Shown here: positions 1 through 44,859 of the stretch, in pieces | Position numbering within the stretch: position 1 is the stretch's first letter | Layout: each line of letters begins with the position of its first letter | Sequence record: PX290280.1 | Reading direction: 5' to 3' (one strand) | Length of the DNA stretch: 44,859 nt | Origin: a phage | The notes under the pieces: generated by a model | Told to the model about the DNA's origin: nothing | Database searches by the model: none | Seen by the model: the letters and a program-made list of their open reading frames with translations, nothing else | Made by a program: the position numbers and the translations under genes

Positions 1-49
1 TCTGTTCGTTTCGTTCACTCCGCTTGCGCTACGTTCACTCGCTCACGTG

Positions 50-190
50 TACCTTAGGTTATTCCTTAATGGGTGGCTTAGGTTAGCCTTAGTGGGCTAC
101 CTTAGTTAAAGCCTTAGTGCTTAGCTTAGTATCAGCTTAGTAGTGTACCTTAGTAAGTCTTAGTGTCTTCTCTTAGTGATTGCATAGCTA
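50..190. repeat. Left-end array of short CTTAG(T/G) repeats
   Basis: Many closely spaced copies of ccttag/cttagt read directly in the first 200 nt; typical of T7-group genome termini. Confidence 0.6.
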
Positions 191-324
191 AAGCTATAAG
201 ATGCAATTAGGTCGCGGTCGGTAGACCGCTAAGAGTAGGTAATAGTAATAAGATGCAGTAGGAGGAACACCAGAAACCTAGCCAACCTAGTCTATGCTAG
301 CTCTGTATCTATTGCTTTGCCTTA

Positions 325-340
325 GTCTAACATGTGAGAC
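325..340. repeat. Degenerate copy of the 16-bp palindrome (gtctaacatgtgagac)
   Basis: One mismatch relative to the GTCTCACATGTGAGAC palindrome found at six other sites. Confidence 0.5.
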
Positions 341-374
341 AACCTAGATTTATCTTAGTGATGATAGCTTAGTA

Positions 375-403
375 TTGACAAGGTCGGTTTAGTGTAATAC
401 TAT
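375..403 (+). promoter_or_regulatory. Candidate host sigma70 early promoter
   Basis: TTGACA (375-380), 17-nt spacer, TACTAT (398-403), upstream of the first early ORFs. The -10 is weak. Confidence 0.35.
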
Positions 404-475
404 TCATCACGTAGGCAGCACTGAGGTGCTTAGTAGCCAGCTAGTAAGGCGTACGAAGAGACTAGTGCCTACATT

Positions 476-491
476 GCTCTTTAACAATCTG
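476..491 (+). promoter_or_regulatory. Conserved early-region element, copy A (GCTCTTTAACAATCTG)
   Basis: One of four copies of a 16-17 nt motif placed about 40-90 nt upstream of consecutive early start codons. Confidence 0.5.
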
Positions 492-546
492 CTTAGTGTA
501 ACCTATGTATGCCGTGGTTAATTACTTATTGAATGAGGTATTAACT

Positions 547-678
547 ATGAGTTTAGCAACGCTGAGTTATGAAGAAATGTATGCAGCCTACTACAACGCA
601 TTAGATGAAGGAGAAGAAGCATTGACCTTCGCTGAGTTTATGGAGGCTTTATGGAGTTTCTATCATGACTCTAAATAA
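547..678 (+). CDS. Hypothetical early protein (43 aa)
   Basis: ATG with GAGGT ribosome-binding site; first of a chain of overlapping small ORFs; below the ORF-track size cutoff. Confidence 0.45.
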   Translation: MSLATLSYEEMYAAYYNALDEGEEALTFAEFMEALWSFYHDSK

Positions 679-850
679 CCGTGAACTATCCGTTCTCTTC
701 ACTCTGTTATGCTACATGATTCGTAACAACGAATTGCTTACAGATGACGAGTTGGCACTATATCACCGCTTTCTTAACGAAGGTTGGACAGATACAGTTA
801 ACCAGAAACGTGACTTGATGAAGGAGTTAAGTAATGATTCAGTTGACTGA
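665..850 (+). CDS. Hypothetical early protein (61 aa)
   Basis: ORF track entry; GGAG upstream; overlaps the previous ORF by 14 nt. Confidence 0.5.
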   Translation: MTLNNRELSVLFTLLCYMIRNNELLTDDELALYHRFLNEGWTDTVNQKRDLMKELSNDSVD

Positions 851-989
851 AGACCAACTAAAGCAACTCTTAGTCGATGCGTGGTTTGCTGGCCATGAAA
901 CCTCGCAATACACACCTAACGCTTACGGCGATGCTAACAGATATGCACGTTCTACATTAAAGGAGGTTAAAGAGGATGTATCAGCATGA
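834..989 (+). CDS. Hypothetical early protein (51 aa)
   Basis: AAGGAG 7 nt upstream of ATG 834; overlaps neighbours at both ends. Confidence 0.45.
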   Translation: MIQLTEDQLKQLLVDAWFAGHETSQYTPNAYGDANRYARSTLKEVKEDVSA

Positions 990-1200
990 GGTTTTCTTTG
1001 AATCAGCTAAAGAAGCTATTCGATTGCATGATGATATGAAGTTAGCAGATATGAAGGTTGGCTTGACCAGCTTCCTGCTGGATTACAACATGGAATATCA
1101 CCGAGTTACCTTAGTATCTGAGTATGACAACCAAGTCATTACTGAGTATCTAGGCAGTGAAGATTACGATTACGATGAAGTAATCACAACAAATCTCTAA
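976..1200 (+). CDS. Hypothetical early protein (74 aa, acidic)
   Basis: AAGGAGG ribosome-binding site; ORF track entry. Confidence 0.6.
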   Translation: MYQHEVFFESAKEAIRLHDDMKLADMKVGLTSFLLDYNMEYHRVTLVSEYDNQVITEYLGSEDYDYDEVITTNL

Positions 1201-1208
1201 ATTAACTA

Positions 1209-1237
1209 TTGACAGCCACGGCATACAAGGTTACATT
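1209..1237 (+). promoter_or_regulatory. Candidate host sigma70 promoter
   Basis: TTGACA (1209-1214), 17-nt spacer, TACATT (1232-1237). Confidence 0.3.
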
Positions 1238-1270
1238 AAGCATCAAGACGGCGACGTCTTTAAACATCCC

Positions 1271-1287
1271 GCTCTTTAACAATCTGG
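1271..1287 (+). promoter_or_regulatory. Conserved early-region element, copy B (GCTCTTTAACAATCTGG)
   Basis: Preceded by a GC hairpin (aagacggcgacgtctt) and followed by TTGGTAGGCT and the start codon at 1327. Confidence 0.5.
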
Positions 1288-1326
1288 CTAGTGCCTTGGT
1301 AGGCTAACTACTTACTAAGGTGAACT

Positions 1327-1539
1327 ATGAACTACTGCGACATCGCTCACGAATTACGCATGGAACGTGAGAAACAAGAAAGGCGGATTATCAAGAAGAT
1401 GGCTGTACTGCTTGCACACTATAAGGCAGACAAACAGCCAACACATGATGAGTTCGTGGACTTCTGTAACATGTATCTTAATGTGAGTAAGGCCACTGGT
1501 TACAGATGGCTTAAAGCACTGAATGATGGAGAATTGTAG
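1327..1539 (+). CDS. Hypothetical early protein (70 aa), possible helix-turn-helix at the C-terminus
   Basis: AAGGTG ribosome-binding site; C-terminal SKATGYRWLKAL resembles a helix-turn-helix recognition helix. Confidence 0.55.
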   Translation: MNYCDIAHELRMEREKQERRIIKKMAVLLAHYKADKQPTHDEFVDFCNMYLNVSKATGYRWLKALNDGEL

Positions 1540-1582
1540 TAATAAGCCAGCTTAATAGCTGGCCTATCAAGGCACTAACCTA

Positions 1583-1599
1583 GCTCTTTAACAATCTGG
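1583..1599 (+). promoter_or_regulatory. Conserved early-region element, copy C
   Basis: Preceded by hairpin ccagcttaatagctgg plus cctatcaaggcac; the downstream 40 nt are nearly identical to copy B. Confidence 0.5.
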
Positions 1600-1638
1600 T
1601 TTGTGTCTTGATAGGCTTACTAACAAAGGTGGACTATC

Positions 1639-1803
1639 ATGACTAACGCACAACGTAAACGCTATGATTCATTGCAAGAGAAACTTGCTGTAGCTTATGC
1701 CGCTTGGCAAGCTAACACAGACAAGAGCAAACACGATAAACTTTATAGTAAAGTGGTTGCAATTAATGCTAAAATAGATAAACTTGTGAATAGTATCTTA
1801 TAA
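1639..1803 (+). CDS. Hypothetical early protein (54 aa)
   Basis: AAAGGTGG ribosome-binding site; below the ORF-track size cutoff. Confidence 0.5.
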   Translation: MTNAQRKRYDSLQEKLAVAYAAWQANTDKSKHDKLYSKVVAINAKIDKLVNSIL

Positions 1804-1845
1804 GATAGTTGCTGGCACTAGCCAGCCTATCAAGGCACAAGCCAC

Positions 1846-1862
1846 GCTCTTTAACAATATGG
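1846..1862 (+). promoter_or_regulatory. Conserved early-region element, copy D (GCTCTTTAACAATATGG)
   Basis: Preceded by hairpin gctggcactagccagc plus cctatcaaggcac. Confidence 0.5.
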
Positions 1863-1952
1863 GTAGTCGCTTCTTAGTCTGGATAGGTTAAACCTAGGGT
1901 ATTCTTTTGAGTGCCCTATAATGTAACCTAACTAACTAATGAGGATTAAATC

Positions 1953-2282
1953 ATGGAACGCAACGCTAACGCTTACTACAACCTTCTGGCTGCAACTGTT
2001 GAAGCATTCAACGAGCGCATCAAGCACGATGAGATTCGTGAAGATGATGATTACTCTGATGCACTGCATGAGGTTGTAGATAGCATGGTGCCAGTTTATT
2101 ACAGCGAAATCTTTACTGTGATGGCTGCTGATGGCATTGATGTTGATTTTGAAGATGCTGGTTTGATTCCTGATACGAAGGATGTAACCAAGATTCTACA
2201 AGCTCGCATCTATGAAGCTCTTTATAATGATGTACCAAATGACAGCGATGTAGTTTGGTATGAAGGCGAAGAAGAGGAATAA
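1953..2282 (+). CDS. ocr: Ocr-like DNA-mimic anti-restriction protein (T7 gene 0.3 homolog)
   Basis: 109-aa highly acidic protein. The segment [43 protein letters not shown] aligns with T7 Ocr as recalled ([43 protein letters not shown]). GAGGA ribosome-binding site. Confidence 0.8.
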   Translation: [109 protein letters not shown]

Positions 2283-2286
2283 TAAG

Positions 2287-2400
2287 ATGGAAAGGCAATA
2301 TAACTTCATCTTCTCAGACGGTGTAACCCTGAAATGTTCCTTACGATTTGCGCAGATTCGTGAGGAAGTGCTAGGTACTACATACAAACTATTTAGCTGA
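2287..2400 (+). CDS. Hypothetical small protein (37 aa)
   Basis: GAGGAA ribosome-binding site directly after the ocr stop codon. Confidence 0.4.
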   Translation: MERQYNFIFSDGVTLKCSLRFAQIREEVLGTTYKLFS

Positions 2401-2415
2401 CACTATAAGAGAAGG
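2391..2415 (+). promoter_or_regulatory. Degenerate phage-promoter-like sequence (ATTTAGCTGACACTATAAGAGAAGG)
   Basis: Matches the phage promoter core but has an extra A before the initiating G; upstream of the RNAP gene. Confidence 0.35.
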
Positions 2416-2476
2416 CTTAACAAGGCGTTGCTACGGTAGCGCCTGATTAAACTTTCACTTACTAGGAGTTGAGATT

Positions 2477-2662
2477 ATGAAAACCTTGATTGGATGCTTC
2501 TTGTTGGCTTCTCTTGCTCTGGCATTTACCGCTAAAGCTGGTTATGACGCTTATAAAGTAGAACAAGCCCAGCAAGACTGGGCCAAAAAGTTCAACTTGT
2601 GCAGCAAGAGCAACACCTACGAGTACTGCAACAAAACACTAAGACACTTATGGAAAGAGTAA
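2477..2662 (+). CDS. Small secreted protein (61 aa) with a signal peptide
   Basis: N-terminus MKTLIGCFLLASLALAFTAKA-GYD looks like a Sec signal peptide with an AKA cleavage site; mature part carries two Cys; AGGAG ribosome-binding site. Confidence 0.6.
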   Translation: MKTLIGCFLLASLALAFTAKAGYDAYKVEQAQQDWAKKFNLCSKSNTYEYCNKTLRHLWKE

Positions 2663-2725
2663 CTAGCCTATAGCCTACCTGAGTGGGCTATGTGATATTT
2701 ACTTACACTATATAAGGTGATTACT

Positions 2726-3610
2726 ATGACTACTGAAAACACCCTCGTGTCTGTCCGTGAAGCTGCAACCGCTGAAATCAAGCAACATTTAGACAATATC
2801 GGCACTTCTTACATCAAAGTTGGCGCTTGTCTGAATGAATTACGCGGTGATTTCGAAGGTCAAAAAGACTTTTTAGCTTATGTAGAATCAGAGTTCGGCA
2901 TCAAGAAGGCACAATGCTACAAGCTGATGAGTGTAGCCCGTGTCTTTGAAGGAGACGAACGCTTTAAAGGTGTGGCTATGCGTGTAATGCTGGCGCTTGT
3001 TCCTTTCGCTGATGAAAATATAATCATGGAGAAGGCCGCAGAACTCGCCGCAGCTGGCAAGCTGGACACTAATGCCGTAAACGCCCTGATTGAACCTAAG
3101 AAAGAGATAAAGACTGAAACGGTACAATCTAAGGCTGTGGCGGTAAAACCGCAGGAGAACGCGACTAAGGCCGCAGAATCACAGGAAATGCAAGCGCCGC
3201 AGGTAGTGACACCCGCGAGCGAGCAGGAGGCCGACGAATCAGCACCATGGGAAGAGGAAAGCAAGCCGGAAGCGCCAAAGGTAGCGCCGCTGGATAACAC
3301 GGCTAATACCGAAAACGCCGCTATGGCTAGCCTCTTAGCACAAATTAAGGCACTGACTGAGCAATTACAGGCAGCTAATGACCGCATCGCCTCCTTAAGT
3401 AGCGCACGCGAAAGCAAGAAGGCAGCCGCACCTATGCTGCCGCAATTCAAATCTTCCTGCTTCTATGCTCGCTTAGGTTTAAGCGCTGAGGAGGCAACGA
3501 AGAAAACAGCAGTTAACAAGGCACGCCGCGAACTGGTTAAGCTAGGCTATGGTGAAGGCCATGAAGCATGGCCCTTAATCTCTGAGGCAGTAGAAGAGTT
3601 GACTAAGTAA
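2726..3610 (+). CDS. Early protein with a KfrA/DUF3102-like N-terminal domain and an Ala/Glu/Lys-rich coiled-coil tail
   Basis: ATG 2726 with AAGGTGA ribosome-binding site (the track's GTG at 2717 is less likely). N-terminal FLAYVESEFGIKKAQCYKLMSVARVF resembles a DNA-binding domain; C-terminal half is low-complexity coiled coil. Confidence 0.6.
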   Translation: MTTENTLVSVREAATAEIKQHLDNIGTSYIKVGACLNELRGDFEGQKDFLAYVESEFGIKKAQCYKLMSVARVFEGDERFKGVAMRVMLALVPFADENIIMEKAAELAAAGKLDTNAVNALIEPKKEIKTETVQSKAVAVKPQENATKAAESQEMQAPQVVTPASEQEADESAPWEEESKPEAPKVAPLDNTANTENAAMASLLAQIKALTEQLQAANDRIASLSSARESKKAAAPMLPQFKSSCFYARLGLSAEEATKKTAVNKARRELVKLGYGEGHEAWPLISEAVEELTK

Positions 3611-3673
3611 CCTTATCGGTGGCATCTTCTTAGGTGTCACCTATTAAGGTTTCTTTCACTAGGAGTAAACAAG

Positions 3674-6301
3674 ATGCAAGACCTACACGCTATTCAACTT
3701 CAACTTGAAGAAGAAATGTTTAACGGCGGTATCCGTCGCTTTGAAGCGGACCAACAACGCCAGATTGCATCCGGTAATGAATCAGACACGGCATGGAATC
3801 GCCGCTTATTGTCCGAACTAATCGCACCTATGGCGGAAGGTATTCAGGCTTACAAGGAAGAATACGAAGGCAAGAGAGGTCGTGCACCACGTGCATTAGC
3901 TTTCATTAACTGCGTAGGAAACGAAGTGGCAGCATATATCACCATGAAAATCGTTATGGATATGCTGAATACAGACGTTACCTTACAAGCAATCGCTATG
4001 AATGTAGCGGACCGCATCGAAGACCAAGTACGTTTTAGCAAGCTGGAAGGTCACGCAGCTAAGTACTTTGAGAAAGTGAAGAAGTCACTTAAGGCTAGCA
4101 AGACTAAATCTTATCGTCATGCGCACAACGTAGCGGTAGTAGCTGAGAAATCTGTTGCTGACCGTGACGCGGATTTCTCCCGTTGGGAGGCATGGCCTAA
4201 AGACACCTTGCTGCAAATCGGTATGACCTTGCTCGAAATATTGGAGAATAGTGTATTCTTCAATGGTCAACCTGTCTTCCTTCGTACCTTGCGCACTAAC
4301 GGCGGAAAGCATGGTGTTTACTATTTACAGACCAGTGAACATGTTGGAGAGTGGATAACTGCATTTAAGGAACATGTAGCGCAGCTCAGCCCTGCCTATG
4401 CACCTTGCGTTATACCTCCCCGCCCTTGGGTATCACCTTTTAACGGTGGGTTTCATACTGAGAAAGTAGCAAGCCGTATTCGTCTGGTAAAAGGCAATCG
4501 TGAGCACGTCCGCAAGCTGACCAAAAAGCAAATGCCAGCCGTTTATAAGGCTGTTAACGCTTTGCAGGCAACTAAGTGGCAGGTTAATAAAGAGGTTTTA
4601 CAGGTTGTGGAGGACGTTATACGTCTAGACCTCGGCTATGGTGTGCCTTCCTTTAAACCACTCATCGACCGTGAGAACAAGCCAGCTAATCCAGTGCCGT
4701 TAGAGTTCCAGCACCTGCGAGGCCGTGAACTTAAAGAGATGCTAACGCCGGAACAATGGCAAGCCTTCATCAACTGGAAAGGCGAATGTACCAAGCTGTA
4801 TACCGCTGAAACTAAGCGCGGCAGCAAATCGGCGGCGACCGTCCGCATGGTTGGGCAGGCACGTAAATACAGCCAGTTTGACGCCATCTACTTCGTGTAT
4901 GCACTGGACAGCCGCAGCCGCGTCTACGCGCAATCTAGCACGCTCTCTCCGCAATCAAACGACTTAGGCAAGGCATTGCTCCGTTTTACCGAAGGGCAGC
5001 GTCTTGATAGCGCTGAGGCGCTTAAGTGGTTTTTGGTGAACGGGGCTAATAACTGGGGTTGGGATAAGAAAACTTTTGACGTGCGCACCGCTAACGTGCT
5101 GGATAGTGAATTTCAAGACATGTGCCGCGACATTGCAGCGGATCCGCTTACCTTCACTCAATGGGTAAATGCCGACTCCCCTTACGGCTTCCTTGCATGG
5201 TGCTTTGAATATGCGCGTTATCTGGATGCACTGGATGAAGGCACGCAAGACCAATTCATGACGCACCTCCCAGTCCATCAAGATGGTAGTTGCTCTGGTA
5301 TCCAGCACTATAGCGCGATGTTACGCGATGCAGTAGGTGCGAAAGCGGTAAACCTTAAGCCCTCTGACTCCCCTCAAGATATTTATGGTGCCGTTGCGCA
5401 GGTAGTAATTCAGAAGAATTATGCATACATGAATGCAGAGGATGCGGAAACCTTCACTTCTGGCAGCGTGACTTTAACAGGTGCGGAACTGCGTAGCATG
5501 GCTAGTGCGTGGGATATGATAGGAATCACTCGCGGCCTGACCAAAAAGCCCGTAATGACACTACCTTATGGCAGCACACGTCTAACCTGCCGTGAGTCAG
5601 TGATTGATTATATCGTTGATTTAGAAGAAAAAGAGGCCCAACGGGCTATTGCGGAAGGGCGTACCGCCAACCCTGTACATCCTTTTGATAATGACCGTAA
5701 GGACAGCCTGACACCTAGCGCAGCTTATAACTATATGACAGCTTTAATCTGGCCTTCTATTTCGGAAGTGGTTAAAGCTCCTATAGTGGCAATGAAAATG
5801 ATTCGTCAGCTTGCACGTTTCGCAGCTAAAAGAAACGAAGGCTTAGAATATCCCTTACCAACTGGCTTCATCTTGCAACAAAAGATAATGGCTACCGATA
5901 TGCTCCGCGTATCCACTTGCTTGATGGGTGAAATCAAGATGAGTCTCCAGATTGAAACAGATGTAGTTGATGAAACGGCAATGATGGGTGCGGCTGCTCC
6001 TAACTTCGTCCATGGTCACGATGCTAGCCACCTGATTCTGACTGTATGTGACCTAGTGGATAAAGGTATTACATCCATTGCAGTCATCCATGATTCTTTC
6101 GGTACTCATGCAGGACGTACCGCAGACCTGCGGGATAGCTTAAGGGAAGAAATGGTTAAGATGTATCAAAACCATAATGCCCTGCAAAACCTGCTAGATG
6201 TGCACGAAGAGCGTTGGTTAGTAGACACCGGAATCCAAGTACCAGAGCAAGGAGAGTTTGACCTTAACGAAATCTTAGTTTCAGACTATTGTTTCGCATA
6301 A
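3674..6301 (+). CDS. Single-subunit DNA-directed RNA polymerase (SP6-type)
   Basis: 875 aa; N-terminus [32 protein letters not shown] and much of the body match SP6 RNA polymerase as recalled; T7-RNAP-family segments [18 protein letters not shown] and IHDSFGTHA are present. Confidence 0.95.
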
Positions 6302-6308
6302 TATTAAT

Positions 6309-6340
6309 AGGCCATTCCTTAGGGAGTGGCCTTTTTCTTT
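6309..6340 (+). terminator. Intrinsic-type terminator after the RNAP gene
   Basis: 10-bp stem aggccattcc / ggagtggcct with a 4-nt loop, followed by TTTTTCTTT. Confidence 0.6.
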
Positions 6341-6374
6341 ACCTACTACCTGTAACATTTCATTAACATAAAGT

Positions 6375-6390
6375 GTCTCACATGTGAGAC
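6375..6390. repeat. 16-bp palindrome GTCTCACATGTGAGAC
   Basis: Perfect inverted repeat, ending 2 nt before the phage promoter at 6393. Confidence 0.8.
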
Positions 6391-6392
6391 TT

Positions 6393-6415
6393 ATTTACCG
6401 GACACTATAGGATAG
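6393..6415 (+). promoter_or_regulatory. Phage RNAP promoter (ATTTACCGGACACTATAGGATAG)
   Basis: Matches the 23-nt consensus shared by 12 sites. Confidence 0.7.
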
Positions 6416-6419
6416 CCGT

Positions 6420-6530
6420 CGGAGACGGGAAAGAAAGGGAAGATAAAGGATATAAAGGAAGTAATAGGTATTAAAGGTTATATAGGTTATCTAGGAATAC
6501 CTAGGAATACCTATTACCTTCTTCCTTCCT
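6420..6530. other. AT-rich iteron-like region between two phage promoters (candidate primary replication origin)
   Basis: Reiterated ATAAAGGA / ATAGGT motifs and a tandem CTAGGAATAC x2 (6491-6510), flanked by promoters at 6393 and 6587; same position as the T7 primary origin. Confidence 0.4.
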
Positions 6531-6565
6531 CTTATTACCACTTAGAGGAAGGGCAGACCTAGGTT

Positions 6566-6581
6566 GTCTCACATGTGAGAC
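6566..6581. repeat. 16-bp palindrome GTCTCACATGTGAGAC
   Basis: Perfect copy, ending 5 nt before the promoter at 6587; preceded by AAGGGCAGACCTAGGTT, which recurs at 44438-44454. Confidence 0.8.
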
Positions 6582-6586
6582 TTCGT

Positions 6587-6609
6587 ATTTACCGGACAGT
6601 ATAGATAAG
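6587..6609 (+). promoter_or_regulatory. Phage RNAP promoter variant (ATTTACCGGACAGTATAGATAAG)
   Basis: Consensus match with a C-to-G change in the core (GACAGTATAG). Confidence 0.55.
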
Positions 6610-6636
6610 ACTAACTCACTTTGGAGATTTTTAACC

Positions 6637-6765
6637 ATGCGTAACTTTGAGAAGATGACCCGTAAAGCTAACCGTTTTGACACGGAAGAAGGGCAGACGA
6701 AAGGCAAGAAGCTGAATAAACCTGTCCGTGACCGTGCATCTAAACGCGCTGCGTGGGAGTTCTAA
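6637..6765 (+). CDS. Hypothetical small basic protein (42 aa)
   Basis: GGAGA ribosome-binding site; immediately upstream of the primase gene. Confidence 0.45.
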   Translation: MRNFEKMTRKANRFDTEEGQTKGKKLNKPVRDRASKRAAWEF

Positions 6766-6768
6766 GTT

Positions 6769-8757
6769 ATGGCTATTATTCAGAATGTACCGTGTCCTGC
6801 CTGTCAAAAGAATGGACATGATATTACTGGCAACCATCTTATGATATTTGAGGATGGCGCTGGTTACTGTAACCGTGGTCACTTCCATGATAACGGCAAG
6901 CCTTATTACCATAAGCCAGAGGGTGGCATCGAGATAACCGAATTACCTATTACTGGCAATATCAAATATACACCTTCTCAGTTTAAAGAGATGGAGAAGG
7001 AAGGGAAGATTAGCGACCCTAAGCTACGCGCCATCGCACTTGGTGGTATGCGTATGAAAGACCGTTGGGAGGTCATGAATGAGCAAGAAAGGGCAGAACA
7101 AGAAGCAGAGTGGAAACTTGATGTTGAATGGTTCCTCACGCTTAAGCGTAAGAACCTTGTATCCCGTCACATTCGAGGTGACATCGCAGCAATGTACGAT
7201 GTGCGCGTTGGACACGATGAAGAGGGAAGAGTCAACCGTCACTATTATCCACGATATGAAAAGGGTGTGCTTGTTGGAGCAAAATGCCGGACGTTGCCGA
7301 AGGATTTTAAGTTCGGACACCTAGGTAAACTCTTTGGTATGCAAGACCTTTTCGGTATGAACACTTTGTCTCACGTGTTAGACAAGGGAAGACGAAAGGA
7401 TTGCTTGCTTATTGTGGGCGGCGAACTGGATGCACTAGCAGCACAGCAGATGCTCCTTGATTCTGCCAAGGGTACTAAGTGGGAAGGCCAGCCTTACCAT
7501 GTATGGTCTGTCAATAAAGGTGAGTCTTGCCTTGAAGAGATAGTGCAGAGCCGTGAGCATATCGCCCAATTCAAGAAGATTATATGGGGTTTTGATGGAG
7601 ATGAGGTGGGGCAGAAGCAGAACCAACAAGCTGCTCGCCTGTTTCCTGGCAAATCCTACATCCTCGAATACCCCTCTGGTTGCAAAGATGCTAACAAGGC
7701 ATTGATGGCTGGCAAGGCTAAAGAATTTGTGGATGCTTGGTTTAATGCAAAGTCATCTGATGAAGTCTTTGGTAGCCAGATTAAATCTATCGCATCTCAA
7801 AGGGATAAGCTCAAGGCTGCACGTCCAGAGCAAGGACTATCATGGCCTTGGCCTAAGCTGAACAAGGTAACGCTGGGTATTCGTAAGAACCAGCTTATCA
7901 TTATAGGTGCAGGCTCTGGTGTAGGTAAGACTGAGTTCCTTCGTGAAGTTGTTAAGCACCTCATTGAAGAACACGGTGAATCTGTAGGCATCATTTCTAC
8001 AGAAGACCCAATGGTCAAGGTGTCCCGTGCTTTTATCGGTAAGTGGATTGATAAGCGTATTGAGTTACCACCAACCAACGACCCGAAAGAAGACGGATAC
8101 CGTGAGGTGTTCGATTACACCGAGGAAGAAGCTAACGCTGCCATTGATTATGTGGCTGATACAGGAAAGCTATTTGTGGCTGACCTAGAAGGCGACTATT
8201 CGATGGAGAAGGTAGAGCAAACTTGCCTAGAGTTTGAGGCTATGGGAATTTCTAATATCATCATTGATAACTTAACGGGGATTAAATTAGATGAGCGTGC
8301 TTTTGGTGGGAAGGTTGGTGCACTTGATGAATGCGTCAAACGAATTGGTACTATCAAAGACCGACATGCGGTTACGATTTTCCTTGTCTCTCACCTTACA
8401 CGTCCTCCGGCAAACCGTACCCAACACGAAGAAGGTGGCGAAGTTATCCTTTCTGACTTCCGAGGCTCAGGCGCTATCGGATTCTGGGCATCTTACGCCT
8501 TGGGGATTGAGCGTAATACAAGAGCTGAAACGCTTGATGAAAGGACTACCACGTACATCTCTTGTGTCAAAGACCGCGACCAAGGTATCTACACAGGAAC
8601 CAAAGTCATGCTCAAGGGTGACATTCAGACCGGACGCTTGAGAGAACCACAAGCTAGAACAAGGTCGTTTGATACAGGCGAAGCAAGGCAACAAGAAGTA
8701 CCGGATTTACCGGACACTATAGAAGAGACAACATTTGACGATGAACAGGAGTTTTAA
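6769..8757 (+). CDS. DNA primase/helicase (T7 gp4-like)
   Basis: N-terminal zinc ribbon CPACQ...CNRGH, DnaB-type Walker A GAGSGVGKTE, and an acidic C-terminal tail ending DDEQEF. Confidence 0.9.
   Translation: MAIIQNVPCPACQKNGHDITGNHLMIFEDGAGYCNRGHFHDNGKPYYHKPEGGIEITELPITGNIKYTPSQFKEMEKEGKISDPKLRAIALGGMRMKDRWEVMNEQERAEQEAEWKLDVEWFLTLKRKNLVSRHIRGDIAAMYDVRVGHDEEGRVNRHYYPRYEKGVLVGAKCRTLPKDFKFGHLGKLFGMQDLFGMNTLSHVLDKGRRKDCLLIVGGELDALAAQQMLLDSAKGTKWEGQPYHVWSVNKGESCLEEIVQSREHIAQFKKIIWGFDGDEVGQKQNQQAARLFPGKSYILEYPSGCKDANKALMAGKAKEFVDAWFNAKSSDEVFGSQIKSIASQRDKLKAARPEQGLSWPWPKLNKVTLGIRKNQLIIIGAGSGVGKTEFLREVVKHLIEEHGESVGIISTEDPMVKVSRAFIGKWIDKRIELPPTNDPKEDGYREVFDYTEEEANAAIDYVADTGKLFVADLEGDYSMEKVEQTCLEFEAMGISNIIIDNLTGIKLDERAFGGKVGALDECVKRIGTIKDRHAVTIFLVSHLTRPPANRTQHEEGGEVILSDFRGSGAIGFWASYALGIERNTRAETLDERTTTYISCVKDRDQGIYTGTKVMLKGDIQTGRLREPQARTRSFDTGEARQQEVPDLPDTIEETTFDDEQEF
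8705..8727 (+). promoter_or_regulatory. Phage RNAP promoter inside the 3' end of the primase/helicase gene
   Basis: ATTTACCGGACACTATAGAAGAG. Confidence 0.7.
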
Positions 8758-8918
8758 TGGAAATTATTAAACCAGTATTGAATATCGGTATTGAAATCCT
8801 ATTCATGCTTGTGATCGCAGATTATGCTGCACGATATGGATTCAAGAAAGCTGTGAAACTTATCGTTGCATCTGGTTTTATGATGTCAATGTTCTTTATT
8901 GTAACACGCCTTATCTAG
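8757..8918 (+). CDS. Small membrane protein (53 aa, two predicted transmembrane segments)
   Basis: ATG overlaps the primase stop (TAATG); hydrophobic sequence. Confidence 0.45.
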   Translation: MEIIKPVLNIGIEILFMLVIADYAARYGFKKAVKLIVASGFMMSMFFIVTRLI

Positions 8919-8931
8919 TGTATTTATCAGG

Positions 8932-8955
8932 GCTTGTCTCACATGTGAGACAGGC
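8932..8955. repeat. Extended palindrome hairpin (gcttGTCTCACATGTGAGACaggc)
   Basis: Core palindrome plus flanking complementarity, followed by TCTTATT. Confidence 0.8.
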
Positions 8956-8990
8956 TCTTATTAAGTACATTAAATAACTGGAGATTGATT

Positions 8991-9713
8991 ATGTATAAAT
9001 TAGTATTGAATGTAGGTGATTATGTTCGTAACATCAATGAAGCCTCACGTCGTTATCGTTGCCGTGGTGTAGTGGCTCGTGTAAGTGAGAACATGTATCA
9101 TGTAGAATATGATGATGATATTAAGGCTTCTTATCACAAGAAAACCACACATAAATATCTTGAAAAGGTTGTAGAGGTAAACAATCAATGTAAGTGCATA
9201 CATGATGAGGTTTGCGATAAGTGTGCACGTCAGGTAGTTAAAGCCTTTACCTTTGCTCAACGCTATGGTTCTATGTATGGTGCTGGTAACAAGACCCTTG
9301 CAGAAGCAGCTTGGAAGACATTGCAGTTTGAGCGTTCAAATGGACGACGCACCGCACTTAAGAAAGAGCGCCGCAATGTAATCACTGGTAAGACTCAAAG
9401 TGAGATGATTAAGCAATATGGCACTGCATTAGGTGTTACACAGTTCAATACTCGTGCATTGGGTAAATCCACAGGGCAAGCTATGGTGAAAATTGGTGAA
9501 GCTATGATGCACCCAAATGTGCCTGTGCGAATCTTGGATGTTGACCATGCAATCACAGAGCATGGCACACCACGCCGTGTAGCTAACAATCATTTTGCCG
9601 ACACTATAGAAGGTATTATTCTTAAGCAAGGGTTGAAGGGTCTTCACATCTTAAATGGTGAAGAATTACTGTACCTACCTATCGTTACTGAAGAAACATA
9701 CGTGAATATCTAA
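8991..9713 (+). CDS. Hypothetical protein (240 aa) with a Cys cluster
   Basis: ATG 8991 with GGAGA ribosome-binding site (the track's upstream TTG is less likely); CKCIHDEVCDKC motif. Confidence 0.6.
   Translation: MYKLVLNVGDYVRNINEASRRYRCRGVVARVSENMYHVEYDDDIKASYHKKTTHKYLEKVVEVNNQCKCIHDEVCDKCARQVVKAFTFAQRYGSMYGAGNKTLAEAAWKTLQFERSNGRRTALKKERRNVITGKTQSEMIKQYGTALGVTQFNTRALGKSTGQAMVKIGEAMMHPNVPVRILDVDHAITEHGTPRRVANNHFADTIEGIILKQGLKGLHILNGEELLYLPIVTEETYVNI
9592..9614 (+). promoter_or_regulatory. Phage RNAP promoter inside a coding region
   Basis: ATTTTGCCGACACTATAGAAGGT. Confidence 0.55.
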
Positions 9714-9723
9714 GGAGTTAATC

Positions 9724-9942
9724 ATGACTAAGGTATTAATTTATATGCGTGGACCTCATAAATGCTATGCAGTTGTAGCACCTGATGGTGTTAAGCCCTA
9801 TGGTACTTCAAAGGGGTTTGCATTAATAGGTGCCAGTCTTAGTGCAAGTTTTCAGATGGAACTTTTCGGTCATTTGACTGAAAAAGAGTTCCGTGAGGAG
9901 TTTAATGTAATCGGCAGCTTTATGGTGAAACATGCAGAATAA
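9724..9942 (+). CDS. Hypothetical protein (72 aa)
   Basis: AAGGAG ribosome-binding site. Confidence 0.6.
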   Translation: MTKVLIYMRGPHKCYAVVAPDGVKPYGTSKGFALIGASLSASFQMELFGHLTEKEFREEFNVIGSFMVKHAE

Positions 9943-10108
9943 ACATAGTCTTAAAATGTTCGATGGTCATGAAGACCTGCAAGCCAAGATTACTAACCAA
10001 GCCTTCCTGTTCGCACAGTTAACTATGGCTGAAGCAAAGAAGAATAGCCTGACGCGTGAACAGGTTATCAAGGAAAGTGAAGTGAAACGTAAGATTCGCA
10101 GTCGATAA
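9932..10108 (+). CDS. Hypothetical protein (58 aa)
   Basis: Overlaps the previous ORF by 11 nt; GGTGA upstream. Confidence 0.4.
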   Translation: MQNKHSLKMFDGHEDLQAKITNQAFLFAQLTMAEAKKNSLTREQVIKESEVKRKIRSR

Positions 10109-10114
10109 GTCAAG

Positions 10115-10138
10115 GGTTGTCTCACACGTGAGACAGCC
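10115..10138. repeat. Palindrome hairpin variant (ggtTGTCTCACACGTGAGACAgcc)
   Basis: CACGTG centre instead of CATG; followed by TTTCAT. Confidence 0.75.
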
Positions 10139-10165
10139 TTTCATCATATTGATTGGAGGTGCATT

Positions 10166-10273
10166 ATGCCACGTGATTATGATTCTGATTGGGACTACTA
10201 TGACTCAATGAATCCAAAACCCGAACGTTCAGATGATTACTACGAAACAGAGGCAATGTATGAAGACTATTAA
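10166..10273 (+). CDS. Hypothetical small acidic protein (35 aa)
   Basis: Strong GGAGGTG ribosome-binding site; rich in D, Y and E. Confidence 0.45.
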   Translation: MPRDYDSDWDYYDSMNPKPERSDDYYETEAMYEDY

Positions 10274-10478
10274 ATTAAGCAAGGTTTGCTCTTGCGGTAA
10301 AGGTTATCGCAGTCGTATTGATGGCAAGTGTGAAAACTGCCGCACTAAAAGGCAGAAAGATCACAATAATAAATACCACATGCACTTAATGTATCTTGAC
10401 CTTAAAGCTACACCTGATTCTGTATTAGGTAAAAGTCTTAGAGTTAAATACTTTGGAGCAATCTATGAAATCAATTGA
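10260..10478 (+). CDS. Small zinc-finger-like protein (about 72 aa)
   Basis: CSCGKG...CENC motif; GAGG upstream; start taken at ATG 10260 rather than the track's 10233. Confidence 0.5.
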   Translation: MKTIKLSKVCSCGKGYRSRIDGKCENCRTKRQKDHNNKYHMHLMYLDLKATPDSVLGKSLRVKYFGAIYEIN

Positions 10479-12884
10479 TTGGAAGAAGGAAGCAGAAGGT
10501 CGTATCTTAGTAATGGATGCGGAAGCTAAAGGTCTGCTGGATACTATCCGCTACGGTCATCGTGAAGATGTACACATCATTTGCTGCATGGATTTGCTTA
10601 CTACAGAGGAGTTCTTATTCTTTGACCCATATGAGATGCGTGACCCTGAAGCAAGGGAACACCTGAAAGAGTGGGAAGGCCATCAAGATGGAACCTTGGT
10701 TGATGGTGTTAACTTCCTAAAGCACTGTGAAGCCATCGTCTCACAGAACTTCCTAGGGTACGACGGCCTTCTATTTGAGAAAGCATTCCCTGATATCTGG
10801 AAAGGCTTTAACTATACCGAGAGACGCGGCAAGGGCAGACTCCGCGCTGACCTGTGTCCGGTACGCGTCATGGATACGCTGGTCATGAGTCGCCTGTTAA
10901 ACCCCGATAGACGCCTTCCTCCGCAAGCATATGCCAAAGGTATGGGTAACGTCGCCCCTCACTCAATTGAGGCGCACGGCATCCGTATAGGCCGCTATAA
11001 ACCGGAGAACGAGGACTGGTCTAAACTAACTGACCACATGGTTCACCGTGTACGCGAGGACGTGGCGATAGGCCGTGACCTATTCCTCTGGCTATTTAAC
11101 GGAGAATGGACGGAGCACAAACGCCGTGGCGTGAATAAACGCACTGGCCTAGGTATTGAGACAGCCTTCCACATGGAGTCCATTGTGGCGCTGGAGATGA
11201 GCCGTCAGGCCGAGCGTGGATTCCGTCTGGATATAGATAAAGCATTAGCACGATGCGAAGAACTGGACGCTAAGATTGATGAGACAGTCGCAGCGTTCCG
11301 CCCTCACATGCCTATGCGTATCAAGTCTAAACCTTTTAAACCGGAAGAAAAGAATGAAGTATGCCAACGCGCAAATGAGTATGGAGCTAGCAACAATATA
11401 CCTACTGTCCTTGACCCCTCACACTTTCTTCATGCCGAGAGACGAGGAGATCGCAAGACAGTATGGAGTGTCACTACTAAGTCTGGTGATTGGTCGGCTA
11501 GTGTCAAGAAAGACTTTCCTCACCTTAGAGGAAACCGTAATGACACGCCAAGTATCAAGTGGATTGGCGCTTACTCGCCTGTTACTTTCGAAGAGATTCC
11601 CTTGGGTAACAGGGATACAGTTAAGCAAGTGCTCTATGATTATGGATGGAAAGGTGTTGAATTTAACGATACCGAGCAAGCGCATCTGGATGAGTATGGA
11701 GTGTTACCCAAACCTTGGAGTGGGAAGATAAATGAAAAGTCCCTTACTTTATGGCAAGAGAGAGCCGCACGTGAAGGTAAAACAGTCCCTGATTGGTGCT
11801 TGGGTATCGCTGCATGGTACATACTCGTATCCCGTCGTGGTACGATCCTTAACCGTGGTGACGTTGAAGCCTTCGACCAGAAGGGGGTGTGGCCTTCGCA
11901 AGCTGGTGTACGAAAGTGTCGCGGCCTTGTACCTGTAGCATTTAACAAGGAGTTAGGAATCAATGCGCAGCAATACTATGAGAGGTATGGGTGTTGGCCT
12001 ACGTCTGACAAGGATGACGGAGAGTGGCGTGTTCCGGCTGTGATGGTGCTGGTCTTGAACTACGTGTACTATCTCACTTCATGAATGACCCTGAGTATCA
12101 AGATATTGTACTGCATGGTGATATACATACTCATAACCAGATGAAGGCTGGTCTTCCCAAGCGTGATATGGCGAAGACATTTATATATGCCTTCTTATAT
12201 GGGTCTGGTATAGCTAACCTTGCAGCAGTATGCGGTGTTACTGAGGAAGAAATGAAGGAAGTTGTGGCAAGATTTGAGATTGAACTACCTTCCCTTGCAC
12301 GTCTTCGTGAGAATGTTATCGCACAAGGTAACAAGTTTGGCTATCTACAAGCACCTGATGGGCATTGGGGTCGCATCCGTATGTCTGGTGGTGAACTTAA
12401 AGAGCACACTATGCTTAACGTACTACTCCAGATGACTGGCTCTCTGTGTATGAAATACGCATTGGTCAGAGCGTTTGCAGTGATGCGCAAGGAGGGTGTG
12501 GCTCTAGATAGCATGGGTAACCCTTGCGGTGTAGCTAACGTGCACGATGAAATCCAGATGGAAGTACCTGAAGATGAGGTCTTGTATCTCAACTACGACT
12601 TGCCTTTCACCGTAGAAGGGTTCGAAACAGAGAAGGCTGCTGTGAAAGCAGTGTTCGATGCAGAGGAGAAACGTGTTCATGTGGATTCTGAAGGACGTAT
12701 GTGGTCTGCTGCAAATCTCGTTAGCGTTGATGCTGATGCTGGTGTACTTCATTGCCAGCGTCGTTATCACCGTGCAGGGCATATCATTGCCGATGCAATG
12801 ACTTGGGCTGGTCATTATTTGAAGATGCGTTGTCCGATGGCAGGTGAGTATAAGATTGGTGCAAGCTGGAAGGAAACACACTGA
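10465..12884 (+). CDS. DNA polymerase (family A, T7 gp5-like), interrupted by an apparent -1 frameshift near 12042
   Basis: The first frame reaches ...GEWRVPAV and stops at 12084. The next frame carries motif A DGAGLELRVLSHFM, motif B KTFIYAFLYGSG and motif C VHDEIQ, matching T7 DNAP as recalled. Re-reading G12042 joins them into one polypeptide. Confidence 0.85.
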
Positions 12885-13000
12885 TGGACAGGTTTGATGT
12901 TGTTTGCCTATTCTCTATCTTCTTTCTTATATTCCTTATGCTTGCTTGCTATGGAAGTATACGATTAGATATACCTGATGAAGAGGAGGGTTACGATTGA
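12884..13000 (+). CDS. Small hydrophobic peptide (38 aa)
   Basis: ATG overlaps the DNAP stop (TGATG); one predicted transmembrane helix. Confidence 0.4.
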   Translation: MDRFDVVCLFSIFFLIFLMLACYGSIRLDIPDEEEGYD

Positions 13001-13098
13001 TGCAAACTTCTTTTATCATTCTTGGGATCATATTATTTATGGTAGTATTCTGGGCTTTCTCTGGCATTGACCCAGATTGTGATGGTAACTACGACTGA
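13000..13098 (+). CDS. Small hydrophobic peptide (32 aa)
   Basis: ATG overlaps the previous stop (TGATG); one predicted transmembrane helix. Confidence 0.4.
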   Translation: MQTSFIILGIILFMVVFWAFSGIDPDCDGNYD

Positions 13099-13156
13099 GT
13101 TATACTCAAGGTCACTTACGAGTGGCCTTTATGAATAACTTAACTAAGGAAATATT

Positions 13157-13417
13157 ATGATTAAATATACTGCTTATCAGTTAACTAAAGACCGTAAGAT
13201 AGGTATTGAGGTTAAGGCTTGGGAGCGAGGTCATATCTCTGGAGTAATAGAGGTGCGTTCCAACGAAGGTATGATGATTAGAAGACACTTTAGTTTCGCT
13301 AAATCTACTTGTAAGCATTTAACAGAGGAACAATTCTTACATCATATTATTAATAATATTAAAGCTATCCAGCCTTATGCCAAGCAAGTTGTAGGTAATG
13401 TCACAGTAGTACATTGA
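13157..13417 (+). CDS. Hypothetical protein (86 aa)
   Basis: AAGGA ribosome-binding site; ORF track entry. Confidence 0.6.
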   Translation: MIKYTAYQLTKDRKIGIEVKAWERGHISGVIEVRSNEGMMIRRHFSFAKSTCKHLTEEQFLHHIINNIKAIQPYAKQVVGNVTVVH

Positions 13418-13439
13418 TTTACTGGACACTATAGAAGGA
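13417..13439 (+). promoter_or_regulatory. Phage RNAP promoter (consensus copy)
   Basis: ATTTACTGGACACTATAGAAGGA. Confidence 0.8.
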
Positions 13440-13502
13440 AAGCCTAGACAATCTAGGTTTATAAGGTAGTATAGGTAATTAAGTAAATATAGGAGATAAA
13501 AC

Positions 13503-13880
13503 ATGTCTATGGTAACTACTCTGGTATTTGTAGCTCAATACTTTCGTGGTCTGGCTAATAAGTTCAAGTCCAAGGCTATCAAAGCTATTGAGTCTCGCAT
13601 CGAGGCAGTACAGGCAGAGCAAGTTAAAGTTGAAGAACATCGTAGTTCTCAAATGATTGACTGCCATAACCGCTACTATGTGTCTCGTGATGACCTTAAT
13701 GCACGCCAAGTCAAAGAGGTTGAAGATATGATGGCACGTCACCAGCAAGAGCGTGACAGCCTGAAAGCTGAATTTGAAGAGAACAAGGCATCCATTGCTC
13801 GGGTACACCAAGCTGCATCTGACAGTCTGAAGAAAGAGATTGTTATGCTGGAAATAGAACTGGATAACCTGACCAAATAA
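13503..13880 (+). CDS. Hypothetical coiled-coil protein (125 aa)
   Basis: AGGAG ribosome-binding site; charged, helical sequence. Confidence 0.65.
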   Translation: MSMVTTLVFVAQYFRGLANKFKSKAIKAIESRIEAVQAEQVKVEEHRSSQMIDCHNRYYVSRDDLNARQVKEVEDMMARHQQERDSLKAEFEENKASIARVHQAASDSLKKEIVMLEIELDNLTK

Positions 13881-13886
13881 GGAGTT

Positions 13887-14186
13887 ATGATGGAAGAAGT
13901 AATTCAAGCTAAACATGTAGGTATTATCTTTCGTGATCTAGAGCAGCGTAAAGTAGCAGGTCATATTCGTCTGGCTAAAGAGGAAGACACCGCAATCACT
14001 ACTGTAGAACAAGCAGATGCCTATCGTGGTCCAGAGTTTACTCAAGGTGAAACTTGTCATCAATTGAGCCTTTCACTTTGTGACACTATGGCTAGTGTAA
14101 ATGTACAAGAGGTTGAAGATGGTGAATGTGTTAGTTATGTCTACCCTCTCGATACTATTGCACGTATTAAGGTAGTTCATAAGTAA
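13887..14186 (+). CDS. Hypothetical protein (99 aa)
   Basis: AGGAG ribosome-binding site. Confidence 0.65.
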   Translation: MMEEVIQAKHVGIIFRDLEQRKVAGHIRLAKEEDTAITTVEQADAYRGPEFTQGETCHQLSLSLCDTMASVNVQEVEDGECVSYVYPLDTIARIKVVHK

Positions 14187-14207
14187 TTACTGGACACTAT
14201 AGAACAA
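14185..14207 (+). promoter_or_regulatory. Phage RNAP promoter
   Basis: AATTACTGGACACTATAGAACAA. Confidence 0.75.
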
Positions 14208-14263
14208 TAGGTCGGCTTAGTTCGGCCTATGATTGTGTAGTGTAACAATAGGAGACTAAATAA

Positions 14264-15070
14264 ATGGCACGTGGTGATTTTGATTTTGGTGCTCAGGTTA
14301 CTAAAGCTGAAGGTAAAGTATTTAAGAACCCTGAAGTTGGTGATCATGAAGCAGTAATCTCTGGCATCATTCATGTTGGTTCCTTCCAAGACATCTTTAA
14401 GAAAGGTAATACCACTGAAGTTAAGAAGCCAGCAAACTTTGTTCTTGTTAAGATTATCCTGATGGGTGACGACGATAAGAATGAAGACGATTCTCGCATG
14501 GAACAATGGATGGCTGTGCCTCTGAAGTCTGGTGATAAGGCAACACTGACTAAGTTCCTGAATGCAGTTGACCCTAAAGAGTTGCTGGGTGGCTTCGATG
14601 ATTTTATCGGTGAATGTCTGACTGCAACTATGGTTGGCTCTGGCGACAAGAATGATGATGGTACTTTCAAGTATGTTAACTGGAAAGGCTTTGGCGGTAC
14701 GCCTGATAAGTTGAAGAAGCTTGTACTGGCTCAGGTAGAAGAGGAAGGTCTGTCTATGACAGGTCATATCACCTTCGACAAGCTGACCAAAGAAATCCTT
14801 GATGACATCCCAGCTAACTTGGTACGTCAATACTTCCTGAATGAGACACCTCGTGGTAAGAACCTGTCTGTTGCTGGCTCTCACGTAGAAGCTATTATCA
14901 AAGCTGCTCGTGAAGAAGACCCTGAATGGAAGAAGGCTAAGAAGAAAGACGAGGAAGATGCTACCCCAGCTAATCGTAAATCTCTGGATACTGGTGAGTC
15001 TGTTCCACAGGAAGTACCTGAAGCAGAAGATACTCCTGCACCGGAGATGGATGAGGACGCGGAATATTAA
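14264..15070 (+). CDS. Abundant DNA-metabolism protein with an acidic C-terminal tail; possible single-stranded DNA-binding protein
   Basis: 268 aa, codon usage of a highly expressed gene, C-terminus PEMDEDAEY; sits directly downstream of a phage promoter. The function is inferred and not motif-proven. Confidence 0.4.
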   Translation: MARGDFDFGAQVTKAEGKVFKNPEVGDHEAVISGIIHVGSFQDIFKKGNTTEVKKPANFVLVKIILMGDDDKNEDDSRMEQWMAVPLKSGDKATLTKFLNAVDPKELLGGFDDFIGECLTATMVGSGDKNDDGTFKYVNWKGFGGTPDKLKKLVLAQVEEEGLSMTGHITFDKLTKEILDDIPANLVRQYFLNETPRGKNLSVAGSHVEAIIKAAREEDPEWKKAKKKDEEDATPANRKSLDTGESVPQEVPEAEDTPAPEMDEDAEY

Positions 15071-15079
15071 GGAGAAAGG

Positions 15080-15298
15080 ATGAAAGTACAAATCGTAACC
15101 CTGCACTGCAAGAAAGGAATTACAACTCTTGGCGGCAACACTTTTCACTCCTTCTCTGAAGGGGACACATATGCCGACCTGCACTACATCTGGCGCGACG
15201 GACAGCACGTGGTGAACTACAGCGACCCAGCTACGGGGAAACGCCACGGCGTATCGCTTCCGGCGCATGACATTGCTCAGGTGAACACAGTTTTATAA
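15080..15298 (+). CDS. Hypothetical protein (72 aa)
   Basis: AAGGAG ribosome-binding site. Confidence 0.6.
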   Translation: MKVQIVTLHCKKGITTLGGNTFHSFSEGDTYADLHYIWRDGQHVVNYSDPATGKRHGVSLPAHDIAQVNTVL

Positions 15299-15299
15299 A

Positions 15300-15315
15300 G
15301 TCTCACGTGTGAGAC
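15300..15315. repeat. Palindrome variant (GTCTCACGTGTGAGAC)
   Basis: Stem GTCTCAC / GTGAGAC, located between a stop codon and the promoter at 15331. Confidence 0.7.
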
Positions 15316-15330
15316 AAGTCGGTGTCTGGT

Positions 15331-15353
15331 ATTTACTGGACACTATAGAAGAG
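15331..15353 (+). promoter_or_regulatory. Phage RNAP promoter
   Basis: ATTTACTGGACACTATAGAAGAG. Confidence 0.8.
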
Positions 15354-15403
15354 AAGAATTTTAATCGGCGATAATGCCATAACCAACAAAAGGAGAATTT
15401 AAT

Positions 15404-15775
15404 ATGTTCAAGATTGAAACTATCGTAAACCGTGTTGTTAAAGGTGCTGCTCTGGTATCCGTTGAGTCTTTCATTATCGTCGATGAAGCTGATCAACTGG
15501 TAGCTGGTACTAAGGCTTACGATACCCGTGAAGAAGCTCAGGCTAAGATTGACAGCATGGGTAACTTCGCTGCTGGTCTGGAGTTCGCTCGTGCTTGCTT
15601 CCCTGAGCAGGCTGACAAAGCTCAGATTGGTAAGGCTAATATCGTAGCTGAATATCTGGATTGGGTTGCTGCTGGTAAACCAGTGAAAGAAGTTAAAGCT
15701 GCTGAAGAAGCTGAAGCTCCGGCAGTAGAAGTGTCTGCACCGGAAGCTCCGGTTAGCGAAGAGGAAGAGTTTTGA
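15404..15775 (+). CDS. Hypothetical abundant protein (123 aa) with an acidic C-terminus ending EEEEF
   Basis: AAGGAG ribosome-binding site, strong codon bias, followed by a terminator-like hairpin. Confidence 0.65.
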   Translation: MFKIETIVNRVVKGAALVSVESFIIVDEADQLVAGTKAYDTREEAQAKIDSMGNFAAGLEFARACFPEQADKAQIGKANIVAEYLDWVAAGKPVKEVKAAEEAEAPAVEVSAPEAPVSEEEEF

Positions 15776-15833
15776 TAATAGCAGGTGTTTCCTCTGTTAG
15801 TCCTAGTTGACTATCACGCTCACCTCATCTAAT

Positions 15834-15867
15834 GCCCTGTCTGCCTTAGTGTAGGCAGGGTCTTTTG
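15834..15867 (+). terminator. Candidate terminator hairpin
   Basis: gccctgtctgcc-ttagtgt-aggcaggg followed by TCTTTTG. Confidence 0.5.
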
Positions 15868-15892
15868 CGTAATAGTTATTGGAGAATGAATT

Positions 15893-16198
15893 ATGCCGAC
15901 TATTAGATCTCGTTTAGTAGCAGACTATGTTTATGGTCGTGACTTAAAGTTAATGCAAGATTATTTTAAAGTAATTATCTTGCTGGATGGAGAGGTATTT
16001 CACACTAAAACATTCACCTTACCCGAGTTGTTTGATTTAGGTTATTGGGGTTATACTTATCAGGCCATAGCAGACAAGGTGCTACTCAGTGTGTTAGAGG
16101 AGTGGCCTACATGCGACCAAACTTCGACTTCGGAGCTACAGTATCGGAGGACAATAATCTCATCCTGTGGCCGACTGAAGGTAATAGAATCGCTTTAA
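15893..16198 (+). CDS. Hypothetical protein (up to 101 aa)
   Basis: GGAGA ribosome-binding site; the 3' part overlaps the exonuclease gene in another frame, so the true end is uncertain. Confidence 0.4.
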   Translation: MPTIRSRLVADYVYGRDLKLMQDYFKVIILLDGEVFHTKTFTLPELFDLGYWGYTYQAIADKVLLSVLEEWPTCDQTSTSELQYRRTIISSCGRLKVIESL

Positions 16199-17139
16199 TA
16201 GATGCTGATATGCTACCCTACATCGTAGGTTATACAATCAGTGACATGACTTATGTACGAGCCACAACTCGTGTTAAGTCAGGACAAGTCACATCAATCA
16301 AAGATACACCTGAGTGTAAGCAGGCGTGTGACCGTGTGAACTCATTGCTCAACTCTTGGGTGTATGCAGCAGAGTGTGATGCAGCTAAGTTATTCATGAC
16401 GAAATCAGAAGCAAACTTCCGTGTCCGCCTAGCATTCACCAAACCTTATAAGGGTCAACGTAAGACAGAGAAGCCTCCATTCTTCTATGAATTGCGAGAG
16501 CATCTCTTAGGGGTTCATGGTGCAATCTTAGCAGATGGAGAGGAAGCAGACGACCTCATGAGTATCGCACAATGGGATAGCCACCGCCGCTTCCAGCAAG
16601 ATACAGGTAACGAGTTTCCTATTGGTAGTCCAGAGCATAAAGCATTCTCTGATACTTGCATCGTTTCCTTGGATAAGGATTTGATGATTGTTCCTGGTTG
16701 GCATCTACAGCCGGGTCAAGAGAAGAAATGGGTAGAGCCTATGGGCTGGCTTGAGTTACGCCGCAAAGCTAATGGTCAAGTCAAAGACCTAAAAGGTGCT
16801 GGCCTTATGTTCCATTATGCACAGATGATTATCGGTGATGATATTGATAACTATGCTGGCATACCTGGTCGTGGTGCTAAATATGCCTATGATCTTCTCA
16901 AAGGTTGTAAGACAGAGAAAGAATTGTACATGGCAGTGCTTGGTGCTTACAAAGCTAAGTTCGGCCATGGACAGGTTAAGATTAAGAATTACCGAGGTGG
17001 TTATCGGGTTGGCAAAGCCTTTGACCTTATGCTTGAATGCGGTCGCTTAGCTCACATGGCTAGGTTCAAAGGTGATATATGGCGAGCCGATAAGAGCCCA
17101 ATCTTGTGGGGAGATGATGCTGAATGGTTAGCAAATTAA
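16110..17139 (+). CDS. 5'-3' exonuclease (T7 gp6-like, FEN family)
   Basis: Acidic active-site blocks IALIDADM, ADGEEADD, SLDKDL and IGDDIDNYAGIPG parallel T7 gene 6 as recalled; start taken at ATG 16110. Confidence 0.8.
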
Positions 17140-17537
17140 AAGCATCGGAGGTGGCAGCTTATAAGAAGGAATTGCTAGATAAGCAAGGATGGAAATGCCT
17201 TCTGTGTGGTGGCAGTCTCAAAGCTGTCACACCTGTAAACCGTGTACTTGACCATGACCATGAGACAGGATTCTGCCGTGCTGTTGTATGCCGAGGTTGC
17301 AATGGTGCGGAAGGGAAGATTAAGGGTGTTATCTCCGGTTATGGCAAGGCGGGTAATAACCGTTACTTCCAGCTTCAATGGTTAGAGAGATTGTATGAAT
17401 ACTGGAAGTTACATAGTACGCCTCAGACAGATAAGTTATACCACAAACATCAAACGGAGGCAGAGAAGCGCGAGGCTAAGAACCGTAAGGCACGCCTTGC
17501 TTATGCAAGAAAGAAGAAGGAGGTTAAAGTTGGGTAA
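17124..17537 (+). CDS. Endonuclease VII-type Holliday junction resolvase
   Basis: CLLCGG...DHDHETGFCRAVVCRGCN motif typical of the T4 endonuclease VII / HNH family. Confidence 0.75.
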   Translation: MVSKLKASEVAAYKKELLDKQGWKCLLCGGSLKAVTPVNRVLDHDHETGFCRAVVCRGCNGAEGKIKGVISGYGKAGNNRYFQLQWLERLYEYWKLHSTPQTDKLYHKHQTEAEKREAKNRKARLAYARKKKEVKVG

Positions 17538-18537
17538 GCTTCGCAGCTTGTACAAAGACTCCGAGGTACTTGATGCAATCGAGCAAGCTACCGACGAGAA
17601 AGGTAATGTTAACTACAACGAGATGGCACGGGTATTATCGTGTCACCCTGTGGGTAAGAAGATTACCCGCCAGTTGGCTCGATACTGGCATGGTCAATTC
17701 AAGAAGACCAAGAAGAATGGTGATTACTACCAGACTCTTCTGCAAGAGGATAAGCGTATCAAAGAGGAGCGTAAGCTCAGGACTCCTGACCGCTACGAGG
17801 ATTTGGCTATTGTACCATTGCCTGACTCGCCTCATCGAAGTGTACTGGTAATCCCTGACACTCATGCACCTTATGAGCACCCAGATACCTTAGAGTTTCT
17901 GGCAGTGGTGGCAGCACGTTACCATCCAGACACTGTAGTTCATCTGGGTGATGAGGCAGATAAACATGCCTTATCGTTCCACGATTCAGACCCCAATCTG
18001 GATAGTGCTGGCATGGAGTTAGAGAAGGCCCGTGTCTTTATGCATAAATTACACAAGATGTTTCCTGTGATGCGCCTGTGTCATTCTAATCACGGCTCTA
18101 TGCACTTCCGTAAGGCAAGCGCCAAAGGTATTCCAGTGCAATATCTTCGTACATACCGTGAAGTCTTCTTCCCAAATGGAGGTGGCGACCAGTGGGATTG
18201 GCAACATACACACGTACTTGAGTTGCCGAATGGTGAACAGGTTGCATTTAAGCATCAACCCGCAGGCTCAGTATTAGCAGATGCAGCGCATGAGCGCATG
18301 AACTTAGTGTGCGGTCACTTGCATGGTAAGATGTCGGTGGAGTATGCACGTAACACACATGAGCAGTATTGGGCTGTGCAGGGCGGCTGTCTGATTGATG
18401 AGTCATCTCGTGCATTTGCCTATGGTCGTGAGTCCAAATACAAGCCAGCATTAGGTTGTGTGGTTATTCTGGAGGGTGTGCCGCACATTGTCCCGATGCA
18501 GACCAATAGTGACAATCGCTGGATTGGTAAGATTTAG
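17530..18537 (+). CDS. Calcineurin-like metallophosphoesterase
   Basis: Start TTG 17530, 6 nt after AAGGAGG. Motifs IPDTHAPY (D-x-H), HLGDEAD (GD-x-x-D), HSNHG (GNH-like) and CGHLHG (GH-x-H). Confidence 0.75.
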   Translation: MGKLRSLYKDSEVLDAIEQATDEKGNVNYNEMARVLSCHPVGKKITRQLARYWHGQFKKTKKNGDYYQTLLQEDKRIKEERKLRTPDRYEDLAIVPLPDSPHRSVLVIPDTHAPYEHPDTLEFLAVVAARYHPDTVVHLGDEADKHALSFHDSDPNLDSAGMELEKARVFMHKLHKMFPVMRLCHSNHGSMHFRKASAKGIPVQYLRTYREVFFPNGGGDQWDWQHTHVLELPNGEQVAFKHQPAGSVLADAAHERMNLVCGHLHGKMSVEYARNTHEQYWAVQGGCLIDESSRAFAYGRESKYKPALGCVVILEGVPHIVPMQTNSDNRWIGKI

Positions 18538-18555
18538 TTGACACTATAGAACAAA
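18533..18555 (+). promoter_or_regulatory. Phage RNAP promoter, SP6-like variant (ATTTAGTTGACACTATAGAACAA)
   Basis: The copy closest to the SP6 consensus. Confidence 0.7.
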
Positions 18556-18604
18556 GGGCAGGTATTAGCTTGCCCTTGATTGTATAGTGAATGGAGGAAT
18601 GAAT

Positions 18605-19144
18605 ATGTCACACTATGTATGTAAGAAATGCCACAATCGCTATGATAATTGCACCTGTGATTACAGTAAAGATGGAAAGATTAAAGCAGGCGATTATGTT
18701 GTACGACGTGAAAATTATCGGAACTTAGATTGGCTTAAGGTGTGTAACAAATTAGGTAAGAAGCCTGATTCAGTTTTCAAAGTTATAAATGACGAATCGG
18801 TTGGTAGCGCCATTATGCTTGAAGGTATAGAAAAGAGAGAATGGTATGCACCTTACTTTGAGCAAGTAGCTACTCCTCCAGTTTTATCTGAGTCCAACAT
18901 GTTGGACAACAATATGGTTACTAAGCCTAAACACTACGAGTTCTTCGAAGGTGTAGAAGTAATCACTGTCATTGCCCGTAGCATGACAGAGAAGCAATTC
19001 GCTGGTTATTGCATGGGTAACGCTTTGAAATATCGTCTGCGTGCAGGTAAGAAATTCAACACTGAAGAAGATCTGAAGAAAGCAGACTACTACAAAGAGC
19101 TATTCCAGAAGCATCGTCACGAATGTATTGATGAGGATATTTAA
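18605..19144 (+). CDS. Conserved phage protein with an N-terminal Cys-rich zinc-binding motif
   Basis: CKKCHNRYDNCTC at the N-terminus; C-terminal block HYEFFEGVEVI...GNALKYRLRAGKK...DLKKADYY looks like a widespread phage domain; GGAGG ribosome-binding site. Confidence 0.6.
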   Translation: MSHYVCKKCHNRYDNCTCDYSKDGKIKAGDYVVRRENYRNLDWLKVCNKLGKKPDSVFKVINDESVGSAIMLEGIEKREWYAPYFEQVATPPVLSESNMLDNNMVTKPKHYEFFEGVEVITVIARSMTEKQFAGYCMGNALKYRLRAGKKFNTEEDLKKADYYKELFQKHRHECIDEDI

Positions 19145-19145
19145 T

Positions 19146-19262
19146 ATGACTTGTCCTAATTGTGGAAGTGAAGAAACAGAACATGTAGTTATGTCAGATA
19201 CTTATCATTTCTACTTCTGTCATAGCTGCGACACCACCATTGAAGAGGAAGAAGTTGTATGA
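19146..19262 (+). CDS. Zinc-ribbon mini-protein (38 aa)
   Basis: CPNCG...CHSCD; overlaps the ligase start. Confidence 0.4.
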   Translation: MTCPNCGSEETEHVVMSDTYHFYFCHSCDTTIEEEEVV

Positions 19263-20206
19263 ATATCTTTGAGTTCCTAGGTCTTCCAGAAGACCACCGC
19301 AATCACCCATTCATGTTGGTGAAACATCGCGGTGAAGTTCCTGAGAAGAAATTAACTTTTCCATGTTATGCACAGGTAAAACGAGATGGTATCTTTTCTG
19401 CTGTTGTTGTTCGCACTGATGGTGTCGTTGGCATTTTTGGTCGCACTGGTAAGAAACTGGCAAACACTGAAGTGCTCGAACAAACCTTTGCTACCTTTCC
19501 GGTTGGCATTTATCTTGGTGAGCTTCAGTCTATGGCCTTTGATATCTACCTTGAGGCACTCTCTGGGGTGGTGAACCCAAATCGCACAGAGCCACTTGAT
19601 TTCATAGGCCAGCAGATTAAAGATAACCTGTATATTGACTTCTTCGATATGTTAACCGTTAAGGCATTCCATGATGGATTCACTGATGTTTCTTATCTCA
19701 AACGTTACGATGCTTTACATCGTCGCATCGGCACTCATCTTAGCGGGTACAACGCTATCCTTCCTATTACTCCTTGCCATAATGAGCGAGAAGTTGAAGC
19801 GTTTGCGCAAGAGCAAATAGACGCAGGCCGAGAGGGTGCTGTGTTTAAACTGGACTGTGATTATGAAGCAGGCCACAAAGGTTATCGTCAGACTAAAGAA
19901 GTCCGTAAGGTAACTTATGACCTTACTTGTATTGGCTTTGAAGAAGGTAAAGGCAAGTACAAAGGTAAGGTAGCTAACCTCATTTTCAAATGGAAAGGGG
20001 GCAAGACAATCAAAGCTATGTTAGGTAAAGGGTGGACTCATGCAGATGCAGAACAGATGTTCCACGATATTAAACATGGTGGACGATTGAATGTCATTGG
20101 TAAAATCTTTGAAGTAAAAGGTCTTCAGGATTCAAGCAAGGGCAACATTCGTCTGCCCAAAGCGGGAGAATTAAGACATGACAAAGATGAACCAGATTTC
20201 TTTTGA
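19259..20206 (+). CDS. ATP-dependent DNA ligase
   Basis: Motif I VKRDG (lysine adenylation site), motif V EGAVFK and a Lys-rich C-terminal region, as in T7 gene 1.3. Confidence 0.85.
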   Translation: MNIFEFLGLPEDHRNHPFMLVKHRGEVPEKKLTFPCYAQVKRDGIFSAVVVRTDGVVGIFGRTGKKLANTEVLEQTFATFPVGIYLGELQSMAFDIYLEALSGVVNPNRTEPLDFIGQQIKDNLYIDFFDMLTVKAFHDGFTDVSYLKRYDALHRRIGTHLSGYNAILPITPCHNEREVEAFAQEQIDAGREGAVFKLDCDYEAGHKGYRQTKEVRKVTYDLTCIGFEEGKGKYKGKVANLIFKWKGGKTIKAMLGKGWTHADAEQMFHDIKHGGRLNVIGKIFEVKGLQDSSKGNIRLPKAGELRHDKDEPDFF

Positions 20207-20393
20207 TAGCATGAAGGCAACTCGTGCAGTTGAGGTAGCAGAAGCTATCTTTGAAACTTTATCATGTGGCATGGAATTGCCGTATACTTTACTGGCTGAT
20301 GCAGAAGAGCTTGGTCTTTCTGTAGAAGCTATCCAAGAGAAGGTTGAAGAACTCTATGGTACAGACGAAGAAGAAACCGACGATTTCATTTGA
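20178..20393 (+). CDS. Hypothetical acidic protein (71 aa)
   Basis: GGGAG ribosome-binding site; overlaps the ligase 3' end. Confidence 0.5.
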   Translation: MTKMNQISFDSMKATRAVEVAEAIFETLSCGMELPYTLLADAEELGLSVEAIQEKVEELYGTDEEETDDFI

Positions 20394-20526
20394 GGGTATG
20401 GAGATGCTTGAGATGATTCTCAAGCCTTCTTCTCCGAAGGTGACTAAGACTCACGAAGAATTAATCGTAGATGAAGTTAAGCGTTACATAATGGATTGTG
20501 TCAGAGCACAACTGGTGGTCCAATGA
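20356..20526 (+). CDS. Small ribbon-helix-helix-like protein (about 56 aa), translationally coupled to the GNAT gene
   Basis: Start uncertain (TTG 20344, ATG 20356 or ATG 20395). PTISFEG (beta strand), MEMLEMILK (helix A) and TKTHEELIVDEVKRYI (helix B with S/T cap) fit the CopG/Arc pattern; its stop overlaps the GNAT start (ATGA). Confidence 0.4.
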   Translation: MVQTKKKPTISFEGMEMLEMILKPSSPKVTKTHEELIVDEVKRYIMDCVRAQLVVQ

Positions 20527-20984
20527 TACGTCCAGCTTCATTCCTAGATATTCCTGAGATTATAAACCTTGGGAATAAGTATGTGGAAGAGGAAGTCAAG
20601 GTTGTAGCCCATCACTCAGCCTCATGGAATGCAGAACAAAGTGCACATAACCTTTGTGCATCTCTTAGTAGAGAAGATTTATTCCTATGGGTTGCTGTAG
20701 ATGAAGGGCGGATTGTAGGGTTCCTGTGGGCTGGCTATCACGAGTTGGCCCCTTGGACACCTGTAATGGTTGCCTCTGACATTCTCTTTTATATTATACC
20801 AGAGAAGCGAGGAACCCTACTTGGTATGCGTCTCATCAAAGCCCTAAAGCAATGGGCTAGTGATAATGAATGCTCTGAGGTTCGCCTGTCTATCGCCTCT
20901 GGTATTAATGAAGAACGTGTCGGACGTATGTATAAGCGACTTGGCTTTGAACCGTTTGGCACTGTGTACAACCTGAAGTTCTAA
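20523..20984 (+). CDS. GNAT-family N-acetyltransferase
   Basis: 153 aa from ATG 20523; acetyl-CoA-binding region EKRGTLLGMRLIKAL and C-terminal YKRLGFEPFG, both typical of GNAT folds. Confidence 0.7.
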   Translation: MIRPASFLDIPEIINLGNKYVEEEVKVVAHHSASWNAEQSAHNLCASLSREDLFLWVAVDEGRIVGFLWAGYHELAPWTPVMVASDILFYIIPEKRGTLLGMRLIKALKQWASDNECSEVRLSIASGINEERVGRMYKRLGFEPFGTVYNLKF

Positions 20985-20993
20985 GGAGATAAC

Positions 20994-21203
20994 ATGGGTG
21001 TTGTAAAGAAAGCATTTAAGGCTATCGGTCTTGCTCAAGATGCACCACGTATTGAAGCCAAAGTCCCAGCACAGCAGCTTGAGCGTAAGCCTGAGACTGA
21101 AGCTGAAGATATTCAAATTGGTGCAGGTGGTGATGATGCGACTGCATCTGCAAAAGGTAAGCGCGGCCTTGTCCGTCCGGTAGCTTCTAGCTTGAAGGTG
21201 TAA
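20994..21203 (+). CDS. Small protein upstream of the portal gene (69 aa)
   Basis: AAGGAG ribosome-binding site; position matches T7 gene 7.3 but no motif support. Confidence 0.5.
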   Translation: MGVVKKAFKAIGLAQDAPRIEAKVPAQQLERKPETEAEDIQIGAGGDDATASAKGKRGLVRPVASSLKV

Positions 21204-21204
21204 T

Positions 21205-22755
21205 ATGAAACAGAGCACAGATTTGGAGTATGGAGGTAAGCGGTCTAAGATACCTAAGCTATGGGAGAAGTTCTCCACTAAACGTAGCTCTTTCCTTGAT
21301 AGGGCGAAGCATTACTCCAAATTAACCTTGCCCTATCTGATGAATGACAAAGGTGATAACGAGACTTCGCAGAATGGATGGCAAGGTGTAGGTGCTCAGG
21401 CAACTAATCATCTAGCCAACAAGCTAGCGCAAGTACTATTCCCTGCACAGCGTTCCTTCTTCCGTGTAGACTTAACTGCACAAGGTGAGAAGGTTCTTAA
21501 TCAGCGTGGCCTGAAGAAGACAGAGCTAGCTACCATCTTCGCTCAAGTGGAAACACGGGCAATGAAAGAGTTAGAGCAACGTCAATTCCGGCCTGCTGTA
21601 GTGGAAGCATTCAAGCATCTTATTGTTGCTGGTAGCTGTATGCTATATAAGCCGAGCAAAGGTGCAATCAGTGCTATCCCAATGCATCACTATGTAGTTA
21701 ACCGTGATACCAATGGCGACCTGTTAGACATTATCTTACTGCAAGAGAAAGCCTTACGCACCTTTGACCCAGCTACACGTGCTGTAGTAGAGGTTGGCCT
21801 GAAAGGTAAGAAGTGCAAGGAGGATGACAGCGTTAAGCTGTACACACATGCTAAGTATCTTGGTGATGGATTTTGGGAACTCAAGCAATCTGCTGATGAT
21901 ATCCCTGTGGGTAAGGTGAGTAAAATCAAATCAGAAAAGCTACCTTTCATCCCATTAACTTGGAAGCGAAGCTATGGTGAGGATTGGGGTCGCCCTCTTG
22001 CAGAGGATTACTCCGGTGATTTATTCGTTATCCAATTCTTATCTGAAGCGGTTGCCCGTGGTGCTGCGCTGATGGCAGATATCAAGTACCTGATTCGTCC
22101 GGGTGCTCAAACTGATGTTGACCACTTTGTTAACTCTGGCACTGGTGAGGTTGTCACTGGTGTAGAAGAAGACATCCATATTGTACAGTTAGGTAAGTAC
22201 GCAGACCTCACACCTATTAGCGCGGTTCTAGAGGTATACACTCGCCGTATCGGTGTTGTCTTCATGATGGAGACAATGACACGCCGTGACGCCGAACGTG
22301 TTACTGCTGTAGAAATCCAGCGAGATGCGTTAGAGATTGAGCAGAACATGGGTGGTGTATACTCCCTCTTTGCTACTACTATGCAATCGCCAGTAGCGAT
22401 GTGGGGTCTGCTGGAGGCAGGGGAGTCCTTCACTAGTGACTTAGTGGACCCTGTGATTATCACAGGTATTGAAGCTTTAGGACGCATGGCTGAGTTGGAT
22501 AAACTGGCTAACTTTGCTCAGTATATGTCACTGCCATTACAATGGCCTGAGCCTGTCCTAGCTGCTGTGAAATGGCCTGACTATATGGATTGGGTGCGTG
22601 GTCAAATCTCTGCTGAACTGCCGTTCCTTAAATCGGCTGAAGAGATGGCACAAGAACAGGAAGCACAGATGCAAGCACAGCAAGCACAGATGCTTGAAGA
22701 AGGTGTGGCTAAGGCCGTGCCGGGTGTAATTCAACAAGAACTTAAGGAGGCGTAA
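21205..22755 (+). CDS. Portal (head-to-tail connector) protein
   Basis: 516 aa; WQGVGAQATNHLANKLAQVLFP parallels the T7 gp8 region WQAVGARGLNNLASKL as recalled; synteny. Confidence 0.85.
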   Translation: MKQSTDLEYGGKRSKIPKLWEKFSTKRSSFLDRAKHYSKLTLPYLMNDKGDNETSQNGWQGVGAQATNHLANKLAQVLFPAQRSFFRVDLTAQGEKVLNQRGLKKTELATIFAQVETRAMKELEQRQFRPAVVEAFKHLIVAGSCMLYKPSKGAISAIPMHHYVVNRDTNGDLLDIILLQEKALRTFDPATRAVVEVGLKGKKCKEDDSVKLYTHAKYLGDGFWELKQSADDIPVGKVSKIKSEKLPFIPLTWKRSYGEDWGRPLAEDYSGDLFVIQFLSEAVARGAALMADIKYLIRPGAQTDVDHFVNSGTGEVVTGVEEDIHIVQLGKYADLTPISAVLEVYTRRIGVVFMMETMTRRDAERVTAVEIQRDALEIEQNMGGVYSLFATTMQSPVAMWGLLEAGESFTSDLVDPVIITGIEALGRMAELDKLANFAQYMSLPLQWPEPVLAAVKWPDYMDWVRGQISAELPFLKSAEEMAQEQEAQMQAQQAQMLEEGVAKAVPGVIQQELKEA

Positions 22756-23675
22756 TGTCTTTCTCATTTACTGAACCGTCAACCACCCACCCTACTGCTG
22801 AAGAAAATCCGGTAGAAACCAAGGAGGTAACAACTGATGCTGCTACTACTGATGTTCCTGCTGATGCTGGCACTGCTGTACAAGACGACAATGCTGGTGC
22901 ACAATCTACTGAAGACGCCGGAGGAGAAGCTTCTGGACAGCCTTCAGAAGAAGGAGACAATGGCGGAGAGAATGGTGAATCTAAGCCAGATGATACCGCG
23001 ACCGACACTGAGGAAGTGCAATACTTCTTCGGAGAACATGAAGTAACAGTAGACATCCCACAGGATGTAACTGACAGCCTTAAAGAGAAAGGCATTGATG
23101 CCAAGCAGGTTGCCAAGGAACTCTATTCCAAAGGTGGCAAGTTTGAACTGTCAGATGCAACCAAGCAGAAATTGTATGATGCTTTTGGCAAGTTTGCGGT
23201 AGATGCTTACCTGTCAGGTCTTAAGGCTCAAAATGAAGCCTTCTTCCTGAAAGAAGCCAACGCAGCTAAAGAGTTGGAAGCAGCTAACACCCAACGCTTC
23301 TCTGATGTTTCTAAGGAAATTGGTGGCGAAGAAGGTTGGTCCCGTCTTGAGGAGTGGGCGCTTGAAACGCTATCCGATGACGAACTCACGGCATTCAATG
23401 CTGTGATGGAGTCTGGCAACCAGTACCTCCAGCAGTACGCTGTGCGTGAACTGGAGAGCCGCCGTAAGGCTGCACAGGGTGATGATAGGCCATCCCTGAT
23501 TGAGCCATCAGCACCTGCTAAGGCTAATGAAGAGAATGGCCCACTGACGCGAGATCAGTACGTTCAAGCAATCGCAACTCTTAGCCAGAAGTACGGCAAT
23601 GACCGTAAAGCTATGGCAGAAGCTCAGGCTAAACTGGACGCCCGTCGCCGTGCTGGCATGGCTCGCGGTATCTAA
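22755..23675 (+). CDS. Capsid assembly (scaffolding) protein
   Basis: 306 aa, acidic and helical, between portal and capsid genes. Confidence 0.7.
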   Translation: MSFSFTEPSTTHPTAEENPVETKEVTTDAATTDVPADAGTAVQDDNAGAQSTEDAGGEASGQPSEEGDNGGENGESKPDDTATDTEEVQYFFGEHEVTVDIPQDVTDSLKEKGIDAKQVAKELYSKGGKFELSDATKQKLYDAFGKFAVDAYLSGLKAQNEAFFLKEANAAKELEAANTQRFSDVSKEIGGEEGWSRLEEWALETLSDDELTAFNAVMESGNQYLQQYAVRELESRRKAAQGDDRPSLIEPSAPAKANEENGPLTRDQYVQAIATLSQKYGNDRKAMAEAQAKLDARRRAGMARGI

Positions 23676-23682
23676 TTCAGTA

Positions 23683-23705
23683 TTTACTGGACACTATAGA
23701 AGGGA
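23683..23705 (+). promoter_or_regulatory. Phage RNAP promoter upstream of the capsid gene
   Basis: ATTTACTGGACACTATAGAAGGG. Confidence 0.85.
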
Positions 23706-23754
23706 GAAAAGTTCTCCCTAGTTATCAATTTGATTTATAAGGAGATTATAATAC

Positions 23755-24963
23755 ATGTCTACACCGAATACTCTGACTAACGTTGCTGTATCTGCATCCG
23801 GTGAGGTTGACAGCCTTCTCATTGAGAAGTTTAATGGTAAGGTCAATGAGCAGTACCTGAAAGGTGAGAACATTCTGTCCTACTTTGATGTACAAACTGT
23901 TACTGGCACTAACACAGTGAGCAACAAATATTTGGGCGAAACTGAGTTGCAGGTGCTAGCACCGGGTCAGTCCCCTAATGCCACCCCTACTCAGGCGGAT
24001 AAAAACCAGTTGGTAATTGATACCACTGTCATTGCTCGTAACACTGTGGCTCACATCCACGATGTACAAGGTGACATCGATAGCCTGAAACCAAAATTGG
24101 CTATGAACCAAGCCAAGCAACTGAAACGTCTGGAAGACCAGATGGCAATTCAGCAGATGCTGTTAGGCGGTATTGCTAACACCAAGACCAAACGTAACAA
24201 ACCGCGTGTTAAAGGGCATGGCTTCTCTATCAACGTTAACGTAACTGAGAGTGAAGCACTGGCTAACCCTCAGTATGTTATGGCTGCGGTAGAGTATGCT
24301 CTGGAGCAACAGCTTGAGCAGGAAGTGGACATCTCTGATGTAGCTATCATGATGCCGTGGAAGTTCTTCAATGCTCTGCGTGATGCAGACCGAATTGTAG
24401 ATAAGACTTACACTATCAGCCAGTCTGGTGCAACCATTAATGGCTTCGTTCTCTCTTCTTATAACTGCCCTGTGATCCCGTCTAACCGATTCCCTACCTT
24501 CGCTCAGAATCAGGCTCACCACCTGTTGTCTAATGAAGATAACGGCTATCGTTATGACCCTATCGCAGAGATGAATGGTGCAGTTGCTGTTCTGTTCACT
24601 GCCGACGCACTGCTGGTGGGTCGTACCATTGAAGTGACTGGTGACATCTTCTATGAGAAGAAAGAGAAGACTTATTACATTGACACCTTCATGGCTGAGG
24701 GTGCAATCCCTGACCGTTGGGAAGCAGTGTCTGTAGTTACCACTAAACGTAATGCAACTACTGGTGCTGCTGAAGGTTCTGGTGATGATCACGCAACCGT
24801 ACTGGCTCGTGCACAGCGTAAGGCTGTATATGTCAAAACCGAAGGTGCTGCGGCTGCATTCTCTGCTGCCCCAGCAGGTATCCAAGCGGAAGACCTTGTA
24901 GCGGCGGTACGTGCTGTAATGACAAATGACATCAAGCCGACTGCAATGAAACCTGCTGAGTAA
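23755..24963 (+). CDS. Major capsid protein
   Basis: 402 aa, strong codon bias, behind a strong promoter and followed by a terminator; synteny. Confidence 0.8.
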   Translation: MSTPNTLTNVAVSASGEVDSLLIEKFNGKVNEQYLKGENILSYFDVQTVTGTNTVSNKYLGETELQVLAPGQSPNATPTQADKNQLVIDTTVIARNTVAHIHDVQGDIDSLKPKLAMNQAKQLKRLEDQMAIQQMLLGGIANTKTKRNKPRVKGHGFSINVNVTESEALANPQYVMAAVEYALEQQLEQEVDISDVAIMMPWKFFNALRDADRIVDKTYTISQSGATINGFVLSSYNCPVIPSNRFPTFAQNQAHHLLSNEDNGYRYDPIAEMNGAVAVLFTADALLVGRTIEVTGDIFYEKKEKTYYIDTFMAEGAIPDRWEAVSVVTTKRNATTGAAEGSGDDHATVLARAQRKAVYVKTEGAAAAFSAAPAGIQAEDLVAAVRAVMTNDIKPTAMKPAE

Positions 24964-24971
24964 TACCTATG

Positions 24972-25007
24972 CCCTATCTACCTTGCGTAGGTAGGGTTCT
25001 TTTTGTT
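24972..25007 (+). terminator. Terminator after the capsid gene (T-phi equivalent)
   Basis: ccctatctacc-ttgc-gtaggtaggg hairpin followed by TTCTTTTTGTT. Confidence 0.75.
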
Positions 25008-25017
25008 AGGAGGATTC

Positions 25018-25755
25018 ATGCCTGTTATTAAACAACAAAGTTACACTGGCTATACTGTCTCAGATGTAGCCTTTCAAGTGATTGATAGTAAGCTGGAGGC
25101 TGTTAACCTTTGTATGCGAGCCATTGGTCGTGAGGGTGTGGATTCTCTCGACTCAGGCGACCTTGATGCTGAAGATGCTAGCAAAATGATTGATATCGTC
25201 TCCCAACGTTTCCAATACAACAAAGGAGGTGGTTGGTGGTTTAACCGTGAGCCTAACTGGCAGCTTGCACCAGATACTAATGGTGAGGTTAATCTACCTA
25301 ATAACTGTCTAGCAGTATTGCAGTGCTATGCTTTAGGTGAGAAGAAAGTACCCATGACTATGCGAGCAGGTAAGCTCTACTCTACTTGGAGTCACACATT
25401 TGATATGCGTAAGCATGTTAATGCTAATGGTATGATTCGTCTTACCTTACTCACCTTACTCCCCTACGAGCATCTACCTACAAGTGTAATGCAGGCTATT
25501 GCCTATCAAGCTGCTGTAGAGTTTATTGTGTCTAAGGATGCAGATCAGACTAAGCTAGCCACTGCACAGCAGATTGCCACTCAGCTTCTTATGGATGTGC
25601 AATCAGAGCAAATGTCACAGAAGCGATTAAACATGCTGGTACATAACCCCACTCAGCGTCAGTTTGGTATCATGGCTGGTGGCTCTCAGAATGTACCTGC
25701 TTACTCTCATTCACCTTATGAGAGTTGGGCGCTCCGTCCGTGGGAGGATCGTTAA
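25018..25755 (+). CDS. Tail tubular protein A (gp11-like)
   Basis: AGGAGG ribosome-binding site; size and position after the capsid gene. Confidence 0.65.
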   Translation: MPVIKQQSYTGYTVSDVAFQVIDSKLEAVNLCMRAIGREGVDSLDSGDLDAEDASKMIDIVSQRFQYNKGGGWWFNREPNWQLAPDTNGEVNLPNNCLAVLQCYALGEKKVPMTMRAGKLYSTWSHTFDMRKHVNANGMIRLTLLTLLPYEHLPTSVMQAIAYQAAVEFIVSKDADQTKLATAQQIATQLLMDVQSEQMSQKRLNMLVHNPTQRQFGIMAGGSQNVPAYSHSPYESWALRPWEDR

Positions 25756-28157
25756 TGGAAGTACAAGGTTCATTAGGTAGACAAATCCAAGGGATTAGCC
25801 AGCAGCCGCCAGCGGTACGCTTGGATGGTCAGTGCACAGCTATGGTTAATATGATACCTGATGTAGTGAATGGTACTCAATCACGCATGGGTACAACTCA
25901 TATTGCAAAGATACTTGATGCGGGGACTGATGACATGGCTACTCATCATTATCGCAGAGGTGATGGTGATGAAGAGTATTTCTTCACGTTGAAGAAAGGA
26001 CAAGTTCCTGAGATATTTGATAAGTATGGGCGCAAATGTAATGTGACTTCACAAGATGCACCTATGACCTACCTCTCTGAGGTTGTTAATCCAAGGGAAG
26101 ATGTGCAATTCATGACGATAGCTGATGTTACTTTCATGCTTAATCGTAGGAAAGTAGTTAAAGCTAGTAACAGGAAGTCACCTAAAGTTGGAAACAAAGC
26201 CATTGTGTTTTGTGCGTATGGTCAATATGGTACATCTTATTCCATTGTAATTAATGGGACCAACGCTGCTAGTTTTAAAACACCGGATGGTGGAAGTGCA
26301 GACCATGTTGAACAAATTCGAACTGAACGTATCACTTCTGAATTGTACGCTAAGTTGCAGCAATGGAGCGGTGTGAGTGACTATGAAATACAAAGAGACG
26401 GTACTAGTATATTTATCGAGAGACGGGATGGTGCTAGCTTTACAATAACAACCACCGATGGTGCAAAAGGTAAGGACTTAGTGGCTATCAAGAATAAAGT
26501 TAGCTCTACTGACCTACTCCCTTCTCGTGCGCCTGCTGGTTATAAAGTACAAGTGTGGCCTACTGGCAGCAAACCTGAGTCTCGTTACTGGCTGCAAGCT
26601 GAGCCTAAAGAGGGAAACCTTGTGTCTTGGAAAGAAACAATAGCTGCTGATGTATTACTTGGGTTTGATAAAGGCACAATGCCTTACATTATTGAACGTA
26701 CAGGTATCATCGACGGCATAGCTCAATTCAAGATAAGACAAGGTGATTGGGAAGATCGTAAAGTAGGGGATGACTTGACTAACCCTATGCCTTCTTTTAT
26801 TGATGAGGAAGTACCCCAGACAATAGGTGGAATGTTCATGGTGCAGAACCGCCTATGCTTTACAGCAGGTGAAGCGGTTATTGCTTCTCGTACATCATAC
26901 TTCTTCGATTTCTTTCGTTATACGGTTATCTCTGCATTGGCAACTGACCCATTTGATATTTTCTCAGATGCTAGTGAAGTCTACCAGCTAAAACATGCAG
27001 TGACCTTAGATGGCGCTACCGTGTTGTTCTCTGATAAGTCACAATTCATACTGCCAGGCGATAAGCCTTTAGAGAAGTCAAATGCACTGCTTAAGCCTGT
27101 TACAACATTTGAAGTGAACAATAAGGTGAAGCCAGTAGTAACTGGTGAATCGGTAATGTTTGCCACTAATGATGGTTCTTACTCTGGTGTACGAGAGTTC
27201 TATACAGACTCTTATAGTGACACTAAGAAGGCACAAGCAATCACAAGTCATGTGAATAAGCTTATCGAAGGTAACATTATCAACATGGCAGCAAGCACCA
27301 ATGTCAACAGGTTACTTGTCACTACCGATAAGTATCGTAACATAATCTACTGCTACGATTGGTTATGGCAAGGAACAGACCGTGTACAATCAGCATGGCA
27401 TGTATGGAAGTGGCCTATAGGTACAAAGGTGCGAGGTATGTTTTATTCTGGCGAATTACTTTACCTGCTCCTTGAGAGAGGCAATGGTGTCTATCTGGAG
27501 AAGATGGATATGGGTGATGCATTAACCTATGGTTTAAATGATCGCATCCGAATGGATAGACAGGCAGAGTTAATCTTCCAGCATTTCAAAGCAGAAGATG
27601 AATGGGTATCTGAACCGCTCCCTTGGGTTCCTACTAACCCAGAACTTTTAGATTGCATCTTAATCGAGGGTTGGGATTCATATATTGGTGGTTCTTTCCT
27701 ATTCAAATACAACCCCGGTGATAACACCTTGTCTACAACCTTTGATATGCATGATGATAGCCACGTAAAAGCGAAGGTTATTGTTGGTCAGATTTACCCT
27801 CAAGAGTTTGAACCAACACCTGTAGTTATCAGAGATAGGCAAGACCGTGTATCCTATATTGATGTACCTGTTGTGGGATTAGTTCACCTTAATCTTGATA
27901 TGTATCCTGATTTCTCCGTGGAGGTTAAGAATGTGAAGAGTGGTAAAGTACGCAGGGTGCTAGCGTCAAACCGTATAGGTGGTGCTCTCAACAATACAGT
28001 AGGTTATGTTGAACCAAGAGAAGGTGTCTTCAGATTCCCACTGAGAGCTAAGAGTACGGATGCTGTTTATCGTATTATTGTAGAATCACCTCACACATTC
28101 CAGCTTCGTGATATTGAGTGGGAAGGGAGCTACAATCCAACCAAAAGGAGGGTCTAA
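25755..28157 (+). CDS. Tail tubular protein B (gp12-like)
   Basis: 800 aa; start overlaps the previous stop (TAATG); synteny. Confidence 0.65.
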   Translation: MEVQGSLGRQIQGISQQPPAVRLDGQCTAMVNMIPDVVNGTQSRMGTTHIAKILDAGTDDMATHHYRRGDGDEEYFFTLKKGQVPEIFDKYGRKCNVTSQDAPMTYLSEVVNPREDVQFMTIADVTFMLNRRKVVKASNRKSPKVGNKAIVFCAYGQYGTSYSIVINGTNAASFKTPDGGSADHVEQIRTERITSELYAKLQQWSGVSDYEIQRDGTSIFIERRDGASFTITTTDGAKGKDLVAIKNKVSSTDLLPSRAPAGYKVQVWPTGSKPESRYWLQAEPKEGNLVSWKETIAADVLLGFDKGTMPYIIERTGIIDGIAQFKIRQGDWEDRKVGDDLTNPMPSFIDEEVPQTIGGMFMVQNRLCFTAGEAVIASRTSYFFDFFRYTVISALATDPFDIFSDASEVYQLKHAVTLDGATVLFSDKSQFILPGDKPLEKSNALLKPVTTFEVNNKVKPVVTGESVMFATNDGSYSGVREFYTDSYSDTKKAQAITSHVNKLIEGNIINMAASTNVNRLLVTTDKYRNIIYCYDWLWQGTDRVQSAWHVWKWPIGTKVRGMFYSGELLYLLLERGNGVYLEKMDMGDALTYGLNDRIRMDRQAELIFQHFKAEDEWVSEPLPWVPTNPELLDCILIEGWDSYIGGSFLFKYNPGDNTLSTTFDMHDDSHVKAKVIVGQIYPQEFEPTPVVIRDRQDRVSYIDVPVVGLVHLNLDMYPDFSVEVKNVKSGKVRRVLASNRIGGALNNTVGYVEPREGVFRFPLRAKSTDAVYRIIVESPHTFQLRDIEWEGSYNPTKRRV

Positions 28158-28879
28158 TGGCTATAGGTTCAGCCGTTATGGCTGGTATGTCTTCTATTGG
28201 TAGCATGTTTGCAGGCAGTGGTGCAGCAGCCGCTGCTGGAGGTGCTGCCGCAGGTGGCGGAGGTTTGCTAGGTTCACTAGGTGGATTCCTAAGTGGCTCT
28301 ACTGCTGGTTTCTCTAATGCTGGCCTTCTTGGTGCTGGCCTTCAAGGGTTAGGATTGATTGGTGATCTATTTGGTGGAAGTGATGAAGCCAAAGCTATGA
28401 AGAAAGCTCAAGAGGAGCAATGGCGGCAGCAACTTATTGCTACACAAGAAGCATACAAAACAGTAGCAGATGCAGAACGCTCTGCTGCTAAACAGTACCA
28501 TGCAGACGCAATAAGCAATCAGGCTTCACTACTGCAGCAGAGAGCACAGGTTGCATTGCTTGCTGGTGCTGCTGGTACTGGTGGCAACTCTGTGTCTTCT
28601 ATGCTGAATGACTTAGCAGCAGAAGGCGGAAGGAACCAGAGTACAATTATTGATAACTATGAGAATCAGAAGATTAATTTCACCAACCAGCTTAAGTCCA
28701 TCCAACGGGGTGGTCAGATGCAGATACGTGAGTTTAAGAAACCTTCTGCCGTGAGCACCTTGGTGCAAGGTATACCAAGTCTGGCATCTGCCTATGTAAC
28801 AGGTAGTAAGTCCGGCATGGCTTTAGGTAAAGCTTTAACTGATTCTCGTACATATTCATCTGGAACAAGAGGTATTTAA
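28157..28879 (+). CDS. Internal virion protein (Gly/Ala-rich)
   Basis: Start overlaps the previous stop; GAAAGGGG-rich N-terminal region. Confidence 0.6.
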   Translation: MAIGSAVMAGMSSIGSMFAGSGAAAAAGGAAAGGGGLLGSLGGFLSGSTAGFSNAGLLGAGLQGLGLIGDLFGGSDEAKAMKKAQEEQWRQQLIATQEAYKTVADAERSAAKQYHADAISNQASLLQQRAQVALLAGAAGTGGNSVSSMLNDLAAEGGRNQSTIIDNYENQKINFTNQLKSIQRGGQMQIREFKKPSAVSTLVQGIPSLASAYVTGSKSGMALGKALTDSRTYSSGTRGI

Positions 28880-31827
28880 TGGCAATTGAGCGACAAGCAG
28901 TACAAGGTCTGCCACAAGTGCAGGCCACTTCTCCTAATGTCATGACCTTTGCACCTCAGCGAGTTGGAGGTGTGGAGGCTGGCGTAGCTTCTACCTCCGG
29001 TAGTCGATTTATCGAAGACCTTATTCGAGCAGCCAGTAGTGTAGCTGATGTAACCACTGGTATCCTTAATCAAAAGATTGAGGAAGATAAGGTTGTTCAA
29101 ATGGAACGGGCATATAACGGATTAATGCCTTCTGAGGATGCAACTCGTGGTGGCGCTCGTGCTAACATGCTTGTCAAAGCTCAACTGCTAGCTAATGATG
29201 AAGCAGCACGAATGAAAGACATGGCTACTCGTTTCCAAGGAACGGATGACGAGTGGACACAACTTATGGTTGACTCTCGTAATGAGATGCAGAATAAGCT
29301 GTTCCAGCAATACCCTGAGTTGCAAGGTGACAAAGATACTATGCGTATGGTCACTAATGTCTTCCAAGAACAGCAGCCTCAGATTTGGGCTACACGAACC
29401 CAGCATAAACTTGACCGTGAACAAGCAGACCGTGAGGATACCTTTGACGGGCGAGTGGCTTCTACTTGGGATTCTAATATTGACCCTGAAGCCTCTGGCT
29501 ATGCTTTACAGGAACGAATCCGCGAAGGTCTTACTCAAGGATTACTACCTGAACAGATGCACAAGAAGTTAGTCCAGCGAGCAATTTCACTTGCACAAGG
29601 CGGTGATGTTAGCATGGCTGAAGCCCTGAAGTATGTGAAGGACGATAAGGGTGTTTCTGTTTATGCTAAGAATCCACAGCTTATCACAGCCATCACTAGT
29701 GGTAATGCAGTTTGGGCTAGGAATAATGTAGCTGATGTAACTCGTATGTCTTTCGAAGTTAAAGAATCCTACCTTGCAGGTGATTTAACTGATGAAGAAT
29801 TGTTGGAACGAGCACAGCACATTAATAATCTGACAGGTAACTCTGTCTTCTCTAATCCAGAGCTAGAGGCACTGATGCGCCAACGGGCTAAGCAGAATGC
29901 AGAGCTAGGTGCAATGCAGGATATGCGACGTGAGCTTTACTCCGACCGCCTGACTGGCTTCCAAGGTAAGACTGATAAAGAGAAGAAGGCTTACATTGAT
30001 GTTATCAAACAGGATAGCCAACTTTATGCAGACCAGCAAATCAAACAACGTGGCTTGGACCCTTACAGTCAAGAGGCTGAAGCTATTCGTGGTGCAGTGG
30101 AAGTGCAGCGCCTGCAATTCATGAACTCCAAAGGCTTAGTGGATGATACCTTTGAGTCTCGTATCAAAGCCATGGAATCTATGCTATCGCCTGAGCACTT
30201 TGCCAAGGGCGAACCACAGGAGTTGATGACTATTCGCCAGTTGTGGGAACAGTTGCCAGAAGAGAGCCGAGGTGTCTTTGGTGACACGGTGAATGGCTAC
30301 ATGGATAACTACAACACTGCACTACAAATGGGAGAGACACCTTTGCAGGCTGCAAGGTTTGCGCGTGAAGCACAGCAGAAATTCTCTCGTACTGAGAAGG
30401 AAACCAAGAAGTTCAACTCAGCTATTGGAGATGCACTGGATGAGGTATCCGGTGCTGGCTGGTTTGATGGTAAAACCGAAGTGTCAGACTTAGGTAAAGC
30501 TATTGCGGAAGAAGAGTTACGAGCTAAGGCCAATATGTTGTGGTCTAGTGGTATGCGTAACATGGATTCTATCAAGAAGGCTTTAATTACTTGGGGCAAT
30601 AAACGCTACACTCAAACAGAGGATGCAAAGACTTCCGGTGGCTATTTCATTAAAGGTGATTACACTTCTGCATCTGATATGCTTATGTCAGTTGGGAAAG
30701 GCGTAAACCCTACCGATGTACCTCTGGCGCTTGGTAGGTATGTAGAAACACAGATGCCAGAATTGAAGAAGGAGCTTCAAGAGTGGGAAACTAAAGATGA
30801 TATATACATTGATTACAATGAACAGAAAGGAACTTTTGTGATTCGTGCTGGTGCAGCAGGTCGCCCTCTTTCTGGAGTAATCCCTGTAACCTCTTTAGAT
30901 ACTGCTTCACTACTAGATTCTGCCTATCAGAAGAAAGTAGAGGAACGAGATAAAGGCGAGTATGTCCACCCGTATCGTACAGATATTGGTGCACAAGAGC
31001 CTATGCCAGCTAAACCAACTGCCAAAGATATTGGTAAATTTGGACTAGCTAACTTCCTCATGTCTTCTGCTTTTGCTTCTGGTGAGAATCTGCCTTCTAA
31101 CTTCGAGATTAACTATCGAGGTAATATGCAACAATTCTATGACAAGCTAGCTATGGATGAGAATAAAGATAAAGTTGGCTTTAATAAGGCAACTGGAACC
31201 TTTACTCCATATAAAGACGCTCGCGGTGAGTCTATCGGTTACGGTCATTTCTTAACGGAAGAAGAGAAGCGAAACGGGTATATTAAGATTGGTGATGAAC
31301 TAGTTCCCTATCGAGGGTCTATGTCTCAGCTTACAGAGAGCAAGGCTCGCGCTCTTATGGAGCAAGATGCTAAGAAGCATGTGCCTCCTACTCGTGACTG
31401 GAAGATTCCGTTTGACCAGATGCATCCTGCACAGCAACGTGGCTTGATGGATTTAACCTACAATTTAGGTAAAGGTGGAATCCAGAACTCACCGCGTGCT
31501 CTTGCTGCATTCAAAGCTGGTAAGCTTACGGAAGGCTTTATCGAAATGCTGGGCACTGCATCAAGTGAAGGTAAGCGTATTCCTGGCCTACTGAAGCGAC
31601 GCGCTGAGGCATACAATATGGCATCTGCTGGTGGTGTGCCTAAGATTACCGAAGTGGAGACTCGTGAAGATGGCTCCATGTGGGTTAGGTTTGGTGGACC
31701 TATGCCAGCAGGTTCTGTCTCGGCATGGACTCATAAACGTATTGGCGCGGATGGTTGGTATCAGGTTTATGAGGCTGCACCTACCAAGTTAGCTAAAGGT
31801 TCTAAGGTAGGTAAAGTTAAGTTGTAG
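28879..31827 (+). CDS. Internal virion protein with a C-terminal lysozyme-like domain
   Basis: 982 aa; the segment YKDARGESIGYGHFLT ... LMDLTYNLGKGG parallels T4 lysozyme (YKDTEGYYTIGIGHLLT ... INMVFQMGETG) as recalled. Confidence 0.7.
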   Translation: MAIERQAVQGLPQVQATSPNVMTFAPQRVGGVEAGVASTSGSRFIEDLIRAASSVADVTTGILNQKIEEDKVVQMERAYNGLMPSEDATRGGARANMLVKAQLLANDEAARMKDMATRFQGTDDEWTQLMVDSRNEMQNKLFQQYPELQGDKDTMRMVTNVFQEQQPQIWATRTQHKLDREQADREDTFDGRVASTWDSNIDPEASGYALQERIREGLTQGLLPEQMHKKLVQRAISLAQGGDVSMAEALKYVKDDKGVSVYAKNPQLITAITSGNAVWARNNVADVTRMSFEVKESYLAGDLTDEELLERAQHINNLTGNSVFSNPELEALMRQRAKQNAELGAMQDMRRELYSDRLTGFQGKTDKEKKAYIDVIKQDSQLYADQQIKQRGLDPYSQEAEAIRGAVEVQRLQFMNSKGLVDDTFESRIKAMESMLSPEHFAKGEPQELMTIRQLWEQLPEESRGVFGDTVNGYMDNYNTALQMGETPLQAARFAREAQQKFSRTEKETKKFNSAIGDALDEVSGAGWFDGKTEVSDLGKAIAEEELRAKANMLWSSGMRNMDSIKKALITWGNKRYTQTEDAKTSGGYFIKGDYTSASDMLMSVGKGVNPTDVPLALGRYVETQMPELKKELQEWETKDDIYIDYNEQKGTFVIRAGAAGRPLSGVIPVTSLDTASLLDSAYQKKVEERDKGEYVHPYRTDIGAQEPMPAKPTAKDIGKFGLANFLMSSAFASGENLPSNFEINYRGNMQQFYDKLAMDENKDKVGFNKATGTFTPYKDARGESIGYGHFLTEEEKRNGYIKIGDELVPYRGSMSQLTESKARALMEQDAKKHVPPTRDWKIPFDQMHPAQQRGLMDLTYNLGKGGIQNSPRALAAFKAGKLTEGFIEMLGTASSEGKRIPGLLKRRAEAYNMASAGGVPKITEVETREDGSMWVRFGGPMPAGSVSAWTHKRIGADGWYQVYEAAPTKLAKGSKVGKVKL

Positions 31828-31841
31828 TACCTAACTCAAGG

Positions 31842-31863
31842 CTTGTCTCACATGTGAGACAGG
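31842..31863. repeat. Extended palindrome hairpin (cttGTCTCACATGTGAGACagg)
   Basis: Perfect core plus flanks, followed by TCTTTAT; between two internal virion protein genes. Confidence 0.8.
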
Positions 31864-31891
31864 TCTTTATGATAGGCACTATGGAGGAATT

Positions 31892-34800
31892 ATGGAACAA
31901 GACATTAAGACTAATTGGGCTGGATATGTCCAGTCTACTCCTGAGCCGTTTTCTATTGAGGCGGCTCCGGTATCGGCTCCTACGATACGCCAGCGTAATG
32001 AGTTACAAGAGCAAGTTCTTGAAGCTAAAGCTGACGCTGATATTTTAGGTGCTGTAGGTGCTGCCTTCCAGAATGAGTGGTTGGCATTCGGAGGCAAGCG
32101 GTGGTATGATCGTGCCACTGCTGATTTCACACCTCAACCAGACTTTGAGATACAACCTGAGCAACGTGAAGCACTACGTTTCAAATATGGTACGGATATG
32201 ATGCAGACAATCACTGAGGGTGTTCGTTCTGAGGATGAATTGAACTTCCGTATTCAGAATGCTGATGAAGACCTTGAGCGCAATAAGCGCATTGCTCAGG
32301 CTGGCTGGGTTGGCTCTGTGGCGACGATTGGCGCTGCTGTGCTTGACCCTGTGGGATGGGTTGCCTCTATTCCAACCGGTGGTGCCGCTAAAGTTGGACT
32401 CGTAGGCCGTGCTGTGCGTGGCGCTATCGCCGCTGGCGTGAGTAATGCCGCTATTGAATCTGTATTGGTCCAAGGTGACATGACTCGTGATTTAGATGAC
32501 ATTATGGTAGCACTAGGTTCCGGCATGGCTATGGGTGGCGTTATTGGCGCTGTAGCGCGTGGTAGGGCCACTAAGCTCAGTGAGCAAGGGGATGACAGGG
32601 CTGCGAGCATTGTGCGCAGTGCAGACGCAGGGGACCGCTATGTGCGTGCTGTTGCTGATGATAGTATCGGTGCGATGCGTGTTAAGGGTGAAGAGGTACT
32701 CACGGAGGGTGCATTTGATGTCTCTAGCAAAGGTGAAGATTTGCTGAAAACCCTACAGCGGGAAGGTAATGCAATTGATATGACCCCTCGCCGCTGGGCC
32801 GGAACTCTGTCTGCCCTTGGTACTGTCGTACATTCCTCTCAGGATGCAAGTGTACGCGGCCTTGGTGCTCGCCTGTTTGAGTCCCCCCAAGGCTTAGGTA
32901 TGCAGAAGGCATCTGCTAGTCTCATGCAGAATACTAACTTGAACCGTCTGAAATCTGCTGATATGAATCGTTTCAACGATGGGTTCGATTTATGGCTCAA
33001 AGAGAATAATATCAACCCGGTTGCAGGTCATACTAACTCTCACTATGTGCAGCAATATAATGAGAAGGTATGGGAAGCTGTACGCATCGGTATGGATGAG
33101 TCTACGCCTAAGTCTATCCGTATGGCAGCAGAGGGGCAGCAAGCTATGTATCGTGAAGCATTAGCATTACGTCAACGCTCTGGTGAAGCTGGGTTTGAAA
33201 AGGTTAAAGCAGATGATAAGTACATGCCTGATATTTTTGACAGTATGAAGGCTCGTCGTCAATTCAGTATGCACGATAAAGAGGACATCATTGAGTTATT
33301 CTCTCGTGCATACCAGAATGGTTCTCGTAAGGTTCCAAAGGAAGTGGCTGATGATATTGCACGAGCACAAGTAAACCGCGTTGCTGATGCCACCTTGACC
33401 GGACAGCTTAGCTTTGAAAAGGCTATGTCTGGTCAAACCAAAGCAGAATATGAAGCACTCATGCGCAAAGCAGGCTTTAGTGATGAAGAGATTGAAAAGA
33501 TGGTAGAAGCTCTGGATAATAAAGAAACCAGAGATAATATCTCTAACCGAGCTAAGATGAGTTTAGGCTTAGATGTTACTCAAGAGTACAATGGTATTCG
33601 TATGCGTGACTTTATGAACACTAACGTGGAAGAGTTAACAGATAACTACATGAAGGAAGCGGCAGGTGGTGCTGCCTTGGCTCGTCAAGGTTTCTCTACC
33701 TATCAGGCTGCACTTAATGCAATTGATCTTGTAGAGCGAAATGCACGAAATGCAGCTAAAGATACAAAAGCACACGCACAATTTGAAGCGGAGTCGGCTA
33801 AGATCCGTCAATCAGAGCCTGATTACAAGAAGGCACAAGAGAAGATTGAAGAGTTAAAGAAGCGACTTAAATTGAAAGAGAAAGATGAAGCAGCAGGTCT
33901 GGCTATTGATGAAGAAATCCGTCAGATGCGAGAGGGGCTTCGCTTGATTATGGGTAAATCTATCGATTCAAACCCACAAGATTTGTCTACTAAAATGCTG
34001 CGTCGTGGGCGTGACATTACAGGCGTACTTCGCTTAGGTCAGATGGGCTTCGCACAGCTAGGTGAACTTGCTAACTTCATGGGTGAGTTTGGCATTGCTG
34101 CCACCACTATGGCTTTAGGTAAGCAATTCCGCTTCACCTCTAAGGCGTTGCGTAATGGCGATGGCTTCTTTCGAGATAAGAATTTAGCTGAGGTTGAGCG
34201 AATGGTAGGTTACATTGGTGAAGACAACTGGCTAACAACTAAGGGTGCGCGTCCAGATGAGTTTGGTGATGTAACCACAGTGCGAGGTATGATGGCCCAT
34301 TTTGACCAGTCCATGAACTCTATACGACGTGCTCAGACAAACCTATCCCTCTTCCGCATGGCACAGGGTTCTCTGGAGCGAATGACCAATAGGCAAATAG
34401 CTTTGTCTTTCATTGACCACCTTGAAGGCAAGAAGATTATTCCTCAGAAGAAACTGGAGGAACTTGGTCTTACTCAGGAGTTCATGACTAACCTACAGAA
34501 GCACTATGATGCTAACTCTAAAGGTTCTGGCTTGCTTGGCTTTGATACAATGCCTTATGCCATGGGTGAAACTTTAGCTAATGCTATTCGTCGTAAGTCA
34601 GGTCTAATTATCCAACGTAACTTCATTGGTGATGAAGGTATCTGGATGAACAAAGCACTAGGTAAGACATTTGCACAGCTTAAGTCATTCTCTCTTGTAT
34701 CTGGTGAGAAGCAATTTGGTCGAGGGATTCGCCACGATAAAATTGGTCTTGCTAAGAAGACAGCTTACGGTTTTGCTTTGGGTTCAATAGTGTATGCGGC

Positions 34801-35200
34801 AAAAGCCTATGTGAACTCTATTGGTCGAGAAGACCAAGATGAATATTTGGAAGAGAAGTTATCGCCTAAAGGGTTGGCCTTTGGTGCAATGGGTATGATG
34901 AGTACAACTGCTGTATTTAGTCTAGGTGGAGATTTCTTAGGTGGCCTAGGTGTTCTACCTTCTGAGTTAGTACAATCCCGTTATGAGGCTGGCTTTCAGA
35001 CTAAGGGTTTGATAGACCAAATACCACTAGTAGGTGTTGGTCAAGATGCATATCGTTTAGCAGATTCTATAACTAAATACGCAGAGGGTGATACAGAAGG
35101 TGTAGATGTGGCACGTAGGGCTTTACGCTTAGTGCCTCTAGCTAATGTAATAGGAATCCAGAACGCATTGCGTTATGGCTTAGATGAACTGGAGGATTAA
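31892..35200 (+). CDS. Large internal virion (core/ejection) protein
   Basis: 1102 aa; GGAGG ribosome-binding site; synteny with T7 gp16-class proteins. Confidence 0.65.
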   Translation: MEQDIKTNWAGYVQSTPEPFSIEAAPVSAPTIRQRNELQEQVLEAKADADILGAVGAAFQNEWLAFGGKRWYDRATADFTPQPDFEIQPEQREALRFKYGTDMMQTITEGVRSEDELNFRIQNADEDLERNKRIAQAGWVGSVATIGAAVLDPVGWVASIPTGGAAKVGLVGRAVRGAIAAGVSNAAIESVLVQGDMTRDLDDIMVALGSGMAMGGVIGAVARGRATKLSEQGDDRAASIVRSADAGDRYVRAVADDSIGAMRVKGEEVLTEGAFDVSSKGEDLLKTLQREGNAIDMTPRRWAGTLSALGTVVHSSQDASVRGLGARLFESPQGLGMQKASASLMQNTNLNRLKSADMNRFNDGFDLWLKENNINPVAGHTNSHYVQQYNEKVWEAVRIGMDESTPKSIRMAAEGQQAMYREALALRQRSGEAGFEKVKADDKYMPDIFDSMKARRQFSMHDKEDIIELFSRAYQNGSRKVPKEVADDIARAQVNRVADATLTGQLSFEKAMSGQTKAEYEALMRKAGFSDEEIEKMVEALDNKETRDNISNRAKMSLGLDVTQEYNGIRMRDFMNTNVEELTDNYMKEAAGGAALARQGFSTYQAALNAIDLVERNARNAAKDTKAHAQFEAESAKIRQSEPDYKKAQEKIEELKKRLKLKEKDEAAGLAIDEEIRQMREGLRLIMGKSIDSNPQDLSTKMLRRGRDITGVLRLGQMGFAQLGELANFMGEFGIAATTMALGKQFRFTSKALRNGDGFFRDKNLAEVERMVGYIGEDNWLTTKGARPDEFGDVTTVRGMMAHFDQSMNSIRRAQTNLSLFRMAQGSLERMTNRQIALSFIDHLEGKKIIPQKKLEELGLTQEFMTNLQKHYDANSKGSGLLGFDTMPYAMGETLANAIRRKSGLIIQRNFIGDEGIWMNKALGKTFAQLKSFSLVSGEKQFGRGIRHDKIGLAKKTAYGFALGSIVYAAKAYVNSIGREDQDEYLEEKLSPKGLAFGAMGMMSTTAVFSLGGDFLGGLGVLPSELVQSRYEAGFQTKGLIDQIPLVGVGQDAYRLADSITKYAEGDTEGVDVARRALRLVPLANVIGIQNALRYGLDELED

Positions 35201-36162
35201 TGAGTTATACTTTCACAGAACATATAGCCAACGGTACGCAAGTAACCTATCCCTTTAGCTTTGCTGGTAGGGATAAAGGTTATCTTCGTGCCTCAGATGT
35301 GATAGTGGAGTCTCTTCAAGGTAACACTTGGATTGAGGTTACATCTGGCTGGCAACTAACTGGCACGCACCAGATTACTTTTGATGTAGCACCAGTTGCA
35401 GGTTTGAAGTTCCGTATTCGAAGGGAAGTACAAAAGGAGTATCCATACGCTGAGTTTGACCGTGGTGTTACCTTGGATATGAAGTCTTTAAATGGTTCTT
35501 TCATTCATATACTGGAGATTACACAGGAGTTACTTGACGGGTTTTATCCAGAAGGATACTTCATTAAACAGAATGTAAGCTGGGGCGGCAATAAGATTAC
35601 TGATTTGGCTGATGGCACAAATCCTGGAGATGCAGTAAATAAAGGGCAGCTTGATGCCATCGACAAGAAGCATACAGATTGGAACGCCAAACAGGACATT
35701 GAGATTGCTGGCCTTAAGGCTGGTATGACTTCTGGTATTGCGCACAGAACTGTTCCTTGGTACACGATAGCCCAAGGTGGTGAGATTTCCGTAAAACCAC
35801 CTTATGAATTTCAAGATGCACTAGTTTTCCTTAATGGGGTATTGCAGCACCAAATTGTAGGCGCATACTCTATAAGCAACAACACTATCACTTTCGCAGA
35901 GCCGCTTGTGGCGGGTACAGAGGTGTATGTGCTGATTGGTAGTCGTGTGGCTACATCTGAACCTAATATTCAGTTAGAGTTGAACTTTGACTTAGTAGAA
36001 GGCCAACAAGTAGTACAGATTGGCTCTGCATTTAAGTACATTGAGGTCTACCTTGATGGATTATTACAACCTAAACTTGCTTATCAGGTAGACGGTGACA
36101 TTGTTACTTTCTCAGAAAGAGTACCAGAATGCCGGATGACTGCTAAGATTATCACAGCATAA
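35200..36162 (+). CDS. Tailspike adaptor protein (equivalent to the T7 gp17 N-terminal domain)
   Basis: 320 aa and located where T7 gene 17 sits; the two tailspikes are encoded separately at the genome end, as in SP6/K1-5-type phages. Confidence 0.65.
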   Translation: MSYTFTEHIANGTQVTYPFSFAGRDKGYLRASDVIVESLQGNTWIEVTSGWQLTGTHQITFDVAPVAGLKFRIRREVQKEYPYAEFDRGVTLDMKSLNGSFIHILEITQELLDGFYPEGYFIKQNVSWGGNKITDLADGTNPGDAVNKGQLDAIDKKHTDWNAKQDIEIAGLKAGMTSGIAHRTVPWYTIAQGGEISVKPPYEFQDALVFLNGVLQHQIVGAYSISNNTITFAEPLVAGTEVYVLIGSRVATSEPNIQLELNFDLVEGQQVVQIGSAFKYIEVYLDGLLQPKLAYQVDGDIVTFSERVPECRMTAKIITA

Positions 36163-36171
36163 GGAGGTGGG

Positions 36172-36366
36172 ATGATTAACTCCGAACTGGTAGATAGTGG
36201 TGTGAAGCTTGCGCCACCTGCACTCGTATCAGGTGGGTACTTCCTCGGTATCAGTTGGGATAATTGGGTGTTAATAGCAACATTCATTTATACCGTGTTG
36301 CAAATTGGGGACTGGTTTTATAATAAGTTCAAGATTTGGAGGGAGAAGCGTGAGCGTACACAATAA
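36172..36366 (+). CDS. Holin (T7 gp17.5-like)
   Basis: 64 aa; NWVLIATFIYTVLQIG parallels the T7 holin segment EWFYVAAIAYTVVQIG as recalled; AAGGAGG ribosome-binding site. Confidence 0.7.
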   Translation: MINSELVDSGVKLAPPALVSGGYFLGISWDNWVLIATFIYTVLQIGDWFYNKFKIWREKRERTQ

Positions 36367-36649
36367 ACATGCAGCTACAGAGGACGAGGTTGGCATTCTG
36401 CATGGTGCTATTACCAAAATCTTCAATAAGAAAGCACAGGCAATACTGGACACTATAGAAGAAGACCCTGATGCAGCATTACATTTAGTGTCTGGTAAGG
36501 ATATTGGTGCGATGTGTAAGTGGGTTCTTGATAACGGCATTACCGCCACACCTGCTGCACAGCAGGAAGAGTCCAAGTTATCTAAGCGCCTCAAGGCTAT
36601 CCGAGAGGCATCCAGTGGTAAGATAATTCAATTCACTAAGGAGGATTGA
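36350..36649 (+). CDS. Terminase small subunit
   Basis: GTG start 4-5 nt after GGAGGGA; position directly upstream of the large subunit. Confidence 0.55.
   Translation: MSVHNKHAATEDEVGILHGAITKIFNKKAQAILDTIEEDPDAALHLVSGKDIGAMCKWVLDNGITATPAAQQEESKLSKRLKAIREASSGKIIQFTKED
36441..36463 (+). promoter_or_regulatory. Partial phage promoter inside the terminase small-subunit gene
   Basis: CAATACTGGACACTATAGAAGAA: core conserved, upstream ATTTA missing. Confidence 0.45.
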
Positions 36650-38547
36650 TGGCTAAGGCAAGAGAATCACAAGCGGAGGCTCTTGCCAGATGGGAGATGC
36701 TACAGGAGTTACAGCAGACCTTTCCTTACACAGCGGAAGGTTTGCTTCTCTTTGCAGATACAGTTATTCATAACTTAATTGCAGGCAACCCTCATCTGAT
36801 TCGTATGCAGGCGGATATCTTGAAGTTCCTATTTTACGGACACAAGTACCGCCTCATCGAAGCGCCTCGTGGTATCGCTAAGACAACACTATCAGCAATC
36901 TATACGGTATTCCGTATTATTCATGAACCGCATAAGCGTATCATGGTTGTGTCCCAAAACGCCAAGCGAGCAGAGGAAATCGCAGGTTGGGTAGTTAAAA
37001 TCTTCCGTGGCTTAGACTTTCTTGAGTTTATGCTGCCGGATATCTACGCTGGGGACCGTGCATCCGTTAAGGCGTTTGAGATTCATTACACCCTACGTGG
37101 TAGTGATAAGTCTCCTTCTGTATCCTGTTACTCAATCGAAGCAGGTATGCAGGGTGCTCGTGCTGATATTATTCTAGCGGATGACGTAGAGTCGATGCAG
37201 AATGCTCGTACGGCAGCGGGCCGTGCCTTGCTTGAGGAACTGACTAAGGAGTTTGAATCTATCAACCAGTTTGGGGATATCATTTACCTTGGTACACCTC
37301 AGAACGTAAACTCTATCTACAACAACCTACCTGCTCGTGGTTACTCTGTTCGTATCTGGACTGCGCGTTACCCTTCAGTAGAGCAAGAGCAATGTTATGG
37401 CGACTTCCTTGCACCTATGATTGTTCAAGATATGAAGGACAACCCAGCACTTCGCTCAGGGTACGGGTTGGATGGTAATAGTGGTGCACCTTGTGCCCCT
37501 GAAATGTATGATGATGAAGTCCTGATTGAGAAGGAAATCTCTCAGGGTGCTGCTAAGTTCCAGCTTCAGTTCATGCTTAACACTCGCATGATGGATGCTG
37601 ACAGATACCCATTACGCCTGAACAATCTAATCTTCACCTCGTTTGGTACAGAGGAAGTCCCTGTGATGCCTACGTGGAGTAATGATTCCATAAACATCAT
37701 TGGTGATGCACCTAAGTATGGTAACAAGCCTACGGATTTCATGTACAGACCTGTAGCTCGCCCATACGAATGGGGTGCTGTCTCCCGCAAGATTATGTAT
37801 ATTGACCCTGCGGGTGGTGGTAAGAACGGAGATGAGACGGGTGTAGCCATCGTATTCCTGCACGGCACATTCATTTATGTGTATCAGTGCTTTGGTGTAC
37901 CTGGCGGATACCGAGAGTCGTCCCTGAATCGCATTGTGCAGGCCGCAAAGCAGGCGGGTGTTAAAGAGGTATTCATTGAGAAGAACTTTGGTCATGGCGC
38001 GTTTGAGGCGGTAATTAAGCCGTACTTTGAACGAGAGTGGCCTGTAACTCTGGAAGAGGATTACGCCACCGGACAGAAAGAGTTGCGTATCATTGAGACG
38101 CTGGAGCCGCTCATGGCAGCCCATAGGCTTATCTTCAATGCAGAGATGGTGAAGTCAGACTTTGAGTCGGTACAGCACTATCCGCTTGAACTACGCATGT
38201 CCTACAGTCTTTTCAATCAAATGTCGAACATAACGATTGAGAAGAACAGCCTCCGGCACGATGACCGCCTAGACGCCCTGTATGGCGCTATACGGCAATT
38301 AACTTCTCAGATAGACTATGACGAGGTTACACGGATTAATCGCCTCAGAGCGCAGGAGATGCGCGATTACATCCATGCTATGAACACACCTCATCTACGC
38401 AGGGCAATGCTATATGGAGATTACGGTACTGAGCGAAGAGTGACCAACACTTCCGTAGCGATGCAGCAGCGAGTTTACGGGCAGAACTACCGAAATAAAT
38501 CGGCAAGCAGAAATACACTTTCTGCAAGGATTTCAAGGACTTATTAA
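36649..38547 (+). CDS. Terminase large subunit
   Basis: 633 aa; Walker A-like EAPRGIAKTT; AAGGAGG ribosome-binding site; synteny. Confidence 0.85.
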   Translation: MAKARESQAEALARWEMLQELQQTFPYTAEGLLLFADTVIHNLIAGNPHLIRMQADILKFLFYGHKYRLIEAPRGIAKTTLSAIYTVFRIIHEPHKRIMVVSQNAKRAEEIAGWVVKIFRGLDFLEFMLPDIYAGDRASVKAFEIHYTLRGSDKSPSVSCYSIEAGMQGARADIILADDVESMQNARTAAGRALLEELTKEFESINQFGDIIYLGTPQNVNSIYNNLPARGYSVRIWTARYPSVEQEQCYGDFLAPMIVQDMKDNPALRSGYGLDGNSGAPCAPEMYDDEVLIEKEISQGAAKFQLQFMLNTRMMDADRYPLRLNNLIFTSFGTEEVPVMPTWSNDSINIIGDAPKYGNKPTDFMYRPVARPYEWGAVSRKIMYIDPAGGGKNGDETGVAIVFLHGTFIYVYQCFGVPGGYRESSLNRIVQAAKQAGVKEVFIEKNFGHGAFEAVIKPYFEREWPVTLEEDYATGQKELRIIETLEPLMAAHRLIFNAEMVKSDFESVQHYPLELRMSYSLFNQMSNITIEKNSLRHDDRLDALYGAIRQLTSQIDYDEVTRINRLRAQEMRDYIHAMNTPHLRRAMLYGDYGTERRVTNTSVAMQQRVYGQNYRNKSASRNTLSARISRTY

Positions 38548-38568
38548 TTACTGGACACTATAGAAGGA
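38546..38568 (+). promoter_or_regulatory. Phage RNAP promoter
   Basis: AATTACTGGACACTATAGAAGGA. Confidence 0.8.
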
Positions 38569-38598
38569 AGGCCCAGATAATAAGATAAATAATAGGTA

Positions 38599-38619
38599 AT
38601 ATATATATATATATATATA
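38599..38619. repeat. (AT)n dinucleotide microsatellite
   Basis: About ten uninterrupted AT units, followed at 38653-38672 by hairpin gggtgtac-tcct-gtacaccc. Confidence 0.7.
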
Positions 38620-38717
38620 GGTTAACCTAGGTTATATAGGTATGCCTTAGTATGGGTGTACTCCTGTACACCCTATTCCTTACTTCCTTACTATATTTAC
38701 ATAATAGGAGAGAGACA

Positions 38718-38996
38718 ATGGCTAATGATTATAGTAGTCAACCATTAACAGGTAAGTCTAAGAGAAAGCAGGTACAACCTGTAAGTGAAGAACTAATGCT
38801 TCCGGTAATCCCAAAAGAGGCAGCTAGTAAGAAAAGCAATGTTATTAATGATGCCACCAAATCAGGTAAACAGAAAGGGGCCATGGTATGCCTTGAAGTG
38901 GAAGGTGGTGTATTGAAGGTTGCTATCGCGGTTGATGGCAAAGAAGATTCAGAGTGGAAGTTAGTAACAGTGGAACCAGCTGTTAACCCAGTTTAA
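38718..38996 (+). CDS. Small late protein, paralog 1 (92 aa)
   Basis: AGGAGAGAG ribosome-binding site; shares SGKQKGAMV-LE...L-IAVA block with the next ORF. Confidence 0.6.
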   Translation: MANDYSSQPLTGKSKRKQVQPVSEELMLPVIPKEAASKKSNVINDATKSGKQKGAMVCLEVEGGVLKVAIAVDGKEDSEWKLVTVEPAVNPV

Positions 38997-39014
38997 GATA
39001 AGGAGGAAGATTAC

Positions 39015-39308
39015 ATGGCTAAATATGGTACTACAGGTTCTGTTACTGGTCAGGCTTTTCGAGTAAAAGCAGTACAAACTATTGCAACGGCAATCCCGAT
39101 GCCTGTTGTTAAAGAAGCAGACCTTAATAGTAAAGATCACCCTATCAACATCAAACATTTATCAGGTAAACAGAAAGGTGCAATGGTTGCTCTTGAGAAA
39201 AGTGACACAACCTTACATATTGCTGTTGCACGTGGTAGTGAACCAACAGACCCTTGGGATGTAACTGGCATGGAATCGCTCGCTGTCACTCCAGCAGGTG
39301 AAGAATAA
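39015..39308 (+). CDS. Small late protein, paralog 2 (97 aa)
   Basis: AAGGAGG ribosome-binding site; paralogous to 38718..38996. Confidence 0.6.
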   Translation: MAKYGTTGSVTGQAFRVKAVQTIATAIPMPVVKEADLNSKDHPINIKHLSGKQKGAMVALEKSDTTLHIAVARGSEPTDPWDVTGMESLAVTPAGEE

Positions 39309-39652
39309 TGCTTAACAAATACTTCAAGCGCCGTGAGTTCGCTTGCCGTTGTGGGTGCGGTACATCCACTGTTGATGCTGAATTACTACAGGTAGTCACA
39401 GATGTGCGTGAGCACTTTGGTTCCCCTGTAGTTATCACTTCGGGGCATCGCTGTGCTAAGCACAATGCTAATGTAGGAGGAGCTAAGAACTCCATGCATC
39501 TTACTGGTAAGGCTGCTGACATTAAAGTGTCTGGCATATTACCTTCTGAAGTGCATAAGTATCTTACTAGCAAATACCAAGGCAAGTATGGTATCGGTAA
39601 GTATAACTCCTTCACTCACATCGATGTACGGGATGGTTGTGCGCGATGGTAA
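39308..39652 (+). CDS. Endolysin, zinc peptidase M15-type
   Basis: ITSGHRCAKHN...GGAKNSMHLTGKAADI matches the SG-R...N...S-H..G-A-D signature of M15 cell-wall peptidases. Confidence 0.8.
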   Translation: MLNKYFKRREFACRCGCGTSTVDAELLQVVTDVREHFGSPVVITSGHRCAKHNANVGGAKNSMHLTGKAADIKVSGILPSEVHKYLTSKYQGKYGIGKYNSFTHIDVRDGCARW

Positions 39653-39777
39653 GATGTGTTGAATGGTGTGAGCGTATGGTTGCCCAAGCTGCCGAGGATG
39701 GCAACTATGATGACTGGAAGAACTACTCTGACTTGTTAGCTCAATGGAAAGGGAGATGCAATGAAAAAGCTGTTTAA
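39646..39777 (+). CDS. Hypothetical small Cys-containing protein (43 aa)
   Basis: ORF overlapping the endolysin stop; weak ribosome-binding site. Confidence 0.25.
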   Translation: MVRCVEWCERMVAQAAEDGNYDDWKNYSDLLAQWKGRCNEKAV

Positions 39778-39910
39778 GTCTAAGAAGGTTGTAGGTGCAC
39801 TGGTTGCACTTGTTATTGCTCTTGTTTCTGTAGGCCTTGGTGTAGACCTTGGCTCTGGCACGGAATCCTCTGTGACAGATGTGGTCTGCCAAGTGATTAC
39901 CTGTGAATAA
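39761..39910 (+). CDS. Small single-pass membrane protein (49 aa), possible second holin or antiholin
   Basis: GGGAG ribosome-binding site; N-terminal KK-rich region, then transmembrane helix VGALVALVIALVSVGLGV. Confidence 0.5.
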   Translation: MKKLFKSKKVVGALVALVIALVSVGLGVDLGSGTESSVTDVVCQVITCE

Positions 39911-40124
39911 GTTTCTAGAAGTGCTGGCAGGTCTTATTGGCCTGCTTGTCTCTGCTAAGAAGAAACAAGAAGAGAAGGAGGCACAAAGTGAAGCGAATCA
40001 TGCTAGCGACAATCCTGCTGATTGGTTCGCTGACCACTTCCGGGTGTCAGCAGGCGTTACCAGAGAAAGCAATGGTGAAACCTCTGGGGCCGACGCTGAC
40101 GGCAGTTTACGAGGTGGAAGATAA
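39903..40124 (+). CDS. i-spanin-like protein (Rz-like)
   Basis: N-terminal transmembrane helix FLEVLAGLIGLLVSA followed by a charged region; overlapped by the lipoprotein ORF. Confidence 0.5.
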   Translation: MNKFLEVLAGLIGLLVSAKKKQEEKEAQSEANHASDNPADWFADHFRVSAGVTRESNGETSGADADGSLRGGR

Positions 40125-40197
40125 GGTCTGTTTCAGTAAGCCTGACGCTACAAAACTTGGTCTGTACATTCTTTCGCTAGAACGAGGATATAATTAA
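39988..40197 (+). CDS. o-spanin-like outer-membrane lipoprotein (Rz1-like)
   Basis: GTG start 6 nt after AAGGAGG; signal peptide with lipobox LTTSG-C; overlaps the i-spanin ORF in another frame. Confidence 0.6.
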   Translation: MKRIMLATILLIGSLTTSGCQQALPEKAMVKPLGPTLTAVYEVEDKVCFSKPDATKLGLYILSLERGYN

Positions 40198-40226
40198 TAC
40201 ATAACTTTATGTATCAGTGTCTTACG

Positions 40227-40249
40227 ATTTACTGGACACTATAGAAGGA
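40227..40249 (+). promoter_or_regulatory. Phage RNAP promoter upstream of the tailspike genes
   Basis: ATTTACTGGACACTATAGAAGGA. Confidence 0.8.
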
Positions 40250-40326
40250 GGAAGAGTGCCGTTCAAATGAACGGCCTATTACTAGCCAATCTTCATAGGG
40301 AGGGTTGGGAAGTAATAGGAGGTTTA

Positions 40327-41766
40327 ATGGCTAATATTACCAAACCTGTCACAACTGGTATTATACATGAAGGAAGGCTGCTATCAGATTATCTAAAACA
40401 AGCATGGGATAACACCTTACACGCTGATAACTACTTTGTTAGTGTTAAAGACTTTGGCGCTAAGGGTGATGGCTCTGCTGATGATACTGCTGCATTCAAA
40501 GCTGCACTTGCTTCTGGTAAGAATGTATATATCCCTGTAGGTATTTATATAATTAGTGAGACTTTGTATTTTAAGAATCAGGTTATAAAAGGGGGCGGAA
40601 TAGCACCTATTCCGAGTCTTGGTACAATACTTGCAATCTCACACAGTGAGCCTGCATTGAAATATGATGTAAGTGCAGGTTACTCTATGGGTGGTTATTT
40701 AGGTGGGTTCTTCATAGATTATGGAGAGAACAAACCAGATAACTATGCAGGCAGAAAAGGCATAGATCTAGGTGATGCCGACCAACAAGCATGGCCTTCT
40801 CAATTTATCATTGAGAACATCATTGTCCGTGGTGCATACTTTGGTTTGCATGATGAAACAGGAGCATTCCAATACTCAATGCGCAATGTGGTTGCTATCA
40901 ATTGCTGGGAGGGGTTCCGTAAGTTCACTGGAACTACAGTCCTTATGGATACATGCTATGCGCTTAATTGCTATCAAGCATATAGACTGGCTAATGTTTA
41001 TAATATGACAATGAATAACTGCGCCATGGATGGATGCAATGATATCCAAGGTTTACAGGCATTTGATATTACAAACTGCAAAGGTCTTGTGATAAATGGC
41101 ATGTATAGTGAGAATTGTGAGATCCATCATAGTGGTAATGCTTCTATATTTATTCATGGAGATTCTACAGTAACAATCAACGGTTATGCCTTACACTCGC
41201 ATAATGTCGTTGTTGATCCATCATCTGGAAGTGAAGAAGCATACTTTCTTAGAGCGCACGACAGCTCTAGGGTCAATGTAGATGGAATCTTCTTCGGTGA
41301 GAACCTTAAATCTACTAGTATCTTCACCTACCCAATTATGGCCTCTGGTGAGTCTAGAATTAAGCTAGGAACTACAGCACTTAAGGCATGGGTAGGTGCT
41401 AAGGGTGGTGCATCTATGGCTGCTGTTGGAGATAGTCTCATTGAATATGACAATACCGTATTTAACCCATCACTTACTGCAGGTTGGTGCAGTAATAATG
41501 GTGTTGTAGCTAAAGGGACACTAGTTGTAAACACAACATTAGAACCTAATGCAGATTTAAATGCAGGAACTATACAATTAGTTGGTGACTATAAACCAAA
41601 TAAAGGTGATGTTCTTACATATGGTTCTACTTTCGATGTTCAATCATGTGCTATTATTCTGAAGCCACAAGGTGATAATAGTTGTAATGTTTACATTAAA
41701 AACCTAAGTGCAGGTAGTAGTGTTACACTTAACGGAATATTGCACGTACAGGCAATTCGTAGGTAA
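40327..41766 (+). CDS. Tailspike 1: beta-helix polysaccharide depolymerase-like
   Basis: ATG 40327 with AGGAGG ribosome-binding site; VKDFGAKGDGSADDTAAFKAAL signature of pectate-lyase-type beta-helix proteins; no T7 gp17 N-terminal domain. Confidence 0.75.
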   Translation: MANITKPVTTGIIHEGRLLSDYLKQAWDNTLHADNYFVSVKDFGAKGDGSADDTAAFKAALASGKNVYIPVGIYIISETLYFKNQVIKGGGIAPIPSLGTILAISHSEPALKYDVSAGYSMGGYLGGFFIDYGENKPDNYAGRKGIDLGDADQQAWPSQFIIENIIVRGAYFGLHDETGAFQYSMRNVVAINCWEGFRKFTGTTVLMDTCYALNCYQAYRLANVYNMTMNNCAMDGCNDIQGLQAFDITNCKGLVINGMYSENCEIHHSGNASIFIHGDSTVTINGYALHSHNVVVDPSSGSEEAYFLRAHDSSRVNVDGIFFGENLKSTSIFTYPIMASGESRIKLGTTALKAWVGAKGGASMAAVGDSLIEYDNTVFNPSLTAGWCSNNGVVAKGTLVVNTTLEPNADLNAGTIQLVGDYKPNKGDVLTYGSTFDVQSCAIILKPQGDNSCNVYIKNLSAGSSVTLNGILHVQAIRR

Positions 41767-41850
41767 TCACAGGCAGTGCTTACGCACTGCTTTTCGCGCA
41801 ACTTTTCTTAAAGGTTATCATGATGGTAGCCTTTCAGAAGAGGAGGTTAC

Positions 41851-44286
41851 ATGATTCAAAGACTAGGTTCTTCATTAGTTAAATTCAAGAGTAAAATAGC
41901 AGGTGCAATCTGGCGTAACTTGGATGACAAGCTCACCGAGGTTGTATCGCTTAAAGATTTTGGAGCCAAAGGTGATGGTAAGACAAACGACCAAGATGCA
42001 GTAAATGCAGCGATGGCTTCAGGTAAGAGAATTGACGGTGCTGGTGCTACTTACAAAGTATCATCTTTACCTGATATGGAGCGATTCTATAACACCCGCT
42101 TCGTATGGGAACGTTTAGCAGGTCAACCTCTTTACTATGTGAGTAAAGGTTTTATCAATGGTGAACTCTATAAAATCACGGACAACCCTTATTACAATGC
42201 TTGGCCTCAAGACAAGGCGTTTGTATATGAGAATGTGATATATGCACCCTACATGGGTAGCGACCGTCATGGTGTTAGTCGTCTGCATGTATCATGGGTT
42301 AAGTCTGGTGACGATGGTCAAACATGGTCTACTCCAGAGTGGTTAACTGATCTGCATCCAGATTACCCTACAGTGAACTATCATTGTATGAGTATGGGTG
42401 TATGTCGCAACCGTCTGTTTGCCATGATTGAAACACGTACTTTAGCCAAGAACGAACTAACCAATTGTGCATTGTGGGATCGTCCTATGTCTCGTAGTCT
42501 GCACCTTACTGGTGGTATCACTAAAGCTGCAAATCAGAGATATGCAACAATCCATGTACCTGATCACGGACTATTCGTGGGCGATTTTGTTAACTTCTCT
42601 AATTCTGCGGTAACAGGTGTATCAGGTGATATGACTGTTGCAACGGTAATAGATAAGGACAACTTCACGGTCCTTACACCTAACCAGCAGACTTCAGATT
42701 TGAATAACGCTGGAAAGAGTTGGCACATGGGTACTTCTTTCCATAAGTCTCCATGGCGTAAGACAGATCTTGGTCTAATCCCTAGTGTCACAGAGGTGCA
42801 TAGCTTTGCTACTATTGATAACAATGGCTTTGTTATGGGCTATCATCAAGGTGATGTAGCTCCACGAGAAGTTGGTCTTTTCTACTTCCCTGATGCTTTC
42901 AATAGCCCATCTAATTATGTTCGTCGTCAGATACCATCTGAGTATGAACCAGATGCGTCAGAGCCATGCATCAAGTACTATGACGGTGTATTATACCTTA
43001 TCACTCGTGGCACTCGTGGTGACAGACTTGGAAGCTCTTTGCATCGTAGTAGAGATATAGGTCAGACTTGGGAGTCACTGAGATTTCCACATAATGTTCA
43101 TCATACTACCTTACCTTTTGCTAAAGTAGGAGATGACCTTATTATGTTTGGTTCAGAACGTGCAGAAAATGAATGGGAAGCAGGTGCACCAGATGATCGT
43201 TACAAGGCATCTTATCCTCGTACCTTCTATGCACGATTGAATGTAAACAATTGGAATGCAGATGATATTGAATGGGTTAACATCACAGACCAAATCTATC
43301 AAGGTGACATTGTGAACTCTAGTGTAGGTGTAGGTTCTGTTGTAGTTAAAGACAGCTACATTTACTATATCTTTGGTGGTGAAAACCATTTCAACCCAAT
43401 GACTTATGGTGACAACAAAGATAAAGACCCATTTAAAGGTCATGGACACCCTACTGATATATACTGCTATAAGATGCAGATTGCAAATGACAATCGTGTA
43501 TCTCGTAAGTTTACATATGGTGCAACTCCTGGTCAAGCTATACCTACTTTCATGGGTACTGATGGGATACGAAATATCCCTGCACCTTTGTATTTCTCAG
43601 ATAACATTGTTACAGAGGATACTAAAGTTGGACACTTAACAATTAAAGCAAGCACAAGTTCCAATATACGATCTGAAGCGCAGATGGAAGGTGAATATGG
43701 CTTTATTGGCAAGTCTGTTCCAAAGGATAACCCAACTGGTCAACGTTTGATTATTTGTGGTGGAGAAGCGACTTCGTCCTCTTCAGGTGCACAGATAACT
43801 TTGCACGGCTCTAATTCAAGTAATGCTAATCGTATCACTTATAACGGAAATGAGCACCTATTCCAAGGTGCACCAATCATGCCTGCTGTAGATAACCAGT
43901 TTGCTGCTGGTGGACCTAGTAACCGATTCACTACCATATACCTAGGTAGTGACCCTGTTACCACTTCAGATGCTGAACACAAGTACGGTATCTCTAGTAT
44001 TAATACCAAGGTGTTAAAGGCTTGGAGTAGAGTTGGTTTTAAACAGTATGGTTTGAATAGTGAAGCAGAGAGAAGTCTTGATAGCATACACTTCGGTGTC
44101 TTGGCTCAGGATATTGTAGCTGCTTTTGAAGCTGAAGGGTTAGATGCCATTAAGTATGGAATTATGTCATTCGAAGAAGGTAGGTACGGTGTGAGGTATA
44201 GTGAAGTTCTAATCCTAGAGGCTGCCTACACTCGCCATCGTCTTGATAAATTAGAGGAGATGTATGCCGCTAATAAAATCAGTTAA
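41851..44286 (+). CDS. Tailspike 2: endosialidase-like, with a C-terminal intramolecular chaperone domain
   Basis: 811 aa; two sialidase Asp-boxes SGDDGQTW and SRDIGQTW; C-terminal about 105 aa with an S-D junction typical of self-cleaving chaperone domains. Confidence 0.75.
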   Translation: MIQRLGSSLVKFKSKIAGAIWRNLDDKLTEVVSLKDFGAKGDGKTNDQDAVNAAMASGKRIDGAGATYKVSSLPDMERFYNTRFVWERLAGQPLYYVSKGFINGELYKITDNPYYNAWPQDKAFVYENVIYAPYMGSDRHGVSRLHVSWVKSGDDGQTWSTPEWLTDLHPDYPTVNYHCMSMGVCRNRLFAMIETRTLAKNELTNCALWDRPMSRSLHLTGGITKAANQRYATIHVPDHGLFVGDFVNFSNSAVTGVSGDMTVATVIDKDNFTVLTPNQQTSDLNNAGKSWHMGTSFHKSPWRKTDLGLIPSVTEVHSFATIDNNGFVMGYHQGDVAPREVGLFYFPDAFNSPSNYVRRQIPSEYEPDASEPCIKYYDGVLYLITRGTRGDRLGSSLHRSRDIGQTWESLRFPHNVHHTTLPFAKVGDDLIMFGSERAENEWEAGAPDDRYKASYPRTFYARLNVNNWNADDIEWVNITDQIYQGDIVNSSVGVGSVVVKDSYIYYIFGGENHFNPMTYGDNKDKDPFKGHGHPTDIYCYKMQIANDNRVSRKFTYGATPGQAIPTFMGTDGIRNIPAPLYFSDNIVTEDTKVGHLTIKASTSSNIRSEAQMEGEYGFIGKSVPKDNPTGQRLIICGGEATSSSSGAQITLHGSNSSNANRITYNGNEHLFQGAPIMPAVDNQFAAGGPSNRFTTIYLGSDPVTTSDAEHKYGISSINTKVLKAWSRVGFKQYGLNSEAERSLDSIHFGVLAQDIVAAFEAEGLDAIKYGIMSFEEGRYGVRYSEVLILEAAYTRHRLDKLEEMYAANKIS

Positions 44287-44413
44287 GCAAGCTGCTGTAC
44301 GCCAGAACGCAGAAGAACTTATTCAATCAGGACGTGACCCTAAGCAGGCATACGCCATTGCCAAGGATGTACAACGTCGTGCCTTGAAGAAACCTTCTGC
44401 ATCTTCTGCTTAA
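44264..44413 (+). CDS. Small basic protein at the right end (50 aa)
   Basis: GAGGAG ribosome-binding site 4 nt upstream; overlaps the tailspike stop. Confidence 0.4.
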   Translation: MPLIKSVKQAAVRQNAEELIQSGRDPKQAYAIAKDVQRRALKKPSASSA

Positions 44414-44419
44414 GCAGGT

Positions 44420-44859
44420 TAATATCTTAGTGTACACAAGGGCAGACCTAGGTTTGCTCTTAGTGTAATCCAAGGAGGTAACATGCAAGAGGGGAATTGG
44501 GATGTGTAATGTTGGATATGGAGAAGGTTGAACCTTAGTGTTGTACAAGGATTAACCAAAGTCAAAATTTTGATATAGGCGTGTGTGAGGTGTCTCGCCC
44601 TCGCCCTCGCCGGATTTCCCCCATATGGGGCCGCGCTGCGGTTGGCTTGGGAATTGGGCTAGGCTGGTCCGTCTTCGACGGGTGGCCTAGGGCTTGCCGA
44701 AGTCTGCTCTTAGTGGCTGCACAAGGAGAACGCCTAGGAAGCGCTAGGGCACGCCTTAGTATTGGACAAGGTGATTGCCTTAGCGCAACCGCTTAGGGCT
44801 TACACAGGCCGTTTTAGGGCCATTCCTGAGCATTTGACAGGGTGAGCGTGGGTGGGCTA
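44420..44859. repeat. Right-end repeat region, GC-rich, probably part of the terminal repeat
   Basis: Reiterated CTTAGTG-N(6-9)-CAAGG units; 44438-44454 is identical to 6549-6565; GC content clearly above the genome average. Confidence 0.55.

Follow-up and report, generated by a model that had tools for sequence, protein, structure and literature searches.

Four BoxA elements and predicted gene-bracketing RNA helices in the early region of an SP6-group phage

The DNA analyzed here (the window; 44,859 nucleotides, record PX290280.1) comes from a K1E/K1-5-like Vectrevirus of the SP6 group. Its early region carries four copies of a 17-mer that, by its sequence, is a host-type BoxA RNA element, neither promoter nor operator. 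The best explanation for these elements, to which we give a probability of about two in three, is that each acts within a frame of stem-loop, BoxA and helix to load Nus factors onto the host RNA polymerase (RNAP) during early transcription. Because each boxA is tied to a long RNA helix bracketing the next gene or genes, the host-transcribed early operon appears to be organized as a series of rrn operons in miniature.

A preliminary description of this DNA had reported a conserved element in four copies, and the element is real. The pattern GCTCTTTAACAAT(C/A)TG(G/C) occurs at 476, 1271, 1583 and 1846, always on the + strand, against a chance expectation of 0.28, and four copies were reached in 0 of 100 shuffles. 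The motif GCTCTTTAACAATMTGG is present at the same positions, with a single mismatch in the copy at 476, which ends in CTGC. These copies are also the only exact matches in the 44.9-kb window to GYTCTTTAANA, the gamma-proteobacterial BoxA consensus and the RNA site bound by NusB-NusE (PMC5725501).

476..492, + strand: BoxA copy A, GCTCTTTAACAATCTGC, exact match to GYTCTTTAANA
1271..1287, + strand: BoxA copy B, exact match to GYTCTTTAANA
1583..1599, + strand: BoxA copy C, exact match to GYTCTTTAANA
1846..1862, + strand: BoxA copy D, exact match to GYTCTTTAANA

The resemblance extends to known sites. The boxA of the rrnG leader shares 13 identical nucleotides with the phage motif, the E. coli rrn spacer boxA, GCTCTTTAAAAATCTGG, matches the phage 17-mer at 16 of 17 positions, and T7 contains the identical 17-mer, GCTCTTTAACAATCTGG, between promoter A3 and gene 0.3.

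The motif recurs before genes and includes TTAACA, five of whose six positions agree with TTGACA, as might be expected of a sigma70 promoter or a DNA operator. However, a promoter scan found no −35/−10 pair at 16–18 nt spacing at any of the four copies, and consensus promoters lie upstream instead, in keeping with the earlier view that these are not standard sigma70 promoters. The operator that the same description had offered as an option does not hold, as all copies keep to one strand and their sequence is that of the host BoxA RNA-binding consensus. Its other option, RNase III processing, fails for the motif itself: the enzyme needs double-stranded RNA, and the motif is predicted to be a single-stranded linker between helices, unpaired in both the consensus beta frame and the gamma fold described below. 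The idea survives for the flanking 20–29 bp helices and for the copy D hairpin, which are candidate sites. We therefore consider it barely credible that the motif is a promoter, an operator or a cleavage site in its own right. BoxA A may be partly sequestered, since its CUCUUU can pair with AAGAGA at 455-460, and the minimum free energy (MFE) fold of the window can put boxA C into a local hairpin loop.

The position of the elements relative to the promoters is as expected for sites that act on host RNAP.

375..403, + strand: predicted host sigma70-type early promoter P1, TTGACA-17 nt-TACTAT, 5' of copy A (scan, 10/12 match, 17-nt spacer)
1209..1237, + strand: predicted host sigma70-type promoter P2, TTGACA-17 nt-TACATT, 5' of copy B and overlapping helix strand alpha' (scan, 10/12 match)
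2393..2411, + strand: first phage-RNAP (SP6-type) promoter, ending the segment transcribed by host RNAP only

Copy A falls within the predicted transcript because P1 lies upstream of it. P2 is kept in relatives, where its spacer co-varies with alpha. All four copies are 3' of the first strong sigma70-type promoter and 5' of the phage-RNAP promoter at 2393; none of the 11 + strand matches to phage-RNAP promoters precedes that position, and the phage RNAP gene follows at 3674-6301. Promoter prediction thus places the boxA copies in the sense strand of a host-RNAP transcript. The role in early, host-RNAP-dependent expression that had been proposed for the element is upheld.

The genes on this transcript are small, and Shine-Dalgarno (SD) sequences are present on the bracketed protein-coding ORFs.

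547-678, 665-850, 834-989 and 976-1200, + strand: four overlapping small early ORFs, each a PHROG of unknown function, enclosed by alpha/alpha'
1327..1539, + strand: cassette ORF, 70 aa, K1E gp2.5 homologue (phrog_26099, unknown function)
1639..1803, + strand: cassette ORF, 54 aa, K1E gp2.8 homologue (phrog_16783, unknown function)
1953..2282, + strand: ocr-like anti-restriction gene (phrog_2568, E = 8e-51)

A hairpin precedes each boxA.

411..472, + strand: predicted leader stem-loop before boxA A, GTAGGCA 411-417 / TGCCTAC 466-472
1245..1260, + strand: hairpin AAGACG-gcga-CGTCTT (AAGACGgcgaCGTCTT) before boxA B, from folding
1546..1563, + strand: GC hairpin GCCAGC-ttaata-GCTGGC, adjoining beta1', −13 kcal/mol
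1811..1826, + strand: GC hairpin GCTGGC-acta-GCCAGC, adjoining beta2', from folding

The preliminary description had placed a GC hairpin before every copy. This is accurate for copies C and D, whereas copy B follows a different hairpin (1245-1260) and copy A a larger predicted stem (411-417/466-472). The C and D hairpins, described as nearly identical, are equivalent, but their stems are strand-swapped (1546-1563 versus 1811-1826). In relatives, the stem of the 1546-1563 hairpin co-varies (GCTTGC/GCAAGC, GTCGGC/GCTGGC and others). Two further repeats had been recognized correctly: CCTATCAAGGCAC lies ahead of copies C and D, at 1563-1575 and 1826-1838, and TGRTAGGCT follows copies B and C, at 1297-1305 and 1609-1617, 16 nt past the 11-mer. 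Two relationships had been missed, namely that CCTATCAAGGCAC is complementary to GTGYCTTGRTAGG and that 490-519 is complementary to 1214-1242.

These complementary segments form the central feature of the region. At copies A–C, a helix of 20–29 bp has its 5' strand starting 2–3 nt past the boxA (full range of the gap, 0–3 nt) and its 3' strand beyond the next gene or genes, just 5' of the next boxA (0–30 nt before it). The early genes, singly or as a block, therefore lie between the two strands of a leader-trailer helix, in the manner of 16S and 23S rRNA in rrn operons.

490..519, + strand: alpha, helix 5' strand after boxA A, pairing with 1214-1242
1214..1242, + strand: alpha', helix 3' strand, closing the bracket around 547-1200
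1284..1305, + strand: beta1, helix 5' strand, bracketing ORF 1327-1539
1561..1580, + strand: beta1', helix 3' strand, containing CCTATCAAGGCAC; alternative local partner 1598-1616
1596..1617, + strand: beta2, helix 5' strand, bracketing ORF 1639-1803; −47.7 kcal/mol with 1824-1844
1824..1844, + strand: beta2', helix 3' strand, with the second CCTATCAAGGCAC, pairing with 1596-1617

The alpha/alpha' helix comprises 29 bp with one bulged nucleotide, A505, and a duplex energy of −48 kcal/mol. Across relatives, 98.9% of its alignment cells are paired and 16 of 25 pairs have changed on both sides (0/500 shuffles), although this covariation derives from few lineages, with about four sequence classes. 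For the beta helix, 15 distinct cassettes from a limited number of lineages gave 97.7% paired cells, with both-side changes in 13 of 20 pairs (0/500 shuffles), compared with 30–42% pairing in slid controls. RNAalifold independently returned the beta helix as the consensus structure. G.U cells (27) far outnumber A.C cells (4) in the helices, indicating that the helix is an RNA on the + strand; for the same reason, we disfavor an origin of the complementarity in DNA-level inverted repeats or recombination alone. More broadly, the 30 nt that follow boxA have an exceptional downstream partner at 31 of 49 distinct copies (Mann-Whitney p = 9e-10). Most loci were retrieved by boxA-containing patterns, so the rate at which the arms are accompanied by boxA is biased upward. 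Some relatives have junctions without boxA (L149, L170) or a promoter in its position, so boxA is frequent but not obligatory for the helix.

Within the window, it is ambiguous exactly how the three near-identical beta arms pair, because the MFE fold favors a nested alternative, 1291-1304:1825-1838, together with a local hairpin at 1561-1575:1603-1617 around boxA C. We considered this boxA-enclosing hairpin as a functional unit and rejected it, as it is strong only in window copy C and its K1E counterpart, while SP6 and many contigs have arms that only bracket the gene. In SP6 and at loci L115, L147, L183, L213, L241 and L180, the arms are able to pair only around the gene.

Thirteen unrelated ORF families are enclosed by this frame, which is found in Vectre-, Zinder-, Acade-, Phimuna- and Kayfunavirus phages as well as in Vibrio and Edwardsiella phages. 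Whole cassettes distinguish K1E, K1-5 and the window from one another. Such a distribution across subfamilies, including the T7-like Kayfunavirus, could mean that the junctions serve mainly as recombination linkers for swapping early-gene cassettes in the Autographiviridae, with BoxA and the arms kept for that purpose. However, recombination needs identity rather than complementarity, and the arms diverge yet keep pairing, tolerate G.U and avoid A.C. The BoxA core, moreover, is the consensus for binding a host protein. Cassette exchange is better viewed as a consequence of the repeated frame, and we regard linkers as the main function of the junctions as distinctly improbable.

A BoxA close to a start codon might instead control translation. 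Regulatory BoxAs about 45–50 nt before the start codon were found by Baniulyte et al. and can repress translation, as in suhB (PMC5725501). By analogy with the suhB 5' UTR, BoxA here could be a translational or Rho-coupled regulator: a Nus complex would loop the RNA, occlude the ribosome-binding site and delay or throttle translation of the small early genes, possibly until RNase III or RNAP passage frees them. The spacing in the cassettes would suit this. Copies B and C both have 56 nt between the BoxA start and the ATG, and the cassettes in general 55–61 nt, leaving the BoxA end about 45–50 nt from the start codon. In addition, CTATC, the spacer between SD and ATG, is able to pair with a GATAG that follows the stop codon directly. 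Copies A and D do not conform, with 71 and 107 nt from BoxA start to their ATGs, and the inner start/stop helix amounts to only −2.5 to −9.7 kcal/mol. Self-repression of early genes also seems counter-productive for a lytic phage, and regulation of this kind gives no account of the long, co-varying helix strand that always follows BoxA. We consider it unlikely. The complementarity between the spacer CTATC and the GATAG right after the stop codon of the cassette ORFs is recorded here as an observation; we make no claim for an inner helix, which is weak and ambiguous, since GATAG may instead lengthen the GC hairpin.

Copy D differs from the others. No convincing long-range partner was found for the strand that follows it, and its best partner is local.

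1858..1955, + strand: gamma, a long, irregular local hairpin from just past boxA D to the ocr start codon, with upper stem 1895-1904/1909-1918

The gamma fold has an energy of −37.3 kcal/mol (z = −4.84; 0/200 shuffles). Its architecture of upper stem, internal loop and lower stem, compared through per-sequence folds of the leaders, is shared by relatives with three unrelated upper-stem sequences. Only copy D thus has the architecture of a T7-type early RNase III site, while copies A–C have long-range helices.

Loading of Nus factors onto early host RNAP would bring these features together. The transcribed BoxA would bind NusB-NusE(S10) and nucleate a Nus-factor-modified E. coli RNA polymerase, with nascent BoxA re-loading the factors at every cassette. 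The modified polymerase could then transcribe rapidly, resisting Rho and pausing, over the roughly 6 kb to the phage RNAP gene, a segment made up of untranslated gaps and short ORFs. The target of Nus factors is host RNAP, not T7-type RNAP (PMC5725501), and T7 genome entry requires transcription by host RNAP (PMC11863960); by analogy with T7, Nus-modified transcription may also support transcription-driven genome entry. A BoxA tethered to RNAP would hold the leader strand at the RNA exit channel, and the bracketing helix would form once the trailer strand emerges. Stacked on the abutting GC hairpins, such helices would be RNase III-type substrates; with 20–29 bp plus a stacked hairpin of 6–7 bp, their predicted length is compatible with cleavage. 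RNase III could thereby cut the polycistronic RNA into gene-sized mRNAs whose ends are paired or hairpin-protected.

The same RNAs might act in trans. Four high-consensus sites lie within 1.4 kb behind strong promoters, and each boxA sits between two cuttable helices, so that a short boxA RNA could be released; early transcripts or cleaved linker fragments would then be decoys that titrate NusB-S10 away from host rrn and aid the shutdown of host ribosome synthesis. This is pure inference, the sequence offering no distinction from action in cis, and T7 has one copy only. We think a decoy function very improbable, and retain cis-acting loading of Nus factors as the preferred reading.

Extending that reading beyond the window is more tentative, and we put it forward as a possibility somewhat short of even odds. 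The early operons of SP6-like phages and other Autographiviridae may be strings of mini rrn-style units (hairpin, BoxA, leader strand, ORF or ORFs, hairpin, trailer strand) that borrow Nus-modified RNAP, the BoxA tether and RNase III. The frame might then double as a portable expression cassette for unrelated small early genes swapped between subfamilies. Swapped small early genes are candidates for host takeover or anti-defense, such as ocr.

For rRNA operons, both control by BoxA and Nus factors and the leader-trailer helices are textbook knowledge, and BoxA on mRNAs has been recognized only recently (suhB, CRISPR array leaders). The new part here is the helix that follows each boxA. The frame is absent from Rfam, and an Rfam 15 covariance-model search of positions 1-7000 gave only chance-level miRNA matches. 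It is annotated neither in the records inspected nor among the matches listed from 151 records, and no link between boxA and T7- or SP6-group phages was found in the literature searched, which excluded the SP6 and K1F genome papers. If our reading is true, a lytic phage that repeats rrn logic on protein genes would be a compact natural system in which to test Nus-tethered BoxA as a long-range helix chaperone. Such a system might further reveal how T7-group phages maintain the processivity of host RNAP in the vulnerable opening minutes of infection, perhaps also for transcription-driven genome entry. The frame offers a way to flag hypervariable early accessory genes whatever their sequence, which makes it useful for anti-defense gene discovery and for designing early-expression cassettes for engineered phages.

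The closest known parallel is the rRNA operon, for which a BoxA tether model and a role of the helix have been described (PMC10250234). In E. coli rrn, where RNase III cuts the 16S and 23S processing stems, a hairpin precedes boxA, the 5' strand of the 16S helix begins 1–2 nt past boxA, and the trailer is found 5 nt beyond 16S. The phage shares the boxA sequence, the upstream hairpin, a helix strand within 1–3 nt of BoxA and a bracketed product, with the trailer right after the product and then a second BoxA before the next unit. The product itself differs, being a small ORF (36–95 aa) or a four-ORF block in the phage and a stable RNA (16S or 23S) in rrn. Phage helices are 20–29 bp compared with 25–40 bp in rrn, the units span 210–800 nt with up to four repeats, and the frame has no boxC sequence, unlike the boxB-boxA-boxC order of rrn. 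Because the bracketed segments are protein-coding, we describe the phage frame as working like the rrn-type family rather than as a member of it.

The T7 early leader provides a second parallel. It carries the identical GCTCTTTAACAATCTGG 3' of the host promoters and 5' of ocr, and, as at copy D, the sequence past the boxA folds into a long, irregular local hairpin, in T7 the R0.3 RNase III hairpin, that runs up to the start codon. The T7 design of boxA, R0.3 and gene 0.3 is matched in the window by copy D, gamma and ocr, making copy D the positional and structural counterpart of the T7 boxA. A boxA-like sequence in T7 has been noted previously and R0.3 is cut after U890, neither of which was confirmed in the T7 record annotation or the literature searched. 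T7 has one boxA copy and local hairpins only, whereas the window has four copies, three with long-range, gene-bracketing helices.

Lambda nutL and nutR, which have the order boxA-spacer-boxB and serve N-dependent antitermination, would resemble the window in that a phage recruits Nus factors to host RNAP early in infection through a host BoxA. The lambda boxA, however, is the weaker CGCUCUUA, with a downstream boxB hairpin bound by the phage N protein, while the window has a consensus, rrn-type BoxA with its hairpin upstream. The order in the window is thus hairpin then boxA, as in rrn, and not the boxA-then-boxB order of lambda-type nut sites. BoxA is also used with Nus factors in the 5' UTRs of suhB and other gamma-proteobacterial mRNAs (PMC5725501) and, reportedly, in CRISPR array leaders (PMC7665894). 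Like the phage copies, those elements are not part of rRNA and stand at most about 50 nt from a start codon or before a repetitive, structured transcript. They are single sites, however, and lack both a coupled leader-trailer helix and cassette repetition.

Finally, T4-like phages have modular early-gene cassettes bounded by promoter-early stem-loops. These likewise place short, hypervariable early ORFs in a repeated non-coding frame that probably favors shuffling. The T4-like frame consists of a promoter and terminator-like stem-loops, whereas that of the window consists of BoxA and complementary arms and would operate at the level of RNA.

The window phage, a K1E/K1-5-like Vectrevirus of the SP6 group (Autographiviridae), carries four copies (A-D) of GCTCTTTAACAATMTGG in its early region. 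The repeat in the preliminary description is real, with 0.28 copies expected by chance and four reached by 0 of 100 shuffles, and the flanking motifs CCTATCAAGGCAC and TGRTAGGCT are present as well. The 11-nt core exactly matches GYTCTTTAANA, the gamma-proteobacterial BoxA consensus (PMC5725501), and these copies are the only exact consensus matches in the 44.9-kb window.

Features of the early region
375-403: P1, predicted strong sigma70-type promoter (TTGACA-17-TACTAT), upstream of copy A
476, plus strand: BoxA copy A (one mismatch to GCTCTTTAACAATMTGG)
490-519 with 1214-1242: alpha helix, 29 bp with one bulge, starting after copy A
547-1200: four ORFs bracketed by the alpha helix
1209-1237: P2, predicted strong sigma70-type promoter (TTGACA-17-TACATT), upstream of copy B
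1271, plus strand: BoxA copy B
1297 and 1609: TGRTAGGCT
1563 and 1826: CCTATCAAGGCAC
1583, plus strand: BoxA copy C
1846, plus strand: BoxA copy D
1858-1955: long local hairpin (z = -4.84), from after copy D up to the ocr start codon
2393: first predicted phage-RNAP promoter

The rrnG leader boxA is CACugcucuuuaacaauuua (PMC2724277), and the leader copy in an E. coli rrn operon, taken from the genome sequence, is GCTCTTTAACAATTTA. The E. coli 16S-23S spacer boxA, GCTCTTTAAAAATCTGG, is identical to the phage 17-mer at 16 of 17 positions. The phage 17-mer recurs unchanged in T7 at 813, downstream of host promoter A3 (750) and upstream of gene 0.3 (925); this boxA has presumably been noted previously. 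Exact copies number three in K1-5, two in SP6 and three in K1E, which has a fourth with an extra T. That counterpart of copy D (AM084415, 2238-2249; GCTCTTTTAACA) is off-consensus, whether through natural variation or through an error in sequencing the 2006 entry. The extension AATCTGG is common to the rrn spacer boxA (E. coli NZ_AP018784.2, 4223-4239) and the phage and T7 copies, so conservation reaches past the 11-nt consensus, which hints that the extra bases may be functional. No curated phage record that we inspected annotates a BoxA element, and an Rfam search of the early region matched no family.

For the motif, a sigma70 promoter, an operator and an RNase III processing site had been considered, the last two in preference to a standard promoter; all three rank here as unlikely rivals. 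A promoter scan found no promoter-like hexamer pair at the motif itself, which argues against the first of these. Because the first phage-RNAP promoter lies at 2393, all four BoxAs fall within a stretch transcribed by host RNAP only. Nus factors do not act on T7-type polymerases (PMC5725501), and this position fits an element acting through these factors. BoxA would load Nus factors onto host RNAP at every unit, making transcription processive and Rho-resistant as far as the phage RNAP gene. Processivity would be doubly important if host transcription also draws the genome into the cell, as it does in T7 (PMC11863960). A much less likely alternative is that the BoxA RNAs serve as a decoy for Nus factors. 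Downstream, an ocr-like gene accompanies small ORFs of unknown function.

The two flanking motifs of the preliminary description are mutually complementary. SP6 has them flanking gene 0.2, where they cannot enclose a boxA. We gathered relatives by scanning viral contigs, a retrieval that favoured BoxA-containing loci. In many of them a 20-29 bp helix has its 5' strand starting 0-3 nt after ...AACAAT and its partner past the intervening gene or genes, ending 0-30 nt before the next BoxA. For the beta helices, which follow copies B and C and each bracket one small ORF, we aligned 15 distinct cassettes on the anchors GRTAGR and YCTAYC only. Pairing was possible in 97.7% of cells, with changes on both sides at 13 of 20 pairs; 0 of 500 shuffles matched any measure, and slid registers paired at 30-42%. 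When AAAA stood in for the ORF and the whole frame was folded with RNAalifold, the beta helix came back as the consensus. Covariation in the alpha helix, which overlaps P2, is as strong (98.9% paired, double changes at 16 of 25, 0 of 500 shuffles), with only about four sequence classes underlying these values.

Non-Watson-Crick cells comprise 27 G.U against 4 A.C, indicating that selection acts on the plus-strand RNA; the same imbalance argues against a DNA inverted repeat as its target. Of 49 distinct copies, 31 have an outlying downstream partner for the 30 nt that follow BoxA (p = 9e-10), and those lacking one are mostly the last BoxA of their cluster. The three beta arms of the window hardly differ from one another, and the MFE fold there is a nested alternative with a local hairpin around BoxA C; BoxA A, too, can be sequestered in part.

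P2 and the alpha 3' strand share the same DNA (1209-1242), and across relatives changes in the P2 spacer and -10 region go together with changes in the strand that follows BoxA A. The predicted P2 start (~1244) coincides with the end of the alpha 3' strand, so transcripts from P2 would have about the same 5' start as processed read-through RNA. Separately, in some relatives (L149 and L170; L145, L161, L173 and L198) certain trailer strands, the 3' helix strands, run straight into the following leader strand with no BoxA between them, or a TTGACA promoter takes its place. The helix frame can thus exist without an adjoining BoxA.

After copy D the pattern changes to the local hairpin before ocr. 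Last-BoxA strands in other clusters likewise form a long local hairpin that extends to the start codon of ocr, an architecture kept across relatives with the upper stem in three unrelated sequence versions. The T7 leader similarly has boxA and then a hairpin, which we take to be the R0.3 RNase III site.

BoxA lies 55-61 nt from the ATG in the cassettes, a placement that raises the less likely rival reading of a suhB-like translational repressor site. The 38-48 nt from stop codon to next BoxA hold a co-varying 6-7 bp GC hairpin adjoining the trailer strand. Hairpins had been placed ahead of every copy; those before C and D exist but are strand-swapped in their stems, not nearly identical, while B has a different hairpin (1245-1260) and A a larger predicted stem. 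CTATC before the start codon can also pair with GATAG after the stop (1633-1638, 1803-1808; TTATC/GATAA and CTTAT/ATAAG in other cassettes). This weak pairing would bring the two ends of the small ORF together; GATAG alternatively extends the GC hairpin.

The 17 bracketed ORFs (36-95 aa) belong to 13 unrelated families. For the junction module the count is 151 phage records, spanning at least eight host genera, and the complete architecture is seen in Pectobacterium phage Gaspode (Corkvirinae), Proteus phage PM85 (Acadevirus), one Vibrio phage, one Edwardsiella phage and a T7-like Kayfunavirus contig. That the conserved junctions are recombination linkers is a further, unlikely rival reading. 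In the proposed mechanism, the BoxA tether would favour co-transcriptional formation of the bracketing helices, and RNase III would cut these helices to give gene-sized mRNAs with protected ends.

Other repeats were also seen. The first 520 nt hold CTTAG 16 times (mostly at 53-172), where its frequency elsewhere in the window predicts 0.59, and the last 600 nt hold it seven times; it looks like a terminal-region repeat array, recalling repeats near the genome ends of T7-group phages. A perfect 16-bp palindrome, GTCTCACATGTGAGAC, at 6375-6390, 6566-6581, 8936-8951 and 31845-31860, could be a terminator stem or regulatory site; its first two copies lie 4-6 nt ahead of phage-promoter-like TTACCGGACA(C/G)TATA. 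Unrelated viral contigs also have repeated or conserved BoxAs. L063 (9434-10598) has three, each ending the same ~45-nt repeat unit and spaced 563-591 nt; L104 (4207-5550) has three, each behind a TATAAT-like box; and a large contig family (for example L011, L049, L058) carries AAAAAAGCGCCCTACAGGACGCTTA-GCTCTTTAACAATCTGG. BoxA use among phages seems to extend well beyond lambda and T7.

None of BoxA, Nus factors, leader-trailer helices or T7 RNase III sites is new in itself. In the literature searched, which excludes the primary genome papers on SP6, K1-5 and K1E, we found no earlier description of multi-copy BoxA that, with co-varying gene-bracketing helices, makes up a portable frame for early ORFs unrelated to one another. 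The layout is that of rrn operons. The E. coli leader BoxA has a hairpin ahead of it and, 1-2 nt behind it, the start of the 5' strand of the 16S leader-trailer helix; the trailer strand begins 5 nt after 16S, and a second hairpin-BoxA then leads to 23S. The 23S helix has 27 bp and is cut by RNase III (PMC10250234). In rrn operons boxC lies within the 5' strand of a helix of 25-40 bp, and the helix itself counts, not the boxC sequence; NusB-anchored BoxA is proposed to hold that 5' strand near the exit channel of the polymerase until the trailer has been transcribed (PMC10250234). The phage units bracket mRNA, whereas rrn operons bracket rRNA, so they lack one defining feature of that family. 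We therefore class the phage system as similar to the rrn family in its working but not as a member of it.

Follow-up and report, generated by a model that had tools for sequence, protein, structure and literature searches.

The window analysed here, a phage DNA of 44,859 nucleotides (PX290280.1), carries at positions 1953-2282 of the forward strand an open reading frame that runs from an ATG to a stop codon and encodes a protein of 109 amino acids. We assign it as ocr, gene 3 in the SP6/K1-5/K1E layout and the K1F-type allele of that gene, on the basis of the reading frame, the Pfam family PF08684 and a match to the structure 1s7z. As had been predicted from the letters of the DNA, the product is strongly acidic: it contains 15 Asp, 14 Glu, 3 Lys and 4 Arg residues, with a net charge of -22 and a pI of about 4.05, and its 29 acidic against 7 basic residues compare with 34 against 6 in T7 Ocr. 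The start codon is preceded, at a distance of 7 nt, by the Shine-Dalgarno motif GAGGA (1941-1945, forward strand, read from the sequence). In an alignment of five Vectrevirus genomes this motif is invariant, whichever ocr allele comes next.

Early region and expression context of ocr

Over its first 25 kb the window is 96.8% identical to T145P2 and about 94% identical to K1E and K1-5, all of which are Vectrevirus genomes. By these genome matches it is a Vectrevirus of the K1E/K1-5 group within the Molineuxvirinae, the SP6-like subfamily, in line with the SP6-like character ascribed to it in the original prediction. The early region keeps the K1E gene order 1, 1.5, 2, 2.5, 2.8, 3, 4, 5, 6, 7, where gene 3 is ocr and gene 7 encodes the RNA polymerase. 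Homologues occupy the same position in SP6 (gene 3), K1-5 (gp03), K1E (gene 3), VEc3 (gp04) and UAB_Phi78 (gp08), and those of K1-5, K1E, VEc3 and UAB_Phi78 bear the RefSeq label 'ocr-like anti-restriction'. It had been left in doubt in the original prediction whether SP6-type phages normally carry Ocr, and the presence of a T7 hallmark in such a genome was implied to be odd. The comparison of the early regions of SP6, K1E and K1-5 settles the doubt, as all three carry an ocr homologue at the same position; because such homologues are routine there and in VEc3 and UAB_Phi78, the implied oddity falls away. SP6-type phages normally carry Ocr, and the instance in the window is already known: the exact 109-residue protein is present in public assemblies and belongs to a 90% identity cluster of 64 members, the named ones being called 'protein Ocr', 'DNA mimic ocr' or 'ocr-like anti-restriction'. 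Its presence here was to be expected and is annotated already, so it adds nothing new on Ocr or on SP6-like phages as such. A passage of PMC4837284, citing Scholl et al. (2004), relates the suggestion that the putative anti-restriction protein of SP6 explains why the phage grows in Salmonella whether or not its type I systems are present. Our literature search found no experimental test of an Ocr of the SP6, K1-5, K1E or K1F type, and the main text of the BASEL paper makes no mention of Ocr.

Immediately 3' of ocr lies gene 4 (2287-2400, forward strand), which encodes 37 amino acids, corresponds to K1-5 gp04 and K1E gene 4, is conserved in all five aligned genomes and has no Pfam match. Gene 5 (2477-2662) encodes 61 amino acids, also with no Pfam match, and begins with a hydrophobic, signal-peptide-like segment (MKTLIGCFLLASLALAFTAKA...); its product may be exported or reside in the membrane, for example as a superinfection-exclusion factor. 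Since the stretch 2477-2662 has a DNA match to K1-5 and none to K1E, gene 5 represents another variable early cassette. Gene 6 (2717-3610), directly 5' of the RNA polymerase gene, is conserved in SP6, K1-5, K1E and VEc3; its longest ORF gives 297 amino acids, against 294 in the K1-5 and K1E homologues, with a low-complexity middle rich in Ala, Glu and Pro and no Pfam match.

At the other end of the window two tailspike genes stand in tandem, in a dual-spike layout as in K1-5. The first (40267-41766) encodes a 499-residue pectate-lyase-like beta-helix protein (PF12708, E=2e-12), and the second (41851-44286) an 811-residue K1 endosialidase with all endosialidase domains (PF12217, E=8e-224). The hexamer CTTAGT occurs 55 times genome-wide against 30 expected, with 13 copies in the first 500 nt and 5 in the last 450 nt; eight same-strand copies at 10-13-nt spacing are found in 88-177, and others lie in 321-497 and 44426-44760. 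This is probably a short-repeat array beside the genome ends, near terminal repeats, as in T7-group phages, and no second copy of the first 30-60 bases, as a terminal direct repeat would give, was found in the window.

A consensus scan gave two candidate sigma-70-type early promoters upstream of ocr on the forward strand, TTGACA-17-TACTAT at 375-403 and TTGACA-17-TACATT at 1209-1237, each with 10 of 12 consensus matches and a perfect TTGACA box. The scan overall was not above chance (5 sites found, 6.9 expected), and the host promoter assignments are therefore to be taken as putative; a terminator consensus scan was not above the shuffled expectation. The first phage-RNA-polymerase promoter-like site, ATTTAGCTGACACTATAAGAGA (2391-2412, forward strand), is a unique match located downstream of ocr, just after gene 4. 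It opens a genome-wide series of phage-promoter-like sites of the form ...GACACTATAGAAG, and the phage RNA polymerase gene follows at 3674-6301. Since ocr lies upstream of both this site and the polymerase gene, we place it among the early genes transcribed by the host polymerase, to which ocr belongs in T7 too; in T7, however, 0.3 is the first gene, whereas ocr of the window is preceded by five or six small ORFs and is thus the sixth or so from the left end. The target sites of EcoKI, EcoBI, EcoAI and EcoR124I in the genome are all downstream of ocr, the first at 4610, and that none falls within the first 4.6 kb is statistically meaningless, the expected number being too small.

The early gaps share a 16-mer, GCTCTTTAACAAT(C/A)TG, which occurs in four copies (476-491, 1271-1286, 1583-1598 and 1846-1861; 0.03 expected), each in a gap that is followed by a small ORF of the early region. 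A very stable hairpin (1561-1619; -37.9 kcal/mol, z = -5.6) holds the copy at 1583 in its loop, while the folding around the other three is not significantly better than that of shuffled sequences. The elements resemble, by analogy with T7, RNase III-type processing sites of early polycistronic mRNA, and may possibly act as such. The fourth copy (1846-1861, forward strand) lies about 90 nt upstream of ocr inside an imperfect hairpin at approximately 1827-1886; because the folding of this hairpin does not surpass that of shuffled sequences (z = -0.85), we make no claim for an RNase III site directly upstream of ocr. An Rfam scan of positions 1-4000 returned sub-threshold chance matches only.

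Family membership, predicted structure and functional residues

In a phmmer search of all PDB sequences, the only real matches of the window protein were entries of T7 gp0.3, with 1s7z_A at E=5e-27 and 2y7c_D at E=3.5e-27, residues 7-104 aligning with residues 7-104 without a gap. The alignment with T7 Ocr over the core, on which the original prediction was built, is thereby confirmed, and the BLASTP comparison with T7 gp0.3 that it had proposed as a check likewise gave significant similarity (50% identity over 98 residues, E=7e-32). The Pfam profile PF08684 'ocr' (DNA mimic ocr) matched at model positions 5-97 of 101 with 105.8 bits (E=1.8e-30), the cut-off being 25 bits. Homologues were found by tblastn in 572 phage records and, by protein search, as 427 sequences that all contain the Pfam domain; 40 positions are invariant among 54 aligned Ocr sequences. 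Judged by these sequence comparisons, the likeness to Ocr is far beyond chance. A SAM-degrading enzyme of the T3 gp0.3 type was considered and rejected, as the Pfam scan, which reported matches up to E=1, gave only 'ocr' and a chance-level match to KinB_sensor (12.3 bits). The DNA mimic ArdA was rejected as well, no ArdA family or structure being among the Pfam or PDB matches to E=1.

An AlphaFold model computed from the single sequence was poor throughout (pLDDT 58.5); it was discarded for this reason and replaced by a model based on a 54-sequence alignment, which is all-helical and has a pLDDT of 75.5. When this model was compared with the PDB using Foldseek, the only credible matches were 1s7z and 7eew_B, both of them Ocr (probability 1.00, TM 0.57-0.59), and the next match had an E-value of 2.6. 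The model predicts, with moderate confidence, the elongated all-helical Ocr fold for the window protein, and is weak (pLDDT below 50) at residues 63-73, which is exactly the critical acidic patch.

At the level of residues, 24 of the 34 acidic positions of T7 Ocr are still acidic in the window protein, and in the structured core 21 of 24, those lost being D12, E95 and D99. The Mut3/Mut12 patch, E59/D62/E64/E66/D67/D73 in the mature T7 numbering, is acidic at all six positions (D60, D63, D65, E67, D68 and D74 of the window protein, counting Met), and neutralisation of this patch in T7 Ocr abolished the inhibition of EcoKI in vitro (PMC3439906). The window protein ends 8 residues before T7 Ocr and lacks the end of the acidic tail; this part is dispensable in T7, where the truncated proteins Ocr109 and Ocr99 retain the inhibition of restriction (PMC3439906). 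Phe54, Ala58 and Val78 are all present, and among the 54 homologues Phe54 and Val78 are invariant and Ala58 is nearly so. Ala58 and Val78 reportedly lie in the Ocr dimer interface, to judge from the interface mutants of Zavilgelsky. Phe54 is a dimerisation residue of T7 Ocr and also the position of escape from PARIS, the F54V substitution alone allowing T7 Ocr to escape PARIS while EcoKI is still blocked (PMC9122126). Overall identity to T7 Ocr is 48-50%, and the N-terminal helix and residues at about 89-104 differ substantially. By sequence, profile, predicted fold and conserved functionally mapped residues, the window protein is an Ocr homologue.

Alleles of ocr and cassette exchange

Two alleles of ocr are distributed among these phages: a T7-type allele (MAMSNMTY...) in T7, SP6, UAB_Phi78, VEc3 and R4596, and a K1F-type allele (MERNANAYY...) in K1F, EcoDS1, K1-5, K1E and the window. 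SP6 gp3 is 77-79% identical to T7 gp0.3. Compared with the T7-like phages K1F and EcoDS1, the window shows about 80% identity in Ocr and only 29% in the N-terminus of the RNA polymerase (K1F), whereas compared with its sister Vectrevirus R4596 the polymerase N-terminus is 98.8% identical and Ocr only 45% (61% over the core). Judged by these strongly incongruent identities, the ocr alleles cut across phage taxonomy.

The boundaries of the exchanged segment are sharp. In the first 4.8 kb of the window, DNA similarity to EcoDS1 and K1F is limited to the ocr ORF (1953-2259 and 1953-2278, respectively). The alignment of five Vectrevirus genomes shows near-identical flanks up to the ribosome-binding site and ATG, and once more beginning with the GAA-rich tail and the stop codon, the swapped part being the ORF body between the ATG and the Glu-rich tail. 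Among 83 phage records matching 1811-2482, about 50 match the two flanks only, and 28 carry the K1F-type allele, since they cover all of the region. We interpret this arrangement as a tidy cassette exchange involving T7-like and SP6-like phages with common hosts. Early-gene mosaicism is familiar and commonplace in T7-group phages. When the Smith-Huggins K1 phages were compared, Ocr already appeared among the divergent genes (PMC5582158). The two-allele picture is the one point that goes beyond existing annotation, and its added value is modest.

In a rough neighbour-joining tree calculated without bootstrap, the alleles carried on Vectrevirus-sized contigs (about 42-45 kb) form one clade, beside those from contigs of about 39-40 kb. 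The record KY435490.1, named 'Escherichia phage K1E', aligns only on either side of ocr (coverage of 54%, in two segments) and therefore has an ocr allele other than that of the K1E reference NC_007637; either the name has been applied loosely to this isolate, or stocks called K1E are not uniform at the locus.

Proposed role and closest known systems

The gene is very probably the Ocr of this phage, an early anti-restriction DNA mimic, the function being assigned by homology. In the mechanism that we propose, host RNA polymerase would transcribe ocr once the leading genome end enters the cell, and the transcript, with its strong ribosome-binding site, would be translated efficiently. The product would fold as an elongated helical monomer and dimerise via Phe54, Ala58 and Val78, and the dimer would display about 29 carboxylates per monomer in imitation of the phosphate backbone of bent B-form DNA. 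As such it would take the place of DNA in the groove of type I R-M enzymes (PMC3439906) and would probably also occupy BrxX/PglX of BREX (PMC7261183, PMC11317158), so that the type I target sites of the phage, all further in, would escape both cutting and methylation. By analogy with T7 Ocr, it may in addition bind host RNA polymerase (PMC7064336) and trigger PARIS-type abortive infection (PMC9122126, PMC11464382). What the original prediction says of Ocr, namely that type I R-M and BREX are blocked by it and abortive infection is triggered, agrees with the literature on T7 Ocr (PMC3439906, PMC7261183, PMC9122126) and would extend to the window protein by analogy. Ocr would in this way shape the host range, favouring plating on type I R-M or BREX strains yet exposing the phage to Ocr-sensing abortive systems, which is relevant as K1-capsule phages of this group are therapeutic candidates.

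A protein of the Ocr fold could instead serve mainly for host take-over, binding in the DNA channel of the E. coli RNA polymerase to stop host transcription, with anti-restriction as a secondary activity. T7 Ocr does bind RNA polymerase and inhibit transcription (PMC7064336), the PDB entries 6r9b and 6r9g are among the matches of the window protein, and ocr is expected to be expressed early, just ahead of the switch to transcription by the phage polymerase. Such a role is, however, compatible with anti-restriction, the present evidence not discriminating between the two targets, and with the EcoKI-critical residues all kept and many type I sites in the genome needing protection, host take-over as the main function appears improbable to us. 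That ocr is a decaying or non-functional remnant is hardly credible: apart from the 8 residues missing at the C-terminus relative to T7 Ocr, which might suggest decay, ocr has an unbroken reading frame and a conserved ribosome-binding site, the 90% cluster has 64 members and all 427 homologues have the Pfam domain. The 40 positions invariant among 54 sequences and the activity of T7 truncations of like length (PMC3439906) speak for a functional protein too, and the pseudogene reading was rejected in view of the intact frame and the many conserved homologues.

The allele pattern admits a further interpretation, to which we assign a small though appreciable chance, namely that the K1F-type allele is functionally shifted: it would keep the inhibition of R-M and BREX and have been exchanged since the defences inhibited or triggered differ, as for instance in escape from PARIS. 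Genomes sharing more than 90% identity elsewhere do carry, at this one locus, alleles of only about 45% identity, with breakpoints exactly at the ORF ends, and the specificity of Ocr is evolvable, since F54V alone suffices for T7 Ocr to escape PARIS with EcoKI still blocked (PMC9122126). Phe54 itself is, however, present in both alleles, and mosaic exchange of early genes in the T7 group needs no special selective explanation. It is a rather speculative thought that host defences which resist or sense Ocr keep the alternating alleles in circulation, the K1F-type having a different spectrum of inhibition or triggering. If this were true, the K1F-type allele might, for example, evade a PARIS-like sensor or cover different variants of type I or BREX systems. 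The clean two-allele cassette would lend itself conveniently, as a natural experiment, to the comparison of Ocr variants. We retain the reading of the gene as an anti-restriction DNA mimic.

Among the known systems, ArdA, the DNA mimic of plasmids and transposons, and the SAMase gp0.3 of T3 are functional or positional analogues, with an early function against type I restriction, and are unrelated in sequence to the window protein. The experimentally characterised prototype, T7 gp0.3, shares with it PF08684, the patch 59-73, Phe54/Ala58/Val78, extreme acidity and the early host-transcribed position, and differs in length (117 residues against 109), in the N-terminus (MAMSNMTY... against MERNANAYY...) and in the acidic tail, which is shorter in the window protein. 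SP6 gene 3 and the Ocr of the VEc3/R4596 type have the same locus, architecture and family; they carry the T7-type allele, with 44-45% full-length identity to the window protein. Outside Vectrevirus, the closest allele is gp0.3 of K1F and EcoDS1 (Kayfunavirus, Studiervirinae), with about 80% amino acid and 74-78% nucleotide identity confined to the ORF, although the phage genomes that carry it are only distant relatives of the window. K1F and many of its relatives have a C-terminal extension of about 60 residues that is absent from the window protein: K1F gene 0.3 (1114-1623) encodes this long form, as do many K1F-type ocr genes from genomes of about 39-40 kb, in which the extra domain follows the core to give 162-177 residues and ends, like the short form of EcoDS1, in the acidic tail ...EEDCE. 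Every allele from a Vectrevirus-sized contig, like the window protein, is of the short form. The nearest relatives are K1-5 gp03 (YP_654101.1) and the gene 3 product of K1E (YP_424972.1), which are 95% and 93% identical, respectively, to the window Ocr at the amino acid level, occur at the same position between the same flanking genes and have the same short form of 108-110 residues. Only a handful of substitutions, such as K24/H25, D31 and M45 in the window protein, separate it from them.

What the first reader, a model, noticed from the sequence alone, without database searches (positions are those of the whole stretch)
2391..40249. Phage promoter consensus differs from SP6 at positions that set polymerase specificity
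Twelve sites share ATTTACTGGACACTATAGAAGGA (13417, 14185, 15331, 23683, 38546, 40227 and variants at 6393, 6587, 8705, 9592, 18533, 36441). The SP6 promoter as I recall it is ATTTAGGTGACACTATAGAAG, so the block upstream of GACACTATAG reads CTG/CCG here instead of GGT. The polymerase is nevertheless very close to SP6 RNAP, which makes this a natural case of promoter-polymerase co-variation. The site at 18533 (AGTTGACAC) is closest to SP6.
Basis: partly seen in the sequence, partly recalled or inferred. Interest (0 to 1): 0.5.

Follow-up and report, generated by a model that had tools for sequence, protein, structure and literature searches.

The report
K1E-type phage promoters, not SP6-type
The window is a K1E/K1-5-like coliphage genome whose 13 phage-polymerase promoters differ from the SP6 promoter mainly at position -11, matched by one Arg-to-Ser change in the polymerase's promoter-reading loop; this promoter type is real but already known and already used in biotechnology.

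Summary
Thirteen sites, all on the + strand, share ATTTACTGGACACTATAGAAG; shuffled sequence gives none. The window is a Vectrevirus (K1E/K1-5-like) genome, 94-97% identical in DNA to published phages. All 13 sites have positional counterparts in K1E and K1-5, and 10 have flank-orthologous counterparts in SP6.

Compared with SP6's 13 sites, only -12, -11 and -10 differ. Only -11 separates the two sets completely: C/T in 13 of 13 here, G in 13 of 13 in SP6.

The RNA polymerase (3674-6301) is 99.9% identical to K1E gp7 and 85% to SP6 RNAP. Of the four loop residues that read bases in T7 (R746, N748, R756, Q758), the only difference is at the N748 equivalent: Ser747 here, Arg746 in SP6. In T7 and T3 that residue reads -11 and -10.

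Across 31 related genomes and contigs the link holds at clade level. Ser-type loops have C/T at -11 in 89 of 91 sites; Arg/Lys/Ser-type loops have G in 110 of 110.

So the co-variation reading is supported, but as a single lineage event. Strict discrimination is not shown: a 97%-identical polymerase used the SP6 promoter in vitro. The K1E promoter type is already published. Interest is low.

The parts
2391..2413 (+). Promoter-like site ATTTAGCTGACACTATA|AGAGAA (-17..+6), with A at +1. It lies upstream of the gp5/gp6/RNAP gene block.
   Evidence: Orthologous to K1E 2779, K1-5 2014 and SP6 2104 (upstream flank score 58).
3674..6301 (+). Single-subunit RNA polymerase gene (875 aa).
   Evidence: 99.9% identical to K1E gp7, 99.0% to K1-5, 85.1% to SP6 RNAP, 34.6% to T7 RNAP. 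E = 4e-111 to T7 RNAP structures.
5876..5977 (+). Specificity loop [34 protein letters not shown], equivalent to T7 residues 736-772.
   Evidence: Six of the 34 residues differ from SP6 (Q735E, D742E, S747R, E753D, I760V, V764I, T768A region).
5912..5914 (+). Codon TCC for Ser747, the equivalent of T7 Asn748 and SP6 Arg746 (CGT).
   Evidence: (two independent alignments). Arg CGY to Ser TCY needs two base changes.
6393..6415 (+). Promoter ATTTACCGGACACTATA|GGATAG, just after the RNAP gene.
   Evidence: Orthologous to SP6 6118.
6587..6609 (+). Promoter variant ATTTACCGGACAGTATA|GATAAG (G at -5), upstream of the primase/helicase gene block.
   Evidence: Orthologous to SP6 6287.
8705..8727 (+). 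Promoter ATTTACCGGACACTATA|GAAGAG, inside the 3' end of the helicase gene.
   Evidence: Orthologous to SP6 8411.
9592..9614 (+). Promoter variant ATTTTGCCGACACTATA|GAAGGT, upstream of the DNA polymerase region.
   Evidence: Same gene-order position as SP6 9112, but the flanks have diverged.
13417..13439 (+). Promoter ATTTACTGGACACTATA|GAAGGA (exact consensus).
   Evidence: Orthologous to SP6 12542.
14185..14207 (+). Promoter AATTACTGGACACTATA|GAACAA.
   Evidence: It shares A at -16 and GAACAA with SP6 13005.
15331..15353 (+). Promoter ATTTACTGGACACTATA|GAAGAG.
   Evidence: Orthologous to SP6 14286.
18532..18554 (+). Promoter ATTTAGTTGACACTATA|GAACAA, the most SP6-like site; it differs from the SP6 consensus at -11 and +4.
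   Evidence: Orthologous to SP6 17428.
23682..23704 (+). Promoter ATTTACTGGACACTATA|GAAGGG, 50 nt upstream of the major capsid gene (23755-24963).
   Evidence: Identical from -17 to +6 to K1E 24431. Orthologous to SP6 22413.
24971..25007 (+). Terminator-like hairpin plus T-run directly after the capsid gene; it closes the capsid transcription unit.
   Evidence: 11-bp stem, then TCTTTTTGTT.
36441..36463 (+). Promoter variant CAATACTGGACACTATA|GAAGAA, inside the small-terminase gene and upstream of the large terminase gene.
   Evidence: Present in K1E (37182) and K1-5 (35488); no SP6 counterpart.
38546..38568 (+). Promoter AATTACTGGACACTATA|GAAGGA, at the end of the large terminase gene.
   Evidence: Orthologous to SP6 37773.
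40227..40249 (+). Promoter ATTTACTGGACACTATA|GAAGGA (exact consensus), upstream of the two tailspike genes (40267-41766 and 41851-44286).
   Evidence: Orthologous to SP6 39910.

Best explanation
The 13 sites are the middle and late promoters of a K1E/K1-5-like phage (genus Vectrevirus). They are read by the phage's own T7-family single-subunit RNA polymerase, encoded at 3674-6301. They are the same promoter set as in phages K1E and K1-5.

Relative to the sister SP6 lineage, each orthologous promoter changed in place. The G at -11, invariant in SP6-type phages, became C or T, with shifts in preference at -12 (towards C) and -10 (towards G). In parallel, the polymerase residue equivalent to T7 Asn748, which reads -11/-10 in T7 and T3, changed from Arg to Ser.

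Most likely Arg746 of SP6-type enzymes reads G at -11. Ser747 of the K1E type has lost that contact and favours a pyrimidine there. The result would be a shifted and probably asymmetric preference: the SP6 type strict for G, the K1E type more tolerant.

Shown here: the sites, their orthology, the base statistics, the residue equivalence and the clade-wide association. Inferred: that Ser747 causes the shift, and how strongly the two enzymes discriminate.
For: - Site statistics.
- Phage identity: 94-97% DNA identity to K1E, K1-5 and other Vectrevirus records.
- All 13 sites have counterparts in K1E and K1-5.
- Position-by-position comparison with SP6's 13 sites: the divergence measure is 1.00 at -11, 0.34 at -12, 0.31 at -10 and at most 0.13 elsewhere.
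- Ten of the 13 sites have flank-orthologous SP6 promoters. They keep site-specific bases at -16 and +4..+6, so the change happened in place.
- Loop alignment by MAFFT and by HMMER against T7 structures: T7 R746/N748/R756/Q758 correspond to window R745/S747/K755/S757 and to SP6 R744/R746/K754/S756.
- Survey of GenBank genomes, IMG/VR contigs and metagenome contigs: Ser-type loops have C/T at -11 in 89 of 91 sites; Arg/Lys/Ser-type loops (Salmonella, and Klebsiella Ulipvirus whose RNAP is about 85% identical to both SP6 and K1E) have G in 110 of 110.
- A second variant pair supports T7-like reading by this loop: a Lys-to-Phe change at the R756 equivalent goes with -9 T and -8 G.
- PMC11880802 reports coupling of the N748 position with promoter positions that correspond to -11/-10, pairs a basic residue (K) with G there, and lists K1E and SP6 as separate clusters.
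- K1E RNAP drives expression from a K1E promoter; the paper describes using capsid-gene promoters for the phage RNAPs it tested (PMC6412113).
- The 97.4%-identical RNAP No. 2049 uses TATTTACTGGACACTATAGGAGGA (PMC13029058).
Against: - The association is a single clade-level event, so it cannot separate Ser747 from the other 130 or so differences between the two polymerases.
- In a T7 background, grafting the K1E or SP6 key residues gave no active pair. The authors conclude that these enzymes may not follow T7 rules (PMC11880802).
- Proteus phage PM93 has Arg at this position but A at -11.
- No. 2049 was at least as active on the SP6 promoter as on its own consensus (3.5% against about 2%), although it also carries Gly at the Q758 equivalent.
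- Two of the 91 Ser-type sites have G at -11.
- No transcription start was mapped here.
Confidence: 0.8

Rival explanations
1. The difference has no functional consequence. Both polymerases use both promoter types about equally, and CTG/CCG against GGT is a historical accident carried along by descent.
For: - RNAP No. 2049 is 97.4% identical to the window enzyme and has Ser at the N748 equivalent. It gave 3.5% signal on the SP6 promoter against about 2% on its own consensus (PMC13029058; identity).
- A Ser-type Vectrevirus contig carries a perfect SP6 consensus at L014:2709, acquired with a patch 93% identical to a Klebsiella Ulipvirus.
- -12 and -10 vary within both genomes.
Against: - At least 10 orthologous promoters all changed G to C/T at -11 in place while keeping their other idiosyncrasies. 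Drift would leave a mixture.
- Arg/Lys/Ser-type genomes show G at -11 in 110 of 110 sites, and Ser-type genomes show C/T in 89 of 91.
- Arg to Ser needs two base changes.
- The L014 promoter may be dispensable because of read-through from upstream promoters.
- No. 2049 also has Gly at the Q758 equivalent.
Confidence: 0.15
2. The preference shift is real but is set by residues other than Ser747. Candidates are the other loop changes (D742, E753, I760, V764), the Lys-to-Arg change in the AT-rich recognition loop, or the N-terminal domain.
For: - The loop differs from SP6 at six positions, and the AT-rich loop has R68 where SP6 has K68.
- Grafting only the three key residues into T7 RNAP did not transfer K1E or SP6 specificity (PMC11880802).
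- PM93 has Arg but A at -11.
Against: - Ser747/Arg746 is the only difference among the four residues that contact bases in the T7 complex.
- It sits at the position known to read -11/-10.
- The AT-rich promoter segment (-17..-13) does not differ between the two promoter sets.
Confidence: 0.2
3. The repeats are not promoters; they are some other repeated element or a chance occurrence.
For: None found.
Against: - Shuffles give 0 matches against the 7 observed.
- All copies lie on the coding strand, at gene-block starts.
- They contain the T7-group core CACTATAG.
- They are conserved in position in K1E, K1-5 and SP6.
- The same sequence works as a promoter for near-identical polymerases.
Confidence: 0.01

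Closest known systems
Promoters of coliphages K1E and K1-5 (Vectrevirus). From my own memory, not readable here: catalogued by Scholl et al. 2004 J Mol Biol 335:1151 and modelled by Chen & Schneider 2005 Nucleic Acids Res 33:6172.
   Same: All 13 window sites have a counterpart at the same map position in K1E (AM084415) and K1-5 (AY370674), with the same consensus ATTTAC(T/C)GGACACTATAGAAG. The polymerase is 99.9% and 99.0% identical to theirs.
   Different: Only single-base differences at individual sites. For example, 38546 has CTG where K1E 40033 has CCG, and K1-5 has GGATAC at its 8320 site.
SP6 promoter with SP6 RNA polymerase (Zindervirus)
   Same: Same 23-bp architecture, with identical -9..+1 GACACTATAG and the AT-rich -17..-13. 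Ten promoters are orthologous by their flanking sequence. The polymerase is 85% identical.
   Different: -11 is C/T here in 13 of 13 sites and G in SP6 in 13 of 13. -12 is mostly C here and mostly G in SP6. -10 is mostly G here and mostly T in SP6. The loop residue is Ser747 here and Arg746 in SP6.
T7 versus T3 promoter discrimination through Asn748/Asp748. This is established knowledge; the contact residues are quoted in PMC11880802.
   Same: The same loop position co-varies with the base at -11/-10 in a pair of closely related polymerases.
   Different: The residues are Arg and Ser rather than Asn and Asp. Causality has been demonstrated by mutagenesis for T7/T3 but not for this pair. K1E-type and SP6-type enzymes did not follow the T7-derived rules when grafted into T7 RNAP.
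RNAP No. 2049 and its promoter 2049-6 (PMC13029058, 2026)
   Same: 97.4% identical to the window polymerase. Its promoter is TATTTACTGGACACTATAGGAGGA, the same -17..+1 as the window consensus.
   Different: It has Gly rather than Ser at the T7 Q758 equivalent. It was shown to use the SP6 promoter as well.

Membership tests
T7-group phage promoters for single-subunit RNA polymerase | A conserved element of about 23 bp with the core CACTATAG at -7..+1 and an AT-rich -17..-13. | tested here: met
   -9..-6 and -4..-1 are invariant in all 13 sites. -5 is C in 12 of 13 and +1 is G in 12 of 13. -17..-13 reads ATTTA with at most 3 deviations per column.
T7-group phage promoters for single-subunit RNA polymerase | Many copies, all on the transcribed strand, placed ahead of gene blocks. 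| tested here: met
   13 copies, all on the + strand, in intergenic positions or at gene ends. The capsid gene is bracketed by the promoter at 23682 and a terminator-like hairpin at 24971.
T7-group phage promoters for single-subunit RNA polymerase | The genome encodes a cognate single-subunit RNAP with a specificity loop. | tested here: met
   The 875-aa ORF matches T7 RNAP structures at E = 4e-111, and the loop aligns without gaps across R746-Q758.
T7-group phage promoters for single-subunit RNA polymerase | Transcription starts at +1 and depends on the phage polymerase. | not testable with these tools
   Only indirect evidence is available. K1E RNAP drives a K1E promoter (PMC6412113). The No. 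2049 enzyme transcribes from the same -17..+1 sequence (PMC13029058).
K1E/K1-5-type (Vectrevirus) promoter set | Consensus ATTTAC(T/C)GGACACTATAGAAG, with a pyrimidine at -11. | tested here: met
   13 of 13 sites have C/T at -11. The same holds in 89 of 91 sites from 14 Ser-type genomes and contigs.
K1E/K1-5-type (Vectrevirus) promoter set | Sites at the same map positions as in K1E and K1-5. | tested here: met
   13 of 13 sites have counterparts in both genomes.
K1E/K1-5-type (Vectrevirus) promoter set | A polymerase with the loop [16 protein letters not shown] (Ser at the T7 N748 equivalent). | tested here: met
   The loop is identical to that of K1E and K1-5.
SP6-type promoter (Zindervirus, Ulipvirus) | G at -11 in every promoter, with consensus ATTTAGGTGACACTATAG. 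| tested here: not met
   0 of 13 window sites have G at -11. SP6-type genomes have G in 110 of 110 sites.
SP6-type promoter (Zindervirus, Ulipvirus) | A polymerase loop with Arg at the T7 N748 equivalent (LRVRTCLMGDIK). | tested here: not met
   The window has Ser747.

The most novel reading that the evidence does not exclude
A single residue swap (Arg746 in SP6 RNAP, Ser747 in K1E-type RNAP) is sufficient to switch the base preference at promoter position -11 between G and pyrimidine. That would give a natural, minimally different and at least one-way orthogonal polymerase-promoter pair in the SP6 branch. Published T7-derived rules have failed in this branch.
Probability: 0.35. Interest if true: 0.35.

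Novelty: already known. Interest (0 to 1): 0.2.

Why it matters
It matters little for discovery. The window is one more K1E/K1-5-like phage, and its promoter type is published, used in expression systems and already placed in a specificity cluster separate from SP6.

The small added value is a sharper, testable statement. Among SP6-like phages, only position -11 separates the two promoter types, and it tracks a single loop residue. All orthologous promoters switched in place. The Ser-type enzyme seems to tolerate SP6 promoters, which would ease the exchange of tail-gene modules between lineages. That could guide the design of orthogonal SP6-family polymerase-promoter pairs.

Tried and rejected
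- I tried to read the primary sources for SP6 promoter mutagenesis (PMC18112, PMC2849652), for the K1-5/SP6 genome and promoter analyses (PMC135020, PMC374404) and for the promoter models (PMC1275584). None is held. The effect of -11 substitutions on SP6 RNAP, and the original K1-5 promoter tables, therefore rest on my memory only.
- The supplements of PMC6412113 and PMC11880802 are not held. [quoted passage not shown] - I looked for a solved SP6-type polymerase-promoter structure. There is none, only T7 and mitochondrial enzymes.
- I looked for intermediates, meaning an Arg loop with pyrimidine at -11 or a Ser loop with a G-type promoter set, in IMG/VR and metagenome contigs. I found none apart from two single sites.
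- More distant SP6-like phages (Klebsiella pKV-BS375-3.1, L023, L025, L026, L035, L045) use promoters without the CACTATAG core. I did not analyse them further.
- I rejected chance or a non-promoter repeat as an explanation.
- I did not run a structure prediction. Two independent alignments already agree on the residue equivalence, and a model without DNA would not show the contact.
Full report
**Observation.** The 23-mer ATTTACTGGACACTATAGAAGGA occurs exactly at 13417 and 40227. With up to three mismatches it occurs 7 times, all on the + strand, while 100 dinucleotide-preserving shuffles gave none. The core GACACTATAGAAG with up to two mismatches gives 14 matches against 1.33 expected.

Listing every near-match to GACACTATAG in the -17..+6 register gives 13 convincing sites, all on the + strand. 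Their -17 positions are 2391, 6393, 6587, 8705, 9592, 13417, 14185, 15331, 18532, 23682, 36441, 38546 and 40227. The recalled SP6 consensus is correct: the SP6 genome has 13 sites with consensus ATTTAGGTGACACTATAGAAG. Site 18532 is the most SP6-like, with 2 mismatches in 21.

**What the window is.** The first 25 kb is 94-97% identical to many Vectrevirus genomes, including K1E, K1-5, T145P2 and SHAK7163. The gene order is that of K1E and K1-5. Each of the 13 sites has a counterpart at the same map position in both K1E and K1-5. The sites sit ahead of gene blocks. For example, 23682 lies 50 nt upstream of the major capsid gene, which is followed by a terminator-like hairpin at 24971-24997. This is the standard layout of a T7-group phage transcribed by its own polymerase.

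**Where the promoters differ from SP6.** A column-by-column comparison of the 13 window sites with the 13 SP6 sites shows complete separation at one position only, -11:

| Position | Window (13 sites) | SP6 (13 sites) | Divergence |
|---|---|---|---|
| -12 | C10 G3 | G8 A2 C2 T1 | 0.34 |
| -11 | C5 T8 | G13 | 1.00 |
| -10 | G10 T2 C1 | T10 G3 | 0.31 |
| all others | | | at most 0.13 |

Ten window promoters have clearly homologous flanks at an SP6 promoter. Orthologous pairs share site-specific bases: A at -16 and GAACAA at 14185 and SP6 13005; GAAGGG at 23682 and SP6 22413; GAAGAG at 15331 and SP6 14286. The promoters were therefore not replaced. Each one changed at -11 in place.

**The polymerase.** ORF 3674-6301 (875 aa) is 99.9% identical to K1E gp7, 99.0% to K1-5, 85.1% to SP6 RNAP and 34.6% to T7 RNAP. 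The T7 promoter complex uses R746, N748, R756 and Q758 of the specificity loop for base contacts, as quoted in PMC11880802. MAFFT and an independent HMMER alignment to T7 structures both align these residues as follows:

| T7 | Window | SP6 |
|---|---|---|
| R746 | R745 | R744 |
| N748 | S747 | R746 |
| R756 | K755 | K754 |
| Q758 | S757 | S756 |

The only contact-residue difference is Ser against Arg at the N748 equivalent. In T7 and T3 that position reads -11/-10. PMC11880802 finds it coupled to the promoter positions that correspond to -11 and -10, with a basic residue paired with G. Going from Arg (CGT/CGC) to Ser (TCC/TCT) takes two base changes. The AT-rich recognition loop differs by one conservative change (R68 against K68), and the AT-rich promoter segment does not differ.

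**Comparative test.** I collected further genomes and contigs and read both the loop and the promoters in each.

| Loop type (N748 / R756 / Q758 equivalents) | Source | Base at -11 |
|---|---|---|
| Ser / Lys / Ser | 14 Vectrevirus genomes and contigs | C/T in 89 of 91 sites |
| Arg / Lys / Ser | SP6, two other Zindervirus genomes, Salmonella SE29, Klebsiella Ulipvirus Koku, several IMG/VR and metagenome contigs | G in 110 of 110 sites |
| Arg / Phe / Ser | L021, L040 | G in 12 of 12 sites |
| Arg / Arg / Ser | Proteus PM93 | A in 9 of 11 sites |

- Koku's RNAP is about 85% identical to both SP6 and K1E, yet it has the Arg loop and SP6-type promoters. Ser plus pyrimidine at -11 is therefore the derived state of the Vectrevirus lineage. 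No intermediates were found.
- The Arg/Phe/Ser variant uses promoters ATTT(A/G)TGTTGCACTATAG, with -9 T and -8 G. This supports the idea that the loop reads the promoter in the T7 manner.
- Proteus PM93 uses AATTA(A/G)AGACCACTATAG, so Arg does not always pair with G at -11.

All this amounts to one evolutionary event in the lineage of interest. The site counts are not independent.

**Does the difference matter functionally?** Direct evidence is thin and points to leakiness in one direction.

- PMC13029058 characterised RNAP No. 2049. I find it 97.4% identical to the window enzyme, with Ser at the N748 equivalent but Gly at the Q758 equivalent. Its chosen promoter is TATTTACTGGACACTATAGGAGGA. 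It gave 3.5% signal on the SP6 promoter against about 2% on its own consensus, and up to 10.6% after changes at +2 and +5.
- One Ser-type contig (L014) carries a perfect SP6 consensus ahead of its tail genes. That promoter lies inside a 410-bp patch 93% identical to Klebsiella Ulipvirus, so it was acquired by recombination. Read-through from upstream promoters could make it dispensable.
- On the other side, the absence of any base other than G at -11 in 110 SP6-type sites suggests that the Arg-type enzyme is strict.
- The concerted in-place change of at least 10 promoters argues that the Ser-type enzyme prefers a pyrimidine rather than being indifferent.

My reading is a shifted and probably asymmetric preference. 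The causal role of Ser747 is inferred, not shown.

**Comparison with what is known.**

- K1E RNAP with a K1E promoter is the core of the C3P3-G1 expression system. That paper notes 85% identity between K1E/K1-5 RNAP and SP6 RNAP (PMC6412113).
- PMC11880802 mined phage genomes for polymerase-promoter pairs. It treats K1E and SP6 as separate specificity clusters, and it reports that neither transferred into a T7 background.
- From memory only: the K1-5 promoters were tabulated with the genome (Scholl et al. 2004) and modelled by Chen & Schneider (2005). I could not read those papers here.

The finding is therefore a correct re-discovery of a known promoter type in a new isolate of a known genus. 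I rate novelty as already known and interest as low.

**Things seen in passing.**

- The DNA polymerase gene is broken by a deletion of about 127 bp that none of the relatives listed in the search share.
- The phage carries an uncommon 499-aa tailspike-like gene ahead of the endosialidase gene.
- A degenerate promoter-like site at 2696 is conserved in K1E and K1-5.

Noticed in passing
window 10465-12881: The DNA polymerase gene is interrupted. K1E/K1-5 gp13 residues 1-530 map to 10465-12054 in one frame and residues 567-848 map to 12036-12881 in another. A 301-bp stretch across the junction spans about 428 bp in every relative listed, including one that is 99.7% identical. So the window has a deletion of about 127 bp plus a frameshift. 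This is either an assembly artefact or a defective genome.
   Followed up: partly
window 40267-41766: A 499-aa tailspike-like ORF sits ahead of the endosialidase gene (41851-44286). Its best match is phrog_8649, and its N-terminal ~64 aa resemble the N-terminus of K1-5 gp46. It is neither the short K1E gp46 nor the K5 lyase. It is found in only three records, Vectrevirus T145P2 (two records) and Mt1B1_P10. It suggests a second, uncharacterised receptor specificity.
   Followed up: partly
L021:342-21404 and L040:598-13617: These are SP6-like phage contigs whose polymerase loop has Phe at the T7 R756 equivalent (LRVRTCLMGDVFMSLQ). Their promoters read ATTT(A/G)TGTTGCACTATAG, with -9 T and -8 G instead of G and A. 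This is a second natural loop-promoter co-variation in this subfamily.
   Followed up: partly
L014:2409-2820: A Ser747-type Vectrevirus contig carries a perfect SP6 consensus promoter (ATTTAGGTGACACTATAGAAGAG at 2709) ahead of its tail genes. The promoter lies in a patch 93% identical to Klebsiella Ulipvirus phages, so a promoter was imported together with a tail module.
   Followed up: partly
window 2696-2718: A degenerate promoter-like sequence, TATTTACTTACACTATATAAGG, lies directly upstream of ORF 2717-3610. It is conserved in K1E (3126) and K1-5 (2323). It lacks the GG/GA at -10..-8 and the G at +1, so it is probably not a phage-polymerase promoter.
   Followed up: no
window 24971-25007: A strong terminator-like hairpin (11-bp stem followed by a T-run) lies immediately after the major capsid gene. 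It is the likely counterpart of the T7 T-phi terminator.
   Followed up: no
window 36646-38547: The large terminase gene is a single 633-aa ORF, as in K1-5. In K1E it is split into 40A and 40B by a homing-endonuclease gene.
   Followed up: no

Follow-up and report, generated by a model that had tools for sequence, protein, structure and literature searches.

A predicted exported peptide encoded by an exchangeable early cassette of K1-5-like Vectrevirus phages

The window analysed here is the whole of sequence record PX290280.1, a stretch of 44,859 nucleotides (44.9 kb), which represents the complete or near-complete genome of a Vectrevirus, i.e. of a K1E/K1-5-like, SP6-related coliphage of the Autographiviridae. 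Its region 1900-3700 shares 94-99% identity with mutPK1A2, K1-5, K1E and many others. A small gene, gene 5, is located in this region between gene 4 and gene 6, upstream of the gene for the phage RNA polymerase (RNAP). The following features were assigned around it.

2391..2413, plus strand: phage SP6-type promoter, ATTTAGCTGACACTATA followed by AGAGAA, with +1 at 2408 and a PWM score of 23.5 bits
2414..2453, plus strand: 5′ leader stem-loop in the transcript of this promoter (RNAalifold, MFE and shuffle z-score)
2464-2468, plus strand: Shine-Dalgarno sequence (SD) AGGAG of gene 5, with an 8-nt spacer to the ATG and unpaired in the centroid fold of the leader
2477..2662, plus strand, stop codon included: gene 5 (ATG, 61 codons, TAA), encoding a 61-aa precursor; it represents the type A allele of the slot described below
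2477..2539, plus strand: coding part of the predicted signal peptide, residues 1-21, MKTLIGCFLLASLALAFTAKA, with textbook Sec features
2540..2659, plus strand: coding part of the predicted mature peptide of 40 aa, GYDAYKVEQAQQDWAKKFNLCSKSNTYEYCNKTLRHLWKE, with Cys codons at 2600-2602 and 2627-2629
2585..2589, plus strand: A5 run inside gene 5, the length of which varies among copies; A8 in K1-5 adds one in-frame Lys
2657..2704, plus strand: 3′ hairpin after gene 5, with its inner stem at 2669-2692 (RNAalifold)
2696..2718, plus strand: promoter-like sequence with a PWM score of only 5.5 bits, together with the SD of gene 6, AAGGTG (2713-2718)
2726..3610, plus strand: gene 6, 294 aa when counted from the ATG that relatives use, belonging to the function-unknown family PHROG 4571
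3674-6301: RNAP gene downstream of gene 6, encoding an 875-aa single-subunit RNA polymerase

The initial annotation had called a 61-aa ORF at 2477-2662, and this call is exact: the ORF runs from ATG to TAA behind a good SD, has annotated copies and is under purifying selection. There is no alternative in-frame start between its ATG and the upstream TGA at 2444-2446. Gene 5 is already known, having been deposited as a hypothetical protein since the K1-5 genome. Its product is 100% identical to gp07 of mutPK1A2 and 98% identical to gp5 of K1-5 (YP_654103), which has one extra Lys; identical or near-identical annotated copies occur in these two phages, in ACG-C91 and in others. PHROG 20059, which has no assigned function, is matched with E = 2.8e-47 (residues 1-61 on profile positions 1-61), and all database records say "hypothetical". 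A full-text literature search found no functional study of gene 5 or of the slot.

The most divergent copy, found in ULINTec6 and Mt1B1_P10, has 79% amino acid identity to that of the window. Between the window and ULINTec6, 25 of the 35 synonymous sites differ but only 15 of the 148 non-synonymous ones (pN 0.10, pS 0.71), which corresponds to an uncorrected pN/pS of 0.14 with pS being saturated. Constraint is seen both in the signal part (pN 0.085) and in the mature part (pN 0.11, pS 0.88), and thus the idea that the ORF serves only as a leader is ruled out. Judged by these substitution patterns, gene 5 is a real gene under strong purifying selection and not a chance ORF. Copies with defects do occur: P0005 and P0006 are frameshifted or internally deleted and, in the metagenomic copy P0005, the frame changes at the A-run (window 2585..2589).

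The family is small. Only six 90% clusters were retrieved among 5.8 billion proteins, all from this same family, and scans of metagenomes and viral contigs added only three further copies. An hmmsearch against 1.84 billion representatives returned no true remote homologue, the matches being the family itself, P0009 (via its signal peptide, see below) and two spurious repeat proteins. With gene 5 as query, nothing above noise was found in Pfam, NCBIfam, PADLOC and the PDB sequences, and phmmer against all PDB chain sequences gave 0 matches at E <= 10. Across the databases covered, gene 5 thus appears as an ORFan that is restricted to Vectrevirus.

The N-terminus of the gene 5 product (MKTLIGCFLLASLALAFTAKA followed by GYDA) starts with M-K, and its n-region carries a net charge of +1 before the hydrophobic run. 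The h-region comprises 17 uncharged residues with a 9-residue Kyte-Doolittle maximum of 2.59 and is shorter than a stable TM helix. At residues 19-21 follows A-K-A, with G at residue 22, which provides small neutral residues at -3 and -1 and no Pro at +1; this is found in all copies of types A and E (see below). For comparison, we used simple home-made measures (charge, uncharged run, hydropathy, cleavage residues) on six E. coli controls (OmpA, PhoA, MalE, DsbA, Bla, LamB), which show uncharged runs of 14-18 residues and Kyte-Doolittle maxima of 1.9-2.9; by these measures, the features of gene 5 fall within the range of the controls. The signal peptide with an AKA-G site that had been proposed initially is supported by every sequence feature that was considered, and residues 1-21 very probably constitute a Sec signal peptide cut by signal peptidase I at this site. 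The gene had also been described as lying among otherwise cytoplasmic early genes, and indeed the gene 5 product is the only one upstream of the RNAP gene to have a hydrophobic segment.

Further evidence for the predicted export, which had been part of the earlier description, comes from a 43.9-kb metagenomic relative (L026). At the same genomic position, within the order ocr, slot, gene 6 and RNAP, this relative codes for a protein of 88 aa (P0009) with nearly the same signal peptide (MKTLIGCFLLASLTLSFSAKA followed by D) on an unrelated mature domain that ends in two Cys. On the DNA level, homology between the window and this relative covers the leader and the codons of the signal peptide, is lost exactly behind AKA and returns at the stop codon. 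As the same signal peptide is found on a different payload, export would be the conserved property and the mature part an exchangeable payload. A scan of metagenome and viral contigs with the first 21 nt of gene 5 detected only more type A copies and no new payloads.

The predicted mature peptide has 4.9 kDa, a pI of 8.7 and a GRAVY of -1.28, and is basic and strongly hydrophilic. Its description as a two-cysteine protein holds for the mature peptide (C42, C51) but not for the precursor, which has three, the third (C7) being located in the signal peptide. C42, C51 and most of the mature residues are invariant within the gene 5 family. An AF2 model of low confidence (pLDDT 62) consists of a helix at 22-44, a turn and a helix at 48-59, and places C42 and C51 on either side of the turn. 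Our guess from this weak model is that the mature peptide may form a disulfide-stapled helical hairpin. Foldseek with the same low-confidence model gave 0 matches against the PDB.

The PWM that was used to detect promoters was built from the 11 strong SP6-type promoters of the window (consensus ATTTACTGGACACTATAGAAGGA). In leave-one-out calibration, accepted promoters score 19-37 bits, while the genome background has a mean of -41 (sd 10.6). Of all phage promoters of the genome, the one at 2391-2413 comes first, and it overlaps the final codons of gene 4; its +1 is A, the consensus being G. It is kept in 23 of 23 related loci, including those where the slot is empty. Gene 5 had been assigned to the early region, and this is correct for its location; being placed directly behind the first promoter for the phage RNAP, however, it is not purely an early gene of the host RNAP. 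The arrangement indicates a common transcript of gene 5, gene 6 and the RNAP gene from the phage promoter, and early transcription by the host RNAP presumably also reaches gene 5 by read-through. A candidate second promoter at 2696-2718 was rejected as probably non-functional, given its 5.5 bits and a core that is degraded in several relatives.

The leader contains an inner stem (2423-2444) with a UACG-type loop and an outer stem of TTAA with TTAA, and this stem-loop is conserved among SP6-like phages. RNAalifold on 11 relatives supports 14 pairs, half of which (7/14) are kept through changes on both sides, and with an MFE of -23.5 kcal/mol (z = -3.86 versus shuffles) the stem-loop is unusually stable. 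For the 3′ hairpin, 17 pairs were obtained from 12 relatives, 5 of the 17 with changes on both sides (MFE -18.2, z = -2.75 versus shuffles). This hairpin moves together with the ORF and is missing in phages with an empty slot; as there is no convincing U-run, it is a putative terminator at most. A search of Rfam assigned neither hairpin to a family and returned only a sub-threshold match to a miRNA hairpin.

The region was surveyed in 23 related loci and in 17 complete genomes. The order is promoter (2391-2413), leader stem-loop, SD, ORF, 3′ hairpin, gene 6 and RNAP gene, and gene 6 bounds the slot downstream in all related loci surveyed. In all cases, the interval from promoter and leader to gene 6 is either empty or contains exactly one small ORF. 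Across the relatives, this position is occupied by at least five unrelated small proteins, or by nothing, and every slot ORF encodes one hydrophobic segment. The types are as follows.

Type A: gene 5 of the window
Type B: gp5 of K1E, 75 aa, with an N-terminal TM and then a basic stretch
Type C: 51-63 aa with a signal-peptide-like N-terminus, in SP6 and UAB_Phi78
Type D: 41 aa with a C-terminal TM
Type E: P0009, with a type A-like signal peptide on another payload
Empty: L007, L008, L011 and PDP21P3

A 65-aa form in the relative L019 is possibly related to type B. Types A and C share MKTLI..CFLL and a C-terminal H-x-W-x-E. Homology between these two types was considered and is unproven, with hhalign giving a probability of only 25% over the signal peptide and of 0.3% in the mature parts. 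A search of alleles B, B2, C, D and E against PHROGs and Pfam found none with a known function. In a collection of 50,697 phage records, gene 6 is present in 214, type A in 14, type B in 32 and the UAB_Phi78-like type C in 12; type E has no match in this collection and only 2 clusters of it were found.

The alleles are exchanged with sharp boundaries. T145P2 is the closest relative of the window, with flanks that are 98.8% and 97.6% identical, and yet it has type D in the slot. The alignment between the two breaks at 2482 and resumes at 2657, the boundaries being at most 6 nt away from the start and stop codons. Compared to ULINTec6, identity is 78.5% in gene 5 and 94-100% in the flanks. These alignments indicate that the slot alleles are old and the flanks young, and that gene 5 together with its 3′ hairpin forms a cassette that can be swapped within a fixed expression slot. 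Since the slots of relatives contain unrelated proteins or nothing, gene 5 must be dispensable for the core lytic cycle. We consider gene 5, on these sequence comparisons, to be an accessory and frequently exchanged cassette of K1-5-like Vectrevirus phages.

In several respects the slot resembles lambdoid morons and the accessory genes of the T7 0.3-0.7 region, where a single small ORF with its own 3′ hairpin is also found between conserved genes, with patchy distribution, sharp boundaries and exchange by recombination in conserved flanks. It differs from them in that only the 3′ hairpin moves together with the ORF: promoter and leader belong to the backbone, remain in place in phages with an empty slot and act for gene 6 and the RNAP gene as well. 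It also differs in that all slot alleles are membrane-targeted and that, in one pair of alleles, the signal peptide is shared and the payload alone has been exchanged.

As to the function of gene 5, the initial annotation had suggested superinfection exclusion or a modification of the envelope or receptor, and by analogy with known phage proteins this is plausible. The closest parallel is Spackle of phage T4, which is expressed early, has a cleavable export signal and, as a small disulfide-bonded alpha-helical protein of the periplasm, inhibits the tail lysozyme of the incoming phage (PMC7677548). Solved structures of Spackle have been reported (PMC7677548) and are taken to be included in the PDB chain library that we searched. 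Like Spackle, gene 5 is a small, dispensable early gene of a virulent coliphage with a cleavable export signal (here predicted), and in the low-confidence AF2 model its product would, as Spackle is, be helical and might have one disulfide. The phage of the window also has a domain of the T4 lysozyme Pfam family (PF00959) on its ejection protein. In contrast, there is no sequence or detectable fold similarity between the two products, which belong to different PHROGs, and with 40 aa the mature gene 5 peptide has about half the length of mature Spackle (75 aa). Homology of gene 5 to any known exclusion protein was found neither in profile and PDB-sequence searches nor with Foldseek. We know of no case where Spackle is found in a cassette-swapping slot.

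By this analogy, gene 5 might act as follows. The transcript from the phage promoter, with its conserved 5′ stem-loop, would be translated from the good SD into the 61-aa precursor, and signal peptidase I would cut at AKA-G, by which the basic, hydrophilic 40-aa peptide would be freed into the periplasm. There, DsbA would join C42 and C51 and thus staple the helix-turn-helix. The peptide would then bind to a periplasm-exposed part of the ejection machinery of an incoming phage, and superinfection would be blocked. The 982-aa internal virion protein offers an evident candidate target in its T4-type lysozyme domain, corresponding to the action of Spackle on gp5, while the phage's own M15-peptidase endolysin would stay unaffected. 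That the gene 5 peptide is a periplasmic superinfection-exclusion effector of this kind is possible, and we propose it tentatively.

The internal virion protein is encoded at the following position.

28879-31827: internal virion protein, 982 aa, with a PF00959 lysozyme domain at residues 776-910

The endolysin of the window is a Peptidase_M15 and is unrelated to this domain. With a lysozyme on the ejection protein and an unrelated M15 endolysin, Spackle-like exclusion would be feasible without harm to the phage's own lysis. As the lysozyme-bearing protein is 96-100% identical across 17 genomes, one inhibitor could act on all relatives.

The other slot alleles differ in predicted membrane topology, and types B and D either have their soluble part facing the cytoplasm or are tail-anchored. 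These two types would thus not be periplasmic lysozyme inhibitors and would need a different, Imm-like mechanism. With such different topologies, the alleles cannot all work alike, and a common function of the slot, if there is any, is not lysozyme inhibition. Imm of T4, SieA of P22 and gp15 of HK97 are inner-membrane exclusion proteins that block DNA entry. As small phage membrane proteins that act at the envelope they are comparable to the slot proteins, although there is no homology and type A would, by prediction, be a soluble periplasmic protein and not membrane-integral. Alleles B and D could be analogues of these proteins, and the region could then be an exclusion slot with periplasmic and membrane solutions. 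Llp of T5 and Cor of phi80, N15 and T1 are small exported phage proteins that also prevent superinfection, and Llp is also early; they differ, however, in being SPase-II outer-membrane lipoproteins that block FhuA, whereas the primary receptor of the window phage is the capsule.

For every gene of the window, we compared its allele with the slot type in the 17 genomes. No significant association was obtained, and no phage-encoded partner was found. The best associations, before correction for about 60 tests, were those of a 58-aa ORF (p = 0.04) and of the class II holin (p = 0.09). That no phage gene co-varies speaks against a phage partner specific to the allele, for instance a holin. The missing co-variation would agree with a target in the host or with a phage target that is highly conserved. 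The explanation as a whole, an exported accessory cassette protein with Spackle-like exclusion, is the best that we can offer and falls somewhat short of being probable.

Almost as likely as superinfection exclusion is an anti-defence or host-envelope effector. In this case the peptide would be directed against the host, neutralizing a defence or contributing to host takeover via a periplasm-exposed host protein, and the slot would be an arms-race locus like ocr. Possible targets would be a membrane-anchored defence system, via its periplasmic part, or a factor of envelope maintenance or cell division. The slot is situated in an anti-defence neighbourhood, two genes after ocr, and shows an extreme turnover of unrelated alleles, a patchy distribution and old alleles in young flanks. 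Such a combination is typical of counter-defence genes in the early regions of the T7 group. The fact that no phage gene co-varies with the slot type fits a host rather than a phage target, and different membrane targets in the host would more easily explain membrane-associated alleles of differing topology. However, NCBIfam and PADLOC searches found no similarity to a known anti-defence protein or defence component, and no correlation between allele and host type is visible in the record metadata. Such a host-directed effector has a real but limited chance of being the correct explanation.

If the N-terminus were not cleaved, the gene 5 product would be a bitopic inner-membrane protein (N-in, C-out) for which the anchor matters. 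It might then perturb or mark the inner membrane near the site of DNA entry, or tether the gene5-gene6-RNAP mRNA by co-translational insertion. One hydrophobic segment is the only feature common to slot alleles A-E, and the signal part is itself under purifying selection (pN 0.085) and conserved between types A and E. On the other hand, a run of only 17 residues, many of them small, followed by a canonical A-x-A before G favours cleavage, and a mature part that is as constrained as the signal part, with invariant Cys, points to a functional payload and not to a spacer. An uncleaved anchor is thus improbable.

Less likely still is a regulator of lysis timing, an antiholin-like peptide in the manner of RI of T4 that would bind to the periplasmic face of a holin. 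RI is likewise a small protein, with one domain in the periplasm and an N-terminal one for export or anchoring. Of 8 type A genomes, 6 have the class II holin (36172-36366) in its window-like allele, compared with 2 of 10 others (Fisher p = 0.054). This weak association is not significant after testing about 60 genes, though, and it parallels the shared ancestry of the K1-specific phages; the endosialidase allele shows a similar trend with the slot type. In addition, gene 5 has the earliest phage promoter and lies at a distance of 34-37 kb from both holins, and it shows no sequence similarity to RI or any antiholin. A role in lysis timing is therefore quite unlikely.

The two remaining readings carry very little weight even when taken together. 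That gene 5 is non-functional as a protein, being a chance ORF or a leader ORF that modulates expression of gene 6 and RNAP, would agree with empty slots and frameshifted copies but is hardly credible in view of the excess of synonymous differences (25/35 versus 15/148) and the invariance of the Cys and most mature residues, and a 63-nt gap with a hairpin before gene 6 leaves no coupling geometry for a leader ORF. Least credible of all is a lipoprotein that is lipid-modified at C7 like Llp of T5 or Cor: LIGC (residues 4-7) has the form of a lipobox ([LVI][ASTVI][GAS]C) and does not vary within types A and E, but substrates of Lgt and LspA need an n/h-region before the lipobox, with the Cys usually at position 15 or later, whereas only six residues precede C7, no in-frame start exists upstream, and the hydrophobic core comes after C7 and ends in an SPase-I site, for which reasons this reading was rejected.

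A more far-reaching view, which we regard as rather unlikely, takes the interval between gene 4 and gene 6 as a dedicated plug-and-play site of SP6-like phages for envelope-directed effectors. The backbone promoter, a stabilising leader and, in one lineage, a shared signal peptide would be held constant, while unrelated payloads would recombine in. Each lineage would thereby obtain its own periplasmic or membrane weapon, by which rival phages would be excluded or membrane-bound defences neutralised. On this view, type A would inhibit a periplasmic enzyme, e.g. the ejectosome lysozyme, as a minimal disulfide-stapled peptide of 40 residues without relatives among known inhibitors.

In summary, the present analysis adds to the description of a small secreted protein a fixed expression slot with a covarying leader, the swapping of cassettes at start and stop codons, a chimera with a shared signal peptide, the lack of a co-varying phage partner and a concrete hypothesis for the target. 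Phages of the K1E/K1-5 type are therapeutic candidates and sources of capsule depolymerases, and their early accessory genes are, to our knowledge, uncharacterised. In the literature searched, superinfection exclusion has not been described for SP6-like phages. If gene 5 acts in this way, the SP6 branch of the T7 supergroup would have its first described exclusion function, and a periplasmic inhibitor of 40 residues would be an attractive minimal scaffold. Should it exclude or weaken its relatives, this would matter for the design of cocktails, as two Vectrevirus phages might interfere with each other when combined. Near-isogenic phages that differ only in the cassette, such as the window phage and T145P2, are a natural experiment for the assignment of phenotypes, and the slot, with its strong native promoter, is an obvious safe site for engineered payloads, exported ones included.

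The slot that holds gene 5 lies between two genes and downstream of a structured leader:

Window 2287-2400: gene 4, a neighbour of the slot conserved across SP6-like phages.
Window 2414-2453, with equivalent positions in the related loci L001-L022: a conserved stem-loop in the 5′ leader of the transcript from the first phage promoter.
Window 2726-3610: gene 6, the other neighbour, also conserved across SP6-like phages.

Covariation was found in 7 of the 14 pairs of the leader stem-loop, which frequently carries a UNCG-type tetraloop, and comparison with Rfam returned no family. As the stem-loop is retained in loci where the slot is empty, it probably serves the mRNA of gene 6 and the RNA polymerase (RNAP) gene, in stability or processing. 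Gene 6 is found in 214 phage records, where its public annotations conflict ("late transcription factor VLTF-4", "andolysin" and "periplasmatic protein"). In our family searches its sole match was PHROG 4571, which has no function assigned, and none of these three annotations was backed.

One further slot allele is connected to gene 5 (window 2477-2662) by its signal peptide:

L026:4001-4267: P0009, a type E allele of 88 aa on the metagenomic Vectrevirus contig ERZ27298611 k141_1816924.

The signal peptide is common to P0009 and gene 5, with homology at the DNA level. The mature domain of P0009, which has no relation to the mature part of gene 5, looks like a coiled coil and has a C-x10-C motif at its end. 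Type E is known from two clusters only, and no match to it was obtained in the phage collection of 50,697 records.

Gene 5 itself contains an internal A-run of variable length, which is A5 in the window (2585-2589) versus A8 in K1-5 (L001:~2187-2194), in frame. The metagenomic copy P0005 has a frameshift at this run, and about 35 nt have been deleted internally from another copy, P0006. These variants could represent natural loss of function, slippage or assembly errors.

Several features outside the slot also deserve mention:

Window 6587-6609: a good match to the phage promoter (ATTTACCGGACAGTATAGATAAG, 20.5 bits).
Window 10465-12884: the DNA polymerase gene, as two overlapping ORFs (539 aa and 286 aa) in different frames, with the junction at about 12036-12054.
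Window 40267-41766: the first tailspike gene (499 aa).
Window 41851-44286: the second tailspike gene, of the K1 endosialidase type.

The promoter match follows the promoter at 6393 at a distance of about 190 nt, so the region directly after the RNAP gene may carry tandem promoters. Compared with K1-5 and T145P2, the closest relative, the polymerase gene of the window lacks about 127 nt (K1-5 residues 531-566); this could reflect a genuinely split or defective enzyme, a scar left behind when a mobile element was lost, or a mistake in the assembly. The endosialidase-type tailspike is common to the window, K1-5 and K1E. Among the 17 genomes compared, the 499-aa tailspike was found only in Mt1B1_P10 and T145P2, which suggests a dual-specificity adsorption apparatus unlike that of K1-5.

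Three ORFs with a hydrophobic segment, none with an assigned function, are located in the DNA-metabolism region:

Window 8757-8918: 53 aa, PHROG 15806.
Window 12884-13000: 38 aa, PHROG 15860.
Window 13000-13098: 32 aa, PHROG 4539.

Each is patchy among the relatives, being present in some and missing from others, so that the gene 5 slot is not the only variable site for predicted small membrane proteins in these genomes.

What the first reader, a model, noticed from the sequence alone, without database searches (positions are those of the whole stretch)
2726..3610. Early protein with a putative DNA-binding N-terminal domain and long Ala-rich coiled coil, just upstream of the RNAP gene
The N-terminal block FLAYVESEFGIKKAQCYKLMSVARVF resembles domains found at the N-terminus of plasmid KfrA-type proteins, which pair a DNA-binding head with a long alanine-rich helical tail. 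This protein has the same architecture and sits in the host-takeover position, so it may target host nucleoid or partition machinery.
Basis: inference. Interest (0 to 1): 0.45.

Follow-up and report, generated by a model that had tools for sequence, protein, structure and literature searches.

The report
ParB-like head, J-like tail protein
A conserved, never-characterised early gene next to the RNA polymerase gene of K1E/K1-5/SP6-type phages encodes a protein with a probable DNA-binding head, a floppy acidic middle, a short zipper and a crippled chaperone-type "J-domain" tail; this points to an unexplored host-takeover adaptor, not to the plasmid KfrA-like protein first proposed.

Summary
The ORF is real: 2726-3610 (+), 294 aa, strong RBS, 64 nt upstream of the phage RNA polymerase gene. 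The window is a Vectrevirus (K1E/K1-5-like). The gene is K1-5 gp6 / SP6 gp7, "hypothetical" everywhere and PHROG 4571 (unknown function).

The KfrA idea fails. There is no KfrA_N match, and a genuine KfrA (R751) scores 0.3% probability in hhalign against the family profile.

The real architecture has five parts:
2. aa 126-190: a disordered acidic Ala/Pro/Glu linker carrying a conserved acidic-Pro-Trp/Phe-acidic motif.
3. aa 191-234: one helix with about four heptads, not a long coiled coil.
4. aa 235-243: a strongly conserved P-x-L-P-Q-F motif (L238 and F241 in every J-bearing member).
Family profiles hit only J-domains in the PDB (best E 1.5e-5). No member keeps the catalytic HPD triplet; here it reads YGE.

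The J-like tail is the most conserved part. Synteny with the RNA polymerase gene holds down to about 33% identity.

Best reading: a dimeric, DNA-anchored early adaptor that engages a conserved host factor. The mechanism is inferred, not shown.

The parts
2714..2719 (+). Shine-Dalgarno AAGGTG, 6 nt before the ATG
   Evidence: Read directly from the sequence. It supports ATG 2726 over the in-frame GTG at 2717.
2726..3610 (+). CDS, 294 aa; orthologue of K1-5 gp6 / K1E gp6 / SP6 gp7; PHROG 4571
   Evidence: Nucleotide identity to Vectrevirus genomes is 94-98%. Protein identity is 66% to SP6 gp7.
2753..3091 (+). N-terminal all-helical domain (aa 10-122): remote DUF3102 relative with a ParB/KorB-type DNA-binding-domain fold
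2861..2947 (+).
   Evidence: Secondary structure. Conservation: mean identity of this stretch to the window protein is 60% among the 12 relatives at or above 35% overall identity.
3101..3295 (+). Disordered acidic Ala/Pro/Glu-rich linker (aa 126-190)
   Evidence: pLDDT is about 30. pI is 4.46. Mean identity to the window protein is only 14% among the 12 closest clusters.
3230..3259 (+). Conserved short linear motif in the linker: acidic run, Pro, Trp/Phe, acidic (here ADESAPWEEE, aa 169-178). Family consensus is D-D-x-[A/V/P]-P-[F/W]-D-T-G.
   Evidence: present in 38-39 of about 120 members, in an otherwise unalignable region.
3296..3427 (+). Single long helix (aa 191-234) with about four leucine-zipper-like heptads (a/d = M,L,I,L,L,A,I,L; aa about 200-226); presumed dimerisation element
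3428..3454 (+). Strongly conserved A-P-M-L-P-Q-F-K-S motif (aa 235-243) preceding the J-like domain. L238 and F241 are invariant in the 95 aligned J-bearing members; P236 is common but not invariant.
3455..3607 (+). J-like domain (aa 244-294): helix I 246-249, helix II 260-272 (basic face K265, R267, R268, K272), loop 273-281, helix III 282-293; no helix IV
3548..3556 (+). Y275-G276-E277, the position of the catalytic His-Pro-Asp of true J-domains
   Evidence: Inferred from the HMMER alignments plus my own residue-by-residue register. No family member has HPD.
2669..2692 (+). RNA hairpin just upstream of the gene (context)
   Evidence: -13.2 kcal/mol, z -2.75.
3609..3651 (+). Very stable RNA hairpin between this gene and the RNA polymerase gene (context). 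Premi's annotators placed a 'terminator' in the equivalent gap.
   Evidence: -21.7 kcal/mol, z -8.0..

Best explanation
The gene encodes a modular early phage protein that most likely acts as a dimeric, DNA-anchored adaptor during host takeover.

Shown by computation:
- A ParB/KorB-type helix-turn-helix head (a remote DUF3102 relative) without any ParB CTPase domain.
- A 65-residue disordered acidic tether carrying a conserved acidic-Pro-Trp/Phe-acidic peptide motif.
- A short zipper-like helix.
- A strongly conserved PxLPQF motif.
- A C-terminal domain descended from the J-domain that has lost the His-Pro-Asp triplet in every family member.

Inferred:
- The zipper pairs two heads, so the protein binds double-stranded DNA, phage or host; the target is unknown.
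- The flexible tether presents the J-like domain and the linear motifs to a host partner that is conserved across Enterobacterales, Vibrio and Pseudomonas. The Hsp70 system is the most plausible class: either DnaK itself through the retained basic helix II, or a host J-protein in the manner of the Tim16-Tim14 pair.
- Without HPD it cannot act as a normal co-chaperone, so it would tether, sequester or modulate rather than stimulate ATP hydrolysis.

The gene sits in the genomic slot that gene 0.7 (a kinase plus a nucleic-acid-binding shut-off domain) occupies in T7-type phages, which fits a takeover role.
For: - Gene and family.
- Domain boundaries and confidence: full model; N-domain, pLDDT 86, pTM 0.75.
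- Head, family: DUF3102 matches 39 of 120 relatives at consistent profile positions, and two relatives score above the Pfam cut-off.
- Head, conservation: the helix-turn-helix is the best-conserved part of the head.
- Tail. There is no HPD in any of about 109 tails.
- The basic helix II is retained; R268 is nearly invariant.
- The tail is the most conserved module: 68% mean identity to the window protein, against 53% for the head and 14% for the linker, among the 12 closest clusters. It is almost unchanged between E. coli, Salmonella and Proteus phages. This argues for a conserved host target.
- Linker motif.
- Conserved early position upstream of the RNA polymerase gene, even at about 33% identity.
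- Precedents: a phage J-protein that hijacks DnaK early in infection (Rki of RB43, PMC3486835), and a DNA-binding takeover protein in the same slot of T7-type phages (PMC12345140).
Against: - No experiment bears on this gene; six literature searches found nothing.
- The ParB-like relation is fold-level only. Sequence profiles find neither KorB (hhalign 0.2%) nor any PDB relative.
- The head is acidic overall (pI 5.06).
- No DNA target was found.
- From established knowledge of J-domains, loss of HPD normally abolishes productive Hsp70 interaction, so the partner may not be DnaK at all.
- The AlphaFold models rest on a shallow alignment of 31 sequences.
- Pfam scores for DUF3102 and DnaJ are mostly just below the curated cut-offs.
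Confidence: 0.4

Rival explanations
1. KorB-like transcriptional regulator. The ParB-type head binds specific operators on the phage or host genome and represses or times transcription, for example host shut-off in place of T7 gp0.7 or control of the adjacent RNA polymerase gene. The J-like domain would be only a structural or oligomerisation module.
Against: The tail, not the head, is under the strongest constraint, which is odd for a mere scaffold. The only repeated palindrome in the genome behaves as an RNA hairpin and does not co-vary with the recognition helix. No operator was found.
Confidence: 0.2
2. DnaK hijacker in the manner of Rki. Despite lacking HPD, the J-like domain, perhaps with the basic-flanked PMLPQF peptide acting as a substrate-like bait, binds DnaK directly and blocks or redirects it, for example by stabilising sigma-32. 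DNA binding would be secondary or absent.
For: Homology to the J-domain. Helix II keeps its basic residues. Extreme conservation across phages of different hosts. Rki of RB43 is an early, toxic, DnaK-specific phage J-protein (PMC3486835).
Against: All roughly 109 members lack HPD. In characterised J-proteins the His of HPD is indispensable (established knowledge); Rki itself loses its toxicity when its J-domain is mutated (PMC3486835). Helix IV is absent.
Confidence: 0.15
3. Protein-only adaptor or assembly factor. The N-domain is a Raf1-alpha-like protein-binding bundle rather than a DNA binder, and the protein scaffolds or chaperones another protein, possibly the neighbouring RNA polymerase.
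Confidence: 0.1
4. One reading: a KfrA-type protein (DNA-binding head plus long alanine-rich coiled coil) that targets the host nucleoid or partition machinery.
For: Only the superficial order of parts, a helical DNA-binding-like head followed by Ala-rich sequence (16% Ala overall).
Against: No KfrA_N match. hhalign gives 0.3% probability against authentic KfrA. The 'tail' is mostly disordered with one short zipper. The context is a phage early operon. No plasmid homologue was found by tblastn.
Confidence: 0.03

Closest known systems
KorB / ParB / Spo0J / SopB / VirB DNA-binding domains (PDB 1r71, 8qa8, 1vz0, 6s6h, 3mky, 3vwb)
   Different: No detectable sequence similarity. No N-terminal ParB/Srx CTPase domain. 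No ParA partner and no identified parS-like site. The context is a lytic-phage early gene.
Pfam DUF3102 (PF11300), an uncharacterised family
   Same: The HTH-containing core (profile positions about 20-75) matches 39 of 120 family members. The shared motif is G-x-L-L...F-L-x-W...F-G-x-x-K-x-x-x-Y-x-L-M-x-V.
   Different: The window protein itself does not reach any reportable score. Most relatives are just under the cut-off. The relatives that score above the DUF3102 cut-off (P0240, P0243) lack the J-like tail.
Rki (gene 057w) of T4-like phage RB43, the only characterised phage J-domain protein (PMC3486835)
   Same: An early-expressed phage protein carrying a J-type domain. It sets the precedent that phages manipulate the DnaK system.
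   Different: Rki has a functional J-domain and depends on it. This family has none with HPD and adds a DNA-binding-type head. No sequence relationship beyond the J fold was tested.
Tim16/Pam16 (J-like) paired with Tim14/Pam18 (PDB 2guz)
   Different: Mitochondrial import-motor components. No sequence-level relationship was shown.
KfrA of IncP-1 plasmids (PF11740 KfrA_N)
   Same: Loosely, an N-terminal helical nucleic-acid-binding-type head followed by Ala-rich sequence.
   Different: Not homologous. KfrA's long uninterrupted coiled coil (from the literature, my own knowledge) is replaced here by a disordered linker, a four-heptad helix and a J-like domain.
T7 gp0.7 / JSS1_004 (PMC12345140)
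   Same: Same genomic slot: the last sizeable early gene before the RNA polymerase gene. It is a two-module takeover protein with a nucleic-acid-binding part.
   Different: gp0.7 is a Ser/Thr kinase plus a basic shut-off domain. No kinase is present here and no homology is implied.
E. coli CbpA and polyomavirus large T antigen (my own knowledge, not tested here)
   Same: Proteins that combine a J-domain with DNA binding.
   Different: Both have functional HPD J-domains at the N-terminus. The domain order and the DNA-binding folds are different.

Membership tests
KfrA (IncP plasmid DNA-binding protein) | KfrA_N domain (PF11740) at the N-terminus | tested here: not met
   No hit at E <= 10. Not among the 25 families listed as matched by most of 120 relatives. 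Authentic R751 KfrA (KfrA_N E 3.9e-27) against the family profile gives hhalign probability 0.3%.
KfrA (IncP plasmid DNA-binding protein) | Long, uninterrupted alanine-rich alpha-helical coiled-coil tail | tested here: not met
   AF2 gives 65 disordered residues, then one 44-residue helix with about 4 heptads, then a globular domain.
KfrA (IncP plasmid DNA-binding protein) | Plasmid context (kfrA-kfrB-kfrC next to korA/incC/korB) | tested here: not met
   The gene lies in a lytic-phage early operon between ocr and the RNA polymerase gene; compare the R751 locus. There is no plasmid homologue.
DUF3102 (PF11300) | HMM score at or above the Pfam gathering cut-off (24.4 bits) | tested here: inconclusive
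   The window protein gives no reportable score. 39 of 120 relatives match at E < 0.01. P0240 (29.0 bits) and P0243 (25.0 bits) are above the cut-off. P0253, which is 46% identical to the window protein, scores 23.7 bits, just below. The homology is transitive.
ParB/KorB superfamily | ParB-type HTH DNA-binding-domain fold | tested here: met
ParB/KorB superfamily | Sequence-profile membership (HTH_ParB, KorB or ParB_N Pfam families) | tested here: not met
   No such Pfam hit. The profile finds no PDB relative. hhalign against R751 KorB gives 0.2%.
ParB/KorB superfamily | N-terminal ParB/Srx CTP-binding domain | tested here: not met
   The fold starts at aa 10 with the HTH domain and leaves no room for it. 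There is no ParB_N hit.
ParB/KorB superfamily | Cognate palindromic binding sites (parS / OB-like) on the replicon | tested here: inconclusive
   A 16-bp palindrome occurs 8 times. However, its flanks pair through G-U wobbles on the + strand, and its half-site does not co-vary with the recognition helix across genera.
J-domain proteins (PF00226) | J-domain homology (helices I-III with the L-G-hydrophobic and A-Y-R-x-L signatures) | tested here: met
J-domain proteins (PF00226) | His-Pro-Asp tripeptide between helices II and III | tested here: not met
   It is absent in all roughly 109 tails. This clade has G-Y-G-E-G-H; others have Y-T-P-E-T-N, Y-N-P-D-T-N, Y-T-A-A-T-N or F-N-A-K-T-C. The domain is therefore J-like, not a bona fide J-domain.
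J-domain proteins (PF00226) | Stimulation of Hsp70 (DnaK) ATPase | not testable with these tools
   This needs a biochemical assay.

The most novel reading that the evidence does not exclude
The protein is a DNA-tethered decoy hub. Two heads clamp it on DNA, while the flexible tether displays three baits:
- an internal mimic of the SSB C-terminal tail (family consensus D-D-x-[A/V/P]-P-F-D; one relative reads D-D-I-P-F, compared with my recollection of the E. coli SSB tail D-D-D-I-P-F);
- a basic-flanked PMLPQF peptide;
- an HPD-less J-like domain.

Together these would capture the host's SSB-interacting repair and replication proteins, or the DnaK/DnaJ machine, at or away from phage DNA. That would be a new class of phage takeover or anti-defence factor, used by SP6-type phages in place of the T7 gp0.7 kinase.
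Probability: 0.12. Interest if true: 0.8.

Novelty: new variant of a known kind. Interest (0 to 1): 0.5.

Why it matters
SP6/K1-5/K1E-type phages are workhorses: SP6 RNA polymerase is a standard tool and the K1 phages are therapy candidates. Yet their host-takeover functions are almost unknown, and they lack the gp0.7 kinase of T7.

This gene is the only sizeable early gene besides ocr and the polymerase. It is conserved next to the polymerase gene from Escherichia phages to Vibrio and Pseudomonas phages, and it is annotated "hypothetical" or wrongly ("andolysin", "endolysin", "VLTF-4").

Its head is ParB/KorB-like and its most constrained part is a J-domain that has lost HPD. That turns an anonymous ORF into concrete experiments on DNA binding and on DnaK/DnaJ/CbpA binding. 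It would also add a second, mechanistically different example of phage interference with the Hsp70 system. In addition, it gives the orphan Pfam family DUF3102 a structural assignment as a ParB-type HTH.

Tried and rejected
1. KfrA homology: rejected.

2. Plasmid relatives of the N-domain by tblastn: only four insignificant Streptomyces hits.

3. Sequence-level link of the head to solved structures or to KorB: none.

4. The 16-bp palindrome GTCTCACATGTGAGAC (8 copies, 0.24 expected) as a parS-like operator for the ParB-like head: not supported.
- Three copies extend into 13-bp stems through G-U wobbles, valid only as + strand RNA.
- SP6 carries a wobble variant and Premi a compensatory variant, the latter annotated as terminators.
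- Erwinia phiEa100 shares the window's half-site despite a more divergent recognition helix than SP6, which has a different half-site.

5. Phage promoters directly upstream of the gene: promoter-like sites with ACACTATA at 2400 and 2705 deviate from the window consensus at +1 and, for the second, in spacing. My ACTATA-based scan found no counterpart upstream of the gene in SP6 or Premi. The gene is therefore treated as early.

6. Defence or anti-defence libraries (PADLOC) and NCBIfam: nothing. All related PHROGs are of unknown function.

7. Literature: no paper on this gene or on DUF3102 function. JSS1_004 turned out to be a gp0.7 homologue, not this gene.

8. Widening the family with the search for homologous proteins gave mostly near-identical sequences, or only 9 hits when queried with the distant profile. 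The AF2 alignment is therefore shallow.

9. Genomic context of bacterial DUF3102 proteins: the alignment was too divergent to scan with, and a single-protein scan found nothing.

10. The afdb50 fold library was unavailable.

Full report
**What the window is.** A 1.1-kb query around the finding matches Vectrevirus genomes (K1E, K1-5, ACG-C91, mutPK1A2 and others) at 94-98% nucleotide identity. The window is therefore a K1E/K1-5-like member of Autographiviridae, subfamily Molineuxvirinae. The early region is laid out as follows:
- sigma-70-like promoters at 375 and 1209;
- several small ORFs;
- an Ocr DNA mimic at 1953-2282 (Pfam ocr, E 1.8e-30);
- a 61-aa ORF, then the finding's ORF;
- the 875-aa single-subunit RNA polymerase gene at 3674-6301;
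- a strong terminator at 6309-6332;
- the first consensus phage promoters and a gene 1.1 homologue.

**The observation.** It is a real gene.
- tblastn finds it in 214 phage records, 213 of them at full length. These span Escherichia, Salmonella (SP6 gp7, 66% identity), Klebsiella, Proteus, Erwinia, Pectobacterium, Vibrio, Pseudomonas and Marinomonas phages.
- An exhaustive HMMER search of 1.84 billion cluster representatives finds only 131 clusters.
- It is annotated "hypothetical" almost everywhere. A few labels ("andolysin", "endolysin", "late transcription factor VLTF-4") have no support from any profile library. It belongs to PHROG 4571, function unknown.
- The quoted block FLAYVESEFGIKKAQCYKLMSVARVF is aa 49-74.

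**Testing the KfrA interpretation.** Pfam finds no KfrA_N in the protein even at E <= 10, and KfrA_N is not among the 25 families listed as matched by most of 120 relatives. I fetched authentic KfrA from plasmid R751, which matches KfrA_N at E 3.9e-27. Compared with the family profile it gives an hhalign probability of 0.3%. tblastn of the N-domain against 72,556 plasmids gives nothing significant. The protein is not a KfrA.

**Anatomy.** AlphaFold2 was run on a 31-sequence alignment spanning 24-97% identity. It gives two confident globular parts, one long helix and one disordered segment:
- helices at 10-40, 46-57, 61-74, 85-94, 98-109 and 115-122 (pLDDT about 90);
- aa 126-190 with pLDDT about 30;
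- a helix at 191-234;
- a small helical domain at 239-293 (pLDDT about 90).

The "long Ala-rich coiled coil" is therefore mostly an acidic, Pro/Ala/Glu-rich disordered linker (pI 4.46), followed by a helix in which only about four heptads have a hydrophobic a/d core.

**The head.**
- Each of 120 diverse relatives was scanned against Pfam. DUF3102 matches 39 of them, always over the same profile positions (about 20-75). P0240 and P0243 score above the curated cut-off. P0253, which is 46% identical to the window protein, scores 23.7 bits against a cut-off of 24.4. The head is a remote DUF3102 relative.
- DUF3102 has no known function; it is mentioned in only 3 papers, each in passing (1-2 occurrences) and none on this family.
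- Sequence profiles find no solved relative.
- The most conserved stretch of the head maps to helix-turn-helix: helix 46-57, G58-I-K60, helix 61-74, with K61 nearly invariant.

**The tail.**
- Pfam DnaJ matches 12 of 120 relatives (best 1e-5).
- A profile of the whole family hits J-domains in the PDB (best 1.9e-5).
- A profile of the last ~60 residues hits 34 sequences at E < 0.1, and all 34 are J-domains. These include E. coli DnaJ and CbpA; the best E-value is 1.5e-5.
- The alignment places Y275-G276-E277 at the position of the His-Pro-Asp tripeptide. A census of about 109 tails shows that no member has HPD. This clade reads G-Y-G-E-G-H-E-A; others read H-Y-T-P-E-T-N, H-Y-N-P-D-T-N, I-Y-T-A-A-T-N or I-F-N-A-K-T-C.
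- Helix II keeps its basic face (K265, R267, R268, K272; R268 nearly invariant). There is no helix IV.
- A strongly conserved P-x-L-P-Q-F-x-S motif precedes the domain; L238 and F241 are invariant in the 95 aligned tails.

This is a J-like domain, not a functional J-domain in the canonical sense.

**Conservation pattern.** Among the 12 relative clusters at or above 35% overall identity, mean identity to the window protein is:

| Module | Identity |
|---|---|
| PxLPQF + J-like tail | 68% |
| Helix-turn-helix | 60% |
| Whole head | 53% |
| Zipper helix | 30% |
| Linker | 14% |

Between the E. coli, Salmonella and Proteus phage proteins the tail is almost unchanged. Inside the unalignable linker one short motif survives. 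It is an acidic run followed by [A/V/P]-P-[F/W]-[D/E], present in 38-39 of about 120 members (ADESAPWEEE here; consensus D-D-x-[A/V/P]-P-F-D-T-G). Its likeness to the C-terminal tip of bacterial SSB is my own recollection and is untested.

**Context.** The gene lies directly upstream of the RNA polymerase gene in SP6, Proteus phage Premi and Erwinia phiEa100. In Vibrio phage VEN one small ORF intervenes. In two metagenomic phages whose proteins are only 33-34% identical, it sits two to three small ORFs upstream of the polymerase gene, again after anti-restriction genes. In SP6 and Premi my ACTATA-based scan finds the first consensus-like phage promoter after the polymerase gene. In the window, the promoter-like sites with ACACTATA at 2400 and 2705 deviate from the consensus ATTTACTGGACACTATAGAAGG. 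The gene is thus early by position. It is bracketed by RNA hairpins, and the one at 3609-3651 is very stable (-21.7 kcal/mol, z -8.0). In T7-type phages this slot holds gene 0.7, a kinase fused to a nucleic-acid-binding shut-off domain (PMC12345140). No kinase-sized ORF exists in the early region here.

**A lead that did not hold.** The window contains eight copies of the palindrome GTCTCACATGTGAGAC, where 0.24 are expected. Several lie just upstream of phage promoters. A parS-like operator for a ParB-like head was an attractive idea, but the evidence goes the other way:
- Three copies extend to 13-bp stems through G-U pairs that work only in + strand RNA.
- SP6 has a syntenic wobble variant, GTCTAACATGTTGGAC.
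- Premi has a compensatory variant, TGTCCAAC...GTTGGACA, which its annotators call terminators.
- phiEa100 shares the window's half-site although its recognition helix is more divergent than that of SP6, whose half-site differs.

These are conserved RNA hairpins. They match no Rfam family.

**Mechanism.** What is shown is the architecture. What is inferred is the function. A zipper-paired pair of helix-turn-helix heads would bind duplex DNA. A long flexible acidic tether would present a J-like domain and two conserved peptide motifs to a partner. The extreme conservation of the tail across phages of different hosts implies that the partner is conserved.

The Hsp70 system is the most natural candidate class. 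The precedents are Rki of RB43, an early, toxic, DnaK-specific phage J-protein (PMC3486835), and the Tim16-Tim14 J-like/J pair. The universal loss of HPD means the protein cannot be an ordinary co-chaperone. Tethering, sequestration or inhibition is more likely.

I put 0.4 on this DNA-anchored adaptor reading. The rivals are:
- a KorB-like regulator in which the tail is only structural (0.2);
- a direct DnaK hijacker with little role for DNA (0.15);
- a Raf1-like protein-only scaffold, perhaps for the polymerase (0.1);
- the KfrA/partition model (0.03).

**Novelty and score.** The gene family is already in the databases, but it is anonymous. I found no paper on it in six literature searches; a seventh search turned up only the gp0.7 homologue JSS1_004. 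Each module belongs to a known kind. The combination, together with an entire phage family of HPD-less J-like domains, is a new variant. Interest is moderate (0.5): the result gives testable hypotheses about takeover in SP6-type phages, but everything about function is inference.

Noticed in passing
window 325-340, 6375-6390, 6566-6581, 7368-7383, 8936-8951, 10119-10134, 15300-15315, 31845-31860: Eight copies of the 16-bp palindrome GTCTCACATGTGAGAC (up to 2 mismatches; 0.24 expected by chance), mostly intergenic and several just upstream of phage promoters. Three extend to 13-bp RNA stems with G-U pairs (about -18 to -20 kcal/mol, z about -5.5). Syntenic variants with wobble or compensatory changes occur in SP6, Proteus phage Premi (annotated as terminators) and Erwinia phiEa100. 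There is no Rfam match. This is probably a conserved RNA processing or termination hairpin of Molineuxvirinae.
   Followed up: partly
window 3609-3651: A very stable hairpin (-21.7 kcal/mol, z -8.0) followed by a U-rich stretch, between the studied gene and the RNA polymerase gene. Premi's annotators placed a terminator in the same gap. It could be an attenuator or an RNase III site setting the polymerase dose, like R1 of T7.
   Followed up: partly
window 6394-6610: Two phage promoters lie about 190 bp apart, ACACTATA at 6402 and the variant ACAGTATA at about 6593. Each is preceded by the palindrome. They flank an AT-rich stretch with direct repeats (TAGGAATACCTAGGAATACC...), and a gene 1.1 homologue follows at 6637-6765. 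The layout resembles the phi1.1A/phi1.1B primary replication origin of T7.
   Followed up: no
window 2391-2412 and 2696-2717: Two phage-promoter-like sequences lie upstream of the studied gene. ATTTAGCTGACACTATAAGAG is close to the SP6-type promoters I found in the SP6 genome but has A at +1. ATTTACTTACACTATATAAGG is one base short and has T at +1. My ACTATA-based scan found no counterpart at this position in SP6 or Premi.
   Followed up: partly
GenBank records KY295893.1, NC_047806.1, NC_047807.1, MN384978.1, OQ818708.1 (hits H31, H34, H35, H40, H65): Orthologues of this gene are annotated 'late transcription factor VLTF-4', 'andolysin' or 'endolysin'. No profile library supports any of these names, so they look like propagated annotation errors.
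   Followed up: partly
relatives P0129-P0234 (e.g. P0147 aa 1-120, P0279-P0281): Many distant family members carry an extra 70-150-residue N-terminal helical extension that the Vectrevirus and SP6 proteins lack; its shared feature is a T-L-K-x-x-K motif. Its nature was not examined.
   Followed up: no
window 2477-2662: A 61-aa ORF immediately upstream of the studied gene starts with a hydrophobic, signal-peptide-like segment (MKTLIGCFLLASLALAFTAKA). It is conserved in position in SP6 (gene 6) and has no Pfam match.
   Followed up: no
L011 3528-3812 and L010 628-1044: The early regions of the distant phages that carry this gene also hold other anti-defence genes upstream of it: a Tad2-like protein in L011 and an S-AdoMet lyase in L010. 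Their position parallels that of ocr in the window.
   Followed up: no
window 38599-38619: A short (TA)n run produces a cluster of trivial palindromes.
   Followed up: no

What the first reader, a model, noticed from the sequence alone, without database searches (positions are those of the whole stretch)
6375..31863. Seven copies of a 16-bp perfect palindrome GTCTCAC(A/G)TGTGAGAC at intergenic sites
Copies sit at 325-340 (one mismatch), 6375-6390, 6566-6581, 8936-8951, 10118-10133, 15300-15315 and 31845-31860. Several have extended flanking complementarity and a U-rich tail, and three lie immediately upstream of phage promoters. A 16-mer recurring this often in 45 kb is far from chance. Candidate roles are transcript 3' hairpins or terminators, processing sites, or a binding site for a dimeric DNA-binding protein.
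Basis: seen in the sequence. Interest (0 to 1): 0.6.

Follow-up and report, generated by a model that had tools for sequence, protein, structure and literature searches.

The report
parS-like operator repeats for phage gp6
The repeated 16-base palindrome in this SP6/K1E-like phage is most likely the DNA binding site of gp6, an uncharacterised early phage protein with a ParB/KorB-type DNA-binding domain, and three copies also form the tip of RNase III processing hairpins; if confirmed, this phage group would have a sequence-specific DNA-binding regulator that has not been described for it.

Summary
The window is a K1E/K1-5-like Vectrevirus. It carries GTCTCAC-RY-GTGAGAC at all seven listed places (0.02 expected), plus two missed copies: 7368 (inside the primase/helicase gene) and 18892 (variant GTCCAACATGTTGGAC, inside gp23).

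The copies differ in context. Those at 8936, 10119 and 31845 cap T7-type RNase III sites (same ACUCAAGG…CUUUAUGAU scaffold as T7 R1.1; 105 G·U vs 0 A·C in the stem extensions; 11 compensatory pairs). Those at 6375, 6566 and 15300 are bare copies 2-15 bp upstream of phage promoters. One lies at the left end.

RNA structure does not explain why every copy has the same sequence, nor why that sequence changes in concert between lineages, even inside genes.

What gp6 binding does is unknown; binding itself is inferred, not shown.

The parts
325..340 (.). Left-end copy, GTCTAACATGTGAGAC (hybrid half-sites), upstream of the host-type early promoters
   Evidence: It is positionally conserved in K1E, K1-5, SP6, PM93, Klebsiella, Erwinia and Nerthus-like genomes. 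In PM93 and Erwinia L032 it is followed directly by a phage promoter.
2726..3610 (+). gp6, an early gene immediately upstream of the RNAP gene and the candidate binding protein: N-terminal ParB/KorB-like HTH domain (res 10-122; HTH = helices 46-57 and 61-74), disordered acidic linker, long helix 196-234, J-domain-like C-terminal domain
6311..6340 (+). Intrinsic terminator after the RNAP gene (GGCCAT…GTGGCC plus T-run); the first promoter-proximal copy follows 34 nt later
   Evidence: In Nerthus, the L039 group and Erwinia the palindrome abuts the T-run or follows it within a few nt.
6375..6390 (.). Bare copy 2 bp upstream of position -17 of the first phage promoter (6393-6410)
6566..6581 (.). 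Bare copy 5 bp upstream of position -17 of the second phage promoter (6587-6604); positional counterpart of T7 R1.1/phi1.1B upstream of the gene 1.1 homolog gp8 (6637-6765)
7368..7383 (.). Coding copy in the primase/helicase gene (codons S-H-V-L-D), GTCTCACGTGTTAGAC; the single mismatch is forced because GTGAGAC would create a TGA stop in this frame
   Evidence: It is identical in 14 of 14 Vectrevirus loci including synonymous positions. H/N switches with the genome's motif variant, and more distant relatives have unrelated residues at this position.
8916..8972 (+). RNase III-type double-stem hairpin; palindrome 8936-8951 is its apical cap
   Evidence: -29.3 kcal/mol, z -8.7.
10099..10156 (+). 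RNase III-type double-stem hairpin; palindrome 10119-10134 is its apical cap
   Evidence: z -5.8; 24 pairs, 11 with compensatory changes; the Erwinia orthologs keep the scaffold without the palindrome.
13096..13142 (+). Canonical T7-style RNase III-type site without the palindrome (UACUCAAGGUCACUUACGAGUGGCCUUUAUGAAUAACU)
   Evidence: same in SP6 at 12234. It shows that the scaffold and the palindrome are separable.
15300..15315 (.). Bare copy 15 bp upstream of position -17 of the gp18 promoter (15331-15348)
18892..18907 (.). Variant copy GTCCAACATGTTGGAC inside gp23 (codons S-N-M-L-D); the SP6-type arm sits in a gp23 gene that is itself more SP6-like (76%) than K1-5-like (61%)
31825..31881 (+). 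RNase III-type double-stem hairpin between gp35 and gp36, ACUCAAGGCUU[palindrome 31845-31860]AGGUCUUUAUGAU
   Evidence: (z -4.3).

Best explanation
The 16-mer is the core of an 18-bp, parS-like inverted repeat (W-GTCYMAC-RY-GTKRGAC-W). It most likely acts as double-stranded DNA, as the operator for gp6.

gp6 is an early phage protein made together with the phage RNA polymerase. It is predicted to have an N-terminal helix-turn-helix domain of the ParB/KorB/SopB type. A roughly 70-residue flexible linker joins this to a long helix that looks like a coiled coil and could mediate dimerisation, followed by a J-domain-like C-terminal domain. On this reading, two HTH domains of a dimer each read one 8-9 bp half-site. 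Helix residue 66 (with 63 and 65) would read the inner arm positions. The flexible linker would explain why 2-bp and 3-bp spacers are both tolerated.

The roughly nine sites lie at the left end, directly upstream of the first phage promoters after the RNAP-gene terminator (the region equivalent to the T7 primary origin), upstream of the gp18 promoter, inside genes, and at three intergenic junctions. A palindromic DNA site is automatically an RNA hairpin, so at those three junctions it has been accommodated at the apex of T7-type RNase III processing hairpins, where it serves as the upper stem.

Shown here: the repeat; its concerted lineage-specific variation; the RNase III-type RNA structures; the gp6 fold; the gp6-palindrome co-variation.

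Inferred: that gp6 binds the repeat, and what the binding does. My best guess for the consequence is KorB-like site-specific control or insulation of phage transcription units and the origin region (roadblock or promoter modulation). This step is not tested.
For: 1. All copies in a genome share one arm sequence, and lineages differ by two-sided changes: GTCTCAC, GTCCAAC, GTCTAAC:GTTGGAC, GTCTAGT, GTTTCAC, GTAACAC; spacer 2 or 3 bp.

2. Copies inside genes are held at the nucleotide level. The primase copy is identical in 14 of 14 Vectrevirus loci, and the encoded residue switches H/N with the genome's variant in both primase and RNAP. Distant relatives have unrelated residues there.

3. Outside the RNase III caps, position 4:13 shows T·G and C×A about equally (17 vs 16), and left-end copies are often hybrid half-sites. 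This is the behaviour expected of DNA half-sites, not of an RNA stem.

4. The centre is always R-Y or A-S-T and the flanks are W. This dyad-symmetric constraint extends the site to 18 bp. Orphan half-sites are not enriched.

6. Co-variation on the gp6 tree gives 5-6 independent joint changes: K66 with TCAC (Vectrevirus, Erwinia, Nerthus-like and others); N66 with CAAC; reversal N→K with CAAC→TCAC in Vectrevirus; H66 in SP6; W63/R66 with GTCTAGT; S65 with GTTTCAC; H63/T64/R66 with GTAACAC. K/R accompanying a C:G pair and N/H accompanying an A:T pair fits the usual amino acid-base preferences (established knowledge).

7. Co-occurrence: T7 has neither gp6 nor the repeat.

8. Sequence likeness to parS, TGTTNCACGTGAAACA; L074/L079 carry exactly the parS half-site GTTTCAC.

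9. Site positions are conserved as genome fractions across two subfamilies.
Against: - No binding experiment exists.
- gp6 lacks the ParB CTPase N-domain, so it is not a canonical ParB.
- From memory, KorB's base-specific contacts lie outside its HTH, so fold likeness alone does not place residue 66 on the bases.
- The first single-column test was not above its null: 3 such columns for Vectrevirus against 0-3 for other nested clades. The case rests on the additional lineages and on the residue's location.
- L086 has gp6 but no recurrent palindrome was found.
- L019 and L022 have N66 yet mostly GTCTAAC:GTTGGAC sites, as SP6 (H66) does.
- In SP6-like genomes the wobble is T·G on the + strand in all transcribed copies (about 14 to 0). 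This hints that RNA pairing also matters beyond the caps.
- The functional consequence of binding is unknown.
Confidence: 0.6

Rival explanations
1. Purely RNA-level element. The palindrome functions only as a hairpin in + strand transcripts: as the upper stem of RNase III sites and as a stand-alone 3' protective or processing hairpin upstream of promoters. Sequence identity among copies would be maintained by an RNA-binding factor, or by the need for copies to pair with one another, since a palindrome pairs with any other copy of itself.
For: - Three copies are integral to RNase III-type hairpins homologous in sequence to T7 R0.3, R0.5, R1.1, R4.7 and R18.5.
- Stem extensions show 105 G·U against 0 A·C.
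- 11 compensatory pairs.
- Cap copies never carry a mismatch.
- In SP6-like genomes the T·G wobble has + strand orientation in all transcribed copies.
- The R-Y centre would also allow copy-to-copy pairing.
- T7 RNase III sites also sit next to promoters.
Against: - Bare copies form only a 6-bp stem, no more stable than shuffled sequence (z about 0).
- Erwinia keeps the RNase III scaffolds without the palindrome yet keeps the palindrome elsewhere.
- Vectrevirus coding copies accept a mid-stem C×U mismatch in order to match the genome's arm sequence, although a perfectly paired CAAC form is codable.
- Klebsiella-type copies conserve C×A on the + strand.
- The left-end copy lies upstream of the early promoters.
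- This reading does not explain the co-variation with the gp6 helix.
Confidence: 0.2
2. A selfish or recombination-driven repeat (REP/MITE/PeSL-like). On this reading the palindrome spreads or is homogenised by template switching or gene conversion and marks module boundaries, with no trans-acting reader.
For: - Loop inversions (AC↔GT, ACT↔AGT) between orthologous sites of close relatives indicate hairpin-mediated template switching.
- Whole-arm swaps occur with identical flanks (K1-5 9570, L011 3222).
- Gene content varies next to several sites.
Against: - Sites are syntenic across two subfamilies rather than variably present.
- In-frame coding copies cannot be 16-nt insertions and are conserved at synonymous positions.
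- No transposase or RAYT-like gene was seen among the proteins scanned.
- The outer GTC/GAC and the W flanks are conserved over about 45% protein divergence.
Confidence: 0.08
3. Transcription terminators or pause sites for the phage or host RNA polymerase.
For: Several copies follow intrinsic terminators directly (Nerthus 6343 and 25824, the L039 group, Erwinia). Some are followed by U-rich sequence.
Against: - There is no consistent U-run.
- Copies lie inside the RNAP (in relatives), primase/helicase and gp23 genes.
- The hairpin is weak.
- The real terminator at 6311-6340 is a separate GC-rich hairpin with a T-run.
Confidence: 0.04

Closest known systems
KorB-OB system of plasmid RK2 (ParB-family global repressor with 13-bp palindromic operators)
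   Same: - The layout is DBD, long flexible linker, then a C-terminal module that dimerises in KorB and is presumed to in gp6.
- There are several palindromic sites per replicon, some directly upstream of promoters and others distant or inside operons (PMC11790492).
   Different: - gp6 has no ParB CTPase N-domain, so it cannot be a CTP-dependent sliding clamp.
- No KorA or IncC partner was identified.
- gp6 has a J-domain-like C-terminus.
- The operator sequence differs (GTCTCAC-RY-GTGAGAC against TTTAGCSGCTAAA).
- The context is a lytic phage that uses its own single-subunit RNAP.
Chromosomal ParB-parS (TGTTNCACGTGAAACA) and its relative Noc-NBS
   Same: - A 16-18 bp inverted repeat with nearly the same half-site: TGTTTCAC against TGTCTCAC. 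L074/L079 carry GTTTCAC exactly.
- The HTH DBD fold matches Spo0J, ParB and Noc.
- There are about ten dispersed sites, including some inside genes.
   Different: - There are 2-3 extra base pairs between the half-sites.
- There is no CTPase or spreading domain, and no ParA was identified.
- A lytic phage has no obvious need for partition.
T7 RNase III processing sites (R0.3, R0.5, R1.1, R4.7, R18.5)
   Same: - For copies 8936, 10119 and 31845: the same double-stem hairpin with an internal loop.
- The same flanking consensus, ACUCAAGG…CCUUUAUGAU.
- The same position just upstream of the next gene's Shine-Dalgarno sequence.
   Different: - T7 upper stems carry no shared apical module; here the apex is a genome-wide repeat.
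- Four of the window's copies have no RNase III scaffold.
- The window also has one canonical site without the repeat (13096-13142).
REP/BIME elements of E. coli and PeSL cassettes of T4-type phages
   Same: They are dispersed, sequence-conserved intergenic palindromes in transcribed DNA, often between a stem-loop or terminator and a promoter, with both DNA-level and RNA-level readings.
   Different: Positions here are syntenic rather than variable, copies also occur in frame inside genes, no dedicated transposase was seen, and the copy number is small and fixed.

Membership tests
T7-type RNase III processing site | Two-part hairpin: upper stem, internal loop, lower stem, about two helical turns in total | tested here: met
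   Met for 8936, 10119 and 31845 (13-bp upper stem plus 9-11-bp lower stem, z -4.3 to -8.7). Not met for 325, 6375, 6566 and 15300 (z about 0).
T7-type RNase III processing site | Flanking consensus shared by T7 R sites (ACUCAAGG … CCUUUAU^GAU) | tested here: met
   31845 matches fully. 10119 (AAGUCAAGG…CCUUUCAUCAU) and 8936 (UAUCAGGG…CUCUUAUUAAG) match in relaxed form.
T7-type RNase III processing site | Structure conserved by compensatory change, on the transcribed strand only | tested here: met
   11 of 24 pairs have double changes; 105 G·U against 0 A·C in the cap flanks.
T7-type RNase III processing site | Cleavage by host RNase III at the internal loop | not testable with these tools
   Needs in vitro cleavage or end mapping in rnc+ and rnc- hosts.
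ParB/KorB-type operator-protein pair | Dyad-symmetric 13-18 bp DNA site present in several copies | tested here: met
   Half-sites alone are not enriched.
ParB/KorB-type operator-protein pair | Cognate protein with the ParB-family HTH DNA-binding domain encoded by the same replicon | tested here: inconclusive
   [not shown]
ParB/KorB-type operator-protein pair | ParB N-terminal CTP-binding (ParB/Srx) domain | tested here: not met
   No Pfam hit. In the model the HTH domain starts at residue 10, leaving no room for such a domain. gp6 is therefore not filed as a ParB or KorB family member, only as having the same type of DNA-binding domain.
ParB/KorB-type operator-protein pair | Protein specificity residues co-vary with the site sequence | tested here: met
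   5-6 independent joint changes. Caveat: the single-column null.
ParB/KorB-type operator-protein pair | Direct, specific binding of the protein to the site | not testable with these tools
   Needs EMSA, ITC or ChIP.
ParB/KorB-type operator-protein pair | Partner ATPase (ParA/IncC) or co-repressor (KorA) | not tested
   Only about 30 early and middle proteins were scanned. None was annotated as an ATPase partner.
Intrinsic or T7 class I terminator | Stable GC-rich hairpin followed by a U-run | tested here: not met
   The genuine terminator at 6311-6340 is a separate element.
REP/MITE-like mobile palindrome | Variable presence at orthologous sites and an associated transposase | tested here: not met
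   Sites are syntenic across genera and subfamilies. No transposase was found among the scanned proteins.

The most novel reading that the evidence does not exclude
SP6/K1E-like phages and their Colwellvirinae relatives, usually thought to regulate themselves almost entirely through RNA polymerase switching, carry a conserved early 'operator regulon'. A CTPase-less ParB/KorB-type HTH protein fused to a J-like domain (gp6) would bind about nine parS-like sites. These flank the origin-type promoters, sit inside the RNAP and primase genes, and cap RNase III hairpins. Through them gp6 would control the early-to-middle switch, insulate transcription units, or organise replication of the phage genome.
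Probability: 0.45. Interest if true: 0.8.

Novelty: new variant of a known kind. Interest (0 to 1): 0.7.

Why it matters
T7-supergroup phages are textbook models and engineering chassis. Their programme is described in terms of promoters, RNase III sites, one terminator and polymerase inhibitors, and I know of no site-specific DNA-binding regulator described for them.

If gp6 binds these sites, a whole layer of control in a large, therapeutically used group (K1E, K1-5, SP6, and Klebsiella, Proteus, Erwinia and Pseudomonas phages) has been overlooked. In that case:
- gp6, now 'hypothetical' in hundreds of genomes, would get a function.
- There would be a natural series of matched protein-operator specificities (K/N/H/R at one helix position against the arm sequence) usable as orthogonal parts.
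- It would become clear why certain intergenic and even coding nucleotides must not be recoded when these phages are refactored.

The work also shows how a DNA site can hide at the tip of an RNA processing hairpin.

Tried and rejected
- Rfam at a permissive threshold found nothing relevant.
- Ten literature searches found no description of the motif, of gp6, or of a ParB/KorB-like protein in SP6-like phages. The SP6 and K1-5 genome papers (Dobbins 2004, Scholl 2004) are not held, so I cannot exclude that they mention the repeat or putative RNase III sites.
- The GenBank records of K1E, SP6 and K1-5 annotate no regulatory features.
- A search for a protein whose similarity pattern follows the motif type rather than the genome phylogeny found none.
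- The half-site enrichment test was negative.
- Pfam and PHROGs scans of about 30 early and middle proteins gave no annotated nucleic-acid-binding protein.
- A PDB sequence search with gp6 was negative.
- The first specificity-column scan was not above its null. It became convincing only with more lineages and the structural location.
- Primase recognition was considered and set aside. From memory, T7 primase reads GTC but SP6 primase reads GCA, and neither explains a 16-18 bp conserved element.
- CRP, IHF and MetJ-box resemblances were considered and dropped, because the hosts range from Pseudomonas to E. coli while the variants do not follow the host.
- Cruciform cleavage by the phage endonuclease VII was considered unlikely for 7-bp arms.

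Full report
**What the window is.** Megablast places the window in Vectrevirus, the K1E/K1-5-like phages of the SP6 supergroup, at about 95% identity to K1E. Genes run left to right, as in K1E.

**Check of the observation.** The pattern GTCTCAC-RY-GTGAGAC occurs at 325 (one mismatch), 6375, 6566, 8936, 10119, 15300 and 31845. Shuffled sequence expects 0.02 matches. Copies with a GT or AC centre are not strictly palindromic. Two copies were missed: 7368, inside the primase/helicase gene, and 18892, the variant GTCCAACATGTTGGAC inside gp23. Phage promoters (ATTTACyGGACAsTATAG) begin 2, 5 and 15 bp downstream of the copies at 6375, 6566 and 15300.

**Two structural contexts.** At 8936, 10119 and 31845 the flanks extend the stem to 13 bp, and a second, lower helix follows an internal loop (z -8.7, -5.8, -4.3). 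At 325, 6375, 6566 and 15300 the 16-mer stands alone and folds no better than shuffled sequence.

The extended sites are T7-type RNase III sites.
- T7 R0.3, R0.5, R1.1, R4.7 and R18.5 all read ACUCAAGG-hairpin-CCUUUAU^GAU with a lower stem. The sequences are; the cleavage coordinates are from my memory of Dunn & Studier 1983.
- Window 31845 reads ACUCAAGGCUU-[16-mer]-AGGUCUUUAUGAU.
- Across 52 such cap copies in relatives, the 7-nt stem extensions hold 254 Watson-Crick pairs, 105 G·U pairs and no A·C pairs. These stems therefore work as + strand RNA.
- RNAalifold on 21 orthologs of the 10119 site gives 24 pairs, 11 of them with compensatory double changes.

The scaffold and the 16-mer are separable. 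The window has a canonical site without the 16-mer at 13096-13142. Erwinia phage S2 keeps the scaffolds at two junctions with unrelated apical stems.

**The repeat is a family that evolves in concert.**
- SP6 carries GTCTAAC-NN-GTTGGAC or GTCCAAC-NN-GTTGGAC at the same syntenic places.
- Klebsiella and Proteus relatives carry GTCCAAC..GTTGGAC. In Proteus PM93 the spacer is 3 nt at four sites and 2 nt at the left end.
- Erwinia phages and the Colwellvirinae phage Nerthus and its relatives carry GTCTCAC..GTGAGAC; in the Nerthus group the spacer is 3 nt.
- Other groups carry GTCTAGT-AY-ACTAGAC, GTTTCAC..GTGAAAC and GTAACAC-GC-GTGTTAC.
- The outer GTC/GAC, an R-Y (or A-S-T) centre and W at the flanking positions are constant.
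- Site positions are conserved as genome fractions: 0.01, 0.11, 0.14, 0.15, 0.16, 0.20, 0.22, 0.33, 0.41 and 0.71.
- The recurrent layout of terminator, palindrome and first phage promoter holds in every group. Because gp8 is a T7 gene 1.1 homolog, this region corresponds to T7's phi1.1A-R1.1-phi1.1B origin region.

**Why an RNA hairpin alone is not enough.**
- Coding copies are held at the nucleotide level. In the primase gene all 14 Vectrevirus loci read GTCTCACGTGTTAGAC, synonymous positions included. SP6-like and Klebsiella-like loci read GTCTAAC/GTCCAAC-GT-GTTGGAC, and the encoded residue switches H/N accordingly. More distant relatives have unrelated residues there (TAFLD, RDVMA, AKVAA). 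The RNAP gene of several relatives carries a copy with the same behaviour.
- The one mismatch in Vectrevirus coding copies is forced, because GTGAGAC would create TGA in that frame. A perfectly paired CAAC form is codable, yet it was replaced. Matching the genome's own arm sequence therefore matters more than pairing.
- Outside the caps, T·G and C×A at position 4:13 are equally common (17 vs 16), and left-end copies are frequently hybrid half-sites.
- Orphan half-sites are not enriched.

**The candidate reader, gp6.** No annotated nucleic-acid-binding protein was found, and no protein shows a phylogeny-discordant similarity pattern. A scan looked for protein columns in which TCAC-type genomes share a residue that CAAC-type genomes lack. 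It flagged gp6 residue 66 (K versus N/H), although the count of such columns was not above a clade-swap null.

Inspection changed the weight of this lead. Residue 66 lies in a nearly invariant helix, F-G/S-I-K-K-A-Q-x-Y-X-L-M. In further lineages the same helix changes together with the palindrome:
- W63/R66 with GTCTAGT.
- S65 with GTTTCAC.
- H63/T64/R66 with GTAACAC.

On a gp6 tree, Vectrevirus (K, TCAC) is nested within the N/H, CAAC clade, with K, TCAC outgroups. This gives five to six independent joint changes, with no counter-example among loci that have a palindrome. T7 has neither gp6 nor the repeat.

**gp6 structure.**
- An AlphaFold2 model from 61 diverse homologs is confident for residues 10-122 (pLDDT about 95). 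Helices 46-57 and 61-74 form a helix-turn-helix.
- Residues 125-195 are disordered, 196-234 form one long helix, and 239-293 form a confident helical domain.
- Foldseek lists the same ParB-family DNA complexes, weakly.
- Viral structure neighbours are uncharacterised DUF3102 proteins.
- gp6 has no ParB CTPase domain, so it is not a ParB or KorB family member. It shares only their type of DNA-binding domain and the DBD-linker-C-terminal-module layout.
- The motif itself resembles parS: TGTTNCACGTGAAACA against TGTCTCAC-AT-GTGAGACA.

**Interpretation.** The most economical reading is that the repeat is a DNA operator for a gp6 dimer. Its palindromic nature let it be placed at the apex of RNase III hairpins at crowded junctions. 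K or R accompanying a C:G pair and N or H accompanying an A:T pair at arm position 5 fits common amino acid-base preferences (established knowledge). The long flexible linker fits tolerance of 2- and 3-bp spacers.

What binding achieves is not shown. The sites abut terminators and the first phage promoters at variable spacing (0-15 bp). This argues against a fixed contact with the polymerase. It is compatible with a roadblock or insulator, KorB-like promoter control, or an origin-organising role.

**Caveats.**
- Binding is inferred.
- The fold scores are moderate.
- From memory, KorB reads its operator with residues outside the HTH.
- L086 has gp6 but no repeat was found.
- The strict + strand T·G orientation in SP6-like genomes suggests that RNA pairing has some weight beyond the caps.
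- The original SP6 and K1-5 genome papers could not be read.

**Verdict.** The system is a new variant of a known kind (an HTH protein with a palindromic operator, of ParB/KorB type) in a phage group where none was described in the literature I could search.

Noticed in passing
window 13096-13142: A canonical T7-style RNase III-type hairpin (UACUCAAGGUCACUUACGAGUGGCCUUUAUGAAUAACU) between the DNA polymerase gene and the next ORF. It has no palindrome cap and is identical in style to T7 R1.1. It is conserved in SP6 at 12234.
   Followed up: partly
window 15321-15344: A second hairpin 5 nt after the 15300 copy pairs GGUGUCUGGU with ACUGGACACU, i.e. with the phage promoter's own -13 to -4 bases. 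SP6 and PM93 keep it, with changes that follow each phage's promoter sequence. This resembles T7 R6.5 and R13, where a promoter lies inside an RNase III hairpin.
   Followed up: partly
window 6428-6560: Between the two promoter-proximal copies lies a purine-rich then pyrimidine-rich stretch with a long imperfect inverted repeat (…GGAAGTAATAGGTATT … AATACCTATTACCTTCTTCC…). Similar stretches occur in SP6, PM93 and the Klebsiella phage. By position it corresponds to the T7 primary origin of replication.
   Followed up: no
[not shown]
   Followed up: partly
L044 (IMGVR_UViG_3300013099_000003), 744-20799: A distant 57.6-kb phage contig (26% helicase identity) carries the 12-bp palindrome GTCTCTAGAGAC, or GTCTCYRGAGAC, 18 times in 21.6 kb, mostly inside ORFs. 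No gp6 homolog is present in the fetched stretch. It shares GTCTC/GAGAC with the window's motif but remains unexplained.
   Followed up: partly
L039 162, 7940, 8018, 16306; L034 9509, 18104: The GTCTAGT-type phages carry a second recurrent inverted repeat, (G)TACTAG-NNNN-CTAGTA(C), usually 12-14 bp downstream of the first and upstream of the phage promoter.
   Followed up: no
window 10453-12884: The DNA polymerase reading frame is split into two overlapping ORFs (10453-12084 and 12024-12884), whereas K1E annotates one 2547-nt gene. This could be a frameshift, a sequencing error or a real discontinuity.
   Followed up: no
window 18587-19144 (gp23): gp23 is mosaic: 76% identical to SP6 but only 61% to K1-5. 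It carries the SP6-type palindrome variant, so the copy probably arrived by recombination.
   Followed up: partly
window 38599-38620: A run of alternating TA of about 20 nt just after the promoter at about 38545, picked up by the palindrome scan.
   Followed up: no
K1-5 (L003) 9570; L011 3222: Two Vectrevirus genomes have a full four-base arm swap to GTCCAAC..GTTGGAC at one RNase III cap, with flanks otherwise identical to the window. In K1-5 the sequence about 25 nt further right becomes SP6-like, suggesting a recombination junction near the site.
   Followed up: partly
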